This document shows, piece by piece, positions 1-64,000 of a stretch of DNA of 64,000 nucleotides. Location of the stretch: positions 101,295-165,294 of the forward strand of contig CAVXMP010000022.1 in the NCBI GenBank assembly GCA_963762925.1, read 5' to 3'. The position numbers and the translations under genes are program-made. Each line of letters opens with the position of its first letter. The stretch's first letter is position 1. The notes beneath the pieces are model-generated. The model saw only the letters and a program-made list of their open reading frames with translations. It did no database searches and had not been told where the DNA came from. Origin of the DNA: an uncultured Acidobacteriota bacterium (lineage in GTDB: Bacteria > Acidobacteriota > Vicinamibacteria > Vicinamibacterales > UBA2999).

Positions 1-614
1 TGCATCCCGCCCATGCCGTTATCGGTGCCCAGGTACTCCGCGTCGGGGCGTATGTCGAGCAACGAGATGCCGCGGACCGCGAGTTGTTGTTGAATGAACG
101 CCGCGTCGGCCAGGCGGGCCGCGTTCGGCGCCGGCGTAAACGCCCCGCGCTTGACCACTCGCGGGGCGCCGGTCTCGAGCGCGCGCTTCTCCGCTTTCCA
201 CGCGGTCAGACCGCCGTCGAGAAGCGCGACGCTCCGGTGACCGACAGCGTCGAGGGTGAAGAAGGCGCGCGCGGCCGCCACCGTGCTCGAGCCGTAGATG
301 ACCACGCGGGACGAGTCGGACACGCCGGCCGCTTCGAAAACGCGCTCGAGAATCGCGGTCTCGGGCAATTCGGATCCGACGCCGCGATCGCCGTCGACCG
401 CGAAGTCGCCGTAGCGAAGGAAGCGCGCCCCGGGAATGTGCCCGTCGGCGAATGCCGATTCGCGATCGGCGACGTGAAGGACGACGAGCGCAGGATCCTT
501 CAACTGGCCGGCAAGATCGGCCGTCGCGACCAGGAGATCAGGTCGCAGATCACGCGGCGTGGGCTGTGCGGCGACGCCGGCAATCGCGGTGAGAACGAGG
601 ATCAGGCGAAGCAT
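1..614 (-). CDS. rhodanese-domain sulfurtransferase (thiosulfate sulfurtransferase-like); 3' end lies outside the window
   Basis: Absent from the ORF track because it runs off the window. Reverse complement from ATG 614-612 reads MLRLILVLTAIAGVAAQ (signal-like) ...VVLHVADRESAFADGHIPGARFL...RVVIYGSS...LLDGGLTAWKAEKRALE...LLDIRPDAEY, typical of tandem rhodanese domains. Confidence 0.7.
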   Translation of the reverse strand, partial: MLRLILVLTAIAGVAAQPTPRDLRPDLLVATADLAGQLKDPALVVLHVADRESAFADGHIPGARFLRYGDFAVDGDRGVGSELPETAILERVFEAAGVSDSSRVVIYGSSTVAAARAFFTLDAVGHRSVALLDGGLTAWKAEKRALETGAPRVVKRGAFTPAPNAARLADAAFIQQQLAVRGISLLDIRPDAEYLGTDNGMGGM

Positions 615-724
615 GTTGTCTCCTGTCGAGGCTCGACAAGAGCATGCCGTGTCTCTTGTCGGGTGTCAACAGGAGAGAACGCCCCTCCCCCACTATCCAG
701 GGATGGGGAGTGGGACGAGATTGC

Positions 725-763
725 ATTTGGAGATTTGGAGATTTGGGGATTTGGGATTTGGAG
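725..763. repeat. 8-nt tandem repeat (ATTTGGAG)n, about 5 units
   Basis: atttggag atttggag atttgggg atttggg atttggag. It lies in the gap between the hypothetical gene stop (820) and the rhodanese gene start (614). Confidence 0.9.
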
Positions 764-819
764 ACGTCGTGAGGCGAGGAGAGCGCCCACGCGCGCTCAC
801 TCCTCGCGCGGCGGCGGTG

Positions 820-1633
820 TCAACGCTTCACGACCGCGGCAAAACACCACTCAGGAAACGCCGGCATCATCGGTTGTGGGCCTGCGGGCTGCACGCGGGG
901 GCGGCGTTTTGCGCGAACGACGTCGTAGTGCCCATAAAAGTGATTCGCCGGCGAGGAAACGCCGAGGCCACAGACGCAGGTGTTGGAAATCATGATTGAC
1001 GTCGCCGCGGTGAACCGCAACACGCGCTGCCGGTCGAGCCTGACTGACAGCTCCTGTTCAAACGGGATCACAATCCGAAACCGCGGAAGACAATAGCGCG
1101 CGGGACCAAGCGGTGTGCCCTCGTCCACGAACTCGACTTTTCGGATGGGTCCCGCCGCCAGCGCAGTGATGTGACCAGCCGACAGTTCAATGGTCGCAGC
1201 CGTAGGACAGGCAGGATCCATCTTCGAAGACTCCGCAAGCATGCCGATGTCGGGAAGCCAATTGATGCTCGTGGCGTTCTTGTCTGGTTTTTGCGTCACG
1301 TCGACCTTGGTCTCGTCCGCGGTCAGCTGCCCGCTCGCGCCGAGAATCTCAACGTCGGTACCGAGCAAATCCCAGAGGCCGATATCGCGATCTTCTCCCG
1401 GTAAGTGAAACGGCGGCGTCGGCATCCGGTCCTCGCACGCCGCGTGCCATCTCCTCGCTGATCACAAGACCAAGCGCCGCAAAATGACGCTGGAATCCCG
1501 CCGAGGCAAGGTCAACCAACTGCACGGTGGCCGTGGCCATCTTCTTGTCGAAGACGAGCGTCGCGATGCCCGAAAAATCAATCGTGAGTTCTTGCAGCGT
1601 GCCTTTCTTCGCGTGCTTTTTTGACGGGGTCAT
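820..1633 (-). CDS. hypothetical protein, third gene of the sigma/anti-sigma-CHAT operon; one apparent frameshift near 1349-1425
   Basis: ORFs 1349..1633 (MTPSKKHAKKGTLQELTIDFSG...) and 820..1425 (...ISNTCVCGLGVSSPANHFYGHYDVV...) overlap in different frames and read as one ~270 aa protein. It starts 27 nt after the CHAT gene stop. I recognise no family and see no signal peptide. Confidence 0.5.
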
Positions 1634-1660
1634 GGCTGGGGGCTCTCCTTCGGTGACGCT

Positions 1661-4600
1661 TCATTCCAGACCGTATGCGGCAGTACCGATCCAGGTCGCG
1701 GCCGACGCACGGCAGGACATCGAGGCATAACAGACGCGTTGCGCGCGCGCGAGGGCCAGCGCCGCCGGGACGCCGTGCACGAGCGCGCGGTGTACTTCGA
1801 GAAAAAAGGGCTCGCTCGCGACATCGTCCAACTGCCAGAGCGTCCCGATGACGGATGTTGCTCCGGCGCGCAAAAACGCCGCCGTGATGGTGTTGGCGCC
1901 GGCGGTGCGTTCTGTCGCACCTGCCGCGGTTTCGCACGCCGCAAGCACCACCCGCGCGCGTGTCACACGTCCAACCAGATCGATATCGCTCAATCCATCG
2001 CGCGGTTCAGTCGCCGATCCCGCTAGCAGAATGCGCGAGCGCGTATCGGTAGAGCCTGCGACGGCATGGCCGGCAAAATGTACGACGTTCGCTCCCGACA
2101 GCCGCGAGAGCACCGCATTCTTTGTCGCACCTTCGCCAACCAGCACCGAGGCGGTTGGGTAAAGAGCCGCGACGTGGTACGCCTCTTCGCGCGCGCCCAT
2201 TAGTGCGGCGAAGCCGCTGGCCGCCGCATTCACAATGGCAGGCTCGCCGATTGCCAGGACGGAAGCCTCAGACCTCGAGCGCTCCTCGTCTATGGCTCCC
2301 GCAGCAAAGGCGAGATTCGAGGCCATTCGAACGGTGGCGCGTTCAAACACGAACTGGCGCGCGCGGCCATCGAGAAGCGAGCCGAACGGCACTGCACTGA
2401 GCGGTCCACTTGGGATGATGACGATGTGCTCGGCAGAGTCGACTCCCGGAAGATCGTGCAGCACGAGATCGTAAAGCGCCGACAGGGTACGACGCCATGT
2501 ATCTTCGTTTCGGGATCCGCGCGCGACCTGAACGCGCAACGAGGCTGCGAGCTCCGCGACCATACGCGGCTCGATGGGTCGCTGCACAAATCGCAGCCCA
2601 TCGCGTGTCGCCACCCACGTGAGCAGGGTGTCCTTGCCGAAGAGAAAGTAGATGACGATGGAACGGTCGTCGACAGCGAGCGCGAGATCGACCGCTTCTA
2701 CCGACGTCAATCGGGCCTGTTCTGGAACGCCGTCGAGGATTTCGCGGAGCCGTTCAGCAAGAAAAAGCCCCGCCGTCGTGCGAAGCGCCGGCCGCGCCTC
2801 CACGAGTGCGGCGATCGCATCAAAGGCCTCGCTGGCGTCGGCGAGTTGAATCGGCTGCGAAGCGGGGCTGCGTGCGCCGAGTAACGTGATCGCGTCGTTG
2901 ATGTCTCGCTCGGCCGCGGTGTCTCGGGAAAGTTCAGCCAGCAACCTCGCGCGCTGAAGCAAGGCGCTCGGTTTGTAGAGGGCGCGCTCCGGCCCGAGAG
3001 CGGACAGCGCCTGGTCAATGGTGCTGAGTGCCTGTGTGAAATGGCCTTCCTGTTGAAGAATCGCGGACTCGATCGCGCCGAGAAGTGGTCGGACGCGCTC
3101 GGCCCGAAGGTCACTGGACTCGGCGAGAAGCGTCCGGGCGGTGGTCACTGCGTCACGTGCGGCGGCGAGGTCGCCGTCAGTCAGCGCTGCCTTGGATTGT
3201 TCAACCAGCGCCAACAGACGCTGCAGGGATCCGACGCCGGAGAATCTGCTGTGCTCGACAACGCCGGTAAATGCCCGCGCGACTTCCCATTCGCCCTTGC
3301 GAGACAGGAACACCGAGGTGGTCAGTAAGGTGAGATACGCCTGACTCACAGAGGCGCTACGCGCATTGGTTCGCAGCGCGCGCATGCGCCATCGCCACGC
3401 GTCCACTGGAAGGCCCAGCAACTCGTGCAGGTCGGCCAGCTGCGACGACAGATTGCCAACCTGGCGCTGATACTTGGCGGCCTCGAACCGCGAGAGTGCC
3501 GCCATGTAACGGGTGGTTGCGCCTTGATAATCACCTTGAAACATGACTCGATAGCCATCAAGACGCTCCGCCCGCCCCAGGATGTACGCGTGCCCGGCGA
3601 GTTCGCCAGCGGCAACGGCGGCAATGAATCGCTGTTGCGCCCTCGCGTGGTCGCGGCGGACAACGTCGATATTGCCCAGCTCGACATCGCAAAGCGACGA
3701 CAGCACCGTGGGGGGCGACGTGCACGCGGCGCGCAGCTCGGTTTCCATCCCTGGCAGATCGTCGCGATCCCACTTGACCAGGCCGCGGCCGAACGCCTGC
3801 AACCGCACCGCTAGGCCAGTCGCATTTCCGCTACCGGTGAGTGCCACAAGGTCCGCCGCAAACGGGTCCCCCGAGGCGTCGCTGATCTGTTGGGCGTAGT
3901 TGGCGAGCGTGAGGTGTTCTGCGGCTGCACGGTTGGCATCCTCCGACAGCGCGGCTGCGGCCCATCGGGGCAAGCCTTCGCGGAGGAGCCAATCCAGGCC
4001 AGCCTCGACCGACGTGTCGGTGATTGGCGGCGGAGAATTGTTGCGCGCGAGGTCGGGCGGCGGCATGGCCTGCTGTAGCTTCTCGAGACGCGCGCGCCCT
4101 TCTGACGCCCACCCAGAGCTGCTGTCGCGGGCCAGGTAGTCCTCCCACGCCTGCCGTGCCTGATCCTCCAGAAAGAGCGCCTCGAGGGCCACGGCGCGAT
4201 TGAAGCGCGCTTCGAGAAGCGCGTCGTCCGCCTTCAATGCACGTTCGGCGGCGCCGAGTGCGCGCGGGACGTCGTCGGGACGATCGTTCTGGCGCGCGCG
4301 CGCGAGATACGCGCCGGCAAGATCGCTGTGATAACGCCCGTTCTGCGGCGCCTCGGCCACCGCATCTTCGAGCGCCCGCACGGCTTCATCATGCTGGCCG
4401 AGCACCAGGTGCGCCACGCCAAGCGCATGAAGATTTGCAGCCGAGGGATCGCGGTCGGCTTCCTCGCGGATCCTGCCGGCAGCGGCAAAGAGCGTCCAGT
4501 TGTCCGGCACGGCGGAGCTCCCCCCGGAGCGCACAGCCGCACGTAATGGACCGTAGGCAAACCCGCCGGTGAGGCGGGCCTCAATCGTCCGCTCGTTACC

Positions 4601-4996
4601 CACCGCATCGGCAAGATCCGCGAGTTTCGAGTCGATGCTTCGTCCGCCCAACAACCACCGCGAGGGCGGCAGTTCGAACATGAACGACAGCATCGCCGCG
4701 GCCGCGACCACCCACGCAACCCCCCACACCAGTGTTCTTGTGGAAGGCGTGCCAACCCCGACGAGCGGCTCCCTCGCGAGAGCACTCGCCGAGACGACAA
4801 CGGGGTCGTGGACCGCACTCTGCGTCTCGAGCACGTGCGCGACCACCACGCGGCAGTCGTCGCAGCCCGCGACATGGGCCTCGATCGCTGCGCTTTCGGT
4901 CGCACTCAAGCCCCGGTCGAGCCACGCCGCCAGGGCCTCTGGATCCGGGCAGGAATGTCCGACCGTTTCCATCGTTATGTGGTTAGACGGACTCAA
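1661..4996 (-). CDS. anti-sigma factor (zf-HC2) with one TM helix, TPR region and C-terminal CHAT (caspase-like) protease domain
   Basis: Intact 1111 aa ORF. N-terminus has HVAGCDDCRVVVAHVLE (H-x3-C-x2-C anti-sigma zinc motif) and TM-like TLVWGVAWVVAAAAMLSFMF. TPR-like helical repeats follow. C-terminus has the CHAT dyad context VVHFAGHA and VVLAACETAAG. Confidence 0.85.
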   Translation of the reverse strand: MSPSNHITMETVGHSCPDPEALAAWLDRGLSATESAAIEAHVAGCDDCRVVVAHVLETQSAVHDPVVVSASALAREPLVGVGTPSTRTLVWGVAWVVAAAAMLSFMFELPPSRWLLGGRSIDSKLADLADAVGNERTIEARLTGGFAYGPLRAAVRSGGSSAVPDNWTLFAAAGRIREEADRDPSAANLHALGVAHLVLGQHDEAVRALEDAVAEAPQNGRYHSDLAGAYLARARQNDRPDDVPRALGAAERALKADDALLEARFNRAVALEALFLEDQARQAWEDYLARDSSSGWASEGRARLEKLQQAMPPPDLARNNSPPPITDTSVEAGLDWLLREGLPRWAAAALSEDANRAAAEHLTLANYAQQISDASGDPFAADLVALTGSGNATGLAVRLQAFGRGLVKWDRDDLPGMETELRAACTSPPTVLSSLCDVELGNIDVVRRDHARAQQRFIAAVAAGELAGHAYILGRAERLDGYRVMFQGDYQGATTRYMAALSRFEAAKYQRQVGNLSSQLADLHELLGLPVDAWRWRMRALRTNARSASVSQAYLTLLTTSVFLSRKGEWEVARAFTGVVEHSRFSGVGSLQRLLALVEQSKAALTDGDLAAARDAVTTARTLLAESSDLRAERVRPLLGAIESAILQQEGHFTQALSTIDQALSALGPERALYKPSALLQRARLLAELSRDTAAERDINDAITLLGARSPASQPIQLADASEAFDAIAALVEARPALRTTAGLFLAERLREILDGVPEQARLTSVEAVDLALAVDDRSIVIYFLFGKDTLLTWVATRDGLRFVQRPIEPRMVAELAASLRVQVARGSRNEDTWRRTLSALYDLVLHDLPGVDSAEHIVIIPSGPLSAVPFGSLLDGRARQFVFERATVRMASNLAFAAGAIDEERSRSEASVLAIGEPAIVNAAASGFAALMGAREEAYHVAALYPTASVLVGEGATKNAVLSRLSGANVVHFAGHAVAGSTDTRSRILLAGSATEPRDGLSDIDLVGRVTRARVVLAACETAAGATERTAGANTITAAFLRAGATSVIGTLWQLDDVASEPFFLEVHRALVHGVPAALALARAQRVCYASMSCRASAATWIGTAAYGLE

Positions 4997-5810
4997 TTCC
5001 CGGTTCTCCCGCGGGTTCGGGACCGCTCGAGAACACGCGCCCCAGCGTCAGGGCCGGGTGACCGACCACTCGTTCGATATCGTTGGCTTCGACGCCGCGC
5101 TCGTGCAGCTTTCTGCGCAGCAGGTCGACGATCTGTTGCAGCTGTCGATACAGCCGCTTCGGAGGGATGTGCACCAGCCGACCAATGTCGGTCATCGACA
5201 GACCATCCGCGAATCGGAATTTCAGGACCAGTCGGTCGAGTGTTGCGAGGTCGCCGACGGCATCGACGAGGGCTCGCTCGACACGTTCGGCAATCTCGAG
5301 ATCGTGGTGGTGATCGAGCGCGTGATCGATGGCGCCGGCTTGCGCTCCAACGAGCGTCAGTTCCTGTTCACTCGCGAACCGACGCGGCGCGCGCACCGGT
5401 AACTGACGGTAGAGGCCCTGGAGCTCCTCACGTGTCGCCTTGCATTGATGATCGATTTGCAGCGTGCTGACCGCTTCCTCAAAGGTCCGGCCATCGCGGC
5501 ACAGCAGCTGCTCGAGCAACACCGCCAGTGGACCGAGGCGTTTCGCGGCAGACGACGGCCGCCACTTGCCCCAGCGCGCAATGCAGAAGTCGAGATAGAG
5601 CCGCTCGATGACCGTCGTCAGGTAAGTCGCGAGATTGCTCCGTCCCTGGAATTTCCGCAGGATGGCGAAGTCGCGATCGATCAGCTTGAAGCGGACGACG
5701 CTGGCGAATTCCTCCGCATCGGGTGGCGTCAGATGATGACGACGCGCGATGTACCGCACGACACGCTCGACGAGATCGAGATGTTCGAGAAGGAGTTTTT
5801 GGTAATCCAC
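4983..5810 (-). CDS. sigma-70 family (ECF-like) RNA polymerase sigma factor with extended linker
   Basis: 275 aa, GTG start. Region 2-like DAEEFASVVRFKLIDRDFAILRKFQGRSNLATYLTTVIERLYLDF and region 4.2 HTH-like GLSMTDIGRLVHIPPKRLYRQLQQIVDLLRRKL. Its stop overlaps the anti-sigma start by 14 nt. Confidence 0.8.
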   Translation of the reverse strand: MDYQKLLLEHLDLVERVVRYIARRHHLTPPDAEEFASVVRFKLIDRDFAILRKFQGRSNLATYLTTVIERLYLDFCIARWGKWRPSSAAKRLGPLAVLLEQLLCRDGRTFEEAVSTLQIDHQCKATREELQGLYRQLPVRAPRRFASEQELTLVGAQAGAIDHALDHHHDLEIAERVERALVDAVGDLATLDRLVLKFRFADGLSMTDIGRLVHIPPKRLYRQLQQIVDLLRRKLHERGVEANDIERVVGHPALTLGRVFSSGPEPAGEPGIESV

Positions 5811-5833
5811 CGACGCGCCGGGTTAGGTCAGCG

Positions 5834-5839
5834 GATTAT
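5834..5839 (-). promoter_or_regulatory. candidate -10 box (perfect TATAAT) upstream of the sigma factor gene
   Basis: Minus strand reads ...cttgcagaaccgaacagcaccTATAATccgctgacctaacccggcgcgtcgGTG. TATAAT lies 23 nt before the GTG start. An ECF-like GAACC-N17-CG arrangement overlaps it. The -35 is weak. Confidence 0.3.
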
Positions 5840-5927
5840 AGGTGCTGTTCGGTTCTGCAAGGAAGATGTTGTGAGCCGTGCACCCTTGCCACGCACCAGG
5901 CCGGCAGGCGCCGAGGCCCGGAGCTCG

Positions 5928-5965
5928 CCCAAGCCGCAAGCCCCAAGCCTCGAGCCCCCAGCTCC
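5928..5965. repeat. degenerate 8-nt tandem repeat, CAAGCCCC type
   Basis: cccaagccg caagcccc aagcctcg agccccca gctcc. It lies between the sigma gene start and the hydrolase gene stop. The same unit family occurs at 29464-29524. Confidence 0.7.
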
Positions 5966-5973
5966 GCTATGCT

Positions 5974-7176
5974 TCACGGCTGCGACGTCTGAGGCGTGAT
6001 CGCGTCGATCACCTGCCTGAAGAATTCCTCTTTCCCATTTCCATGCCAGCGCCAGACGATCACCAGATCGTGGTCGGGCGAGACGAAGATCGTGTTGCTG
6101 CCGGCGCCCTGCGCCTGGAACGAGTTGGTCGGCAGCGTCTTCGCTCCGCCGCGCGTGTTGAGCCACCACAAGAAGCCGTAATCGGGGATGTTCTTGGCCT
6201 TGGCAGGTTCGAGCGCGAGCTTGACGTATTCGCGCGGAATCAGTTGCTTGTCCCCCCACTTGCCGCCGCGTAGCCAGAGATAGCCGAACCTCGCCATGTC
6301 TGAGGCATTGATCCACACACCGCCGCCCCAGCGAGTCCCGCCGCTCACCGATGGCATCTTCTTCCCGTCAACCTCGGCGTAGCTGTTGTTGTACGGAATC
6401 CATTGCCAGGTATTCGAGGCGCCGATCGGGTTCATGATCTCGTCGCGGAAGACTTCCGGAATTGGCTTCTTGAACATGCGGAGCAGCGACAGCGAAAAGC
6501 GGTTGATGCGCACGTCGTTATATTCGTAGAACGTCCCCGGCTCTTCGAGGTCGCGCGGCTTGCGCTCGCCGTCACCGAACGCGACGGTACCCACGAAGTC
6601 GTGCTTCTTCCCCCACATCTCGCCTTCCCACTCGGTCGTTTGCTGCAGGTGGTTCTTCCAGGTGACTTTGGTGTTCTGGCGCGAGTCGTAGCCGCCGTCT
6701 TTGATCTGCAGGCTGACTGGCGATTCGAGGTTGGTGATCAGACGCTCGCGCATCGCGACGCCGGCGACCGTCGACAGCATGCTCTTCGCCACCGAATAGG
6801 TTGGCGCCACGTTGGTGATGTCGCCAAACTCCGCCGCCACATACCCGTGGCGAATGATCAGGCCGTTGGTGCCGGCGCGGCTCTTTGGGATGGGCCCGAG
6901 CAACGTGCCGAAGATCTTCTCCTGGGTTGAAAAATCGCGCGGCCAGTTGGTCTCGCGGGTCTGCGCAAAGGCTATCGCCGCGTCGAGCTTGGCCGCGTCC
7001 ATTCCAAGATCGGCGGGCGCCTTTTTCGCCCATGATCCCGCGGGCGGGTAATACGTCTCTTGCGCGGCCGGCCTTCCCTGTGCCGCCGCCGGGGCCTGCG
7101 CCGCCGGGTTCGCCTGCCCGATGGCCAGGGAGAGCGCACACAGGAATGAGAGGCTCAGAACGATTCGTTTCGACAT
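5974..7176 (-). CDS. secreted serine hydrolase, beta-lactamase/transpeptidase-like family
   Basis: Signal peptide MSKRIVLSLSFLCALSLAIGQA and an SxxK motif (YSVAKS). I trimmed the start to the internal ATG at 7176, because the first 22 codons of track ORF 5974..7242 overlap the upstream gene. Confidence 0.8.
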   Translation of the reverse strand: MSKRIVLSLSFLCALSLAIGQANPAAQAPAAAQGRPAAQETYYPPAGSWAKKAPADLGMDAAKLDAAIAFAQTRETNWPRDFSTQEKIFGTLLGPIPKSRAGTNGLIIRHGYVAAEFGDITNVAPTYSVAKSMLSTVAGVAMRERLITNLESPVSLQIKDGGYDSRQNTKVTWKNHLQQTTEWEGEMWGKKHDFVGTVAFGDGERKPRDLEEPGTFYEYNDVRINRFSLSLLRMFKKPIPEVFRDEIMNPIGASNTWQWIPYNNSYAEVDGKKMPSVSGGTRWGGGVWINASDMARFGYLWLRGGKWGDKQLIPREYVKLALEPAKAKNIPDYGFLWWLNTRGGAKTLPTNSFQAQGAGSNTIFVSPDHDLVIVWRWHGNGKEEFFRQVIDAITPQTSQP

Positions 7177-7189
7177 GTGGTCACTCCCG

Positions 7190-8710
7190 TCACATCGTGA
7201 AGACTGCAGCCAGCGTTGTAATACCACGGAAGAAGTGTCCAATCCGAAGGTTCTCGTTTTCGCCGTGTTGATTGTTGTCGAAGTTGACGAGCGGCACCGT
7301 CAGCGCCGGGAACCCAAGCGCGTCAATAAATGGCGCAATCGGCACCGTCCCGCCCATCGTCCGGATCTCGACCGGGGGCTGACCGAACACGTCGGCCAGC
7401 GCGCGTGCAAGTTGGCGTGAAACGGGCAGCAGCGGCGACGTGCGATACGCATTGGTTCCATCGCCGCGACTCGAGACCTTGACGATCTTCGGGTGTTTGG
7501 CCCGTGTCTCATCATCCGGATCGGCGGTGACCACGTGCCATCCCTGTTTCCGGATGTGCGCGATGACGAGGTCGAGCTGGCGTTGAGCGGGCGTCTCTTT
7601 GACGAGGCGGATGTCGATGTCGGCGGTCGCCTTATCGGGAATGATCGTGCGCGCGTCGGCGCCGACGAATCCGCTGGAAAGGCCGCGCACGTTGAGCGAC
7701 GGCCATTGCAGCGCGTCCTGAAGCTTCAGCCCAGGTGATTCGGGAGCGGAAATGCCGAACAGTTTCTGAAGCGCGGCGGGATCGTCGGGCACGGCATCGA
7801 GAATCGCGCGCTCTGCCGCAGTCGGCGGCGCGATCCCATCGTAGAAGCCGTCGACAAGCACCTTGCCCGCGTCGTCCTTCATCGTTGCCAGCAACTCGAC
7901 GAGGCGCATCGCGGGATTTGGCGCCCAGTTGCCGTAGTGACCGCTATGCAGCGCGAACTTGGGGCCGAACACGGTGAGCTGCACGGTGACGTTGCCGCGT
8001 GCGCCGTAGACGATCGTCGGACGCTCGCTCGGATGAACAGGCGAATCGAGAATGATCATCGCGTCGGCTGTGAGCTTGTCTCGGTATTTCACGATGGCGG
8101 GAACAAGACTGGTCGACCCTGCTTCCTCTTCGCCGTCGAGGATCACGCGAATGTTCGATGAGGGTGCCACGCCAATCGTCTTGAGCGCATCGAGTGCCGC
8201 CAGGAGCGCGACGATCGGCGCTTTGTCGTCCGACGCCGAGCGCGCGTAGATTCGCTCGTTGGGCTCGAATGATTGGCGGCGAAGCGGGTCGCCGAGGTCT
8301 GCGGCGTTATCCTCCATGCGCCCATCGCGCAGGATCGGCGAAAAGGGCGTTGGCTGCCGCCACTCCTTGGCGTTGACCGGCTGCCCGTCGTAGTGCGCGT
8401 AGATGAGCAGCGTGCGCGTGGCACCCGGCGTCTTGAGCTCGCCCCAGACCAGCGGGTTGCCGGCGGTTTCGAGCAGCTCCGCGGTGAACCCGCGCCGCGC
8501 CAGCATCTGCTGCAGCAGGTCGGCGTTCTTGCGGATGTTTTCGCGATCCGCGGCGATGTTCGGGATCGCGAGCAGTTGCACGAGCTCGCGCACGATCGCT
8601 TGCTGATTCGCGCGCACCCACGCGTCCACCTGCTGGCGCAGGCTGGTCGGCGCTTGTTCCGCCGCGAGCACGAGGCTTGTTGACGCGATGAGCGAAGCAA
8701 GAATTTTCAA
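7190..8710 (-). CDS. M20 family metallopeptidase (dipeptidase-like)
   Basis: Motifs LLIYAHYDGQP, ARSASDDKAPIVALLAAL and ILDGEEEAGS. Likely TTG start at 8710 giving signal-like (M)KILASLIASTSLVLAAEQ. The longer track ORF runs into the upstream gene. Confidence 0.85.
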   Translation of the reverse strand: MKILASLIASTSLVLAAEQAPTSLRQQVDAWVRANQQAIVRELVQLLAIPNIAADRENIRKNADLLQQMLARRGFTAELLETAGNPLVWGELKTPGATRTLLIYAHYDGQPVNAKEWRQPTPFSPILRDGRMEDNAADLGDPLRRQSFEPNERIYARSASDDKAPIVALLAALDALKTIGVAPSSNIRVILDGEEEAGSTSLVPAIVKYRDKLTADAMIILDSPVHPSERPTIVYGARGNVTVQLTVFGPKFALHSGHYGNWAPNPAMRLVELLATMKDDAGKVLVDGFYDGIAPPTAAERAILDAVPDDPAALQKLFGISAPESPGLKLQDALQWPSLNVRGLSSGFVGADARTIIPDKATADIDIRLVKETPAQRQLDLVIAHIRKQGWHVVTADPDDETRAKHPKIVKVSSRGDGTNAYRTSPLLPVSRQLARALADVFGQPPVEIRTMGGTVPIAPFIDALGFPALTVPLVNFDNNQHGENENLRIGHFFRGITTLAAVFTM

Positions 8711-8712
8711 GT

Positions 8713-11426
8713 TCAGTATCCCGGCCCGAGAAGCACCGCGTTCATGAACAGCAACATGCTGCCCTCGGTGAACGCCCGATAGTTCGGATCTTCCGCAAAC
8801 GCGACCACGTGACCCTGTCCAAACGGCTGGTGCATGAGAAACGGTTTCTGCACGAGCAGGTCCTGCCCCTCCGGCCAAATCAGCCCCGAGGCGATGAGCG
8901 CGTCCTTTTTGCCATAGATGCCAACGTTACGCCCGCTGTTCAACTTGATCGGCGCGAAGACGCGCGAGCCTTCGATCATGATCTGCGTTTCGGCATCCTG
9001 ACCGGCACTCAGCCAATGATCGGTGTCGATGGTGACACGAAGAATCGCACCGGGCTGCGGTTCGGGCCGCTCGCGATCCGGCTGGATGGCCTTGTCATAG
9101 TCGAACGGCTTCGCCCCACCCGCCCCGCCCGACCCACCCGGCCCAGCAGACGCACCAGCACCCGCTGCTCCACCCGCCCCACCGGACCCACCAGACCCAC
9201 CAGACCCTGCCGGCACATCTGGCGCCCCGCTCTTCAAGAGCGGCGTCGTCTCCAGCAAACCCACGCTACCGATCGTCGCCCATCTCGTCGCTTCCGCAAT
9301 CGTGACGAGCGTGCCGCCGCCGCGCAGCCAGTCTTTGAGCCGATTGACCACCGCGTCGCCGATGACGCCGGTGTAATTGCCCGAGGGGAGCACGACGACG
9401 TCGAAGTCTGAAAAGTTCACGCGGCCGAGCGACGCGGTGCGGACAATCGTCACCGGCTGGCCGAAGCGACGCTCGAGCGTGTAGCGCGTCCAGCCCGCGG
9501 ACGTCGACGCCGTTGGCGCATCCCAAGCCATCAGCACGCGCGGCTTCTTGAGGAACGCGTTCTCGCCGCTCCCGAGTGACGTGCCCGATTCGACATATGT
9601 CGTGTCGATCGGCACAAGCTCTGTGCCGTATTTGGTGGCGAGTGCGGTGAGTCGCGCGTGAAGGTCCGCGGGATTATCCGCGGTGCGGATCAGCGCGGTG
9701 CCGATCGGAAACGCACGGCCGTTGAGGGTAAATGCGCCACCGATGCTGCGCATCCGAATGCCCTGCTGAAGCGAATCCGCGGTAAATGCTGCCGCGGCGT
9801 TGCCCCATGGCATCAGGTAACCCACTTTCCCTTGCGCAAACGGCCGCGCCGTCGGCGGCGCATCGTACGTCATCGGCAGCTGCGATGCGCGCACCGATAT
9901 CGCGTTTGGACTGGTGAGCAGTTCCACGTCGTAGACATGCGGTAGGTTCCAGGCGGTGATGTCGTAGATCTGATCCGGCTGCCGCCGCGCGCGACGCTCT
10001 TCCTGTCGCTTGATGAACTCCTGGGGCTGTTCGGTCCGTGGATCGAGGAGGTTGCGAATCAGGCGGCCGGTGGGCTGCGCGTGCGAGACAAGGTAGGCAC
10101 CGGCGGGCAACTGGCGGTTGCCGATTTTGACGGGCTCCTCGGCACGCCGTACTTCGATGCCCTGCGTCGCAAGATTTCGCGCGAGGCGATCGGCGCGCGA
10201 CGGATCGTGACCCGGCACCAGCACGTACTCGCGAATCGCCGATTTCTCACCTTCGGTGACGGCGCTGCGACGGTATTCGAGAAAGTTACGCACCAGACGC
10301 TCACGGTTTTTCGCCGCGGTGATCGCCGTCGTGATCGCCGCGTTGAAGTGGTGCATCACGCCGTCGCGATATGTCAGCGTCGACTCGTCGCTTCGCGCGA
10401 ACGACAGGCTACGTGCGGAGGCCTGCTCGTAGGTCATGCCGATCGATCCGTGAAAGGTGGGCCACGAGTCGCCGTACCCGGGTAGAACGCGTCGTAGACC
10501 TCGCGGATGTAATACAACCAGCCGCGCTCGTCGAAACGGGCGGCGTTGGCGCGGCCGAACAGATCGAAGCCCTCGATCTGGTTCTTGGTCATGTGCGGGT
10601 TGAGCGGATCGGCGGGTGGGGCAAAGTAATACGAGTTCTCGCCCCCTTGCTCGTGCAGATCGACGGTCACTTCCGGAAAGTAGTCGCGCATGATCTGCAC
10701 GCGCCCGCGCGCCTCGGGCTGCGTCTGCGCAAACCAGTCGCGGTTCATATCGAACAGGTAATGGTTCGATCGACCGCCGGGCCAAGGCTCGTCGTGCTCG
10801 GCGTTGTAGGGCGTCGGATCCGGCGACATGGCACGCGACTGCAGGTTCTGGAACAGGAACCGCGCGCGGCCATCGGGATTCTGCATCGGATCGATCAGCA
10901 CGAGAGCGTCACGAAGCACGAGCTCGATGTTCGCGTCACCCTGCGACGCGAGCAGGTGATAGGCCTCCTGCAGCGCGGCGTCCGACGAGGAGATCTCGTT
11001 GCCGTGCACGCCGTGCGCGAACCACACGATCACCGGCATCTCGCGCACGAGACGATCGGCGTCACCGTCGGAAAGACCTCGCGGGTCGGCGAGCCGCTTC
11101 GCGTCAGCTTTGATGTGATCGAGCTTGGCGATGCGCTCGGGGCTGCCAATCACCATCAGCCAGAGCGGGCGGCCCTCCCAGGTTCGCGCGTATTCGGTCA
11201 AGCGCGTGCGGGTGGGAGCCGCCTTCGCGAGGGCCTGGAGATACTGCCCGACCTGATCAGGCGATGAGATCTCCCTGCCGGGATCGTGCCCGACGACCTG
11301 ACGGAGCGTAGGAACTGTCGGATCGTATTTCGCGCCCGGCCACAGCGGGTCGTCGGTCTGCGCGCCGAGCGAAGCCACGGAGACACGGAGACACAGAGAA
11401 AAGACCAAGAGAATTCGAAGATGCAT
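8713..11426 (-). CDS. M14 family zinc carboxypeptidase with large C-terminal extension; one frameshift at ~10480
   Basis: ORFs 10434..11426 (signal peptide, [21 protein letters not shown]) and 8713..10785 join as ...DAFYPG|[18 protein letters not shown]. The frame break sits in the run cccggg (10477-10482). It contains a Gly/Ser linker encoded by 9113-9207. Confidence 0.8.
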
Positions 11427-11475
11427 TGTTCTTCCGTAAGCCGCCTGCCCTGAGCGAGCGCAGCGAGTCGAAGGG

Positions 11476-12402
11476 TTATCTCACCCCATCAAAATACTCG
11501 ACGATCAGCCGTGCGACCTGACCCATGCGATCCTCGGCTTCGCCATACGGTCCCTCGATCGCGTTCGCAAAAAATGAAATGACCATCGGACCAGAACGTG
11601 CGAACACAATCCCGACATCGTTGGCGAGCACGGGCGGAAAATCGCCGGTCTTGTGCGCGACCGGAACGCTCAGAAAGTGCGGAAGACGACGCGCGCCGGC
11701 CTGCTGCGCCCGCATCATCCGGATGATGTCGTCGCTGTGGTCGGACGACACGATCTTCTTGCTGTGGATCGCTTCCAGCATCCGCCCGGTCGCACGCGGC
11801 GTCATCTCGCCGAGCCAATACGTGCGGTCGGTGTTCGTCTTCTCGTTTGACGCACCCGCCGCGAGCTTGCCGTACTTTGCGAACAGGTCGCCCGTCGTCT
11901 GGGTCAGCTTCATCCCGTCGTAGCCCTGCTCATTGAGCCAGGCATTGACCCGCGCAACGCCGCCGACTTTGCCGATCGCGAGGTCGGTGGCCGTGTTGTC
12001 GCTGGTGATGACCATCTGCAGCAGCACGTCGCGCACGGTCGGCTGAAGGCCGGCGTCGTGATAGCGAAAGATGCCGGAGCCGCCTCTTACATCCTCGGGA
12101 CGAATCGTCACGCGCTCGGTGAGCGACAACTCGCCTTTTGCGGCCATCTGATAGGCAAGCACCAGCACCGGAATCTTGATGACGCTCGCACTGTTGAATG
12201 TATCGTCCGCACGAACCGCCGCTTCCTCGCCCGTCGTCAGGTGTTTAACCCAAAGGCCGGCGCGCGCCGGGAACCGTGCCAGCTCCGCGTCGAGCAGCTT
12301 CTGCAGGCCCGACGGGTTCTGCGCGGCGGCGGGGGACGCCAGGACGGCGAGCACGAGGACACCCAAAAACGCCGCGAGCGTGCGCGTTCTGTCCCTCATC
12401 AT
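11476..12402 (-). CDS. class A beta-lactamase-like serine hydrolase, secreted
   Basis: Start at [28 protein letters not shown] (12402). Carries SxxK (SVIK), SDN (TSDN) and KTG (HKTG) motifs. Confidence 0.75.
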
Positions 12403-12441
12403 CCGTGATAGCTTAGCTGCTTCCAGGCCGTCTGTGTCTGC

Positions 12442-15251
12442 ATGCCACTCGCACCCGGTACCCGGATCGGCACGTATGAGATAGTCGCCGCCCTTGGGGC
12501 CGGCGGCATGGGCGAGGTCTATCGCGCCCACGACGTGCGACTCAACCGCGAAGTCGCCATCAAGATGCTCCTCTCGGGCGTCGCCGCGGACCCCGAGTAT
12601 CTGGCGCGCTTCGAACGCGAAGCGCAGACGCTCGCCGCGCTCAATCATCAGAACATCGCGCAGATTTACGGGGTCGAGGAAGCGAGCGGCGGCCTTGCCT
12701 TGATCATGGAGCTCGTCGACGGGCCCACGCTCGCCGACGGCCTCGCGCGCGGTCCGATGCCGTATCAGCACGTGATGTACATCGCGCTGCAGCTGGCGGC
12801 GGCGCTCGAATACGCGCACGAGGCCGGCGTCATCCACCGCGACCTCAAACCCGCCAACATCAAGTTACGTCCGGACTTCACCGTCAAGGTGCTCGATTTT
12901 GGGCTCGCCAAGAAGCTGCCAGGGCAACACACCGACGAGGAAACGGCGAAGTTTGCCACCTCGTTGACGATCGCCGGTACCGTGTTCGGCACGCCGGGCT
13001 ACATGGCTCCGGAACTGCTCCGCGGCCGCGCCGCTGATGTGCGCTCCGACATCTTTGCGTTCGGAGTCGTGCTGTTCGAGCTCCTCACCGGCCGGAATCC
13101 GTTTCAGCGCCCGTCGATCTTTGAAATCGCCGAAGCGATTCTCAACGCGGCACCTCCGACCTGGCCGACAACGCCGCTGCTGATTCCCGACAGCCTTCGC
13201 TATGTCGTGTCGAAAGCGATCGCCAAGGACGTTACGGAGCGCTATCAAACAATCTCCGAGATGCGGATCGATTTATCCGTGTGCCTCGGCGAGGCGGACC
13301 TGGCGACACAGCCCCCGACGGCTTCGCCGGCCGAGCGGCGGATTGCCCGCGATTCCTCTGTCCGCGAAATTGGCAGCGCGGCTGCAGTCGTCGAGCTTCG
13401 GGACCGTGTCGGCGCCGTCATCCGCACTGGGGCAGATGCCGGCGCCATCGCGCACTTCGGGCGGCACTCCGTCTGGCGATGTGGTTCTGCCGACAGCAGG
13501 TACGCGATGGGTACCCGCTCTGCTCGGTGCGCTCGCGACGGTAGCGCTTCTCGCCGTCGCCGCTCTCGGCGTCTGGCAGTTCACACGCGAGACGACTCCG
13601 ACGCTGCCGCCGGCCGAGGTCAAGCACACGCAGGTCACGTTCGTGGGCAACGTCCGCGGCATCGCATTCTCTCCCGATGGCCGCACCGCCGCGTACGCGA
13701 CGACCGGCGCCGACGGTCGGGTCATGGTGCGCGACATTTCCGGCGGTCAGGCACTCGAAATCTGGCGCGGCGACATCGTCGTGGAAATTCAGTGGATGCC
13801 CGATGGATCGAGCGTGGTGGTGAGCGGCATTCAGAACGATCGCATCGGGCTCTGGGTGGTGCCGAGGCTCGGGGGCCCTGCGCGGAGCCTGCCCGCGCGC
13901 GGCGGGCACGTCGCGGTTTCGCCCGACGGCCAGTATCTGGCGCTCGCGATGCAGAACACGCAGGGATTCCGGGTTTTTCCGTTGGCGGGAGGCGCCGACC
14001 GAAACATCAAGCTGGACGGATTCCGCTGGCTGCTCGGCCTCGATTGGGGCGCACGAAGCAATCGGCTCGCGGTGCTGACGCAGGCCGACGACGCCACGAC
14101 GACGGTCTGGACGATCGCCCCGGATGGCAGCGACAAGCGACGACTTCACACGGAAAAGAACCTGGCCTCAATCCGCTGGTCACCCATCGACAATGTCGTC
14201 TACGCCATTCGCGCCAGAAACGAGGTCGCGGAGGTGATTCGTCTTCCCGATCGTGAGAATGGCGGCGAGCCGGAGGCGATACTCACGGGCCTTCCCTGGG
14301 ATTCGGCCGATCCGTATCAGCGGCAGGGAAGCCTCTCGACCGACGGGCGCCGGATGCTGTTCGTCCGGGGGTACGCGTATGCCAACCTCTGGAGCCTGCC
14401 GGTGGGGACCGCACCCGTGCCGACGCCGATCACCCAAGGCACCTCGCGCTACGGTCGGCCTCGCCTCTCGCCCGACGGCAAGTGGATTGCGACATCGCTC
14501 GGCACGGCGACGAAATCCGCCATCGTCAAAATTCCGACGAGCGGGGGCGATCCGATACCGGTCACCTCCGGTGATGCGGCGGACACCAATCCTTCATGGT
14601 CCCGCGACGGCAACCAGATCGCGTTTCTGTCGGTGCGCGCTGATATGCCACGGATCTGGGTGGTTGATCCCGACGTACGCTCGGCGGCAGAAATCAAGGA
14701 CAGCATCGCCGAAACACAGGGCGAACTCGGGATGGACTGGCTCGCTGATGGTCGTCTGCTGTGGCCCGTGCCGGGTTCCGAGAACTACGCCATTCGCGAC
14801 CTGAAGTCGGGCAAAGAGGAGTTGCTGCTGCCGCAACCGAAAGACCGCCGCGAATCGACAGGGTGGCTGACCGATCTGCGCGTCTCGCCCAACGGCAAGC
14901 AGCTCGCGGTGTTGGTGGAACCGTCCGGGCGACACCGAAGATGGGTTGTGGGTGCTCGATTGGCCATCGCGGGACGCCCGCATGCTGGTTCCGGGCGACT
15001 ACTATCCAGCGGGATGGTCCCCTGACGGCCAGTCGATCTTCGGCTTCGAATATTTGGGGCGTCGGCTCGTAAGGGTTTCCACGGCGTCGCGTAAGGCGCA
15101 ACCCATTGGAGCTTTCCCGCAAGGCGCAGTCGAGGGTTGCGATGTCTCGCCGGATGCCAAAACTGTCGTCTGCGCCGTGCGAGAGACAAAATCCGACGCA
15201 TGGCTGGTCGAGAACTTCGATCCCAAAGCGCCCGTCAACTCCACTAAATAA
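12442..15251 (+). CDS. Ser/Thr protein kinase with TM segment and C-terminal TolB-like beta-propeller; two apparent frameshifts
   Basis: Kinase motifs GAGGMGEVY, VAIK, HRDLKPANI, DFGLA and GTPGYMAPE, then TM ALLGALATVALLAVAALGVW. Repeated SPDG/WSPDG propeller blades follow. The pieces are ORFs 12442.., 13202.. and 14946... The second break resolves to an extra G in tccGGGcgac (~14930). Confidence 0.85.
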
Positions 15252-15353
15252 ATGCGCGCCGGCTGTTGCTAGCCCGGCTATCCCGCGTTAGCATCGCTTC
15301 TCGCACATTTTGTTTCTCCAGTCGATCGCCCCACCCGGCAACCGGAGGCCCCC

Positions 15354-18300
15354 GTGAAGGTAAACGTCCGTCTCGGCGCGCTCGCTTTATTCCTCTGTCT
15401 TGTTTCCGTCATCCCCACCCCTGCCGCCGCACAGGAAGGCGGCGTCATCGCCGGCACCGTGAGCAGCGGCGGCACGGGCGTCGGCGGGGTTACTCCTTTA
15501 CGTCTTCGACAGCGACGGCCAGTGCACGCCGGTTCCGGCTCTACCGACGAGACAGGGCATTATCAAACAACCGGCCTTCTTCCTGGCACCTACTACATCG
15601 CCACATATGCCACATATAGCGACAAGCATCTGATCGACGAGCTTCATAGCAACATTCCGTGCCCCTTCTTCATCTTGCTTGGGCCGAGCGGAAGCTGTGA
15701 CCCGACGACCGGTCAGGCTGTCACCGTCACCAACGGAGGTACCACGCCAGTCAATTTTGATCTTGTCCCAGGGGCACGCATCGGCGGTGTGGTTACCGAC
15801 GCCGCCACTGGATTACCAATCGAATCTATCTACATCTACGTGTATGACCCGAGCGGGAACTTGGTGGCGTTTGCGACGACGAACGCTGCTGGCCAATACG
15901 TGACGCGGTCGGGCCTCTTGCCCGGCACGTATCACGCGTTCACCTTCAGCGTCTTCGGCCACGTGAACGAGAACTGGGATGACATTCCGTGCGCCGCTTT
16001 TTGTTATCCCGCTGGCGGCACACCGATCGTCGTCGGCGCGCAGGAGAACCGATCCAACATCAACTTCGCGCTTTCGTCGGCGGCTGGGGGAACCCTCTCC
16101 GGCACGGTGCGTGCGGCAGGCTCCAACGCGCCGATCGCGAACGCGCGCGTCAACGTCTACGACACGCTCGGCCGGTTCGTCACTTCCGCAATCACCAACG
16201 CCGCCGGCAGCTATACGATCCCTTTGCGCCCGGGGACCTATTTCGTGATTGGGTCGGCCGACGGGTTTCTCAAGGAACAGGTGGTGACACGCGGTACGCT
16301 TGTCACCATCTCGTCCGGCGGCACCTCAAACGCCGACTTTACGCTGACGCCTGGCGGCCGGATCTCGGGGGTGGTTCGCGACGCGACGGCGCGCCTCTCG
16401 CGAATACCGCGATCGACGTGTATTCGGCCGACGGCCGCACCCTCGTTACCAGCACGGTGACCAACGAGCGTCGGCCAGTACATCACCGGCGACGGTCTTC
16501 CCGAGCGGCAATTACCTGCTTCGGACGCGCAACTCCGCGGGATTCATCGACGCGAGCAGGCCGGTAACGATTGCTGGTCCCGGAACGCTTGACGGGATCG
16601 ATTTTGCGCTCGCAAGCGGTGCCAGGATCTCGGGCACCGTTCGTGACGCGTCCACAAGCGCGCCGCTCGCGGGCGTCTCTGTCCTGCTGTTCGACGCGGC
16701 AGGCCAACAGTTGGGTCTCACGGCACAAACAAACAGTTCCGGAGCAGTTCGTGTTCGGCGCGGCGCTGCTGCCTGGAACGTATTACGCGGCAACGAACAA
16801 TCAGATCGGTTACATCGACGAGGCCTACGACAACGTCATGTGCGTCCAAGCCAGATGCGATGTGACGGCCACCACGCCCATCGTCGTGGGCACGACTCCG
16901 ATTGGAAACACCAACTTTCAGCTGTCGCCGGGAGGGCGGATCAGCGGCGAAGTGAGAGGAATCAGCAGCACGATCCCGGCCCCGGGGATCGCGCTGGCCA
17001 ACGTGACCGTCGAAATCTACGGCGCCAACGGCCTGTTCATCGGCACGGCGACCACCAACGCCAGCGGCGTCTACACCGTGCAGGCGGGTCTGCCAGCCGG
17101 CAGTTACTTCGTGAAAACGGCGAACGGGGAAGGATATGTCGACCAGCTATTCAACGCGAAGACCTGCGTCGACTGTCCCGTCAATCTCGGCGATCCCGTC
17201 ACTGTCGCCGTCGGCGTCACCACACCGAACATCAACTTCACGCTCCAGCGTGGCGGCCGCATCAGCGGCACGGTCTTCGACTCGACCACCAAATTACCGC
17301 TTGCCAACGCGCCGGTCATCATCCGCGATGCCACAGGCGCAACCGTCGCGATAATCAAAACCGACAATAGCGGCGTGTACCGCGTGAGTCTGCCCCCCGG
17401 TCGCTACTTCGTGCAGACCGGCGGCATTCAGGGCTACACCACTTCGATCTTCAATCCAGCCGCGGCGCTGGACCGCGTGCACGCGCCCGATGGTGGCCGG
17501 CCGTCTCCGACGGGCGACTGGGTACCCTCGCCCTCCGACGAAGGCGCGTGCCCGCGCGGTCTGTGCGACACCGGGCCGGAATTTGCGATTGATCTCAACG
17601 AAGGCAGCGACAGGACCGCGGCCAACATGAGCGTGACAGCCTGCCCAACAGCAGCGTCCATGGCGATCACGCCGACGTCGCTGCCGGTTGGCACGCCGGG
17701 AGTGTTCTACTCGCAGGCTCTGACCGCAACTGGCGGCGCTGCGCCCTACCGCTACGTCGTGACTGACGGCGCGCTACCTCTCGGTCTCTCGTTGAACCCG
17801 GACACCGGCGTGATATCCGGCACGCCGACCACGTCGGGATTCTCGACGTTTACGGTTTCGGCATCCGACACCCCAGGCTGCTCGACGGCGCGTGCGTTCA
17901 CGATGACGATCAGCAGAAGCGGGCTAGGGTTGCCAGGACCTCCGCTGAATCTGGCCGCATCGGTGGAAAACTTCCGCGGACGGTTTACGTGGACTCCTGG
18001 GCTCACCGGCGGCGAGGCCACGACGTATCGCCTCGAAGTGGGTACACGCCCTGGAGGTACCCTCGCGGCGTTCGAGACCACGGACGCGACGCCGTCGTTC
18101 GAAATCCCGGTAACATTCCACCCGGCGAGTATTGGGCGCGGGTGCGTGCTCGCAACGAGTTCGGACTCGGCGAGCCGCTTGATGAATACCGCCTTGCTCG
18201 TCACGGCGACGGGCTTCTCGCCGCCAGGCGCACCGGTCAATCTGGCTGCGGTGATTGCGAACAACGTGCTTACGGTGACGTGGGATCCGGGTCCGGGCGG

Positions 18301-18784
18301 GACTCCGGCAACGGGCTACATACTCGAAGCCGGCACGGCGCCAGGACTGTCGAACATCGCAGCGCTCGATCTCGGCAACACGCGCACGTTCAGCTATACG
18401 GGCGTGCCAGCGGGTGTCTACTACCTTCGCGTGCGCGCCTACAACGTCGCCGGCGCCAGTGATCCATCGCGCGAGCTCGTGCTGAACGTGGGCAACTTGC
18501 CGGCCGCGCCCGGAGTGCCGCTCGCGTTGTCGCGCGTGGTGAGTGGATCGACCGTGACGCTCAATTGGCTGCCTCCGGCGGACGGCGGCGCGCCGACCAG
18601 TTACATCATCGAAGCGGGAACGGCTCGCGGACTCTCGAATATTACGGCCTTCGACACCCGCAGCCCGACGCCGTCCATGCAAGTCAATTCGGTGCCGCCG
18701 GGTGCCTATTGGGTCCGGGTTCGAGCCCGCAACGCGCAAGGCATCGGCAGCGTCACACCGGATATTCGACTGGTGGTGCCTTAA
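15354..18784 (+). CDS. large secreted repeat protein: many carboxypeptidase-regulatory-like (CarboxypepD_reg) beta-sandwich repeats, a putative Ig domain and three FN3-like modules; at least 4 frame breaks
   Basis: GTG start preceded by ggagg; signal peptide MKVNVRLGALALFLCLVSVIPTPAAAQ. Repeated G(G/A)RISGxV.D..T..PL..v.V.lyd..G....t..Tn..G.Y....L..G.Y. Ig-like segment GGAAPYRYVVTDGALPLGLSLNPDTGVISGTP. Terminal modules end in YY/YW-VRVRA-N. The pieces are ORFs 15354.., 15989.., 16571.. and 17989... Confidence 0.75.
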
Positions 18785-18852
18785 TAGGAGCCCGGGGCTC
18801 AACCCCTGCCGCCGTGATACGCTCGTGTCCTGCGCCAGAACGGACATGATTC

Positions 18853-19255
18853 GTGTACCTAAAGACAGCGCTGCTCGTCGCCAGCCTGATGCTGGCGGCG
18901 TGCAGTTCAGACTCGGGCCCCGCACCAACGCCGATTACACCTAGCCCGCCGACGTCAGCGCCTCCGACGGGCCCACCGACGATCACGATCACGGCGACCG
19001 GCGTGTCGCCCGTAGAGGTCACGGTCGCGAGTCGGCGGTCGTGTGACGTTCATCAACGGCGATGCACGCGCGCACGAGCTCTGGGGCGGCCCGGATCACG
19101 AGCACCGCGATTGTCCGCAGGTGGATGAGGCGGGATTCCTCGTGCCCGGCCAACGCCGCGACTCAGGCGTGTTCACGCAGCCGCGAATCTGCGACTTCCA
19201 CGATCATACGAACGTCGGAAATCCCGCCTATCAGGGCCGGATCATCGTCCAGTGA
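18853..19255 (+). CDS. small cupredoxin-like lipoprotein; one frame break near 19030
   Basis: Lipobox LMLAAC. Joined reading is ...ITITATGVSPVEVTVA(V)GGRVTFINGDARAHEL...ICDFHDHTNVGNPAYQGRIIVQ, which resembles single-domain cupredoxin/plastocyanin-like proteins. The pieces are ORFs 18853..19128 and 19043..19255. Confidence 0.5.
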
Positions 19256-20622
19256 GGCGCTGGAGCGGTGCAGCCATGGCGCTGGGGGCGATCCTTGCCG
19301 CATCGACGGCGGCGGCGCAAGATCACGCGCAACATCAAATGCCAGCGCCGTCACAGGGCGGGTGGCAATGGCGCGCCGAGGGTGCGGCGTTTGTCGGCTT
19401 CAACTATCAGCATCGCAAGTTCACCGACTTCGATGAGTGGGAATCGCAAAACTGGATCATGGGCAGCGGCGAGCGGCCCCTCGGCACCGCGCGTTTGCGG
19501 CTGATGTCGATGCTCTCGTTCGAGACGTTCACACTGCGCGATATCGGATCCCCGCAGGTGTTTCAGACTGGCGAGACGTTTCAAGGCACCGCGTTGATCG
19601 ATTACCAGCATCCGCACGATCTCCTGATGGGACTCGGGGCCGAATTGCGGATACCGACGGGTCGCGTCACGACGATCCTCGGCGCGGACATCGTCGGATC
19701 GCCGACGCTGGGGCCGCCGATCTTCATGCATCGGCCGTCGGCTCGTGACAACCCGCAGGCGCCGCTGTCGCATCATCATCTCGATTCAACGCACATCACA
19801 CCTGGCGTGATTCGCGGCGGCGTCGAGGTGCAGGGCTTCAGACTCGAGGGGTCGGTGTTTCAGGGGCGCGAACCGGACGAAAACCGTCTCGATCTCGATT
19901 TGGGCAGGCTCGATTCCTATGCCACGCGACTGTCGTTTACGCGAGGCCCGTGGTACGCGCAAGCGTCGGCCGGATGGCTCAACGAGCCGGAGGCGGTGAC
20001 GCCGTTCGATGCGACGCGGCTGACGGCATCGGTTGCGTATACGCGCGGCGACGAGCGTCGCGCGATCGCATGGATGGCCGCCTTTGGTCAGAATCGCGAG
20101 ATCCACGGCAACCTCGAAGCGTATCTGCTCGAGGCCACGCTGCGAACGAGCGTCCGCGACTCGTTCTACGCACGATTGGAATCTGTCGCCAAGGACATTC
20201 TCGATGTCGGATTTCACCCGGTGAACACGTTTCATCCGCATCGGCAGTCGCAGGTGGGCGCTGTCACGGTCGGCTATATCCATGACGTGTGGCGACCGAG
20301 GATTGGCGCCTTCGGGCTTGGCGCGGACGTCACCGGGTATGGTGTTCCGGCGAACCTGCAAGAAGCGTATGGACGGCCGTGGTCGGTGCACGCGTTCCTG
20401 CGTTACCGCGGGAGTGCCGGCGCCGCGACGCGCACAACACGTGCATTGATCGCGGACACGAGCGCGGGGCTAAGCCGGGCGCGACAAAACTCACCGACCC
20501 GCCCACCCGACCGACCAGACCCACCCGACTACTTTTTCAACTCGATCATCTCGACTGCGGCAAGGAGCGCCATCGCCCCGCCGCGGTCGTCCGCACCATT
20601 CACCGCGGGTCGATTGAGGTAG
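19252..20622 (+). CDS. hypothetical secreted protein, probable outer-membrane beta-barrel; 3' end uncertain
   Basis: Signal peptide MALGAILAASTAAAQ, alternating beta-strand-like pattern, and DYQHPHD and SHHH motifs. The start overlaps the cupredoxin-like gene by 4 nt. The last ~130-180 nt overlap a repeat array and the converging GH gene. The true stop is probably near 20446 after a frame break. Confidence 0.45.
   Translation: MRRWSGAAMALGAILAASTAAAQDHAQHQMPAPSQGGWQWRAEGAAFVGFNYQHRKFTDFDEWESQNWIMGSGERPLGTARLRLMSMLSFETFTLRDIGSPQVFQTGETFQGTALIDYQHPHDLLMGLGAELRIPTGRVTTILGADIVGSPTLGPPIFMHRPSARDNPQAPLSHHHLDSTHITPGVIRGGVEVQGFRLEGSVFQGREPDENRLDLDLGRLDSYATRLSFTRGPWYAQASAGWLNEPEAVTPFDATRLTASVAYTRGDERRAIAWMAAFGQNREIHGNLEAYLLEATLRTSVRDSFYARLESVAKDILDVGFHPVNTFHPHRQSQVGAVTVGYIHDVWRPRIGAFGLGADVTGYGVPANLQEAYGRPWSVHAFLRYRGSAGAATRTTRALIADTSAGLSRARQNSPTRPPDRPDPPDYFFNSIISTAARSAIAPPRSSAPFTAGRLR
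20492..20528. repeat. degenerate tandem repeat, CCGACCCA / GACCCACC type
   Basis: caccgacccgcccacccgaccgaccagacccacccgac ends exactly at the GH88/105 stop codon. The same family forms the arrays at 57495-57697 and a 9-nt phased version occurs at 9113-9207. Confidence 0.75.
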
Positions 20623-21633
20623 TACTCCTTCGTCGGCCCCGCGCCGGTGCCGGCGCACACGTCCTTGACCGTGCCATCGTCGTTGACGCGCGCGGCCACT
20701 GCCTTCCATCCGCGCTCGATCACCGGCACCATGTCGTTTGCCGAGCCACCCGCGCGACACGCCGCGTGCCATCGCCGCAACGGTCATCGCCGTTACGGTG
20801 AGCTCGCGATAGCTTGCCGGCTCGTCGACGACCTGCCGCCAGGAGCCGTCATCCGATTGGTGCCTGACGAGCGCGCGTATGTGTTTGCGGTAGATGTCGA
20901 GCACGCGCGGACGATCCGACCAACTCTCCGGCAGGTAGGTGAGGGCCTCGGTGAGTCCCAGCAGCGCGAAGCCGTTGCCGCGTCCCCACGCATGCGGTCC
21001 GTCGAGGGCATGAATGAAGAGTCCGTCAGGGCGCTGGAGCTTCTCCGCGTAGGTCGTGAGGAGGCGGCCGACCGCCTGCGCGTAGCGATCGTCTTTGGTG
21101 CGCGCACCGACGCGCGCGAGAAGCGACGTGGCCATGAACATGTCGTCGGTCCAGTGACGCGGAAATTTGACGCTGTCGTTCCATTCCCCTGCGCAGATCG
21201 AGCGGCCGGTCGCGGGCGCCGTCGAGGAATCCGCGAGGATGAAATCGGCGGCCTTCTTGGCGAGCGCCGCCGCGTCGTCGTTGCCTTCGAGTTCGCCCAG
21301 ATCGGAGAACGCGAAGTGCCCTGCCAGGCTCGTCAACTGATACGGTTCGGCGATCGCGGGCTTGGCACTCGCGAGAAACGGCTGCATGTCGCGCCGCGGC
21401 TTGTCCTTCCACTTGTCGTCGCCGGTGAGCCGCGCGAGGCGAAGCGAACTCGACCAGGCGACGGCCGGGATGTAACTCATGATCGGGCTCTCGGGATAAC
21501 GCGTCGCCAGCACGCGCGCGATATCGAGAGGCGTGCGCTCGGCCGGCGCCGGTTGACGCGCGTCGACCGCCAAGCCGCAGATGACGCAGATGACGCAGAT
21601 GGCACAGATGGACCGTTGGATCGTGGTGAGCAT
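20529..21633 (-). CDS. glycosyl hydrolase family 88/105-like (unsaturated glucuronyl/rhamnogalacturonyl hydrolase); one frameshift ~20760
   Basis: ...RHWTDDMFMATSLLARVG...GLFIHALDGPHAWGRGNGFALLGLTEAL...HQSDDGSWRQVVDEPASYRELTVTAM, then a frame switch to ...VPVIERGWKAVAARVNDDGTVKDVCAGTGAGP...MIELKK (ORF 20529..20780). Confidence 0.7.
21577..21611. repeat. 9-nt tandem repeat (GCAGATGAC)n inside the GH88/105 signal-peptide codons
   Basis: gcagatgac gcagatgac gcagatggc acagatgg encodes ...SICAICVICVICG... on the minus strand. It is inverted relative to the array at 21785-21837. Confidence 0.85.
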
Positions 21634-21784
21634 CGATTACTCTTCCATGCGCTCGGGCGTATCGCACATGCGGGTTGACCGCGTTCGGAAATCATAGCCA
21701 GATGTTTTTCGTTCGAGCTGACCAAGGCCCTGTCCGACGCGCCCCGGCGTGTCGATGAGGACGATGTTAGCCAAGATTTAAAAC

Positions 21785-21837
21785 GTCATCTGCGTCATCT
21801 GCGTCATCTGCGGCTCTTTATCTGCGTTCATCGGCGG
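21785..21837. repeat. 9-nt tandem repeat (GTCATCTGC)n
   Basis: gtcatctgc gtcatctgc gtcatctgc ggctcttta tctgcgttcatcggcgg. It overlaps the last codons and the stop of the aconitase-family gene (AADERR*). Confidence 0.85.
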
Positions 21838-23877
21838 CTACAGGCCCGTACCGCTCCGCGTCCCACTCGATGCCGAGTTCGCTCGGCGGCGCCATGTAGC
21901 CGAGCAGCGCTGAGGCCGCCACGACCGAGGGACTGGCGAGAAAACCCTCGCCGCCGTATCCCATCCGGTTCTGCCAGTTTCGATTGAACGAGGTGATCGC
22001 CCGCTCGCCCTTTTCGAGTGCGTCTGGACCCTGGCCGAAACAGGGGCCGCACCAGGAGCGGCGAATCTCGCCGCCTGCCGCGCGAAACACGTCAGCGATC
22101 GATTCGCCACCGAGGCGCGGATCGGGCCGCTCAATCTGCAGCTTGACCCCTCCCGATCCCGGGAACACGACCAGCTCTTTCACCGCTTTGTTGATTCCCT
22201 GTTTACGAGCCGCCACGAGCACCAGCGCCGCCGACAACAGGTCGTCGTAACTCCCGTTGGTGCACGAACCGATCATCGCTTTGTCGAACGTGATCCGCTC
22301 GCGCGCGACTTCGTCGGCCGGAAACGCATTACCAGGGCTGAACGGCTTCGCGATCATGGCCGTGACTTCGCCGAGCGCCAGCTCCTCGTCGATCTCGAAC
22401 ACCGCGTCCTCTCCGCATGCAATCCGCGGGTACGGCAAATCGGTGATGCCTTTCGAGCGGTACCAGTGCGTAGGTCATCGTCATCCGCCGCGAAGATGCC
22501 GTTGAGCGCCTCCGCCTCGGCCATCATGTTGGCAATCGTGTTGCGGTAGGCGATCGGCAATTGCTTGTCGCCGTCGACGAGCTCCACCGACATGCCTTGA
22601 GACTGCTGCGCGCCCCAGCGGCGCAGGAGCTCGAGGACGATGTCCTTCCCCGTCACCCAGGGCCGCAACCGTCCCGTGAAGCGCACGCGGCGTTGCCGCG
22701 TCATCGTGAAGTAGATGTAGCCGGTCGACCAGCCGAATCCGAGTGTCGTCGATCCGACGCCCATGCCGACCGCGCCGTACGCGCCGTAGGCGCGCGAGTG
22801 CGAATCCGCGCCAGGGATGAACTGACCGGGAAAGACCAGGCCCTGCTCAGGAAAATAAAAATGGAAAATGCCGTCGCCTGGCGTCGCGTAATACGGCTTG
22901 CGGATCTCGTGCTGCTCCGCGAACTGGTGGCCGATGAGCGTCTGCTTGTCGTCGTCTTCCTTGCCGGTGAACACGAAATGATCGTTGGCGACCGCCGCAT
23001 GTCGCGGATAGATGGCGTCACCGCCGGTGATCTGGTTGAACGTGTGGATGGCGAACGGTGCGGTGCCGTCGGATCCGGGCAGGAGGTCGGCGTACACGCG
23101 CACCGTGGCGCCGGGTTTGAGTGCCGCATCCTTGTCGACGCGGTGGGCCCAGATGATCTGTTCGGTTGTCGACATGCGCCGTGCGAGGTCTTCGCCGGCC
23201 CAGGTGATCTGCGGCGTGCGTTCGGTCGCGGAGCGGAACTCGCGGCGTCCGGTGGCAAAGATGCCGCCGCTCTTGCGAAGTTCGTCTTCCTTGTCCGTCA
23301 GCCGGACGGGGTCGTAGGTCTTGCCTTGCGTCACATTGGTGATGCGGCGCGAAATCGGCTCGAAGGTGAATTCGTCGCCGTCACGGGCATCGGCGACGGC
23401 TTCTGGACTCTGCACCACGTGAAGGCCAAGGTTGAGGGCGTTGCGGCGGAAGATGTCGCCCATGTTGTTGGCGCAGATGATCACCATCTCCAAGCCAACT
23501 TCTTCGGCAATCGCCTTGAGGCCGGCAGGAGACATCTCGCGTGACGACCCAATCGCAAACCGATCACCTGCGATCACAAACGTCTCGCCGGCGTGCACGC
23601 GGGCGCGGAAATCCGGCATCAAATAGCGAAACGCACCCGCCTTCCAGCGCTCGTCCAACGTGGCGAGGCTCTCGGAGACACAATCGGTCGCGGGCGTAAT
23701 CTGATCGGTGTCGATCGCATCCAGCTTCTTGTCCGGTTGCCGGGGATCCCAGAAAATCAACGCACGGCCACGCACCACACGACCACTGGTGGGATCGACA
23801 AGATCGCTCGGCCGCGGACCCGGCAAGTCGGCCGCCCTGATGCCAGGCTTCAAGACTGCGGGTGCGGCGATCTGCAT
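21818..23877 (-). CDS. aconitase-family dehydratase with N-terminal LeuD-like swivel domain fused to LeuC-like catalytic domains; one frameshift ~22440-22470
   Basis: N-terminus: DAIDTDQITPA...FVIAGDRFAIGSSREMSPAGLK...ICANNMGDIFRRNALNLGL (LeuD-like). Then PGADSHS, GSCTNGS and CGPCFGQG, the Fe-S ligand motifs of LeuC/aconitase. The pieces are ORFs 22354..23877 and 21818..22438. Confidence 0.8.
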
Positions 23878-23907
23878 ATCAGATCGATCATAGCAGGCGA
23901 CTCCGGA

Positions 23908-24043
23908 CCTGGATCCCTGACCCCTGACTCCTGAGTCCTGAGTGCCCTGATCCGTCCCGATCCCTGATCGCTGATCGCCTGATCCCTGATCCCGATCCCT
24001 GATCCCTGATCCCTGACACCTGACACCTGACCGCTGATACCTG
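23908..24043. repeat. 8-nt tandem repeat array (CCTGAYMC)n, about 16 units
   Basis: cctggatc cctgaccc ctgactc ctgagtc ctgagtgc cctgatcc ... cctgatcc ctgacac ctgacac ctgaccg ctgatac ctg. It fills the divergent promoter region between 23877 (minus-strand start) and 24070 (plus-strand start). Confidence 0.9.
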
Positions 24044-24069
24044 CTAAAGTCTGCCGACCAGGAGGGATC

Positions 24070-25678
24070 ATGCTGGGCAAGAAGCTACTCGCCGTGTTCG
24101 TGGTGTCGGCCATCGCCGCGTCAACGACCATCGCGCAGGAGAAGATCGACAACGACATCGAGTGGAAGATCCGTCGCGAAGCGACGGAGCACTCGCAGAT
24201 CCTCAACACGCTGCACATGCTCACCGACGTGCTACGGGCCGCGCCTGACCGGGTCGCCGAACGCCGAAGGCCGCGGGAATGGGTCGTCCAGCGCACCACC
24301 GAATGGGGCCTGAAGAACGCCCATCTCGAACCCTGGGAGTTCGGTCATCCGGGCTGGCTCAACGAGCGGACCGTCCGCATTCATCACGACCCGGTCAAGG
24401 ACTCGCTCGTCGTCGAGGCGCTGGCGTGGACGCCCGGCACCAACGGGACGGTCACGGCGCCGGTGATCCAGCTCGAGTCCCCGGCGCGCGTGACGAAGGA
24501 ACAGCTGACCGCATTCTTCGACGGCGAACCGCGCGAAAGTGAAAGGCAAGATCGTCATGGTCGGCGCGCCCACCAAGGTGGCCGGTGACGCATCGTCCAG
24601 CCGTCGATGCGCCGCGACGATGCCGAGTTGCGGACGCAGTTCGATCCCACGACCGGCGCCGGCGCAGGGTGGACCGCCGGCCGCGGCAACCGCCGCCGGC
24701 CGCCGCCGGACCGGAATCTTGTACCGGCCAACCAGGTCGCGGAGCAGCTCGATCAGTTCCTCGTCTCCGCCGGCGCCGTCGCGCGCGTCAACGATGCCGG
24801 CCGCGATCACGGCCAGATTCGAGCGTTCAACAACCGCACGTTCGACGTCGCGAAGGCGGTGCCGACGGTGGTGCTGCGCAACGAAGACTACGGTCGCCTC
24901 TCGCGCCTGCGTGGCCGACGGCTCCGAGGTGGAACTCGAACTGAACATCGTCAATCGCACCTACCCGGAGGGGCGCACGTCCTACAACGTGGTGGCGGAG
25001 ATTCCGGGCACCGACAAGGCGCAGGAAGTGGTGATGCTCGGCGGCCACCTCGATTCGTGGCACGCGGCAACCGGTGCGACCGACAACGCGATTGGCTGCG
25101 CGACGATGCTCGAAGCCGATTCGCATTCTGCAGGCGATTGGCGTGAAGCCGCGCCGCACGATCCGCGTGGCGCTGTGGAGCGGCGAAGAACAGGGGCTGC
25201 TCGGATCGCAGGCCTACGTGAAGGAACACTTCGGCATGGTCGAGAATCCGAAGCCGGAGCACGCGAACTTCGCCGGCTATTTCAACATCGACTCCGGCAC
25301 CGGCCGCGCGCGCGGCATGACCGTTTTCGGCCCGCCCGAAGCGGCCGCCGCGATCCTGCGCGAGGCACGCGACCGTTCGCGGACAACGGCGTGATGGGCG
25401 CGACGAGCACGCTCAGCCGCCGGCGCGGCGGGTCCGATCACACGTCGTTCAACGAAGCCGGGCTGCCAGGCATCGGCGTGCAGCAGGATCCGATCGAATA
25501 CGGCACCTACACCTGGCACACCAACCTCGACACCTACGAGCGCGTGATCGAAACCGACGCGCAGCAATCGGCGATGGCGATTGCCGCCGCGGTGTATCAC
25601 CTCGCGATGCGCGACGAGAAGTTGCCGCGGCTGACGAAGGAGCAGATGCCGGCGTTACCCGCGACGAGCACACAATAA
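24070..25678 (+). pseudogene. M28 family aminopeptidase with PA domain; at least 6 frame switches (pseudogene or uncorrected indels)
   Basis: RBS aggaggg and signal peptide MLGKKLLAVFVVSAIAASTTIAQ. Fragments in three frames: ...YGPRLTGSPN.., ..KGKIVMVG.., ..[39 protein letters not shown].., ..[20 protein letters not shown].., ..GGSDHTSFNEAGLPGI... Confidence 0.8.
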
Positions 25679-25680
25679 CG

Positions 25681-25806
25681 CAGTTTCCAGTTGTCAGTTT
25701 CCAGTTCAAAGTTCAGTTCCCAGTTGGTCGGCCCATGGTTGATCGTTGAACACGGCATGCGGCACCGGGCAGTCAACTTTGAACTGGGAACTGGGAACTG
25801 GAAACT
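25681..25806. repeat. inverted pair of 8-nt repeat arrays (CAGTTYCC)n around a 46-nt core
   Basis: Left arm 25681-25727: cagtttccagttgtcagtttccagttcaaagttcagttcccagttgg. Right arm 25774-25806: caactttgaactgggaactgggaactggaaact, an imperfect reverse complement. It lies between the M28 stop and the MATE start. Confidence 0.85.
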
Positions 25807-25818
25807 AATATCGAGGCG

Positions 25819-27169
25819 ATGTTCCGCGAGGAGTTAAAACCGATGCTCCGGTTAGCGGGCCCGGTGATTGCCGCCGAGCTCGGATGGATGGGCATGGGTG
25901 TCGTCGACACGATCATGGTGGGGCCGCTCGGTCCTGCCGCGATCGGCGCGGTTGGAGTCGGCAACTCAATGCATTTCGCCCTGGCGATCTTCGGCATGGG
26001 GTTGTTTCTCGGCCTCGACATGCTGGTTTCGCAGGCGCTCGGCGCGGGAGAGATCGACGAGTGCGCGCGATGGCTCAAACGCGGGGCCTTCCTGGCGGGG
26101 GTGCTGAGCGCGCCGTTCATCTTGATCGGATTCGCCGTGCTATACGCGATTCCGGTTCTCGGTTTCCACCCGCAAGTCACGCCGCTTCTCACGTCTGTAC
26201 TTCGGCGTGATGCTGTGGAGCACGCCGTTTCTGCTCTTCTACGCAGCCTTCCGCCGTTTTCTGCTCGGCATGCACAATCCCAAACCGGTGATGGTGGCCC
26301 TGGTGAGCGCCAACGTCGTCAACGCGGTCGCCAACTGGGCGTTGATCTATGGAAACGCGGGATTCCCGGCGCTTGGCGTGGCCGGTTCGGCGTGGGCGAC
26401 GCTGGTATCGCGCTTCTACATGGCGGCGGTCCTGCTGCTCACGGTCATGCGCCAGCCGCAAGCGCCGGGAGCATGGTTCGATCGAGCGGCGATGTGGCGA
26501 CTGCTGGCGCTCGGCTTTCCCGCCGCGTCGCAGATCACGTTGGAGGTTGGCGTCTTTGCGGCGGCATCGGCGCTTGCCGGACAGCTGTCACCGATCGCGG
26601 TGGCATCACATCAGATTGCGCTCAACATCATCGCGGTTGCATTCATGATCCCGCTCGGGTTCTCGTCGGCCGCCGCCGTGCGTGTCGGCCATGCGGTCGG
26701 CGCAGGCGACGCACGCCGTGCCGCCGCCGCCGGATGGATGGCGATCCTGCTCGGCGTCGGGTTCATGGGGTTCACCGCGATTCTTTTCCTGGTGATGCCA
26801 CACGCGCTCATCGGACTTTTCTCGCGAGAGCAGGACGTGCTCGCCCTCGGCTCATCGCTCCTGCTGGTCGCCGCCGTCTTTCAATTATTCGACGGCCTGC
26901 AGGGCGTTACGACCGGCGCGCTCCGAGGGCTCGGCGACACCCAGACGCCGATGATCACCAACCTCGCGGGTCATTGGTTTTTCGGCCTGCCCGTGGGTTA
27001 CACGTTGTGCTTCGTGCTTGGTTTCGGCGTCCTCGGACTCTGGATCGGCCTGTCGGTTGGACTCATCGTCGTCGGCGTTATCCTACTCGGCGTCTGGACA
27101 CGAAAAATGCGCGCCTTCGCCGCTACACACGCGACCCAATTGCAACCCGCTGCACACGCATCTGTGTAA
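25819..27169 (+). CDS. MATE family efflux transporter; one frameshift ~26190-26210
   Basis: MFREELKPMLRLAGPVIAAELGWMGMGVVDTIMVGPLGPAAIGAVGVG... joins ORF 26207..27169 (...PKPVMVALVSANVVNAVANWALIYG...QLFDGLQGVTTGALRGLGDTQTPM...). About 12 hydrophobic segments. Confidence 0.85.
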
Positions 27170-27171
27170 TC

Positions 27172-27227
27172 GCTGATACCTCATCGCGGCCCACGCTCAC
27201 ATGTCTTCCTGATACCTGATATGATCC
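27172..27227. repeat. CCTGATAC-type repeat units at the truncated end of the IS481 remnant
   Basis: gctgatacc (27172-27180) and cctgatacctgatatgatcc (27208-27227). The second block encodes the non-homologous tail of the transposase ORF. Confidence 0.65.
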
Positions 27228-27873
27228 CGGTCGAGGCAAAGGGTGCCCCATTGTCGCTGCGGATCGCATCCGGCAGACCAACCGCTCTGAACAGCGTGCG
27301 AAACACCGGCTTCGCGCCCGCGACCGCCACCGAGCGGAGGCCGTGGCACACCAGCAGACTGCGGCTGAAGTGATCCGTGACGGTCAGGGGATAACAGTAG
27401 CAACCATCACCGGTTCTGAACTGCCCTTTGAAATCCACGGGCCACACCTGGTTCGGGCGCTCGGTGTGGAGCGGGGTCACGCCGGGGTGCGTCCACTTCC
27501 GTCGGCGTCGATTCTTGTGGAGCAACGCGTGCCGATCGAGGATCTCATTGAAGGTACTCCGCGCCGGCCAGGGCCGTGTCGGATACCGCGTGCGGAGCAC
27601 CTGCCGGAGCTTCTTGGCGCCCCAGCCGTACTACTGGCGCGCCGCGACAATCAGCGCCTCGACATCAGCGCCTGTCCGGTGGGGACACTGATGCGGGGCG
27701 TGGCTGCGGTCGGCGAAGCCCCCGCCGCCCTTCCGACGCGCCAGCCATTTATAGCCCGTCGGTCGGCTCACGCCGTACCGCTCGCAGAGCTCGGTCATCG
27801 ACCAGTGGCCGCTCTCACAGTCGCGCACAAAGCGAGCCCGTTCATTCAACAGATTCGTTTCCATCCAAGGCAT
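27181..27873 (-). mobile_element. IS481-family transposase remnant: HTH plus partial DDE integrase core, frameshifted (~27610) and 3'-truncated
   Basis: ORF 27631..27873 has the HTH (WSMTELCERYGVSRPTGYKWLARR). ORF 27181..27600 has NQVWPVDFKGQF...YPLTVTDHFSR...IRSDNGAPFAST, then breaks off before the catalytic E. The last 14 codons are encoded by a CCTGATAC-type repeat. Confidence 0.75.
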
Positions 27874-27932
27874 CTCCTTGGTGTAAACGATCCTGCCGGA
27901 CTTGTGTCACCCATCAACCCGGTCTATACCTA

Positions 27933-27980
27933 CCTGGCACCTGACACCTGACCCCTGACACCCTGACACCCTGACACCTG
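27933..27980. repeat. 8-nt tandem repeat (CCTGACAC)n, about 6 units
   Basis: cctggcac ctgacac ctgacc cctgacac cctgacac cctgacac ctg, followed directly by the ATG at 27981. The orientation matches 27172-27227 and 23908-24043. Confidence 0.9.
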
Positions 27981-28874
27981 ATGATCAACGATTCCCACGT
28001 CCACTTCTTCTCGCCGCATTTCTTCGACACGCTGGGCGAGCAAAAGGGCTTGCCGGCCGAGGGCCGCGCCGCGCACGTCGTCCAGACGCTCGGCTGGGAA
28101 GATGCGGCATCCGCCGAGACGCTTGCCGACCGATGGGTCGGAGAGCTCGACCGTCACGGCGTCAATCGCGCCGCTCTCATCGCCAGCGTGCCGGGAGACG
28201 AGGCGTCGGTCGCCGCGGCGGTCGCGCGATATCCGGCGCGGTTTGTCGGGTTTTTCATGCTGGATCCGACTAAAGACGACGCCCTCGATCGCTTGAAGGT
28301 CGCGCTGGACGCGGGGTTGCGCGCTGTGTGCCTCTTCCCGGCGATGCACCGCTATTCGGTCCACGATCCACGTGCGGTGGCCGCGTTCGAGCGCGTGGCG
28401 GTCCGCCAGGGTGCGGCAGTCTTCGTCCACTGCGGTGTGCTGTCGGTGGGCGCGCGCAAGAAGCTCGGGCTGCCAAGCGCCTTCGACATTCGCTTTGGCA
28501 ATCCACTCGACTTGCACGCCTCGGCCTTGCGGTTTCCGGCGCTTCCGCTGATCGTGCCGCACTTCGGCGCCGGCCTCCTGCGCGAAGCACTGATGCTCGC
28601 GGATATGTGCCCGAACGTGTACCTCGATACCTCGAGCTCGAATGCGTGGATTCGGTTTACGCCGGGCCTGACGTTGGAGGCAGTCTTCCGTTCGGCAGCC
28701 TCCGTCGTCGGTACAGGACGACTTCTTTTTGGCACCGACTCGTCGTTCTTTCCACGCGGATGGCAGCGGCCGATCTACGAAGAACAACTCAGCGCGATGC
28801 GCCGCGCCGGTCTGACTGAGCTGGAACAGCAGCAGATCCTTGGCGGGACCTTCGAGAAGCTCTTCCCGTTATGA
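27981..28874 (+). CDS. amidohydrolase-family (TIM-barrel metal-dependent hydrolase) protein
   Basis: Intact 297 aa ORF. MINDSHVHFF... is the N-terminal HxH metal motif typical of amidohydrolase_2 proteins. The ATG directly abuts repeat array 27933-27980 and no SD sequence is visible. Confidence 0.8.
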   Translation: MINDSHVHFFSPHFFDTLGEQKGLPAEGRAAHVVQTLGWEDAASAETLADRWVGELDRHGVNRAALIASVPGDEASVAAAVARYPARFVGFFMLDPTKDDALDRLKVALDAGLRAVCLFPAMHRYSVHDPRAVAAFERVAVRQGAAVFVHCGVLSVGARKKLGLPSAFDIRFGNPLDLHASALRFPALPLIVPHFGAGLLREALMLADMCPNVYLDTSSSNAWIRFTPGLTLEAVFRSAASVVGTGRLLFGTDSSFFPRGWQRPIYEEQLSAMRRAGLTELEQQQILGGTFEKLFPL

Positions 28875-28906
28875 GGCCCGTCCCTCATCTTGCATAGACC
28901 TGATCC

Positions 28907-29443
28907 GTGGCGGATGCGCTCTACAGGCCTGCGCGGCCCGCGCCAGCGTGGTGGAACGTCACCAAGACGATCCTCGAGATTCTCGCGTTCTGGTTTGTCT
29001 TTCTGATTGCGCTGCCGATTGGCATCTCGGTGATCGAAGTCGAGCTCGCCATGCAGCGTTTCCCCGGATACCCGATCGTCTCCTCGATTATGCTCGGCGT
29101 CTTCTCACTGTTGGGGTTGTGGGCGGCCCTCACACTTGCGATCGCCGGCCGCGGGACGCCGCTGCGCATGGATGAGGCGCGGCGTCTGGTCGTCACCGGA
29201 CCGTATGCCTTTGTACGCCACCCGCTCGCGATCGCCGCGCTCGGACAAGGCACGGCCCTCGTATTGGCGTTGGGGTCGTATCCAGTAATGGCCTACGTCT
29301 TCGCAGCTGGACTGTGGGTGTATTACTACTCGCGACCGCGCGAAGAACGGCACCTGCAGGAACGATTCGGTGATCGCTGGATGGAGTATCAGAAACACGT
29401 GCGCGCGTTTCGGCCGCGGCTGAAACCGTATCGACCGACGTAA
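28907..29443 (+). CDS. isoprenylcysteine carboxyl methyltransferase / phospholipid methyltransferase family membrane protein
   Basis: 178 aa with 4-5 hydrophobic helices. C-terminal signature LVVTGPYAFVRHPLAIA...REERHLQERFGDRWMEYQKHVRAF. Confidence 0.7.
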   Translation: MADALYRPARPAPAWWNVTKTILEILAFWFVFLIALPIGISVIEVELAMQRFPGYPIVSSIMLGVFSLLGLWAALTLAIAGRGTPLRMDEARRLVVTGPYAFVRHPLAIAALGQGTALVLALGSYPVMAYVFAAGLWVYYYSRPREERHLQERFGDRWMEYQKHVRAFRPRLKPYRPT

Positions 29444-29463
29444 CGGCTTAGGGCGTGCGACTC

Positions 29464-29490
29464 GGGGCTTGGGGGAACGCTTCAAGCCCC
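29464..29490. terminator. hairpin between convergent genes (possible bidirectional terminator)
   Basis: ggggcttg (29464-29471) pairs with caagcccc (29483-29490), giving an 8 bp stem and an 11 nt loop. It lies 21 nt after the 28907..29443 stop and is followed by CAAGCCCC-type repeats up to the stop of the converging gene. There is no clear U-tract. Confidence 0.3.
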
Positions 29491-29524
29491 AAGGCTCAAG
29501 TCTCAAGCCCCACGCCTCAAGCCT

Positions 29525-32500
29525 TTACTGTGTTGGTGGCCGGAACACCGCGGCCACCACATCCTTCGCCAGTCCCGCCAGCTTCGCCATCGCGGCGTTG
29601 GCTTCCGCCGCCACCTTTGGCCAGAGGGCTTCGAGTTCCTGCTTCTGCCGCATCTGTACCTCTGTCGGCAGAGACGTCGAGCTCATCATGCCGCCTTTGA
29701 GCTGACCGATGCGGCCACGGACGTTCTGATTGCCGCCACCGAAGCCGCCTCCACCACCCTGGCCCCCGCCGCCGAGTCCGAGGCGAACACGCACGGCTTC
29801 GAGCTCTTTGCGAACGCTTTCGAGCTGCGTTTTAAGCGCGGGCGGAAGCGTTTGACCCTTCGCCTGCTGCTCGATCGATTGGAAGCGCGTCCATGCCTCG
29901 TTGACCTGGTCGGCGACCTCGTTGGCCTTCTCCTGTAGCTGATGAAGCGCGATCGTCGTGTCATGCCACGTGCGGCGATCCGTTTCCGTGATTTGAATCG
30001 CCGGATCGCCCGTGACCATGACGTTGACGACATTTGCCTCGCGCCCGTCGGCGCTGATGGTCGCCCGATAGGTGCCAGGCAGTACGAAGGGCCCGTTGGT
30101 GCCGCCGCCACCGAAGCCGCCGCCACCTCCGCCCGGCGCCCCCGGCGGTTGATTGCGCAGCGGCGCAATCGGGCGATGGCGCAGATCCCACTGCACGATG
30201 TTGAGTCCGGCCTTGTTGCGATCCTTGGTCGCGTCCCCCGTCAGCTCGCGCACCACGGTGTTCGACGCGTCGCGAATCGTGACTTTGACGTCTTTGGCCC
30301 CGGAGCGCAGCCGGTAGAACAACGCAGCGCCAGGTTGCGGATTCGGTCCGAGGAAGACCCGATCGCCTTCGAAGTTCTTCATCTGATCGTTGGCCTGATT
30401 GAACGCGACGGCAGGCGTCGGTTCGAAGACGAACGCGTCATTCGTCTCCGCTTTGCTCCACTGCTGGAACGCCGAGAGATCATCAAGAATCCACAGCCCG
30501 CGACCGTGCGTCGCCAGGATCATGTCGTTGTCCCGTGGGTGAAGCGTGATCTCGTAGATCGGCACCGTCGGCAAGTTGGCTTTGACGCGGGTCCACTGCT
30601 TGCCGCGATTGGTCGACACCCACAACGCGGTTTCGGTCCCGATGTAGAGCACATCGCCGTTCTTCACATCCTCGGCGATGGTGCGAACGACCTCGCCTTT
30701 CGGAAGGTTGCTGGCAATCGACTGCCACGAATTGCCGAAGTCCGTCGTCACGAATGCATAGGTGTTGAAATCGCCTCCGCGGTGGCCATCGAATGTCACA
30801 TACGCGGTTCCCTCGGCAAAGCGTGAAGGCGCGACGTCGGAGACGTACGTCCATTTCGGGACCCCCGGAACCTTCGCCGTGGCGTTGGTCCAGTTGGCCC
30901 CGGCGTCGCGGGAGACGCTGACCACACCATCATCAGATCCGGTCCAGAGGAGCCCTGCCTTGATCGGCGATTCCGCGACCGTCACGAGATTGCCGAACGA
31001 CGTGACACCGTCGTGCTTGGCGATCTTGATGTCTTCGTCACCGAGTCCCATGATGGCCAACCGGTTGCGATTGGTGTCAGTCGTGAGGTCGCCGCTGATC
31101 GCTTTCCACGAGTGTCCGCGATCGGTCGACTTGAAGAGGCGATTCGCGCCGACGTAGATCGTGGCTGGATCGTGCGGGGACATGTGCATGGCCGTGTCCC
31201 AGTTCCAGCGCAGCGCCGGCTCACCTTCTGCCGGCTCGGGCCGAACCGTTTTCCGCTCGTTGGTGACTCGATCCACTCGGCTCATGCGGCCGTCTTGCGA
31301 CTCGCCGTAGACGATGCGAGCGTCGGTCGGATCCTGCAGCGGCTGGAACCCGTCACCGCCGCTGATCACATACCAATCGTCGTTGTTGATGCCGCTGTTG
31401 GTGCGAACCGCGCTCGGACCACACCACGTGTTGTTGTCCTGCAGGCCGGCGCAGACGTGATACGGCGTCTGCATGTCGTAGCTCACGTGGTACGCCTGCG
31501 CCAATGGCAGATTGTTCATCCACACCCACGTCGCCGCGCGGTCGTGCGAGATGCTCACGCCGCCGTCGTTGCCGATGAGCACCAGGTTGGGATTATTCGG
31601 ATCGATCCACATCGCGTGGTGATCGACATGGATGTTGCGCGCGCCGTCATCGCGGAACGTTCGGCCGCCGTCGTCGGACACGTGCAGCGAGACACCGAGC
31701 ACATAAATCCGCGAGTCCGTCTTCGGATCGATGCGCACCTGGCTGAAATACATCGGCCGCGGATTCGTGGTGCTCATCTTGCGCCAATTGGCTCCGCCGT
31801 CATCGGAGCGATACAAGCCGCTCTCCGTTTCGTGCTCGACGCGTGCGTAAAGCACGTTCGGGTTGGCACGCCACACGTCCATGCCAATTCGGCCTTTGGG
31901 ACCCGCCGGGAGGCCATTGTCGATCCTGGTCCAGGTCTGACCCGCGTCGGTCGACTTCCAGATGCCGCTGCCGACACCGCCGCCGTTCATGCCCCACTGC
32001 GCGCGCCGGCGCTGATAGGTAGCGGCGTAGAGCACCTTGTTGTTGGAAGGATCCATCACGAGCTCCGTCGCGCCTGTTTCGGCGTCCACCGTCAAGCTCT
32101 GCTTCCATGTCTGGCCGCCGTCTGTCGTTTTGTAGACGCCACGATCGCCGCCGGACGCCCACAGATTGCCCAGCGATGCGACATAGACCACATCAAAATC
32201 GACAGGGTCGACGATGATCCGCGAAATGGCGGTGCTGTTGCGCAGGCCCATGTTGCGCCACGACTTGCCGCCGTCGGTCGACTTGAAGACGCCGTCGCCC
32301 CACGACGAGCTTTGGCGGTTGTTGTTCTCGCCGGTGCCGACCCACACCAGGTTGGGATCGGTTGGTGCGATGGCGATATCGCCGATCGACGCGGTGGACT
32401 CGTTGTCGAACACTGGCGTGAACGTGGTGCCGTTGTTCACCGTCTTCCAAACCCCGCCCGTGGCAGCGCCGACATAAAACACAGCCGGGTTGCTTTCGAG

Positions 32501-32659
32501 CACGGCGAGGTCGTCAACGCGGCCGGACGGCGTGGCCGGTCCGATGTTGCGGAACCTCAACGCATCGAACGCACCGGATGGCGCCTGGCTCTGCGCAGAT
32601 GCCAACGCGGTACACGCAAGCGCGACAACCAATCCGAGAGCGGTGTTTCTCAAGAACAT
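29525..32659 (-). CDS. sortilin/VPS10-type BNR-repeat beta-propeller protein, secreted
   Basis: Intact ORF. Many S/T-x-D-G-G-x-T-W (BNR/Asp-box) repeats: KSTDGGKSW, KTTDGGQTW, KSTDAGQTW, RSDDGGANW, VSDDGGRTF. I trimmed the start to MFLRNTALGLVVALACTALASAQ (32659), because the first 13 track codons lie inside a tandem repeat. Confidence 0.8.
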   Translation of the reverse strand: MFLRNTALGLVVALACTALASAQSQAPSGAFDALRFRNIGPATPSGRVDDLAVLESNPAVFYVGAATGGVWKTVNNGTTFTPVFDNESTASIGDIAIAPTDPNLVWVGTGENNNRQSSSWGDGVFKSTDGGKSWRNMGLRNSTAISRIIVDPVDFDVVYVASLGNLWASGGDRGVYKTTDGGQTWKQSLTVDAETGATELVMDPSNNKVLYAATYQRRRAQWGMNGGGVGSGIWKSTDAGQTWTRIDNGLPAGPKGRIGMDVWRANPNVLYARVEHETESGLYRSDDGGANWRKMSTTNPRPMYFSQVRIDPKTDSRIYVLGVSLHVSDDGGRTFRDDGARNIHVDHHAMWIDPNNPNLVLIGNDGGVSISHDRAATWVWMNNLPLAQAYHVSYDMQTPYHVCAGLQDNNTWCGPSAVRTNSGINNDDWYVISGGDGFQPLQDPTDARIVYGESQDGRMSRVDRVTNERKTVRPEPAEGEPALRWNWDTAMHMSPHDPATIYVGANRLFKSTDRGHSWKAISGDLTTDTNRNRLAIMGLGDEDIKIAKHDGVTSFGNLVTVAESPIKAGLLWTGSDDGVVSVSRDAGANWTNATAKVPGVPKWTYVSDVAPSRFAEGTAYVTFDGHRGGDFNTYAFVTTDFGNSWQSIASNLPKGEVVRTIAEDVKNGDVLYIGTETALWVSTNRGKQWTRVKANLPTVPIYEITLHPRDNDMILATHGRGLWILDDLSAFQQWSKAETNDAFVFEPTPAVAFNQANDQMKNFEGDRVFLGPNPQPGAALFYRLRSGAKDVKVTIRDASNTVVRELTGDATKDRNKAGLNIVQWDLRHRPIAPLRNQPPGAPGGGGGGFGGGGTNGPFVLPGTYRATISADGREANVVNVMVTGDPAIQITETDRRTWHDTTIALHQLQEKANEVADQVNEAWTRFQSIEQQAKGQTLPPALKTQLESVRKELEAVRVRLGLGGGGQGGGGGFGGGNQNVRGRIGQLKGGMMSSTSLPTEVQMRQKQELEALWPKVAAEANAAMAKLAGLAKDVVAAVFRPPTQ

Positions 32660-32660
32660 T

Positions 32661-32810
32661 CCATCTGCGTTTATCTGCGTCATCTGCGGCCTATTCATTC
32701 ATCGGCGTCATCTGCGGCCTATTCATTCATCGGCGTCATCTGCGGCCTATTCATTCATCGGCGTCATCTGCGGCCTACTTATTCATCGCGTCATCTGCGG
32801 CCTATTCCTT
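32661..32810. repeat. higher-order 28-bp tandem repeat (about 4.7 copies) built on the CATCTGCG unit
   Basis: ccatctgcgtttatctgc, then gtcatctgcggcctattcattcatcggc three times (32679-32762). A 27-nt variant (..ctacttattcatcgc) and a partial copy follow. There are no spacers between the copies. Confidence 0.9.
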
Positions 32811-33746
32811 GCCGCCGAGCTCTTCGTACGCCGCGGTCAACACGCCGGCGAGCGTCAGCACCTGCCCGTTGCCGACGTGATCGGGGAAGCCAGGCAGCGT
32901 CTGGATGCCGATGATTTCCTCCTTGCTCTGCTTCGCGCGCAGACCTTTTTGCGCGTGTTCGAGCACGGCCGACAGGTAATCCTTGAAATAGAGGAGCTCC
33001 TTCGACGGTCCGGTCACCGGCATGCCTGGTTTGGCATGGCCGAAGATGAACGTCGCGTCGCGATGCTTCTTGGCCACCTTGTCGAGCAGGCTGATCCAGT
33101 TCTTGACCGATGCGCCGCTCGGCCGATCGACGCGCGGATGCAGTCGGTTGAACATCAGGTCGCCCATGTGCACGACGTTGGCCTTCTCGAAGAAGATCAC
33201 GGCATCGCCGCCGGTGTGTCCCGGACCGTAGTAGTTCGCCCAGACCTTTTCGTCACCGAGCGTGCGCGACCAGCTTTCGCCGAAGGTCACATCGGCGTAG
33301 GCCTGCTGCGCGGCGGTGCCGGCCTTGGCGGTTGTGTCCTTGTGCAGCTGGGCGCAGCGCTCCTGCTGGACGATGCTTTTCACCGCAGCGCGAAACGCGG
33401 CGTTGCCGCCTGTGTGATCGCCGTGATAGTGCGTGTTGATCAGCATGTCGACGCCTTTCGGCGACTTGGCCTTGAGGCCCTCGACGCATGCCGAGGCGGT
33501 CGCGGGAAATTGCGAATCCACGGCCAGCGCGCCATCAGGCGTCGCCAGCCAGCCGATCGTTCCGCCTTGACCGGTGAAGAAGCCGACGTTGCGCCGGATG
33601 TCTTCGAATTTGGTGACGGGCGGCGTGGCCTGCGCCGCTTGACCGAGGAGTGGCACGCGGTAAAGCGTCGCGCCGGTCAGTGCAAGAGACGAGGTGTTCA
33701 AGAACTCACGTCGACTGAAAGTCATGGGGTGCTCCGGTCCGTTCAC
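32802..33746 (-). CDS. MBL-fold metallo-hydrolase with Tat-like signal
   Basis: MTFSRREFLNTSSLALTGA (twin-arginine-like) and HYHGDHTGG (HxHxDH). Intact 314 aa ORF. The stop codon lies in the last unit of the 28-bp repeat. Confidence 0.85.
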   Translation of the reverse strand: MNGPEHPMTFSRREFLNTSSLALTGATLYRVPLLGQAAQATPPVTKFEDIRRNVGFFTGQGGTIGWLATPDGALAVDSQFPATASACVEGLKAKSPKGVDMLINTHYHGDHTGGNAAFRAAVKSIVQQERCAQLHKDTTAKAGTAAQQAYADVTFGESWSRTLGDEKVWANYYGPGHTGGDAVIFFEKANVVHMGDLMFNRLHPRVDRPSGASVKNWISLLDKVAKKHRDATFIFGHAKPGMPVTGPSKELLYFKDYLSAVLEHAQKGLRAKQSKEEIIGIQTLPGFPDHVGNGQVLTLAGVLTAAYEELGGKE

Positions 33747-35052
33747 TTCACGTTTTGAAACAAATAGTCTATTGCCAGATTTGACAGCGCACGGACGCCG
33801 ACCGGCAACGCCGATTCATCCGCAAAAAACAGCGGCGAGTGATTCTGCGGCGCCTTGGTCCAGTCCTGATCGCGAGGCGTCACGCCCAGGAAGAAGAAGA
33901 TGCCGGGCACCCGCTGTTCGAAGTAGGAAAAATCCTCCGCTGTGCCGGTCAGCGGGGCAATGCGTACGTTGTCTGCTCCGGCGACGCGCGTCAATGTCGG
34001 TACCATTCGCTCCGTCAGCTTTGGATCATTGACGGTGACCGGGTACCCAGGGCTGATGATCACCTGCGCGCTGCCGCCGGCCGCTTCTGCGATGTTCCTC
34101 GCGATCAGATCCACACGGCGGCGAATGTCTTTTCGCGTCTCTTCGCCAAACGTGCGAATGGTACCTCCGAGCTCGGCTTCCTCGGGGACGATGTTGGACC
34201 GTACGCCGGAGTGGAACATCGCGACCGTGACCACCGCTGGGGCCTCAGTGATGTTGACGTTACGGCTGATGATCGTCTGCAGCGCGTTGACGATCTGCGC
34301 GCCGATCACGATCGGATCAACACCGCCCCAGGGCACCGCTCCGTGGGTCTGCTTGCCGCGAATCTTGATCGTAAACGAGTCGTTGCTGGCCATGAGCGGT
34401 CCGGGGCGGTACGAGATCGAACCGGCAGGACCGGGAAACACATGCAGCCCGAAAATTGCATCCACCTTGGGACTGTCAAGCACGTTTTCCTTGACCATCT
34501 GCTCGGCGCCTCCGGCTTCTCCTTCCGGTGGGCCCTCTTCCGCAGGTTGAAAGATCAACTTGACCGTGCCGGGCAATTGGTTGCGCAGCTTGGCAAACAC
34601 CGTCGCGGCGCCCAGCAGGATCGCCATGTGGTTGTCGTGTCCGCACGCGTGCATGACCCCCACCTGCTGGCCGTTCCACTCCGCCTTGTCGGTCGACTTG
34701 AACGGCAGGTCGACCTGCTCGGTTACGGGAAGCCCGTCCATGTCGGCGCGCAACGCCACCACCGGCCCCGGCTTGCCCCCGCGAAGCGTGGCCACGACCC
34801 CGTCTTGGCCACGTTGATCGTGACGTCGTATCCGAGCTTTTTGAGTTCCTCGGCGATGACTTTGGACGTGCGGAATTCGCGATTGCCAAGCTCGGGGTGC
34901 TGATGAAAATCTCGTCGCCAGGCGACCACCAGTGGGGTCGTTTCCTGGGCAACCCGATCGATGTCGGCGACCAGCGGGTTCGCGGACTGGGCACCCGCTG
35001 CGGTCGAAAGACAAACCACCGCGAGGCACGTCAAAGACAGAGAACGGATCAT
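33743..35052 (-). CDS. M20D family amidohydrolase (hippurate hydrolase/aminoacylase-like), secreted; one frameshift ~34800
   Basis: ORF 34723..35052 (signal MIRSLSLTCLAVVCLSTAAGAQ, WRRDFHQHPELGNREFRTS) joins ORF 33743..35029 (ALRADMDGLPV, MHACGHDNHMAILLGAA, IFQPAEEG). Confidence 0.8.
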
Positions 35053-35076
35053 CCGCGCATTCTACCGGACACTGCC

Positions 35077-37524
35077 ATGCTCAATGACTTTCGCCTCGGC
35101 GCCCGTATTTTCCGCCGACATGCCGGCCTCGCCTCAGCCGCTGTCTTGTCGCTCGCCTTGGGCATTGGGGCCAACACCGCGATCTTCAGCGTGTTGCACA
35201 CCGTCGTGCTCAACGCGCTGCCCTACGACGATCCTGAGCGATTGATGATGGTCTGGGAAACCAGCAGTGACAATGCCGAGCGGTGGGTGGCGCCTGCAAA
35301 TTTCGTCGACTGGCGTCGCGACACCCGCTCCTTCGCGTCGCTCGCGGCTTTCGACGAGTTCGCGCCGACCCTGGTCGGGTATGGCGAAGCCGAACGCCTC
35401 CGTGCAGTGGGCGCGTCAGGAACGTTTTTCACGACGCTCGGGGTCACGGCGCACATCGGGCGGACGTTACTGCCGGCAGACGATGAACCCGGCGCGGCGG
35501 GAGCCGCGGTGCTGAGTGACGGACTGTGGGTTCGAACCTTCGGCGGATCACGCGACGTGCTTGGACGCAACATCGTGCTCGATGGTCGCAACTACACGAT
35601 CGTAGGCATCATGCCGCCCGATTTCGAATCACCGCTGGAAAGCGCCGGCATCGAGATCTGGCTGAGCGGCGACCGCGGCGTGCCGCGCACCTTCCCGTTC
35701 GGCGGCGATGTCACTGCGGTGCGCGACTCGCACATCATCTACGTGCTCGGTCGGCTCGGTCCTGACGCGTCACGACAGTCGGCGCAACAGGAGCTCGGCG
35801 CGCTGATGGTGCAGCTCGCGCGGCAGCATCCAGATACCAACGCGGGCCTCGGCGTGAACGTCGTCTCGTTGCACGAAGCGGTTGTCGGCGACGTACGACC
35901 GACACTCGTGCTGCTGCAACTCGCCGTCGGCCTGATGCTCCTGATTGCGTGCGCGAATGTCGCCCACCTGCTGCTCGGACAAGCGGCCCAACGGCAGGGT
36001 GAGATTGCGATGCGCGTTGCGCTGGGAGCGGGACGCGCCCGACTGGTGCGGCAGATGATGGCAGAAACGCTGGTGATCGCGGTCCCCGGCGGCGTCCTCG
36101 GGCTCGTGCTGGCGCGCTGGGGACTCGATGCGCTCGTGGTGCTGGCGCCGGACACGCTGCCGCGTGTGCAGGCGATCGCGATCGATCCGGTGGTCCTCGC
36201 GTTCACGATTGGCGTCACGCTCGCAACTGCGCTCCTGTTCGGGCTCGGGCCCGCGTTTCAGACCTCGCGCGGCGCCACCGCCGCACAGGCCAACCTCCGC
36301 GTCGCCGGCGATCGCGGGGTCAAGCGGTGGCATCGCGCCATCGTGATTACCGAGCTCGCAGTCACCCACGTGCTGCTCGTCGGCGCCGGACTGCTGCTGG
36401 CAAGCTTCGCCGCCTCGCAACGCGTCGACCTCGGCTTTCAGATCGAGGGGCGTGCCGCGGCCGATTTGAGTCTCGCACCGGATCGGTATCTCAAACCAAT
36501 CGATGCAAGTGGGTTTCAGATCGAGACGTCGAACAAGATCCGGTTCGTGGAGCGCGTGCTCGTTCAAGTGCGGGCGACGCCTGGCGTGCGCGCAGCGGCG
36601 GCGGCCTTTACCTCTCCGCTGACCGGCGCACCCAACCGCGGGATCAGCATTCCTGGACGCCCCGCGAAAGGACCCGGCCTGGAGGATACCTCCGACTTTC
36701 AGGTGATCACGCCCGAGTTCTTTCGCGCGGTTGGCGCCACGCTCATTCGCGGTCGCGCGCTCACGGCTGCTGATCAGGCGAATACGGCCCCGGTGGCCGT
36801 GATCAATCAGAGCTTCGCTGATCGCTACTTCCCCGGCGAGGATCCCATTGGTCAACGGCTGCAGTTTGCCGGCACAGAACGGCCCGAGATCGTCGGCATC
36901 GTCGGGAACATGCGCTACCGCTATGTGGAAACACCCGCTGACCCGACCTTTTACATTCCGATCACGCAGAACACCGAACGCTGGCCGTTCATGTCGTTCA
37001 CGGTCTGGACCGACGGTGACCCGGCGAGCGCAGGAGCGATCCTGCGCGACGCAATTCGCCGGGCCGATCCCAACCAGGCGGTCACGCGCGTCCGCACGTA
37101 TGAAGAGATTTTCGCGCGCGCCTTGGCGGCCCGCCGCTTCAATACCACGCTCGTCGCGATCTTTGCCGTTGCGGCACTCCTTCTGGCCGCGATCGGCACC
37201 TACGGTGTGATGGCGTACGCGGTGTCCACACGCACGCGCGAGTTGGGCGTGCGCTCGGCGCTTGGGGCGAGTCCCGCCGATCTGATGCGGCTCGTCCTGC
37301 GACAGGCGATTGTGCTGACGGTTGCCGCGGTCAGCATCGGTGCGGTCACGAGCTACTTTGCGACGCGGATGATGGCCTCGATGCTGTACCAGGTCGCGCC
37401 GCGTGATCCGTCGACCTTTCTCGCCGTCGCGGGTGTTCTCGTCGTCGTCGCCCTGACCGCTACCTGGCTGCCAGCGCGCACCGCCGTCCGCGTGAATCCA
37501 ACAGCTGCACTGCGTGAAGGCTAG
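35077..37524 (+). CDS. ADOP-family duplicated MacB/FtsX-like ABC transporter permease
   Basis: Start at MLNDFRLGARIFRRHAGLASAAVLSLALGIGANTAIFSV (35077). It has two MacB-periplasmic plus FtsX-like halves in ~815 aa. This architecture is characteristic of the acidobacterial duplicated orphan permease family. Confidence 0.85.
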   Translation: MLNDFRLGARIFRRHAGLASAAVLSLALGIGANTAIFSVLHTVVLNALPYDDPERLMMVWETSSDNAERWVAPANFVDWRRDTRSFASLAAFDEFAPTLVGYGEAERLRAVGASGTFFTTLGVTAHIGRTLLPADDEPGAAGAAVLSDGLWVRTFGGSRDVLGRNIVLDGRNYTIVGIMPPDFESPLESAGIEIWLSGDRGVPRTFPFGGDVTAVRDSHIIYVLGRLGPDASRQSAQQELGALMVQLARQHPDTNAGLGVNVVSLHEAVVGDVRPTLVLLQLAVGLMLLIACANVAHLLLGQAAQRQGEIAMRVALGAGRARLVRQMMAETLVIAVPGGVLGLVLARWGLDALVVLAPDTLPRVQAIAIDPVVLAFTIGVTLATALLFGLGPAFQTSRGATAAQANLRVAGDRGVKRWHRAIVITELAVTHVLLVGAGLLLASFAASQRVDLGFQIEGRAAADLSLAPDRYLKPIDASGFQIETSNKIRFVERVLVQVRATPGVRAAAAAFTSPLTGAPNRGISIPGRPAKGPGLEDTSDFQVITPEFFRAVGATLIRGRALTAADQANTAPVAVINQSFADRYFPGEDPIGQRLQFAGTERPEIVGIVGNMRYRYVETPADPTFYIPITQNTERWPFMSFTVWTDGDPASAGAILRDAIRRADPNQAVTRVRTYEEIFARALAARRFNTTLVAIFAVAALLLAAIGTYGVMAYAVSTRTRELGVRSALGASPADLMRLVLRQAIVLTVAAVSIGAVTSYFATRMMASMLYQVAPRDPSTFLAVAGVLVVVALTATWLPARTAVRVNPTAALREG

Positions 37525-37525
37525 G

Positions 37526-37696
37526 GCACGGAAGCAGGAGCACGGAAGCACGACCACGGAAGCACGACCACGGAAGCACGGAAGCACGGAAGCACGGAGG
37601 CACGGAGGCACGGAGGCACGGAGGCACGGAGGCACGGAGGCACGGAGGCCACGGAGGCACGGAAGCACGGAAGCACGGAAGCACGGAGGCCGGAGG
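37526..37696. repeat. 8-nt tandem repeat array (CACGGARG)n, about 21 units
   Basis: It starts 2 nt after the ADOP permease stop: gcacggaa gcaggagcacggaa gcacgac cacggaa ... then (gcacggag)x7 ... gcacggaa x3. It is the longest array in the window. Confidence 0.95.
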
Positions 37697-37708
37697 TGCG
37701 CGTAAGGT

Positions 37709-37821
37709 CGCGGCCTTCGGCCGTCTAATCGGGTCGAACAGCGGGCTGGAACGCGTCATGCCCCAATCGAGGCGTGTTCCAGCCAGCTGTTCGACCCGAT
37801 TTGCGCCGGCGGAGCCGGCGC
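37709..37821. other. structured intergenic module: small hairpin, 29-nt-arm long hairpin, 8-bp GC hairpin
   Basis: cgcggcc-ttc-ggccg (37709-37723). Arms 37727-37755 and 37773-37801 (aatcgggtcgaacagcgggctggaacgcg / cgtgttccagccagctgttcgacccgatt) pair at 27 of 29 positions with a 17-nt loop. Then gcgccggc-gga-gccggcgc (37803-37821). Confidence 0.6.
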
Positions 37822-37862
37822 GACCCAACGCCCTGAGCACGGAGAAGAGCGTCCATGTCGAA

Positions 37863-37937
37863 CGTCCGTCGCGTCCGTCGCGTCCTTCGCGTCCTCTCGC
37901 TTACCTTCGTGGCCTTCGTGCTTTCGTGTTTTCGTGG
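37863..37937. repeat. degenerate 8-9 nt tandem repeat (CNTYCGTS)n, inverted relative to 37526-37696
   Basis: cgtccgtcg cgtccgtcg cgtccttcg cgtcctctcg cttaccttcgtg gccttcgtg ctttcgtg ttttcgtg g. The CTTTCGTG/CCTTCGTG units resemble the reverse complement of CACGGAAG. Confidence 0.7.
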
Positions 37938-37968
37938 CCAAGCGCTTGGCCGTCCGAACTGCCACTGC

Positions 37969-38536
37969 TCAGCCTATTTTCCTCCCCAACCACGTGAACG
38001 GACCGCCCTCAGGACGGCCCACGTCTTCGCCGGCATAGTGGCGGCTCACCTTGGCGACGAAATCCATTTCACTGAGGACAGCTGCAAGTGCGAGGCGTGA
38101 CTCGATGATCAGGAGCACGCTGCCGTAGAGCATGAACATCGCCCCGGTGAGGCCGAGGACGACGCCGAGCCAGGTGAAGTTGCGGGCGACGGAAGCTGGT
38201 CACCGCAATGGCGACGGTCGTGGCCACGAACGTCCCGAGCGCGGTGTAAAACGCCACCATGGCACGCTGGATCAGGCGCGCTCGCGACATCTGCCGATCG
38301 AGCTGCCCGAAAAGCAACGTTTGCCGCTCGGTCGCCATCTCGTCAGCCTCTGGATTACGCGCCAACTCTTCGAACTTTGCAGCCAGAAATCTGACGCGAT
38401 CGATCACCCGGCCCAGCCGTGTGCCGGTGGAAAAGATCAGTGCGCCGCAGGCGGAGATCAACACGGCCGGCGTGATCATCGCGGTGAGCACGGCGAGTGC
38501 ATTCGCCGGCGCCTCGAGCCGCGACAGCCAATCCAT
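37969..38536 (-). CDS. DUF2721-family membrane protein; one frameshift ~38185
   Basis: MDWLSRLEAPANALAVLTAMITPAVLISACGALIFSTGTRLGRVIDRVRFLA... After the frame switch it continues ...FTWLGVVLGLTGAMFMLYGSVLLIIESRLALAAVLSEMDF... to TGA at 37971-37969. Confidence 0.6.
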
Positions 38537-38567
38537 TCACTAAGTGTATTCCCGCATCGTTCGGCCC

Positions 38568-38629
38568 GCTTCCGTGCTTCCGAGCGTCCGAGCTTCCATG
38601 CTCACGTGCTTCCGTCCTCCGTGCTTCGG
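38568..38629. repeat. tandem repeat (CTTCCGWG)n, reverse complement of the CACGGAAG family
   Basis: gcttccgt gcttccgagcgtccgagcttccatgctcacgt gcttccgt cctccgt gcttcgg. It lies between the DUF2721 start (38536) and the oxidoreductase start (38644). Confidence 0.75.
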
Positions 38630-38643
38630 TTAGGATCGTGCGC

Positions 38644-39619
38644 ATGAAAGCGATCGTCGTGCGTGGCTTCGGCGGCCCGGAGATGCTGAAACTGGAAGAT
38701 GTCCCGGATCCCTCACCGGCTGCCGGGCAGGTGCTGCTGCGCGTGCACGCAGTGGGCGTCAACCCGTACGACACGTACATGCTCAGCGGGAATTACGCCA
38801 CGAAGCCGCCGCTGCCGTACACGCCCGGCGCTGATGCCGCTGGAATCGTCGACCGAGTCGGCGAGGGCGTGACCTCCGTCACACCCGGCGATCGCGTGTA
38901 CATCGGCGGCACCGCGAGTTACCGCAGCTACGGCGCGTATGCGGAGAAAGTACTTCGCGGAACCGCAACAGCTTCACGCCCTACCCGATCGTCTCAGCTT
39001 TGCGCAAGGCGCTGCGATCAACGTGCCGTATGTGACGGCGTGGCGTGCCGTGCACGACCGCGCGCGACTGCAGCCCGGCGAAACCATTTTCATTCACGGC
39101 GCGAGTGGGGGCGTGGGCCTGGCCGCGACGCAAATCGCGCATGCCTGGGGCGGTCGTGTGATCGGCACGGCAAGCACGCCCGAAGGGCTCGCGCTCATCC
39201 AACAGCAGGGCGCGATCGCATCGCTGAACCACCGCGAAGAGGGGTATCTCGAGAAACTCCAGGAGCTCACCGGCGGCCGCGGGCCGGACGTCATTCTCGA
39301 GAGCCTCGCCAACGTCAACCTCGATCACGATCTCTCGGCGGCAGGCCTCGGCGCCCGCATTGTCGTGATTGGCAACCGTGGGCGAACAGAAATCGACGCA
39401 CGAAAGGCGATGGGCAAGGACCTCGCGGTCTTAGGCATGTCCATGTGGAATATCCCGCGACCCGACCTCGACCGCATTCATGCAGGACTAGTCGCCGGGT
39501 TCGCCACAGGTGCCCTCGCGCCAGTGGTGAGCACCGAGCTTGCGCTCGCCGACGCCGCGCGCGCGCACCAACTCGTGATGCGAGCGGGGGCCCGCGGCAA
39601 AATCGTGCTGGTCCCATGA
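38644..39619 (+). CDS. NADPH:quinone oxidoreductase / zeta-crystallin-like medium-chain dehydrogenase; one frameshift ~38950
   Basis: MKAIVVRGFGGPEMLKLEDVPDPSPAAGQVLLRVHAVGVNPYD... joins ORF 38939..39619 (...TIFIHGASGGVGLAATQIA...HQLVMRAGARGKIVLVP). Confidence 0.85.
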
Positions 39620-41909
39620 TTCGAGCGCGGACAGTGGCGCCGCATGCGCTGCCGCTTGGGATCTACGCCGTTCTCACGGTCGCGGTGACGTGGCCGATTG
39701 CCATCCATCCTGCCTCGCTCGTGCCGCACGATCTCGGCGACCCTCTACTGTCAACCTGGGTGCTCTGGTGGAACGCCCAGGTTCTGCCGTTCAGCGAAAC
39801 GTGGTGGAACGGCCCGTTCTTCTTTCCCGCTTCTTCGACGCTGACGTTCTCCGATCACCGTGTCGGGCTCGGGATCATTTCGACGCCTGCGATTCTGCTG
39901 GGGGCGTCACCGCTGGCAGCACACAACGCCGTCTTCCTCCTGACATTTTTTCTGTCCGCCGCAGCGGCGTACGCGCTCGGCTTCAGCCTCACGCGCAGTC
40001 GCGAAGCCGCGTTCATCGCAGGTTTGGTGTTCGGCTTCAATCCCTACCGGGCCGACCACTTGTCGCACCTGGAGCTACTCGCGTCCTACTGGCTGCCGTG
40101 TCACTTCTTTCGCTGCATCGGTGGTCGGTCACGCTCAAAGGCCGTTGGCTCGTCGCGGCGTCCGTCAGCCTGCTGATGCAAGCAGTGACATGCGGGTATT
40201 ACTTCTTTTTCTTCGGGGTCCTGCTCCTGTTGTGGCTTGTATGGTTCGTGCCGCGATCACTCTCGCTCAAACAATTCCTCGCGCTCGGTTTTGCTCTGGC
40301 CGCGCCGTTGATCGTCATCGCCCCGATTCTGCTCCGCTACCGGCAGGCGCACACGTCGCTCGGTCTCTCGCGCACGATTGGCGATATCGAGTTCTTCAGC
40401 GCAGACGTGATCGGACTGGCGATCGCGCCCGAGTTGGTGGCGCTGTGGAGTTCTCCTCCCGGATGGATGCGCCCGGAGGGCGCCATCTTCCCGGGCATCA
40501 CGGCCGTGCTGCTCGTCATCGTTGCCTTGCTGTGGCGGGAGCGCGACGTCGCAGACCAGTCGTTGCGCGTTCACATCGCGCACCGCGTGCTGATCATCCT
40601 GAGCGCCACGGCTGCCGTCGTCGCCTTGATTCCTCCGCTGATCGGTCCGGTGGGTTTCGACATCGCCGGAATACGCCTGTCGACGAGCAGTTCGTACAAA
40701 CCATTATCCGTTGCGCTCCTGCTGGCGATCTGCTGGTTGTTGACGTCGCCATGGGTGCGTCACGCATGGCGGTTGCAAACGCCGCTGGCCTTCTACACCC
40801 TGGCGACGATAGCGATGTGGCTGTTTACGCTCGGGCCGACCGCCCGCTTTCTTGGCGAGCGTATTCTCTACAAGGCGCCGTATGCGTGGCTGATGGTTCT
40901 TCCAGGCTTCCGCGACGAATTTCGCGTGCCCTCACGTTTCGCCATGCTGGCCGTGCTCACGCTCGCAATCGCCGCCGCCGTCGCGTTTCAAAGGCTGTTC
41001 GCAAGCCGTGCCACGCACACCACGGTCGTGGGCGCATGCATTCTTTCCGTCGCCATCGTCGTCGAGAGCTGGATCGAACCATTTCCCGTGGTGCCGGCAC
41101 CGCGCCCTTAACGATTCCAACCACGGTGCCGGATGATGCCGTGATCGCGGAGTTGCCAGCGGGAGTGTTCGAGGATGCCATCGCGATGTACCACTCGATG
41201 CTCCACATGCGCCCGATCGTGAATGGATTCTCCGGATATGACCCGGCGCACTATCAAATCGTGCGGGCGGGATTGAGAGAAGGGTCGGTGCAAGTGTTGT
41301 CGCCGATCGCGAGGCACGCCAGCGTGGCGATCTTCGTTCGACGCGACGACGAGTCCGGATTAGTGTCACAACTGAGTCAGGTCACCGGCGCGCGATCGAT
41401 TCGCCCTCACGCCTTCACACGAAGTGTTGTTGCTTCCTCGCGCCCCGGAGGTTGAATCGGCGACGCGCGTGGAGGGCACGCCATTGCCGATCCGAGGCCT
41501 GACGTCACCGATCCACGCGGAAGAGTTGCCTCGCGTGGTCGACGGCTCCCTGGGGACTCGATGGTCGACTGACGTACCACAGCATGGCGCCGAAAGCTTC
41601 ACCGCTGATCTCGGAGCGGTCTTCGATGTCACGGGCGTGATCTTGGAAGGCGCGATTGTAGGCTTCCCGCGCAGCATCGCTATTGAGCTTTCAACCGACG
41701 GCGCCACCTGGAACGACGCATGGCGCGGACCCACGACGGAGAAAAGCGTGGCAGCGGCGATCGAGAACCCGCGCGCGGTACCGCTCACCTTTGGCTTTCC
41801 GACACAAGCCGCGCGGCACGTGCGGGTCAGGCAGACCGGGCAGTCGCGTGACCAGTGGACTGTCGCCGAGCTCCGGATTCTCGGTTCCGCCAGGCCGTCA
41901 ACCCAATGA
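39616..41909 (+). CDS. polytopic membrane protein (GT-C-like fold suspected) with C-terminal F5/8 type C (discoidin) domain; about 3 frame breaks
   Basis: ATGA overlap with the upstream stop. N-terminus is MIRARTVAPHALPLGIYAVLTVAVTWP... with more than 10 hydrophobic segments spread over ORFs 38497.., 39690.. and 40121... The C-terminus (ORF 41424..41909) has VVDGSLGTRWST...HVRVRQTG...WTVAELRILG, which is discoidin-like. Confidence 0.6.
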
Positions 41910-41933
41910 CCATTCGTCACGCCAGTCGTTGGC

Positions 41934-43718
41934 TCATGGCGGCGGCCGCGGAACTGTCGCACAGGGACGATAGGCGCCGGGCGTCACGATCGCAATCTGG
42001 TCCATGACGAACGCCGGCGGCATCGGCTGCGTCGGCGCGTCGCTGCGGAGTTGCAGGCGTAGCGCTTCGTAGTCGCGAGTCGTCATCAATGCCAGGGTCT
42101 GCTGGTCGGGATTGAGGAGATGGCTTCGCACGTCCTCGGGTGGAGCCGTTTCAGGCTCGTCCCATGTGCCGAGCCGAAACAAATAGTAGTAATGCGTATG
42201 GTTCGTGTTGGTTCGGGACGCGTTGTAGACGCCTCGCGGCGCCGCCGGGTTGGCCTCAGTGATCGTGATCGCGCAATCCCGCATCGCGCGCAAACGATTG
42301 TCGATGGTCGCAGCGCGCAGTGTTTCGATCCTGTATGTGGACACCGGCAGCGCGACGACGAGAATGACCGCTGCCAGCACCTTCAAGGCAACGGTTGTGC
42401 GGCCGGCCACCACCAGCAGTAACGCGGCGATCAGCAACGGCCTCACCAGCGACGAATTCCGGAACAAGGTGACGCCGGCGATCCTCCACGACACGGTTCC
42501 ACTCACCGCGGTGACCACGGCGATCGCGATGAGCGCCACCGCCACGGCGATGAGAGTCGGCTGCAGGTGGCGTTTCCAGCTTGTCGCCGACTGCCAGGCC
42601 GCGCGCACGCGCGCGGACCGATCCGACACGCGAACGGCCCAGTCGCTGGAGGCGGCGCGCATAACCTCGCTCGCAATCCAGCCGACAGCGATCCCGATCG
42701 GCGGGAGAAATGGATATGCGTAATGGAACAGCTTGGAGGTGCCAATCGAGATCAGCACGAACGGCACAAGCCACCAGATCAGCAGCAGTCGCATCGGCCA
42801 CGGGCGCCCGCGATATGCCTGGACCAACAGGCCGAGCCCACCGACGACCGCGATCGCCTGTTGGCCGGCGAGTTCCTGCCACGTCCGCGTGAAGTAAAAA
42901 TGCCAGGGCTGCAGGTGCGAGGCGTCGAGTGCACCGGTGAACCGCGTGTAGACGTGCATGCCGAGAATCACGCTCCAGAAATAGCGCCCAAACGCGATCG
43001 ATTCGTAGACAAACCACGGGCTGATGAGGGCGACGGCGATGAGCGTCGCGACAAGGCCGTCCCGCCAGCGCATGCTCGCCCGTGCGCGGGCGATCGGGAT
43101 GACGGCGATCGCGATGACAACGATGACAGGCAGGAACAGGGCGGCCACGAATTTCGTCATGACGCCAAGCACGAAGTACAAGGCAAGCGCCAGCATGTGC
43201 GGAATTGGCCGACCACCCTCCACCCAATTCATGAAGTGGTAGAGGCCGCCGCAATACGCGAGAAACAGCGGCGCCTCCATGTTGTTGCTACGGAGGCCAT
43301 GCTCGTAGACGAGAGACTGCATCGAAAAGGTCGCCAGCACCGAGACAACGCCACACAACGGGCCGGCGAGGCGCAGGCCAAAGAAGTAGATGTAAACGAA
43401 CGCGGTAGCCCCCATCACCGCATCGAGGAAACGGAACCCGAACTCGTCATGAGGAACCAGCCCGGCGCGAATCACCGCCGCGACCATCCAGAATTTGAGC
43501 GGGGGCTTTTCGAGAAAGGGGCCGTCGACCTGAATGCTGCGCGGCGTCAGCCACTCACCGGTCTCGAGGATCCGATCGACGGAGTAGGAGTAGATGGCTT
43601 CGTCGTTGCTGAGATCCCAGCCATCCAGACCGATAAAGAGTGGGGCACAAAAAAGAGCTGCGACGATAAGCAGCCCAGCCAGGTGACTCAAGGATCGGGA
43701 ATCCGCAGGCACGCGCAC
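41934..43718 (-). CDS. GT39/GT83-type (ArnT/PMT-like) dolichyl- or undecaprenyl-phosphate-sugar glycosyltransferase
   Basis: Intact 594 aa ORF. N-terminal DEAIYSYSVDRILETGEWLTPR...EKPPLKFW signature of PMT_2/ArnT-like enzymes, with ~12 TM helices. Confidence 0.8.
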   Translation of the reverse strand: MRVPADSRSLSHLAGLLIVAALFCAPLFIGLDGWDLSNDEAIYSYSVDRILETGEWLTPRSIQVDGPFLEKPPLKFWMVAAVIRAGLVPHDEFGFRFLDAVMGATAFVYIYFFGLRLAGPLCGVVSVLATFSMQSLVYEHGLRSNNMEAPLFLAYCGGLYHFMNWVEGGRPIPHMLALALYFVLGVMTKFVAALFLPVIVVIAIAVIPIARARASMRWRDGLVATLIAVALISPWFVYESIAFGRYFWSVILGMHVYTRFTGALDASHLQPWHFYFTRTWQELAGQQAIAVVGGLGLLVQAYRGRPWPMRLLLIWWLVPFVLISIGTSKLFHYAYPFLPPIGIAVGWIASEVMRAASSDWAVRVSDRSARVRAAWQSATSWKRHLQPTLIAVAVALIAIAVVTAVSGTVSWRIAGVTLFRNSSLVRPLLIAALLLVVAGRTTVALKVLAAVILVVALPVSTYRIETLRAATIDNRLRAMRDCAITITEANPAAPRGVYNASRTNTNHTHYYYLFRLGTWDEPETAPPEDVRSHLLNPDQQTLALMTTRDYEALRLQLRSDAPTQPMPPAFVMDQIAIVTPGAYRPCATVPRPPP

Positions 43719-43796
43719 GAGTAGGTGCAGTCTACAATCTGCGCCAATCCTGTGGTGCCACCCGCAAGACGCTCACCGGTCGCTGTGCCGCCGGCC

Positions 43797-44840
43797 TTAC
43801 TTCTTTCGCGCCAGCTCCTCGTCGATAACCGTTTGGAAGTATTCGTAGGGCTGCGCGCCGATGACGGGGCGGCCGTTGATGTACACCGTCGGCGTCGACG
43901 ACACACCGAGTTGCGTGCCGTACTGCAGATCGACGTTGACGGCTTCCGTGTACTGGCCGGCGTCGAGGCAGGTGCCGAATTTGCCGGCGTCTAAATTGAG
44001 CGCGGCCGCGTGTTCCTTCAATTGCGGCACAGCGAGCGCCTGCTGGTTGGCGAACAGCCGGTCGTGCATTTCCCAATACTTGCCCTGATCACCGGCGCAG
44101 TGCGCCGCTTCTGCCGCTTTGACGGCCATTGCGTGGTTCGGCAACGGGAAGTCTTTGAACACGAAGCGGACTTTGTCGCCGTAGCTCGCGCGCAGCTTCG
44201 TGAGGGTCGGACCGACCCTCGCGCAGAACGGTCACTGATAGTCCGAAAACTCGACGAGGGTGACCGGTGCAGTCTCGGGCCCGACGGCCGGATCATGCGG
44301 CTCGAGTTTCACATTGATCCGCGGTGGATCGAGCAACACCTTCACGTCGGTCCGCTTCTTTTTGAGTTCGTCGACGACCTGCGCGCGTGCCTGCTGTGTG
44401 CGCTGGCTCGCGAGGAATTCGACGATCGTGCCCCGCAGCTGATCGAGCGTCCGACCCTGCGCGCGGTCTTTGTTCGCGTCAAAAAACTGCTGGACCTCGG
44501 CGTCGGTGACCGGTTGCGCGCGCTTTTTCGTTTCCTGTAGCAGGTAGTCCTGTGCCGACACACCCGCGGCTTTCGCCGCGTCTTCAATCAACAGATCGCC
44601 GACCAGCTGATCGAGTGCGTTGCGCCGGTTCTGATAGAGAAGCTGGGTGACGCGTGCCTGCTCGCCCGGATCGAGAGCCTGCCATTTCTCATCGAGTTCC
44701 TTGAGTGTCACCTTGCGACCGCCAAGCTCGGCCACGACCTCGCCGCTCGTCTGACCACTCGACGGGCTCTGCGCCGCGGACGGCGTGTTACCGCAGGCGG
44801 TGACGACAAACAGGAACGCGCCAAATAGCAATCGCCTCAT
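43797..44840 (-). CDS. DsbA-like thiol:disulfide oxidoreductase lipoprotein with SurA-N-like helical N-domain; in-frame TGA (44234-44232) at the first position of the CxxC motif (candidate selenocysteine, UxxC)
   Basis: ORFs 44232..44840 and 43797..44162 share one frame (678 nt apart) with a single TGA between them. Lipobox FLFVVTAC. Read-through gives ...VTLVEFSDYQ-[TGA]-PFCARVGPTLTKLRASYGDKVRFVFKDFPLPNH...AAHCAGDQGKYWEMHDRLF... Confidence 0.75.
44202..44220 (-). promoter_or_regulatory. candidate bacterial SECIS hairpin downstream of the in-frame UGA
   Basis: mRNA: UGA CCG UUC UGC GC-GAGGGUC-GGUCC-GACCCUC. It has a 7 bp perfect stem (44220-44214 / 44208-44202) and a GGUCC loop. Counting the U of UGA as 1, the loop is G22 G23 U24 C25, the same positions as the apical GGUC of the E. 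coli fdhF SECIS. Confidence 0.55.
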
Positions 44841-44938
44841 GCTCTGACGCTATCACGAGCGGGGGCAGGTGACGAAAAAACGACGGGTCAACGCATTTTC
44901 TCAAAGGCGGCAGACTCGTTTTTCGTGCCGTGACCGGC

Positions 44939-45850
44939 TCACCCCGGCGGCTTACGAATCGCCTCGTCAGTGCTGACTTGAAAGCGCCGGTACTTGTCGT
45001 ATTTGGCGACGCCGGTAATGTAGCGCGCGTCGCCCTTGACCTGGTACGACTCCTCCATCTGCACAGGCACCCAGATCCCGACAGTTGCGTCCTCGCGGTA
45101 GGTCACCGTAATCGTTGTGCCGAGATAGGAGTCGGAGGCGGCGAGGATTGTCTTCAGAATCACACCGGTCGCAGGATCAACCCAGAACTTGCCATGCACG
45201 GGCAAGTCGTCGTCGGTGGTTGTGACGTCGCCAGTCGTGATCCCTCGCCCCGTTCGAATCAGGGTAGGCCGCTGGACCTCGCTATACGCAACGCGCAGTG
45301 CCCGACGGCCCGCCACCGTTTCCGTGCGCTCACGCACAAACTCGAATCGCGTCGCCACTCTTGGATTCAGAAATTGCACCGCAAGCGTTGGCATGTTGAT
45401 GGTGCGCAGGACAGGGCCGATGTTGTAGCGAGAACTGTCGTCAGTAATGCGGCGCGCTTGATCAAACCCGTCTGCCGACGGCTTCAGGAAGAGCGTGGCC
45501 AGCCGATCCTCGCGGTCGCGCACCTTTTTGCCGTCGACTTCGAAGACGTCGCGAAATGGCATCCAGCCTGAATCGTCCGCGAGGCGCACCACGAGATAGT
45601 CGGACCGGAGTACACGCTTTTGTCGGTTGCTGGGGACTGTCTGAGGGCGGCTGAGTGGTGAATTCGAGTGTCCCACTTCGCGGCGGACTTCCTGGACGTA
45701 ATGTTCCTCGGCGACGACGAGCGACAGGCGCCGTTCGAATTCCGCTGCATACACCTTGACTCGCGCCAACACGGTATCGAGGTCGGGCTCCTGCGCCGGG
45801 AGAGCTGTCACCCACGCAGCGCAGACAATGGCGGCGATGATCGCTCGCAT
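44939..45850 (-). CDS. hypothetical secreted protein
   Basis: Start at MRAIIAAIVCAAWVTALPAQ (45850, signal peptide). Intact and in the co-directional cluster. I recognise no family. Confidence 0.5.
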   Translation of the reverse strand: MRAIIAAIVCAAWVTALPAQEPDLDTVLARVKVYAAEFERRLSLVVAEEHYVQEVRREVGHSNSPLSRPQTVPSNRQKRVLRSDYLVVRLADDSGWMPFRDVFEVDGKKVRDREDRLATLFLKPSADGFDQARRITDDSSRYNIGPVLRTINMPTLAVQFLNPRVATRFEFVRERTETVAGRRALRVAYSEVQRPTLIRTGRGITTGDVTTTDDDLPVHGKFWVDPATGVILKTILAASDSYLGTTITVTYREDATVGIWVPVQMEESYQVKGDARYITGVAKYDKYRRFQVSTDEAIRKPPG

Positions 45851-45854
45851 GGCG

Positions 45855-46085
45855 CTATCCCTCGGATGACCGTTCGTATCCAGGGCACGCGAGTACCGGA
45901 ATCGGCGGGTATTTGAGAAAGTGCGGGTCGGAAAACGAGCGCTCACAGAGGTAAAACGTGGACCGAGGAGTTGTGACGACCCGGCAGTGGACGCAGGTCG
46001 CACACAACCCGGCTCGGCTCTCGACGCCTTCGTGTTCTGACGCGCCCTCGCCGTTAGAAGAGCGTGTAGATGAACGGCGCGGCAC
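45855..46085 (-). CDS. small conserved-looking Cys-rich protein (CxxC...C...C), function unknown; start uncertain
   Basis: ...LCATCVHCRVVTTPRSTFYLCERSFSDPHFLKYPPIPVLACPGYE. The 5' end of the track ORF overlaps the DUF5989 gene by 32 nt, so an internal start is likely. Confidence 0.35.
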   Translation of the reverse strand: MPRRSSTRSSNGEGASEHEGVESRAGLCATCVHCRVVTTPRSTFYLCERSFSDPHFLKYPPIPVLACPGYERSSEG

Positions 46086-46239
46086 CAGTACCTCCGACGA
46101 GGATCAGCGCGCCCAGCAGCAGCATCATCAACACAATCGGCGTGAGCCACCACTTCTTATTGTGGGACATAAAGCCCCACAGCTCGCCGAAAAGTCCAGT
46201 CGAGCGGGATTCTGAAAGTTCGCGCAGGTCCTTGGCCAT
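46054..46239 (-). CDS. DUF5989-family small membrane protein
   Basis: 61 aa: ...LFGELWGFMSHNKKWWLTPIVLMMLLLGALILVGGTGAAPFIYTLF. The KKWWL...APFIYTLF pattern is typical of the small protein that accompanies carbamoyltransferase/SxtJ genes. Confidence 0.6.
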   Translation of the reverse strand: MAKDLRELSESRSTGLFGELWGFMSHNKKWWLTPIVLMMLLLGALILVGGTGAAPFIYTLF

Positions 46240-46387
46240 GGCTCCTACTTCGCTCCGTCGCGGATCTGAACGGTCCGCGCTACATGTTCACACTAACGGA
46301 CTTACCCCATGAGCGACAGTTCGGCAACATAGTGCGAACTATCTGCCACGATCCCACAATTTCTGCTAACAACGTCACGCGCCGTGT

Positions 46388-46442
46388 AAAGGGCCTGCCC
46401 CATTTACATGGCAGGCCCTTTTGTAAATGGGGCAGGCCCTTT
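46388..46442 (-). other. three-arm alternative hairpin immediately after the SxtJ stop codon
   Basis: Plus strand: A aaagggcctgccccattt (46388-46405), B ggcaggcccttt (46410-46421), C aaatggggcaggcccttt (46425-46442). A pairs perfectly with B (12 bp) or with C (18 bp). Confidence 0.6.
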
Positions 46443-46853
46443 TCAATACTGCTGAAACGAGCGTTCAGGATCGTTGGTCTGTTCGTACGGCGTCCAATGT
46501 GACGACGCGCCGCGCTGGCGCAGGCGAAGAGGGTCTCGCCCGCTCAACCGCATGACCCAACCGAGCGGGGTGAACACCAGGTAAAACATGATCCCCAGCG
46601 TCACCGTCGACACCACCAGCCCGATTGGATACGTGACCGTCATCAGACCGACAAAGAGGATGCGTGCCGCCTCGGCGCTCGCCAAGATGAGCACGGCGAG
46701 CAGCGCCCCCACCACCCAGACGATGACCGCGGTCGTCGGAGAACCGCCGCGCCACCACGTCATCGTGCCGGCCGCGACGACGAAGATCGGAAACCAGATG
46801 CGCGCAAAGGTGCGCAGCTCGCGCGCGCCGGGATTGCGATTGATGGGCAGCAT
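46443..46853 (-). CDS. SxtJ-family membrane protein
   Basis: MLPINRNPGARELRTFARIWFPIFVVAAGTMTWW...; 136 aa with 3-4 TM helices. The ATG overlaps the carbamoyltransferase TGA (TGATG). The position downstream of a NodU/CmcH carbamoyltransferase is typical. Confidence 0.6.
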   Translation of the reverse strand: MLPINRNPGARELRTFARIWFPIFVVAAGTMTWWRGGSPTTAVIVWVVGALLAVLILASAEAARILFVGLMTVTYPIGLVVSTVTLGIMFYLVFTPLGWVMRLSGRDPLRLRQRGASSHWTPYEQTNDPERSFQQY

Positions 46854-48708
46854 CAGTCTGGTGAGAAGGCCGCGACGTAGTCGTCGGCGTCGAAGCTGCG
46901 CGAGGCGGGCTGCTCCGTCTTGAGCAGCACGAAGTCCTCGAGCACGAGCACGTCCATGTCGGTCGCCATGAAGCAGCGGTAGGCGTCCTCGGGCGTGCAG
47001 ACGATCGGCTCGCCGCGCACGTTGAAGCTGGTGTTGATGAGCACGGGGCAGCCGGTCTTGCGTTCGAAGCGTCTTGATCAGGTCGTAGAAGCGGCCGTGG
47101 CGCTCGGCGTCGACGGTCTGCACGCGCGCCGAGTAGTCGACGTGCGTGACGGCCGGGATCACCGAGCGCGACGCCTTGAGCTTGTCGAGGCCGCTGCGCG
47201 CTGTTCGCCGTTGATCGTCGTGCGCGCTGTCGCTCGCGCACCGGCGCCACGAGCAGCATGTAGGGGCTGTCGTGCCCGGCGCGCATCTCGAAATACTCGG
47301 CGACGCGCTCCTCGAGCACGACCGGCGCGAACGGCCGGAACGACTCGCGGAACTTGATCTTCAGGTTCATCATCGACTGCATCGTCGGGCTGCGCGCGTC
47401 GCCGAGGATGCTGCGCGCGCCGAGCGCGCGCGGGCCGAACTCCATGCGCCCCTGGAACCAGCCGACGACCTTGCCCGTCGGCGAGCAGGTCGGCGACGCG
47501 CGTCGCACGAGGCTGCGTCATCGTCGGCGTAGCGTCGGTAGCTCGCGCCCCGAGCGTCGAGGAAGCGCTTCGATCTCGCGTCCGTGATACTCGCGGGCCC
47601 GAGCAGCGAGCCCTGCATGCTGTCGACGGGCTGCGGCGTCGCGCGCGTTGTCGAGGAGCTGGTGCCAGACGAACAGCGCGGCGCCGAGCGCGCCGCCCGC
47701 GTCGCCCGCGGCGGGCTGGATCCAGATGTTCTCGAACGGCCCTTCGCGCAGGATGCGGCCGTTGGCGACGCAGTTGAGCGCCACGCCGCCGGCCAGGCAC
47801 AGGTTCTTGCATGCCCGTTCGCGCGTGGACGTGGCGCGCGCATGCGCAGCATGATCTCCTCGGTGACCGCCTGGATCGAGGCCGCGAGGTCCATCTCGCG
47901 CTGCGGTGATCGGCGACTCCGGCTGCCGCGGCGGGCCGCCGAAGAGCTCGTCGAACTTCGTCGACGTCATCGTCAGGCCCTGGCAGTAGTTGAAGTACGC
48001 ATGTCCAGCCGGAACGAGCCGTCGTCCTTCAGGTCGATCAGCGTTGCTCGAGGATGAGGTCGGCGTACCGGCTCGCCGTAGGGCGCGAGGCCCATCAGCT
48101 TGTACTCGCCGGAGTTGACCTTGAAGCCGTGAAGTAGGTGAACGCCGAGTAGAGCAGGCCGAGCGAGTGCGGGAAAGCGCAGCTCGTGCGTGAGCTCGAT
48201 CTGGTTGCCGCGCCCGTGCCCGATGCTCGCGGTCGCCCACTCGCCGACGCCGTCGAGCGTGAGGATCGCGGCCTCCTCGAACGGCGACGGGAAGAAGGCG
48301 CTGGCCGCGTGCGACTCGTGGTGCTCGGTGAAGACGATAGCCGCCGCTTGTAGCGCGCCGTCGAGCGCCGCGTCGCATCTCGCGCGGCGAGATAGAGCTT
48401 CTGCTTGAGCCAGAGCGGCATCGCCTTGCGGAACGATCGGAAGCCCGCCGGCGCGAACGCGAGGTAGGTCTCGAGCAGCCGCTCGAACTTCAGCAGCGGC
48501 TTGTCGTAGAAGCCGACGTAGTCGAGGTCCTCGAGCGCGAGGCCCGCCTCGTCGCAGGCAGTAGTCGACCGCGCTGCGCGGGAAACGCGGCGTCGTGCTT
48601 CTTGCGCGTGAAGCGCTCCTCCTGCGCCGCGGCGACGATCTGGCCGTCGACGACCAGCGCGGCGGCGGAGTCGTGGTAGAACGCCGAGATGCCGAGAATC
48701 GCCGTCAC
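46853..48708 (-). pseudogene. NodU/CmcH-family carbamoyltransferase; at least 6 frame switches (pseudogene or uncorrected indels)
   Basis: GTG start with MTAILGISAFYHDSAAALVVDGQIVAAAQEERFTRKKHD. Later fragments in other frames: LDYVGFYDKPLLKFERLLETYL, FPHSLGLLYSAFTYFTGFKVNSGEYKLMGLAPYG, IPAVTHVDYSARVQTV and CPVLINTSFNVRGEPIVCTPEDAYRCF. Confidence 0.8.
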
Positions 48709-48772
48709 CCTGGTAAAGCCTCACCTGCTCCCGACAAACATCCGATTATACGACCTGCGGTAGGCTGATTCA

Positions 48773-50023
48773 TTGGCCGGTCGCCGAATCGCGTTAAGCC
48801 TACTGTTGATGGTTGTCTCGTTTGCGATCTTCCTCGCAACGGGCGAAATCGGATTGCGCGTGATTTATCGCGATGGCGGAAAGCGCACGCTTGGCGGACC
48901 CGGCGGGTACGGGTTCGAACATCTCACGTTGCCCCACAATCAGCGCGGCCGTTTCGATATCGGCGCGAAGCATCCGCAGAAGCCGCGCATCCTCATTCTC
49001 GGAGACTCGATCACCTGGGGGCAGGGCGTCCGCGACTGGCAGGACGTGTGGCCGGAGCAGCTCGCCCTCGCGCTCGAGCACGCCGGCATGCCGCACGAAA
49101 TGGCGGTGCTCGCCTTTCCGGGCCGCGACATTTCCACGCATGTGGAGCAGATGGAGCAATGGGTGTCGACGATCAATCCCGACGTCTTCGTCTATCAGTG
49201 GTATGTCAACGACATCGAAATCACCAGCGAGCGTCCGCGCAACCGCCGCTCGTGGCAGCAGTGGTCCGGGCACGAGCGCCTGCGTCGCAGCTCGTACCTC
49301 TACTACTTTCTCGATAACCGGCTCTCAACGTATCTGCCGCCGCCGGATCGGTCCTACGTGCAGTACATCCTCGAAGACTTCGCGCCTGGGAGTCTCGAGT
49401 GGTCGGAATTCGAGCGGTTGTTCCACACGCTCGCGATGCGTGCCACAGAGTTTGCGCGAGTGCGAATGCTGGTGATTTACCCGCAGGTGCCCTACCGCGG
49501 CACGTCACCGCTGCAGCCTATTCACGATCGGATGATCGCGTTGACCGGTCCGCATCGATTTGCGTTGCCTCCGGCGGCGTGGATTCGCTTCGCCGGGACG
49601 CCCGTCGCCCGCGCCGACGCACGCTGGCATCAGGCGGTGGCAGTCCCCGCCACAACGCAAGGGCCGTTGCTCGAGACGCGCGCGTTCTACATGCCAGCCG
49701 GCTCGTTCGACGTCTTGGTCTCCATCGCCACGCCGCGTTCGAGCGGAGGCTCACCAGCGCCCGCGCAGACATCCATTGGCTCCTTGGAGCTCATCGATCA
49801 CCTGACGAACGCCGTGCAGTCAACAACCGCGATCCCGGCGCTGCGGTCGCTCGAAGGATGGCAGGAGGTGACCGTGCCGCTGCAGGTCACAGCGAGGGGG
49901 CGCCAAGTCCGCTTGCGACTGACCTCTAGTGGCGCCGCGGCCTTCGAGGTGGCATCCATCGAGATTCCCGTTGATTACTCGTTCAAGGTCGTCGACCTCA
50001 CAGAGCATATTGAACAGTTTTAG
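48773..50023 (+). CDS. SGNH/GDSL-like hydrolase with N-terminal membrane anchor and C-terminal beta-rich domain
   Basis: Intact 416 aa ORF. TM LSLLLMVVSFAIFLATG and block I PRILILGDSITWG. Transcribed divergently from the carbamoyltransferase gene. Confidence 0.7.
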   Translation: MAGRRIALSLLLMVVSFAIFLATGEIGLRVIYRDGGKRTLGGPGGYGFEHLTLPHNQRGRFDIGAKHPQKPRILILGDSITWGQGVRDWQDVWPEQLALALEHAGMPHEMAVLAFPGRDISTHVEQMEQWVSTINPDVFVYQWYVNDIEITSERPRNRRSWQQWSGHERLRRSSYLYYFLDNRLSTYLPPPDRSYVQYILEDFAPGSLEWSEFERLFHTLAMRATEFARVRMLVIYPQVPYRGTSPLQPIHDRMIALTGPHRFALPPAAWIRFAGTPVARADARWHQAVAVPATTQGPLLETRAFYMPAGSFDVLVSIATPRSSGGSPAPAQTSIGSLELIDHLTNAVQSTTAIPALRSLEGWQEVTVPLQVTARGRQVRLRLTSSGAAAFEVASIEIPVDYSFKVVDLTEHIEQF

Positions 50024-50200
50024 TACGCACACCAGCATCTTCGATGCCCATCCCAATGCAGGGGCACAGAAGATCATTGCGGAAAAGGTGTTTGAAGCCC
50101 CTTCGAGACGCCGAATCCCGACATTGAAAACAGCCATTCGGCAGGTATGCTTAACGAAGGGCTAGCTTCGAGATCCGGCCTTTCCAAAGGAATCGTTCGC

Positions 50201-51181
50201 ATGCGGTACCGAGTTGTTCGAGCCGGTGTTGCGGCCTTGGCTGTGCTGACGGTGAGCGTCGTGTCCGGCGCAACAGCCAAAGCCGCAGCCCCCCGCGGAT
50301 CAGCCGATTTTCCGCTCCAGCGTCCGCACCGTCTCGATCTACGCGACGGTCGTGGATGCCAACGGGCGGCTCGTCCCCGATCTCCAGCGAGACGATTTCA
50401 TCATCCTCGAAGACGGCAAGCCAGTGGAGGTCACGCTCTTTTCCAACGAGCCCCAGCCGTTTACCGCGGTGGTGATGCTCGACACGAGCGCGAGCATGAC
50501 CGCGAATATCAGCCTGCTCACCCGGCGGCCGAACAGTTCGTCTGCGGCTGCTGCCGGTGGACAAGGCGCAGGTCGGCGCGTTCAACGACAAGATCGAAGT
50601 GAGCGCGCGTTCACGAACGACCGCGACGACCTGATCAGCGACGTCAAGGATCTGCAGTACGGCAACCCCACGCGGCTGTACGATGCGATCGCCCTCAGCC
50701 TCGACGCGCTGAAGGGCATCGACGGCCGACGCGTCGTGCTGGTGTTCACCGACGGCGAGGACACGTCGAGCCGACGTCCGCATGGGCACGGTGCATCGAT
50801 CGCTCGCGCGACGAAGAAGCGATGGTCTACTCGATCGGGCTCGAGTCCGAATACTTCAACGGCAGCGCGTGGTTCGCGGCCGGCCCGACGGCGGTCTGCG
50901 CAAGATCGCCGACGAAACCGGCGGCGGTTACTTCGAGTTGAAGAAAACCGACGAACTCTCGCCGACCTTCACGCGCGTCGCGCAGGAGTTGCGCAGCCAG
51001 TATTTGTCGGGTTTACTCCGAGCATTTCTAATGGGAGCCGCATCGGTTGGAGGTGCGGCTGAAGCGCCCCGGCCTGAGCGCGCGAGCGCGAAAGAGCTAC
51101 GTTGCGCTTCCCGATCGCGCAACGACTTCACAGTGCTGGCCGGTCCGCAGCGCCGGCCGCGAAAGCTCGGCGGCCTGGTAG
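50201..51181 (+). CDS. VWA-domain protein of the acidobacterial VWFA-related type; at least 3 frame breaks
   Basis: MRYRVVRAGVAALAVLTVSVVSG (signal peptide). ...VVDANGRLVPDLQRDDFIILEDGKPVEVTLFS...AVVMLDTSASM (MIDAS DxSxS)...VLVFTDGEDTSS...GGGYFELKK...SQYL.GFTPS...HRLEVRLKRPGLSARARKSYVA, spread over three frames. Confidence 0.7.
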
Positions 51182-51360
51182 ACCGGCCGGCGCAGGGCCG
51201 GCCTGGGCCGGATGACAGTTGGGGTAGTAGCGTCTAGACCTGGCCGGGGCTGGCCGATGCTGCCGATTACACGAACACAGCCGCGACGATCTATCGCGAG
51301 CAGGGCACCCACCACATATTCCACGGTGCCCGAGAAATTCCAGTCGTCAATTCTAAACAT
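51097..51360 (-). CDS. possible small hypothetical protein (weak call)
   Basis: ggagatacgcaaATG gives an SD-like GGAG 8 nt before the ATG at 51360, in a locally AT-richer patch; MFRIDDWNFSGTVEYVVGALLAIDRRG.... The 3' part overlaps the VWA gene end on the other strand, so the extent is doubtful. Confidence 0.2.
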   Translation of the reverse strand: MFRIDDWNFSGTVEYVVGALLAIDRRGCVRVIGSIGQPRPGLDATTPTVIRPRPALRRPVYQAAELSRPALRTGQHCEVVARSGSAT

Positions 51361-51493
51361 TTGCGTATCTCCGTCTTCAGGTAGTTTGACGGAGCAAGTG
51401 GGCGCAGGGTTCAACCGGCGCGTGATATTTCCGCTCGTGACCGACCCTTCGAGCGGTGACGAAGGCTGGGGCTGACGGCGCGCGTCCGTCGCC

Positions 51494-52336
51494 CTATGCG
51501 GTGTCCTTCCAGAAGCGCGCGAGCAGGTTGCCGCAAACACGGCGGCGGTATTCGGCCGTCGAGCGCAGGTCGTCGATCGGCGCGATCTCGCGGCCGAGAA
51601 TGCGGCGGGCGTCCTCCAGCTGGCGCGAGCGCCGACACGCCGCTTCGGTGTGAGGCGAGACGCACGACGGTTGGCCCGACGCTGCCCAGCGCGACGCGAC
51701 CGGCGGGCCGCGCACCGCCGGCCATCATCACTTTCGAGATGGCCTGCGCGCGGCGCGTGCCCACCTTGCGCCACCACTGCCTGCCCTCGACGCGTGGGAT
51801 CTCGACGCCGCGATCAGCTCGTCGGGCCGCCGCACGGTCGTACGATAGCCCGTGTAGAAACCGACGAACGGCACCCGCCGCTCACCGGTCGCGCTCGCAG
51901 GACGACCACCGCCTCGGCGGCGGCAAGGACCGGCAGCGAGTCGCCGGCGGGCGAAGCGTTGGCGATATTGCCGCCGAGCGTGCCGCGATTCTGGATCTGG
52001 ACGTCCGCCGACCTCGCGCGCCGCCGCGGCCAGCATCGGCAGACGCGCCTGCGCACGATGCGGCGAGGCGATGATCTCGCGTATAGGTGGTCAGCGCGCC
52101 GATCCGGAAGCCGTGTCGCCGTCGACGCTCGATGCCCGCGAAGCTCGTCGAGCGCGCCAGAGGTCGAGAAAGCGCGTCGTCGCCAGCGTGCCGAACTGCA
52201 GGTTCACGTAGACGTCGGTGCAGCCGGCGAGCGGCGTCAGCGGCGCTTCGTCGCGCAGCATGCGCGAGCGCCTCATCGAGCGAGCGCGGTCGCGGACCGC
52301 ATGGAGTGATCGAGCGACGAGACCAGCGGCGTGTCC

Positions 52337-52340
<4 letters not shown>
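51494..52340 (-). pseudogene. xanthine dehydrogenase/CO dehydrogenase family, FAD-binding (medium) subunit; several frame breaks
   Basis: ATG overlaps the small-subunit TGA (ATGA). Fragments: SLDEALA, LRDEAPLTPLAGCTDVYVNLQFG, IQNRGTLGGNIANASPAGDSLPVLAAAEAVVVL, and the C-terminus IAPIDDLRSTAEYRRRVCGNLLARFW. Confidence 0.65.
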
Positions 52341-54938
<2,598 letters not shown>

Positions 54939-54950
54939 GTCGGCACTCTA

Positions 54951-54988
54951 ACACGGAGGCACGGAGGCACGGAGGCACGGAAGCGGAG
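54951..54988. repeat. 8-nt tandem repeat (CACGGAGG)n, about 4.5 units
   Basis: acacggag gcacggag gcacggag gcacggaa gcggag begins 13 nt upstream of the XDH large-subunit GTG (54938). It belongs to the same family as 37526-37696. Confidence 0.9.
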
Positions 54989-55035
54989 CGTGGCATCGGC
55001 GTGTCGCGCCGGCGTGGCATCGGCGTGTCGCGCCG
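54988..55035. repeat. perfect 24-bp direct duplication
   Basis: gcgtggcatcggcgtgtcgcgccg occurs twice back to back (54988-55011 and 55012-55035). Confidence 0.9.
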
Positions 55036-55145
55036 GCGTAGCCGGCGCTGCGAGAGCTGGCGAAGGGCCGCGCGCAAACAAGCGAACGGCGCCCGGCTTG
55101 CTTGCGCACGGACCTTCGCCAGCTCTCGCGCGGCCTTCGGCCGCG
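55030..55145. other. structured intergenic module (nested hairpins), built from the same blocks as 37709-37821
   Basis: gcgccggc-gta-gccggcgc (55030-55048). Outer stem gcgagagctggcgaagg (55050-55066) / ccttcgccagctctcgc (55113-55129) is 17/17. Inner stem 55072-55083 / 55096-55107 is 11/12. Then cgcggcc-ttc-ggccgcg (55129-55145). Confidence 0.6.
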
Positions 55146-55177
55146 ACACGCGGTGTCAGGGAACCGGCGCTGGTGCC

Positions 55178-55220
55178 CATCTGCGTCATCTGCGTAATCT
55201 GTCGGAATCTGCCTAATCGC
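55178..55220. repeat. 9-nt tandem repeat, CATCTGCGT type, degenerating
   Basis: catctgcgt catctgcgt aatctgtcg gaatctgcc taatcgc ends 3 nt before the MoaD-like stop codon. Confidence 0.8.
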
Positions 55221-55223
55221 GGC

Positions 55224-55475
55224 TCACCCGCCGGCGATGGTCGGCACAATCTCCACGACGTCGCCGCTCTTCAGCGCGTGTGAGCGCACGCCGTGGAGCA
55301 GCATTTCGTCATTGACGGCGAAGTTGTAGATGGGATCGGCGAGGGTCCGGGACAATCCTGGAATGCGGCGCCCGAGGACGTCGAGGAGCGCGCCAACGTC
55401 AGCAACGGGTTCGTCGATCGCGATCTCGCGCCCGGCCAGCGCGTGCAGCATGGACGGGAAGCGAACGAGGATCAT
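55224..55475 (-). CDS. MoaD/ThiS-family ubiquitin-like sulfur-carrier protein
   Basis: Intact 83 aa ORF ending ...GDVVEIVPTIAGG (C-terminal Gly-Gly). Its start overlaps the stop of the upstream AOR gene by 4 nt. Confidence 0.75.
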   Translation of the reverse strand: MILVRFPSMLHALAGREIAIDEPVADVGALLDVLGRRIPGLSRTLADPIYNFAVNDEMLLHGVRSHALKSGDVVEIVPTIAGG

Positions 55476-57419
55476 GCCCCCAGAACGGAGGCGAGCTCGC
55501 TGCGAAACGGCTCGCGCGGGATGCCTTCCTCGGTGAGCTGCGACACGTCGTAAAAGCGTGACAGCATGCGATCGAACTCGTCGCGGTCGATGTGCTCGCC
55601 TTTGAACGGTCCTGCGGTGCTCGGCTCGTCAAACCATCGATCCGGCAGCGTGTCGTCTTTGCGGCGCACGCCCAGCCGGTAATTGATCAATCGCTCGACG
55701 CCCATGACGTTGAGACCAACGCGATCGAGCTCTTCGACACTGAACTGCAGGCCGGTCACGTTGGCGAGTTGCTGCTGAAATTCCTCCATGCCGGGCAGAG
55801 AGGGCTGTTGAACAACTTGGTCGTGAACCGGCACATGCCAACCGCGTCGCCAACGGCGTAGATGTTCTCGCAGGCCCGTACCGCTTGCTCTTTGTCGACG
55901 TAACTGTTCGGCTCGGCACTCACGCGGCCGCCGTACAACTCCGCCTTGAATGCCGGATCGTCGTTGATCTTGGCGTTGATCTCGAGTGTGACCCGGTTGC
56001 GCAGATGATCCATGCCGCGCGTCGCGACCGCGAGACCAAGCGCGAACGCCTTGAGAATACGCGCGTCGTGCGGATCGCTTTGCCACAGCCCTTTCACCGC
56101 CATCCGGTACTTCAGCGCTTCAACCGGGTAGTGGCCCGTCTCCACCGCACGCGCACTCTCGGCCAGCACGTTGCCGAAGCCTTCGCGCCGCGACGTCATG
56201 AAGAGCAGCCGCTCGATCATCGCCGCGTCGCCCCACATCAGCTCGAGGCCGCCGGTGTGCGCCGTTGTGATGATGCCGCGTTGGAAAAGTTCGAAGGCCC
56301 ACCGAGCGTTGAGCCCATCGAGGCGGTGTCGAAACCGAGATCGTTGCAGATGTTGTTGAGACGAATGACCGCTTCGACGCTTTCGATGCCGAGGTTCGGA
56401 CCGAACTTGCCGAGCGTCACATACTCTGGTCCGTCGCCTTTGCCGTATCGATCCGCCGGGTCCGTGTGCAGATCGTTCAGCGGCCGGCAGTTCACCGGAC
56501 AACGGAAGCAGCCCTCCATCCCCGGTCGGAATGGGTCGATGTGGCCGGCGTCGAGCTTATCGGTCCAGGTCGTCTCCTGATTGTTCTTGGTGCCCATCGC
56601 GCCGAGCAGGCGGCTCGGTTTGTAGAGAAACGGCGTGCCGACCTTCGAGAGCGCTTCTTCACGACGGAGGTGCCGAGGAGTTTCCCGGCGATGTGGCGGT
56701 TGTACGGCTTGTAGGGCTGCGCGGTTGGAAATTCGCGGATTGCGGCGAGCGTCACGATGGCCTTGAGCTGCAGCGCGCCCATCTTCGCACCCGGGCCGCC
56801 GCGCGCGTAAATCGCCTTCGGCCCCGCCATGATGCCGCTCGTCAGGACAAGGTTTTCTCCGGCACGCGTGATGTTCACCATCGACATGTTGCGCGCCCAC
56901 ACGCCGCCGAGATCTCGCTGAACGGCCTCTCGCATGTCGATGTTGTCGAGGCCGACATAAGGCGCCGCGTCGCGGAACTCAAACGACGCCTTCGCGGATG
57001 ACCAGCAGTCGCCACACCGGCGCGCGGCCGTAGAACACGATATGATCGAAGCCGTTCATTCTGATGAACGACGGGAAGTAATCACCGGCATTGCAGTCCA
57101 TCAGCACGCCGGAATCAGGCGACCACGAGGTGCAGTTGCCGCGCGCAGCGCTCGGCACGAGACCTGTCAGCGGGCCGGACCCGAAGATGAGTGGAATCTC
57201 GGGATCGAGCGGCGTCCTGGTTTCGTCGAGCAGCCGGAACAGGTAATACATGTTGGCGCCGCGCCCCCCGAGCAGGGCGCGCGCGACAGGCAGAGGCGTG
57301 TAGGCGCGTTCGATTTCGCTCCGTTCGAGATCCACGAAGACCGTCTCGCCCTGGGCGGCGTACTGCGGCGCACGCGGCATCTCAGACAGCAGACGGGCAA
57401 CGCGCTCGCGGATAGCCAT
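55472..57419 (-). pseudogene. aldehyde:ferredoxin oxidoreductase (tungstopterin AOR family); at least 4 frame breaks
   Basis: The N-domain ORF 56979..57419 has ...LGGRGANMYYLFRLL...PLIFGSGPLTG...SPDSGVLMDCNAGDYFP. Later fragments: GCFRCPVNCRP (4Fe-4S Cys motif), GPEYVTLGKFGPNLGI, NICNDLGFDT, WAFELFQRGIIT, AVATRGMDHLR and CRFTTKLF. Confidence 0.8.
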
Positions 57420-57427
57420 CCGCGCCC

Positions 57428-57456
57428 AATATAGCGTGTCTTGAACGGTTGTTCAA
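57428..57456 (-). promoter_or_regulatory. candidate sigma-70 promoter with overlapping palindromic operator upstream of the AOR gene
   Basis: Minus strand: cTTGAACaaccgttcaagacacgcTATATTgggcgcggATG. The -35 TTGAAC is followed by a 17 nt spacer and the -10 TATATT, which ends 8 nt before the ATG (57419). This predicts a near-leaderless mRNA. TTGAAC-N4-GTTCAA is a perfect palindrome (57441-57456). Confidence 0.4.
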
Positions 57457-57494
57457 AGAGCGACACCGCGGGCCGTGCATCCCCGTGTAGAGAA

Positions 57495-57697
57495 GGTCTG
57501 GTGGGTCGGGTGGCTGGTGAGGCTGGCGGGGCTGGTGAGTCGGGTGGGGCTGGTGGGTCGGGTAGGTCTGGTTGATCAGGCAGGTAGGTGTGGTCGAGCA
57601 ATGCGCAACCCCGAATCCGTGATCCCCCACCAGACTTACCCGACCTACCCGACCGAAGACGACCGACCCGCCCGACCCGACCTACCGACGACCCGAC
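57495..57697. repeat. inverted pair of degenerate repeat arrays (GGTSGGKY)n ... (RMCCSACC)n around a ~30-nt core
   Basis: Left arm 57495-57594: ggtctggtgggtcgggtggctggtgaggctggcggggctggtgagtcgggtggggctggtgggtcgggtaggtctgg... Right arm 57625-57697: ccccaccagacttacccgacctacccgaccgaagacgaccgacccgcccgacccgacctaccgacgacccgac. It lies in the divergent AOR/GGT promoter region. Confidence 0.85.
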
Positions 57698-57737
57698 TGC
57701 CCGTGCGCCTATAATCGGTCACCGCAATGGAGGCTCT

Positions 57738-59445
<1,708 letters not shown>

Positions 59446-59457
59446 CGGCCCACCCCC

Positions 59458-61001
59458 TCACATCACAACAACAATCTCGTTCGACGCCGCACCGGTGGCG
59501 CACGCATTGCGGGCGCGGAGGCGCGCGAAGTACGTGCCCGGCGGCGCCGTGGCGGAAATCGGGCTGCCGGGAAGCGATGTCACCAGAATGTTGCTCAAGC
59601 CCGATGCCGAGCCCACTTGGATGACGTAGCCGCTCGCGCCAGCACTCGGATTCCACGTCAGCGTGACGACGTTGCCCACCTTCGAGAAAGCAAAGGCCGT
59701 AGGGGCTGCCGGCGGCGCGCAGCCTCCTACCGTCACAAGAATCTCGTTTGATGGCGTGCTCGTGCCGCACGCACTGCGCGCACGTGCGCGCACGTAGTAA
59801 TTACCAATCGGTGCCATCACCGACAGCGACGGCGTCGGCCACAGAATCGATGCGACGTCGATCAGGTCGGGTGCGCTGCCCGCCTCGAGCACATACCCGG
59901 TCTGACCACCGCCGGCCGGCGCGCCCCACGTCAGCTGCACGAGTTGTCCGCTGACGCTCGACGAAAGCGTCTGCGGCGGTCCGGGGGCTGCGCAATCGCC
60001 GCCCCAGCCGAGTTGGACCACTTCGAAGTCGCTCGCCTCGAGAGCGCTGAACGCCGGATTGAGCACGCCGTTGTCCCAGCGCGGATCGAACGCGCCGCTG
60101 ATGTACATGTCGGACCCGTTGTCGGCCACGATCAATCCGTAGCGCTGCATCGCACGGAAGATCTTCTGCACCTCCGGCGCGGAAACCCGAGAGGTCCTTG
60201 CTGGCCTTGAGCCGCAGGCGCGCGCCCATCGGCAGCGCCGCCGAGGTGGCGCCGGCGCGATGTGACGCCGGCCAAACGTAATCGTTGGTCGCGCGCACCG
60301 TGACCCGAAACGCGTGACGGATCTCGTCGGCGCCGAACACCTCGTCGTAGCGCACGAGACCGGGCAGGATCGCAAGGCCCGCCGCATCGGCCGACGTCCA
60401 GCCGTCCGGCCGGCGGCCGTTGGCTCTTCAGGTCGAAGAACGCGCCCGACCCTGCGCGCCACGTTCGTGCCGTCCCAACGCAGGTCGAACAGCTCGTAGA
60501 GACGCCGCTGTCGCGGTCGACGATCAGCATGTGGCGATCGCCGCCCGGCTGTCTGATTGCCAGGCTCGCCACCTTCGATCCAATACGGCTGCGTCTTCGC
60601 TTCGTCGGGAATCGGATAGAACGGAAAGCTCGTGTCCGTTGCGGGGTTGACGCCGTCGCTCTCGTCGGCGTAGTCGAACTCCACGGCGCGCAAGTCTTCG
60701 GCTGGTTACCAGACACGACGACGTAGGGAAAGCCGTAGATGTTGACGCTGCCAGGCGACTCGTATCCGCCGAAATCTGGATGGAGACCGGCGCGTCGCGC
60801 TGATGAAGGAGATGAACTGCGCCGAATTCGGCATCAACCGGCGCCGTGGCTGATGTCCTGGTTCCACCAGTTGTCTGCAGGAAAAAGCGGCAACGGACCC
60901 GGCAAGGCGCCGTTTCGTTCGGCATCGCGCGCCGCCGACTGCGCTTGAAGCGCGAAGGTGAGCGCGATGAGCAGGACACCGAGCGATGTCGGGAAGCGCA
61001 T
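59458..61001 (-). CDS. secreted hypothetical protein (conserved uncharacterised N-domain) with two C-terminal FN3-like modules; at least 3 frame breaks
   Basis: Signal peptide MRFPTSLGVLLIALTFALQAQS. Fragments: PLFPADNWWNQDIS, VEFDYADESDG...PFYPIPDEAK...IEGGEPG, GDRHMLIVDRD, MGARLRLKAS, EVQKIFRAMQRYGLIVADNGSDMYISG. Then two modules ending YYVRARARSACG and YFARLRARNACA. Confidence 0.55.
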
Positions 61002-61241
61002 GGCAATCGTCCTTGCTCGCAATCTTCGCGCCTGAGGGGCACGGTCGTCAACTTGCTCTCGCGCGTGTGCTTCATGCAGGCAAACGCCGCCTGGCAACAC
61101 AACCGTATGGCGCTCTCTCGCCATCGTTGCACGACGGAGCCGTCACGAATGCGTGATCGCACTGACAGGTTTGTCGTCGCCCTCCACGCCAAGGGGAACA
61201 CGGCGCGGCCTGTTACAATCGCCCGTTCGGAGGATGAGGTG

Positions 61242-61940
61242 ATGGGTTACATGAAACATATTGGCCTTGTTGCTCGCGCTCAGTGCGGCCGATCGCGTGC
61301 GGTAAATCTGAGGCAGAAAAGCAGGCTGAAGAGCAGTCAAGCAGGCGGAGAAAGCCGCCGAAGCGATGCAGAAGGCGGCCGAGGCGGCAGGATCGGCGGC
61401 AGCGGCGCAAGGTGCCGCCGGTGCGGCACAAGGCATGGAGGCGTTCGCGAAAGCGATGCAGGCTGCGGCAGGTGCGGCCGCCGGTGGCGACGGCAAGCCC
61501 GTCGATCCCGTGAGTTTCAGCAGCTGCAGACAGTGCTTCCCGACGTGGCCGGCTGGGAACGTGGAAAGCCAACGGGCGAGCGGATGACCATGCCGGTGCC
61601 GTTCTCGCAGACCGAGACCACGCTACACGAACGGGCGACGCGCGAGGTGCAGGTCAAGATCGTCGACTCGGCATTCAGCCAGCTGCTCGTCGCGCCGTGG
61701 GCGATGTTCCTGCCGTCCGGCTACGAGAAGCAGACGAGCGACGGCTACGAGAAGTCGTCACCGTGGGCGGCAATCCCGGTTTCGAGAAGTGGAACAGCGA
61801 GGACAAGGATGGCGAGCTCAACCTGGTTGTGGCCAAGCGGTTCCTGGTCACGATCGAAGGCAATGGCATTGCCGGCGCGAAGCGTGCTGCACGACTTCGC
61901 GTCGAAGCTCGATACCGGCAAGCTCGCCGGGCTCAAGTAA
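61242..61940 (+). CDS. hypothetical lipoprotein with Ala/Gln/Lys-rich low-complexity region; about 3 frame breaks
   Basis: GGAGGA lies 7 nt before the ATG at 61242. MGYMKHIG... and a probable lipobox (..SAA..ACGKSEAEKQAEEQ) in an adjacent frame. ...AMQKAAEAAGSAAAAQGAAG...GKPVDPV.. then LPDVAGWERGKPTGERMTMPVPFSQTET...LLVAPWAMFLPSGYEKQ...GNPGFEKWNSEDKDGELNLVVAKRFLVTIEG. Confidence 0.45.
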   Translation: MGYMKHIGLVARAQCGRSRAVNLRQKSRLKSSQAGGESRRSDAEGGRGGRIGGSGARCRRCGTRHGGVRESDAGCGRCGRRWRRQARRSREFQQLQTVLPDVAGWERGKPTGERMTMPVPFSQTETTLHERATREVQVKIVDSAFSQLLVAPWAMFLPSGYEKQTSDGYEKSSPWAAIPVSRSGTARTRMASSTWLWPSGSWSRSKAMALPARSVLHDFASKLDTGKLAGLK

Positions 61941-62045
61941 GTGCGAAGGTGCCGGGGTGCCGTGGGTGCCGAAAGTGCAGAAAGCGGAGTCAGCGAGACG
62001 CTGGCACGCGGCGTAAAGCGATGCCCAGCGCAGTCCCGCGCGGCG

Positions 62046-63079
62046 TTAGAGCCTGAAGCCGGCCTTGCAGCGGATCGTCGCCGTCGATCAGGAACGTGTG
62101 CTCGCCGGTGATCCAGGCGGTGCCGTCGATTTCGGGGACGATGGCGGTGCGATCGCCGACCCGCGTGCGGCCCGCGACCCGGCCGGTGAACAGCGTGCCG
62201 ACGATGCTCTCGTGCACGAACGGTGCGTCGTCGCCGAGCACGCCCATCTCGCTCAGCACGGCCATCACCGCGGCAGTGCCTGTACCGCACGGTGAGCGAT
62301 CGACTTCGGCATCGGCAAAGATCGTCACGTTGCGCAGGTGCGCGTCCGCGGTGCGCGGCGGCGCCGTGAAGATCGTGCCGTAGATGCCCTGTCAGCCCGG
62401 CTCGACCGGGTGCACGACCTTGCCCAGCCGCTCCACTTCGCGGGCTGATGTCCATCCCGACGCGGCTGAAGGTCGGGCAGCTTGGCCGCGTCCACCGACA
62501 GGCCCGCGGCTTCGGCGTCGACGATGGCGTAGAACGCCCCGCCAAATGCGACGTCGACCGGTGAAGGTGCGGCCGGCCATCTGCACCGGCAGGCGCGGCT
62601 GCAAGCACAAACGACGGGCACGTTCCGGAATGCGACCGCGACACGACGCGTCGCTCGCCCTCGTTGGTCGCTGACCGTGGCGCACGGCGCGCGACCGGAC
62701 CGGCCGGGGCATCGAGCACGATTCGACGTCGCCGGGTCCGGGCTCGGCGGCCGCATCCCACATCAGGTCGCGCTCGATCGCGATGGTCGTGACACGGCAA
62801 TGACGCCGTGGCCGCACATCGTGCTCCAGCCCTCGTTGTGCATGAAGAGCACGCCGGCGTGGGCACCCGGCGTGACCGGCTCGGTGAGCAGCGCGCCGTA
62901 CATGTCGGCATGGCCGCGCGGCTCGAGCATCAGCGCGCGGCGCAGGTGGTCGAGATGTTTCTTCGCCCACGCGCGCTTGGCCAGCATCGTCGCGCCTTCG
63001 GGGCGGGCAGACCGTCGACGATCAGCCGCAGCGGTTCGCCTGCGGCATGCGCATCGATTGTACGGATTCGGTGAATCAT
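62046..63079 (-). pseudogene. proline racemase / 4-hydroxyproline 2-epimerase family; at least 5 frame breaks
   Basis: [25 protein letters not shown]..., [34 protein letters not shown] (first catalytic Cys) and EVDRSPCGTGTAAVMAVL (second catalytic Cys). Likely C-terminus ..GDDPL.KAGFRL with TAA at 62048-62046. Confidence 0.75.
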
Positions 63080-63123
63080 GGTGTGGGAGGATCGAAAGCC
63101 ACAGATTACACTTAGGGCTCGGA

Positions 63124-64000
63124 ATGAAGTGCTTCTACTCCGACACCTTCGTCTTGCCGCTTCCTGACGGCCATCGTTTTCCAATGGCCAAGTACTCGCG
63201 GCTGCGCGCGCGGCTGGTCGCCGAAGGCATTGTCGACGACGGCAACCTTCGGGAAGCGCCAGTCGCCGACTGGGACCAGGTGCGACTCGCCCACACCGTT
63301 GAGTACGTTGATGCCGTCGCAAACGGAACACTCTCGCGCGAGATGCAACGTCGCATCGGCTTTCCATGGTCGCCCGAGATGGTCGAACGTGCACGGCGAT
63401 CGGTAGGTGCGACCATTGCCGCGGCCCGTGCGGCGGTGGAGGCTGGCTGCGCTGCTAATCTCGCTGGCGGGACACATCACGCCTTTGCCGATCGCGGCGA
63501 GGGCTACTGTGTGTTCAACGATGTTGCGATTGCGATCCGCGTCCTACAGCGAGACGGGCTCGCGCGTCGCGTTGCCATCATCGATTGCGACGTGCATCAG
63601 GGCAATGGCACCGCGGCGATCTTCGCGGCCGATGCCGACGTCTTTACCTTGTCGCTGCACGGCGCGAAGAACTTCCCGTTTCACAAGGAAGTCAGCGATT
63701 GCGACATCGAGTTTGAAGACGGCACGACCGCCGAACCATATCTGACCGCACTGCGCGGTGCGCTCGATCTGGTCATGACCACGCACCGGCCAGAGATCGT
63801 CTTCTATCTCGCCGGGGCCGATCCCTTCGAAGGCGATCGGCTGGGACGTCTCAAGCTGACCATCGATGGATTGCGTCAGCGGGATGAACTGGTGCTGACG
63901 CGATGCCGGCACGATCGCGTGCCAGTCGCGATCACCATGAGTGGCGGCTACGCAGCCGATGTCGAGAAAATCGTGGAGATCCACGCAAACACAATCCGCG
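63124..64000 (+). CDS. histone deacetylase-family (acetoin utilisation/acetylpolyamine amidohydrolase-like) protein; 3' end outside the window
   Basis: Absent from the ORF track because there is no stop in the window. [24 protein letters not shown]...[24 protein letters not shown]...[15 protein letters not shown]...[18 protein letters not shown]... are classical HDAC zinc-site motifs. Confidence 0.8.

Follow-up and report, generated by a model that had tools for sequence, protein, structure and literature searches.

Intergenic 7-9 nt tandem repeat arrays, often paired into hairpins behind stop codons, in a Vicinamibacterales bacterium

Introduction

In cyanobacteria the STRR comprise a few tandem heptamer families, scattered between genes; the units presented by Mazel et al. 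in 1990 are reportedly CCCCAGT (STRR1), TTGGTCA (STRR2) and CAACAGT (STRR3). They are mentioned in the study of Rehm et al. 2015 on the heptamers of Xanthomonas, which are about 90% intergenic, stop-adjacent, found in inverted pairs, and present in the same gene neighbourhoods of related species at variable length (PMC4692102). Repeats of this kind go by the name of long simple sequence repeats (LSSR); their units have 5-11 nt, most often seven (Mrazek, Guo and Shah 2007; for summaries see PMC4679880 and PMC4060949). Marine Beggiatoaceae have TAACTGA repeats, which have been suggested to act post-transcriptionally; candidate binders are S1, Csp or CsrA (MacGregor 2015, PMC4679880).

Two other types of element are comparable. 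The REP, BIME and REPIN elements of Gammaproteobacteria are intergenic, often lie downstream of genes and form hairpins from inverted doublets; a conserved palindrome of 20-40 nt is spread by the RAYT transposase. Such hairpins can stabilise the upstream mRNA. Further, U-tract-less ("I-shaped") hairpin terminators have been proposed for GC-rich bacteria such as mycobacteria.

Here we describe tandem arrays in a 64-kb stretch of DNA (the window). An earlier note on this stretch had called the genome acidobacterium-like, which fits, as the best named homologues come from Vicinamibacterales. Its comparison with STRR is apt as well: units of about 7 nt stand in tandem between genes, in a few families and at many loci of a non-cyanobacterial host. 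The CCCAGTT unit of the window and a rotated STRR1 (CCCAGTC) differ by a single base; the differences from STRR are the other phylum, the GC-rich genome, the mixture of 7-, 8- and 9-nt units and the strong inverted pairing.

As in other LSSR, short units of predominantly about 7 nt stand head to tail far beyond chance length, units that are not a multiple of three are kept out of genes, and the occurrence is phylogenetically sporadic. In contrast, the density is very high here, and Vicinamibacterales (Acidobacteriota) are not among the LSSR-rich taxa described in the searchable literature. The Xanthomonas GGGAATC and Nostoc GGGGAYT repeats are similar in being about 90% intergenic and in adjoining or overlapping the stop of the upstream ORF, those of Xanthomonas also in their frequent inverted pairs and potential stem-loops. 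In related species these repeats keep their neighbourhood and type (single or paired) while the length varies; here, unlike in Xanthomonas, the unit sequence itself differs among relatives at a given gap. Moreover, each Xanthomonas genome has a single G-rich unit that could form G-quadruplexes, whereas at least seven unrelated units are found in 64 kb here and only about a third of units have G3/C3 runs. The TAACTGA repeats are likewise intergenic heptamer direct repeats at many loci, but they consist of one unit in 2-6 copies a few nt upstream of start codons, while our arrays are mainly stop-adjacent, longer, of several families and often inverted. The gap at 54952-55220 resembles the mosaic gaps of REP/BIME, in which several motifs are combined; unlike REPs, there is no conserved unit, the arms consist of tandem 7-9-mers, and no RAYT link was found among the ORFs scanned. 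I-shaped terminators share stable GC-containing hairpins after stops, the absence of a T-run and an enrichment in convergent gaps, but the arms here are repetitive and can exceed 150 nt, and termination is only putative.

Results

Arrays in the window

At a TRF score of at least 50 the window contains 16 rows with a period of 7-9 nt, see Table 1, while there are none in its dinucleotide-preserving shuffles (n=30) and none in a 50-kb control from E. coli K-12. At a score of at least 40 the numbers are 20 rows and a shuffle mean of 0.1. The arrays reported in the earlier note are thus real, and all seven unit families named there were recovered by TRF and direct reading, at most a few bases off. 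Two of its entries have to be revised: 32661-32810, described as a 9-mer array, is a minisatellite with a unit of 28 nt (4.9 copies, 94% matches), within which GTCATCTGCGGC is found, and 27172-27227, described as a CCTGAYMC array, holds 2-3 scattered CCTGATA copies and gives no TRF call.

Every period-7 and period-8 array lies between genes. The arrays add up to about 1,300 bp (2% of the window), at a density of about 3 per 10 kb compared with 1.8 per 10 kb in relatives, and 8- and 9-mers are no rarer than 7-mers. The repeat at 9112-9207 (CCCACCAGA-like) was excluded; it is intragenic and codes for a GSGGSGG... linker. Many genes in the window are frameshifted, which suggests an error-prone (long-read) consensus, so exact copy numbers may be off.

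Table 1. Repeat arrays and hairpins of the window.
Position	Strand	Repeat or structure	Context	Evidence
725..764		ATTTGGAG x5 array, unpaired	Gap separating two minus-strand genes, ORF 820-1425 and rhodanese 3-614/665	TRF, sequence, Pfam
5928..5965		CAAGCCS x5 array (GGGGCTTG on sense strand)	9 nt from stop of beta-lactamase-family gene 5974-7242(-); upstream of sigma-70-like 4983-5810(-)	TRF, sequence, Pfam
11376..11399		CACGGAGA x3 array, absent from the earlier note	M14 peptidase gene (10434-11426, -) / beta-lactamase2 gene (11476-12837, -)	TRF, sequence, Pfam
20494..20528		CCGACCCRC-type 9/18-nt array	Abuts true stop (CTA 20529-20531, minus strand) of frameshifted GH88 gene	TRF
21576..21837	-	Inverted pair GCAGATGAC x3.9 (21576-21611) / GTCATCTGC x3.2+ (21784-21837); arms 29 nt, 100% complementary, 185 nt apart; MFE -114.5, z -5.5	Distal arm overlaps aconitase stop (21818); proximal arm abuts GH88 start, or is intragenic if start is ATG 21633	TRF
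23908..24043		CCTGAYC x~17 array, unpaired	Whole divergent gap, aconitase start (23877, -) / M28 peptidase start (24070, +)	TRF, sequence
25681..25806	+	Array-armed hairpin CAGTTYC x~6 / GGAACTG x~4; arms 43 nt, 84% complementary; MFE -65.7, z -7.5	Begins 3 nt past M28 stop (25678), finishes 13 nt ahead of MatE start (25819)	TRF, folding
27172..27227		Weak CCTGATA array remnant	Right after MatE stop (27169); orthologous to ACCTGAC x7 in L003	
27932..27981		CCTGACA(C) x~6.9 array	Abuts Amidohydro_2 start codon (27981); CCTGATC x4.3 at equivalent position in L001	TRF
29464..29524		Hairpin, GGGGCTTGGGGG opposite CAAGCCCC-type array x6; z -4.3 (+ strand), -4.1 (- strand)	Convergent gap, PEMT (+, stop 29443) / BNR/Sortilin gene (-, stop 29525)	TRF, sequence, folding
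32662..32810		28-nt minisatellite x4.9 (ATCGGCGTCATCTGCGGCCTATTCATTC), two GTCATCTGC-like 9-mers before it	Gap from Lactamase_B stop (32802) to probable BNR start (32659), array end 3 nt ahead of that start	TRF
37526..37696		GCACGGAR x21, largest array	2 nt past MacB-type permease stop (37524)	TRF
37697..37862		Unique 166-nt core separating two arms; own hairpin, 29-nt arms (37727-37801), z -10		
37863..37937		Diverged inverted arm, CGTCCGTCG x3, then CTTCGTG/TTTCGTG x4	~35 nt from DUF2721 stop; orthologous to TTTCGTG arms of L002 and L203	TRF
38568..38629		GCTTCCGT x7.6, inverted orientation of GCACGGAA	Divergent gap, DUF2721 (-) / alcohol dehydrogenase gene (+, ATG 38645)	TRF
54952..55220		Composite: CACGGAGG x3.8 (54952-54988), 24-mer x2.2 (54988-55039), CATCTGCGT x4.3 (55179-55220); hairpin, 34-nt arms (55050-55129), z -7.8	Downstream of ThiS stop (55224, -)	TRF, Pfam, folding
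57495..57697		Inverted pair GGTCKGGTG x~9 (57495-57572) / CCCGACC-type x~7 (57626-57697); MFE -116.9, z -4.4	Divergent gap, AFOR (-) / gamma-glutamyltranspeptidase (+)	

Location relative to genes

In 563 kb of related genomes, with gene limits from our own codon-model gene caller rather than a curated annotation, 52 of 60 period-7/8 arrays are intergenic and 8 are not, although only about 12% of the DNA is non-coding (11.6% expected; P about 2e-40). The outcome that the earlier note had named as fatal to its claim, arrays being as frequent inside genes as between them, is thus not seen. Period-12 arrays are mostly coding (25 of 27); periods 9 and 15 are mixed, with 17 coding and 10 intergenic arrays and with 14 and 9, respectively.

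Arrays are present in 33% of convergent gaps, 16% of divergent and 11% of codirectional ones; three array-bearing gaps of the window are divergent. In codirectional gaps the median distance to the stop upstream is 9.5 nt, and that to the start of the following gene is 115 nt. The idea that arrays often fill a gap from stop to start codon holds in part, being borne out at several sites (20494-20528, 25681, 37526, 29524 and the 28-mer array).

Inverted pairs and hairpins

The main structural theme, overlooked in the earlier note, is that neighbouring arrays nearly always stand in opposite orientation and fold into hairpins. Of 16 neighbouring pairs, twelve are inverted, and there are practically no direct ones. 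In the window there are inverted pairs at five sites (inverted arms 21577-21611, 29464-29481, 37863-37937, 38568-38629 and 57495-57572), and they fold with z from -4 to -9. Further, strong folding (z<-3) is commoner in array gaps than in array-free gaps, with an odds ratio of about 7 (P about 2e-7). The copy numbers of the two arms are often unequal, for instance 5 and 15 or 21 and about 8, which is expected of independent slippage rather than of a designed structure.

None of the hairpins, whether computed or read directly, is followed by a T-run, so terminator activity is a conjecture. More than half of the arrays have no pairing partner, and a role as 3' hairpin cannot apply to these or to the three divergent gaps.

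Orthologous gaps in relatives

Across relatives the position of an array is kept while its unit and copy number change. Arrays at orthologous gaps are found in at least six independent assemblies (ENA, JGI, NCBI), including k-mer (short-read) ones; MEGAHIT and SPAdes-type contigs L002, L003, L203 and L205 are among them.

Downstream of the M28 gene, plain GC hairpins are present in L131 (GGCGGGTCTCAAGACCCGCC), L166 and L154, arms of a few units in L143 and L126, and long array-armed hairpins in L141, L162, L158, the window, L003 and L205. In L141 the arms are GGGGTCTT x5 and CAAGACCY x15, and in L205 they have about 20 and 25 units (MFE -132). The stem of the simple L131 hairpin matches the L141 unit. 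This gap appears as an evolutionary series that leads from a GC hairpin through few-unit arms to giant array arms.

In the gap between permease and DUF2721 the array is absent from L001, L003 and L204; in L002 and L203 there is a hairpin, each arm of which consists of about four CACGAAA units, and in the window one arm has reached 21 units. Compared with L001, the 455-bp block 37518-37972 is an indel. Where aconitase and M28 diverge, the array is flanked by two -10-like boxes, and the repeats across relatives are (CT)10, CCGGGAT, TCAGGGA or CCCTGAY, in either orientation.

Discussion

The arrays are intergenic, stop-adjacent, preferentially inverted and stable when folded. We regard them as STRR/LSSR-type repeats and think it somewhat probable, though far from certain, that they come from slippage and template-switch expansion, notably of the arms of 3'-end hairpins. 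The earlier note went too far in treating mechanism and function as undescribed: for this repeat class, slippage and a reduced mismatch repair of loops longer than 3-4 nt have been proposed (PMC4679880, PMC4060949).

By our proposal, slipped-strand mispairing and intrastrand template switching would create the arrays and drive their turnover, in DNA under neither coding nor promoter constraint. The arrays would persist because insertion/deletion loops of 7-9 nt may be missed by methyl-directed mismatch repair. A considerable fraction of the arrays would be expanded arms of hairpins right behind stop codons. The hairpin itself would be a conserved and probably functional element, perhaps a U-tract-less terminator or a stem-loop that protects the 3' end, and the tandem units would be duplicated pieces of its stem, each arm growing or shrinking independently. 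Unpaired arrays would occupy other unconstrained spacers, for instance where two core promoters diverge. Transcript starts or ends in Xanthomonas coincide with such repeats more often than with control repeats (PMC4692102).

The presence of the same units at non-orthologous loci is not what purely local slippage would predict. Such recurrence is seen in the window itself and also in relatives whose marker proteins are only 45-61% identical: GCACGGAA recurs in L123 and L199, and CAAGCCC, TTTGGAG and AGTTCCC elsewhere. Identical unit pairs at different loci number 15, against 0.86 expected from a composition-matched null. Within 64 kb, five of the seven families recur, also inverted, as the earlier note had observed. 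The recurrence of few unit families at distant loci, in both orientations, would be explained by a mobile family of the REP/REPIN or MITE type: a RAYT-type enzyme or ectopic template switching would place copies of ready-made hairpins or array segments into other intergenic sites, where they would then expand. The intergenic inverted doublets correspond to the REPIN architecture, the close relatives L001, L003 and L205 have a true REP-like dispersed palindrome (GCGGRCCTRAAGGYCCGCGCTACATGT), and the 455-bp indel is also consistent with this. However, the array edges show no conserved flanks, terminal repeats or target-site duplications, the unique cores 37697-37862 and 55040-55178 have no second copy in any sequence compared, and isolated "seed" units are not enriched outside arrays, a result that speaks against the slippage proposal as well. 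Orthologous gaps change gradually in place instead of showing presence or absence of a fixed element, and no RAYT was seen in the subset of ORFs scanned. We therefore consider a mobile family rather unlikely.

A shared vocabulary could also reflect function, with one protein recognising each unit family at multivalent RNA or DNA binding sites that tune translation, mRNA stability or promoter activity of adjacent genes. Candidates are a CsrA/Rsm-type GGA binder, ribosomal protein S1, a cold-shock protein or a nucleoid protein; binders of this sort were suggested by MacGregor 2015 for the TAACTGA repeats (PMC4679880). The units are shared among members of the order, some arrays abut start codons without a Shine-Dalgarno (27932-27981), and (GCACGGAA)21 would display the ANGGA motif 21 times. 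Among unit trinucleotides GGA/TCC is the most over-represented (42% vs 26%, z about 3.5-4; z 2.6 at the level of unit families), but this signal is post hoc and after correction not significant at family level. Orientation relative to the flanking gene is not kept: GCACGGAA is sense after the permease gene and antisense in L123, in L199 and at 11376. Further, one orthologous gap holds freely differing units across relatives, both -10-like boxes lie downstream of at least one array, which is thus probably not transcribed, and seven or more binders would be needed, so we judge this quite unlikely. The CCTGAY unit is not specific to this lineage: four-copy arrays exist in cyanobacteria (Anabaena, Dolichospermum, Okeania and Microcystis have CCTGAY arrays), Chloroflexota, Planctomycetota, Verrucomicrobiota, Bacteroidota and others.

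Selection for non-B DNA (G-quadruplex, i-motif or cruciform) through effects on replication, recombination or supercoiling seems very unlikely. Such a role has been proposed for Xanthomonas GGGAATC and Nostoc GGGGAYT. Here, G3/C3 runs at a spacing of 7-8 nt are found in CCCTGAY, CAAGCCCC, CAGTTCCC and GACCCACC, their enrichment is mild (35% vs 24% in permuted units), and inverted pairs might in principle extrude cruciforms; but two thirds of the units have no G3 tract, including GCACGGAA, the unit of the largest array, and GTCATCTGC.

That the arrays are contingency loci, whose copy-number changes switch adjacent genes on and off (phase variation), is highly improbable. Copy number does differ among relatives, and some arrays lie in promoter or 5' regions (23908-24043, 27932-27981, 38568-38629), but most are downstream of genes or in convergent gaps, adjacent to ordinary housekeeping and hydrolase genes of a free-living soil lineage, and with a periodic array next to a -10 box, the sequence upstream of the box stays alike whatever the number of copies. 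An assembly or sequencing artefact, for which the frameshifted genes might speak, is effectively refuted, given the independent short-read assemblies with arrays at orthologous gaps and the arrays in 80 unrelated metagenome contigs.

The arrays are a new member of a known repeat class in a new lineage, and an unusually rich example of it.

Short-unit arrays in the window and its relatives

At each of the sites where the earlier note had placed an array, Tandem Repeats Finder (TRF) reports one, and every site was also read directly. At period 7-9 and a score of at least 50 the window gives 16 TRF rows, compared with 0 in 30 dinucleotide-preserving shuffles; at a score of at least 40 there are 20 rows against a shuffle mean of 0.1. 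A 50 kb control from E. coli K-12 contains 0 arrays. The units are 7, 8 or 9 nt long, with 70-100% matches (TRF) and 3-21 copies, where the exact copy numbers in the window should be taken cautiously given its frameshifted sequence. In the merged TRF census, five intergenic arrays in the window have period 7, five period 8 and eight period 9; for coding and intergenic arrays together the relatives have 35, 18 and 25. Array DNA amounts to about 1.3 kb, or 2% of the window. The density is about 3 arrays per 10 kb in the window and 1.8 in the relatives, where roughly one of 6-8 intergenic gaps holds an array; the share is higher in the window. The phenomenon is real, statistically overwhelming and lineage-wide.

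Two sites are to be described differently: 32661-32810, earlier taken for an array of a 9-mer, is rather a 28-nt minisatellite containing the GTCATCTGCGGC motif, and 27172-27227, claimed as a CCTGAY array, is only a weak remnant. An array of three copies of CACGGAGA at 11376-11399 was absent from the earlier list. Further, the gene at 8713-10437 contains a coding, in-frame 9/18-nt repeat (9112-9207, minus strand), which forms a Gly/Ser/Ala-rich linker and whose DNA is similar to the intergenic GACCCACC family.

Host, genes and sequence quality

The G+C of the window is 64-65%. Its description as acidobacterium-like is borne out: the best named homologues are from Vicinamibacterales, as are the best named relatives of the MacB-type permease at 35077-37524, and the gene content is typical of Acidobacteriota. 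Genes were mapped with a codon-usage gene caller trained on the window and checked by Pfam and synteny. The array neighbours were defined using Pfam scans and three syntenic contigs with gene calls, L001 (86% protein identity), L002 (89%, the closest relative in the comparison) and L003 (73%). These neighbours are GH88, aconitase, M28 peptidase, MatE, an IS (rve) fragment, amidohydrolase, PEMT, a BNR/Sortilin protein, a metallo-beta-lactamase fold protein, M20 peptidase, permease, DUF2721 and alcohol dehydrogenase, and further along ThiS, AFOR and GGT. No known RNA families or tRNAs were found in the array gaps.

At least seven window genes (GH88, aconitase, M28 peptidase, MatE, DUF2721, AFOR and GGT) carry frameshifts or in-frame stops. 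Because their orthologues are intact in L003 and L001, this is probably due to an error-prone long-read consensus, or to a decaying genome with widespread pseudogenisation. If GH88 starts at ATG 21633, the 9-mer array within 21573-21633 (minus strand) would be in frame and encode MLTTIQRSICAICVICVICGLAV, the hydrophobic core of a signal-peptide-like N-terminus; no GH88 orthologues to fix the start codon are present among the fetched loci.

The IS fragment (27230-27872, minus strand) is truncated, with an HTH and the N-terminal part of an rve integrase core. It is flanked by two CCTGAY remnants, 27172-27227 and 27932-27981; in L003 a single ACCTGAC array follows MatE. The IS insertion has probably split one ancestral CCTGAY array in two.

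Arrays lie between genes and close to stop codons

To avoid bias, the relatives were sampled as 80 metagenome contigs (511 kb) that encode a relative of the window M28 peptidase at 45-61% identity. Together with L001-L003 this gives 563 kb, of which 88.4% is coding according to our own codon-model gene caller. In this sample 35 arrays of period 7 are intergenic and 5 coding; the corresponding numbers are 17 and 3 for period 8, 10 and 17 for period 9, and 2 and 25 for period 12. For periods 7 and 8 pooled, 52 of 60 are intergenic (P ~2e-40) in DNA that is 88% coding, in agreement with the location first proposed. Further, independent assemblies from ENA, JGI and NCBI, some of them k-mer (short-read) assemblies, have arrays at the orthologous gaps; the arrays are genuine. 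These two results therefore speak against both alternatives named in the earlier note, that the arrays are assembly artefacts or that they are as frequent inside genes as between them.

Within codirectional gaps the median distance from the array is 9.5 nt to the upstream stop, compared with 115 nt to the next start. In the window, the array at 37526 starts 2 nt and that at 25681 3 nt past a stop, those ending at 29524 and 20528 border directly on a stop, and a stop lies within the array at 21784-21837; on the other hand, 27932-27981 and 32662-32810 adjoin start codons. Arrays are found in 33% of convergent, 16% of divergent and 11% of codirectional gaps, and, without the gap downstream of M28, which was sampled repeatedly, in 22% of convergent versus 8% of codirectional gaps. 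There is no consistent strand orientation of the units relative to transcription, and the same unit occurs in sense and antisense.

Neighbouring arrays form hairpin arms

When two arrays lie within 400 nt of each other, they are usually inverted: 12 of 16 such pairs share 6-mers with the partner's reverse complement and essentially none are direct. The window has five inverted pairs, an anatomy absent from the earlier note, and as single strands these fold far better than shuffles (see the table). In general, among gaps of 40-300 nt a fold with z<-3 is much commoner with an array than without (odds ratio ~7, P ~2e-7); for convergent gaps of this length the fractions are 67% and 23%.

The array gaps of the window also contain long, near-perfect intergenic hairpins that are not repetitive, at 37727-37801 (29-nt arms, z -10), 55050-55129 (34 nt, z -7.8) and 46385-46445 (24 nt, z -6.9). 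Two of the three adjoin CACGGARG arrays, and no other copies of them are present in any fetched sequence.

Coordinates of repeats, hairpins and broken genes in the window and in related loci (L numbers)
Feature	Location	Detail
Minisatellite, 28 nt	window 32673-32807	4.9 copies, 94% matches; same gap as short-unit arrays
Minisatellite, 24 nt	window 54988-55039	2.2 copies, 100% matches; same gap as short-unit arrays
Inverted array pair	window 21576/21784	single-strand fold z -5.5
Inverted array pair	window 25681/25764	single-strand fold z -7.5
Inverted array pair	window 29464/29482	single-strand fold z -4.3
Inverted array pair	window 37526/37863	single-strand fold z -8.8
Inverted array pair	window 57495/57626	single-strand fold z -4.4
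M28 downstream gap, plain GC hairpin	L131, L166, L154	GGCGGGTCTCAAGACCCGCC in L131
M28 downstream gap, arms of two or three units	L143, L126	
M28 downstream gap, long array-armed hairpin	L141, L162, L158, L003, L205	L141: GGGGTCTT x5 facing CAAGACCY x15; L158: 13-mers
M28 downstream gap, long array-armed hairpin	window	CAGTTYC facing GGAACTG
Aconitase-M28 gap, array bracketed by -10-like boxes	L129 5290-5345; L132; L140; L142; L135; window 23870-24070; L003 1140-1255	
Dispersed palindrome GCGGRCCTRAAGGYCCGCGCTACATGT	L001 15-45, 4388-4414, 4480-4502, 7669-7716, 18381-18408; L003 5433; L205 2390, 2431	
CACGGAGG x3 array	IMG/VR contigs L207 2176-2199, L208 6254-6277	GC-rich, classed as viral
Frameshifted or stop-broken genes	window 20491-21633, 21818-23877, 24070-25678, 25819-27169, 37943-38536, 55472-57419, 57855-58812	

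Position persists at orthologous gaps while the unit changes

Of 54 relatives, 20 have an array in the gap that follows the M28 stop, and the unit is nearly always a different one. Compared across relatives, these gaps grade from plain GC hairpins through arms of two or three units to long array-armed hairpins (see the table). Strong folds (z<-3) are found in 21 of 37 gaps downstream of M28, irrespective of whether TRF calls an array. The long-armed hairpin of L141 is built from a unit that is the stem sequence of the simple hairpin of L131. The most extreme array-armed case observed is the 330-nt M28-MatE gap of L205 (130-465; MFE -132 kcal/mol), nearly all of it made up of two opposed arrays, one with about 20 AAGTTCA units and the other with about 25 AACTTTC units.

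In the convergent gap between the permease and DUF2721 there is no array in L001, L003 and L204; L002 and L203 show a neat hairpin, each arm of which has about four CACGAAA units. The window hairpin has one arm extended to 21 GCACGGAA units and, at its loop, an inserted unique core of 166 nt.

In the divergent gap between aconitase and M28 a -10-like box (TACAAT or TATGAT) flanks the array on either side, each box about 9 nt from its ATG. Across relatives the array is (CT)10, CCGGGAT, TCAGGGA or CCCTGAY, in either orientation. This arrangement points, in some relatives, to transcripts that are leaderless or have a very short leader, the array then being upstream of both promoters.

Common to the three gaps is that an array keeps its position, and its pairing if it has one, whereas its unit, copy number and orientation change; the same gene context in related species carries arrays of variable length.

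Comparison with known repeat systems

Every defining feature of the long simple sequence repeats (LSSR) of the 5-11 nt class is present in these arrays: head-to-tail, perfect or near-perfect repeats of a 1-11 nt unit, arrays beyond what is expected by chance for the composition of the genome (16 versus 0 in the 30 shuffles), and units that are not multiples of three largely kept out of coding sequence. The arrays belong to a known repeat class, and the lineage is new for that class; a search of the literature on tandem repeats in Vicinamibacteria or Acidobacteria found nothing specific.

The likeness to the STRR of cyanobacteria, suggested in the earlier note, holds for the intergenic tandem arrays, whose units here are a mixture of 7, 8 and 9 nt; however, these are not strict STRR, as units and host differ. 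The STRR1-3 units are CCCCAGT, TTGGTCA and CAACAGT. None of the seven families of the window is identical to them, the nearest being CCCAGTT, one mismatch from the STRR1 rotation CCCAGTC, and the STRR host is a heterocystous cyanobacterium, whereas the host here has Vicinamibacterales homologues.

The anatomy matches in detail that of the GGGAATC repeats of Xanthomonas, which are intergenic, next to stops, in inverted pairs, conserved in position and variable in length (PMC4692102). All these properties are common to the arrays described here; however, the Xanthomonas repeats have a single G-rich unit, which is missing here.

A few other classes can be set aside. The TAACTGA-type 5' repeats, which lie a few nt upstream of start codons, do not fit, since the TAACTGA unit is absent and the arrays are nearer to stops than to starts. 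A CRISPR array, in which repeats of 23-47 nt alternate with unique spacers of similar length, is excluded by contiguous units without spacers. REP/REPIN elements, many dispersed copies of one conserved imperfect palindrome of 20-40 nt, are rejected because the window has no dispersed family besides the arrays and the hairpin cores are unique; no Y1 (RAYT) transposase was found among about 20 Pfam-scanned ORFs. A REP-like palindrome, GCGGRCCTRAAGGYCCGCGCTACATGT, is dispersed over intergenic gaps of close relatives but does not occur in the 64-kb window, so related genomes fill their gaps with different repeat types.

One feature of intrinsic terminators is present, a GC-rich hairpin directly downstream of a gene (fold z -4 to -10). 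However, no T-run follows the hairpin arms on direct reading, and without one immediately 3' of the stem they are not canonical intrinsic (Rho-independent) terminators. By a consensus scan, none of the genes flanking the array gaps is followed by a hairpin-plus-T-run terminator; inside these gaps it matches only at 21799, 32675 and 32786 (plus strand), opposite to the minus-strand genes at these sites.

Units are shared between loci

Identical unit pairs between loci number 15, compared with 0.86 expected from a composition-matched null, and pairs within one mismatch 57 versus 16. The claim that units recur at distant loci is thereby confirmed. The unit GCACGGAA, for instance, follows MatE in two related loci (L123 and L199) and the permease in the window, where it is also found at 11376, 38568 and 54952; CAAGCCC, TTTGGAG and AGTTCCC likewise recur at different loci. 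The sharing is partly, not wholly, a matter of descent at orthologous gaps.

In none of the families are isolated single-copy "seed" units enriched outside arrays. No shared flanks of arrays were found, and hairpin cores and minisatellites are all unique, with no other copies in the fetched sequences.

In the 80 intergenic arrays of window and relatives the most enriched trinucleotide within units is GGA/TCC, 42% versus 26% in nulls, an observation made post hoc and weak once units are grouped into families (z 2.6); ACA, ATG, GTA and ATA are depleted. A scan for four CCTGAYN units, with one genome per species, gave at least 118 contigs. The matches listed are from Acidobacteriota, Cyanobacteria, Chloroflexota, Planctomycetota, Verrucomicrobiota, Bacteroidota and Actinomycetota, and among them period 7 dominates, with at least 138 unit types.

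In viral contigs, three copies of CACGGARG gave 3 matches and three copies of the 9-mer GTCATCTGC gave 5, which is uninformative; the latter are coding acidic repeats in low-GC viruses. Of the three CACGGAGG matches, two are arrays in GC-rich contigs, and one of these two is followed by a canonical A-tract/GC-hairpin/T-tract terminator.

Possible origin of the arrays

We favour as most likely, inferring each of its steps, an account in which slipped-strand mispairing, together with intrastrand template switching, produces the arrays as a by-product in DNA that is free of coding and core-promoter constraint. Hairpins at gene 3' ends would preferentially seed them, and they may be tolerated because loops of 7-9 nt are poor substrates for mismatch repair, an idea already published for repeats of this kind (PMC4679880, PMC4060949). 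Selection plausibly acts on the hairpin, which would work either as a U-tract-less terminator or as a stem-loop protecting the 3' end. Arms of unequal length (5 and 15 units; 21 and about 8) agree with independent slippage of each arm and not with a designed structure. We also count as support the absence of canonical hairpin-plus-T-run terminators from the array gaps, as well as the finding that comparable repeats in Xanthomonas coincide with transcript starts or ends more often than control repeats do (PMC4692102).

The sharing of units between different loci is left unexplained by slippage and template switching. A REPIN- or MITE-like copy mechanism that spreads units would account for the excess of identical pairs; however, copied elements are not apparent in shared flanks, and cores and minisatellites are unique. 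Alternatively, sequence-specific binding may keep the shared units, with which their excess far above the composition-matched null agrees. Given this excess, the lack of enrichment of isolated copies and the lack of shared flanks, both remain rivals.

We consider it unlikely that a limited vocabulary of 7-9 nt units (GCACGGAA, CCTGAYC, AGTTYCC, CAAGMCC, ATTTGGWG and others), shared across Vicinamibacterales, builds self-extending array-armed hairpins that replace hairpin-plus-U terminators as factor-independent terminators or 3'-end protectors. Copying, by an unrecognised enzyme or by ectopic template switching, would then spread these hairpins from gap to gap; alternatively, they would be retained through recognition of each unit by a protein that binds RNA or DNA, for example a GGA-binding CsrA-like factor. 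If so, the arrays would be a new class of expandable, semi-mobile regulatory element and not neutral microsatellites.

A G-quadruplex role, for which the class has a run of at least three G per unit and at least four units, fits only a third of the units: a G3/C3 run is present in 35% of the 80 intergenic units, compared with 24% of permuted units, and GCACGGAA, GTCATCTGC and ATTTGGAG have none. The 3' bias of the arrays and their ordinary neighbouring genes make phase variation unlikely.

Significance

In practice, arrays mislead gene callers, as ORF extensions run through them, and affect assembly and strain typing; they are also ready-made VNTR markers for an abundant soil group.

With its high array density, many unit families and clear link between arrays and hairpin arms, the lineage is a good comparative system for the function of heptamer-type repeats (STRR, LSSR), a question dating from 1990. 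One gap can be traced across relatives from a plain hairpin to a 330-nt array-armed one. Cultured Vicinamibacteria (Luteitalea, Vicinamibacter) make it testable whether hairpin arms seed arrays and whether the structures mark transcript 3' ends. If the ordinary explanation is true, what the arrays add is a well-documented case of a known phenomenon in a new lineage at phylum level.
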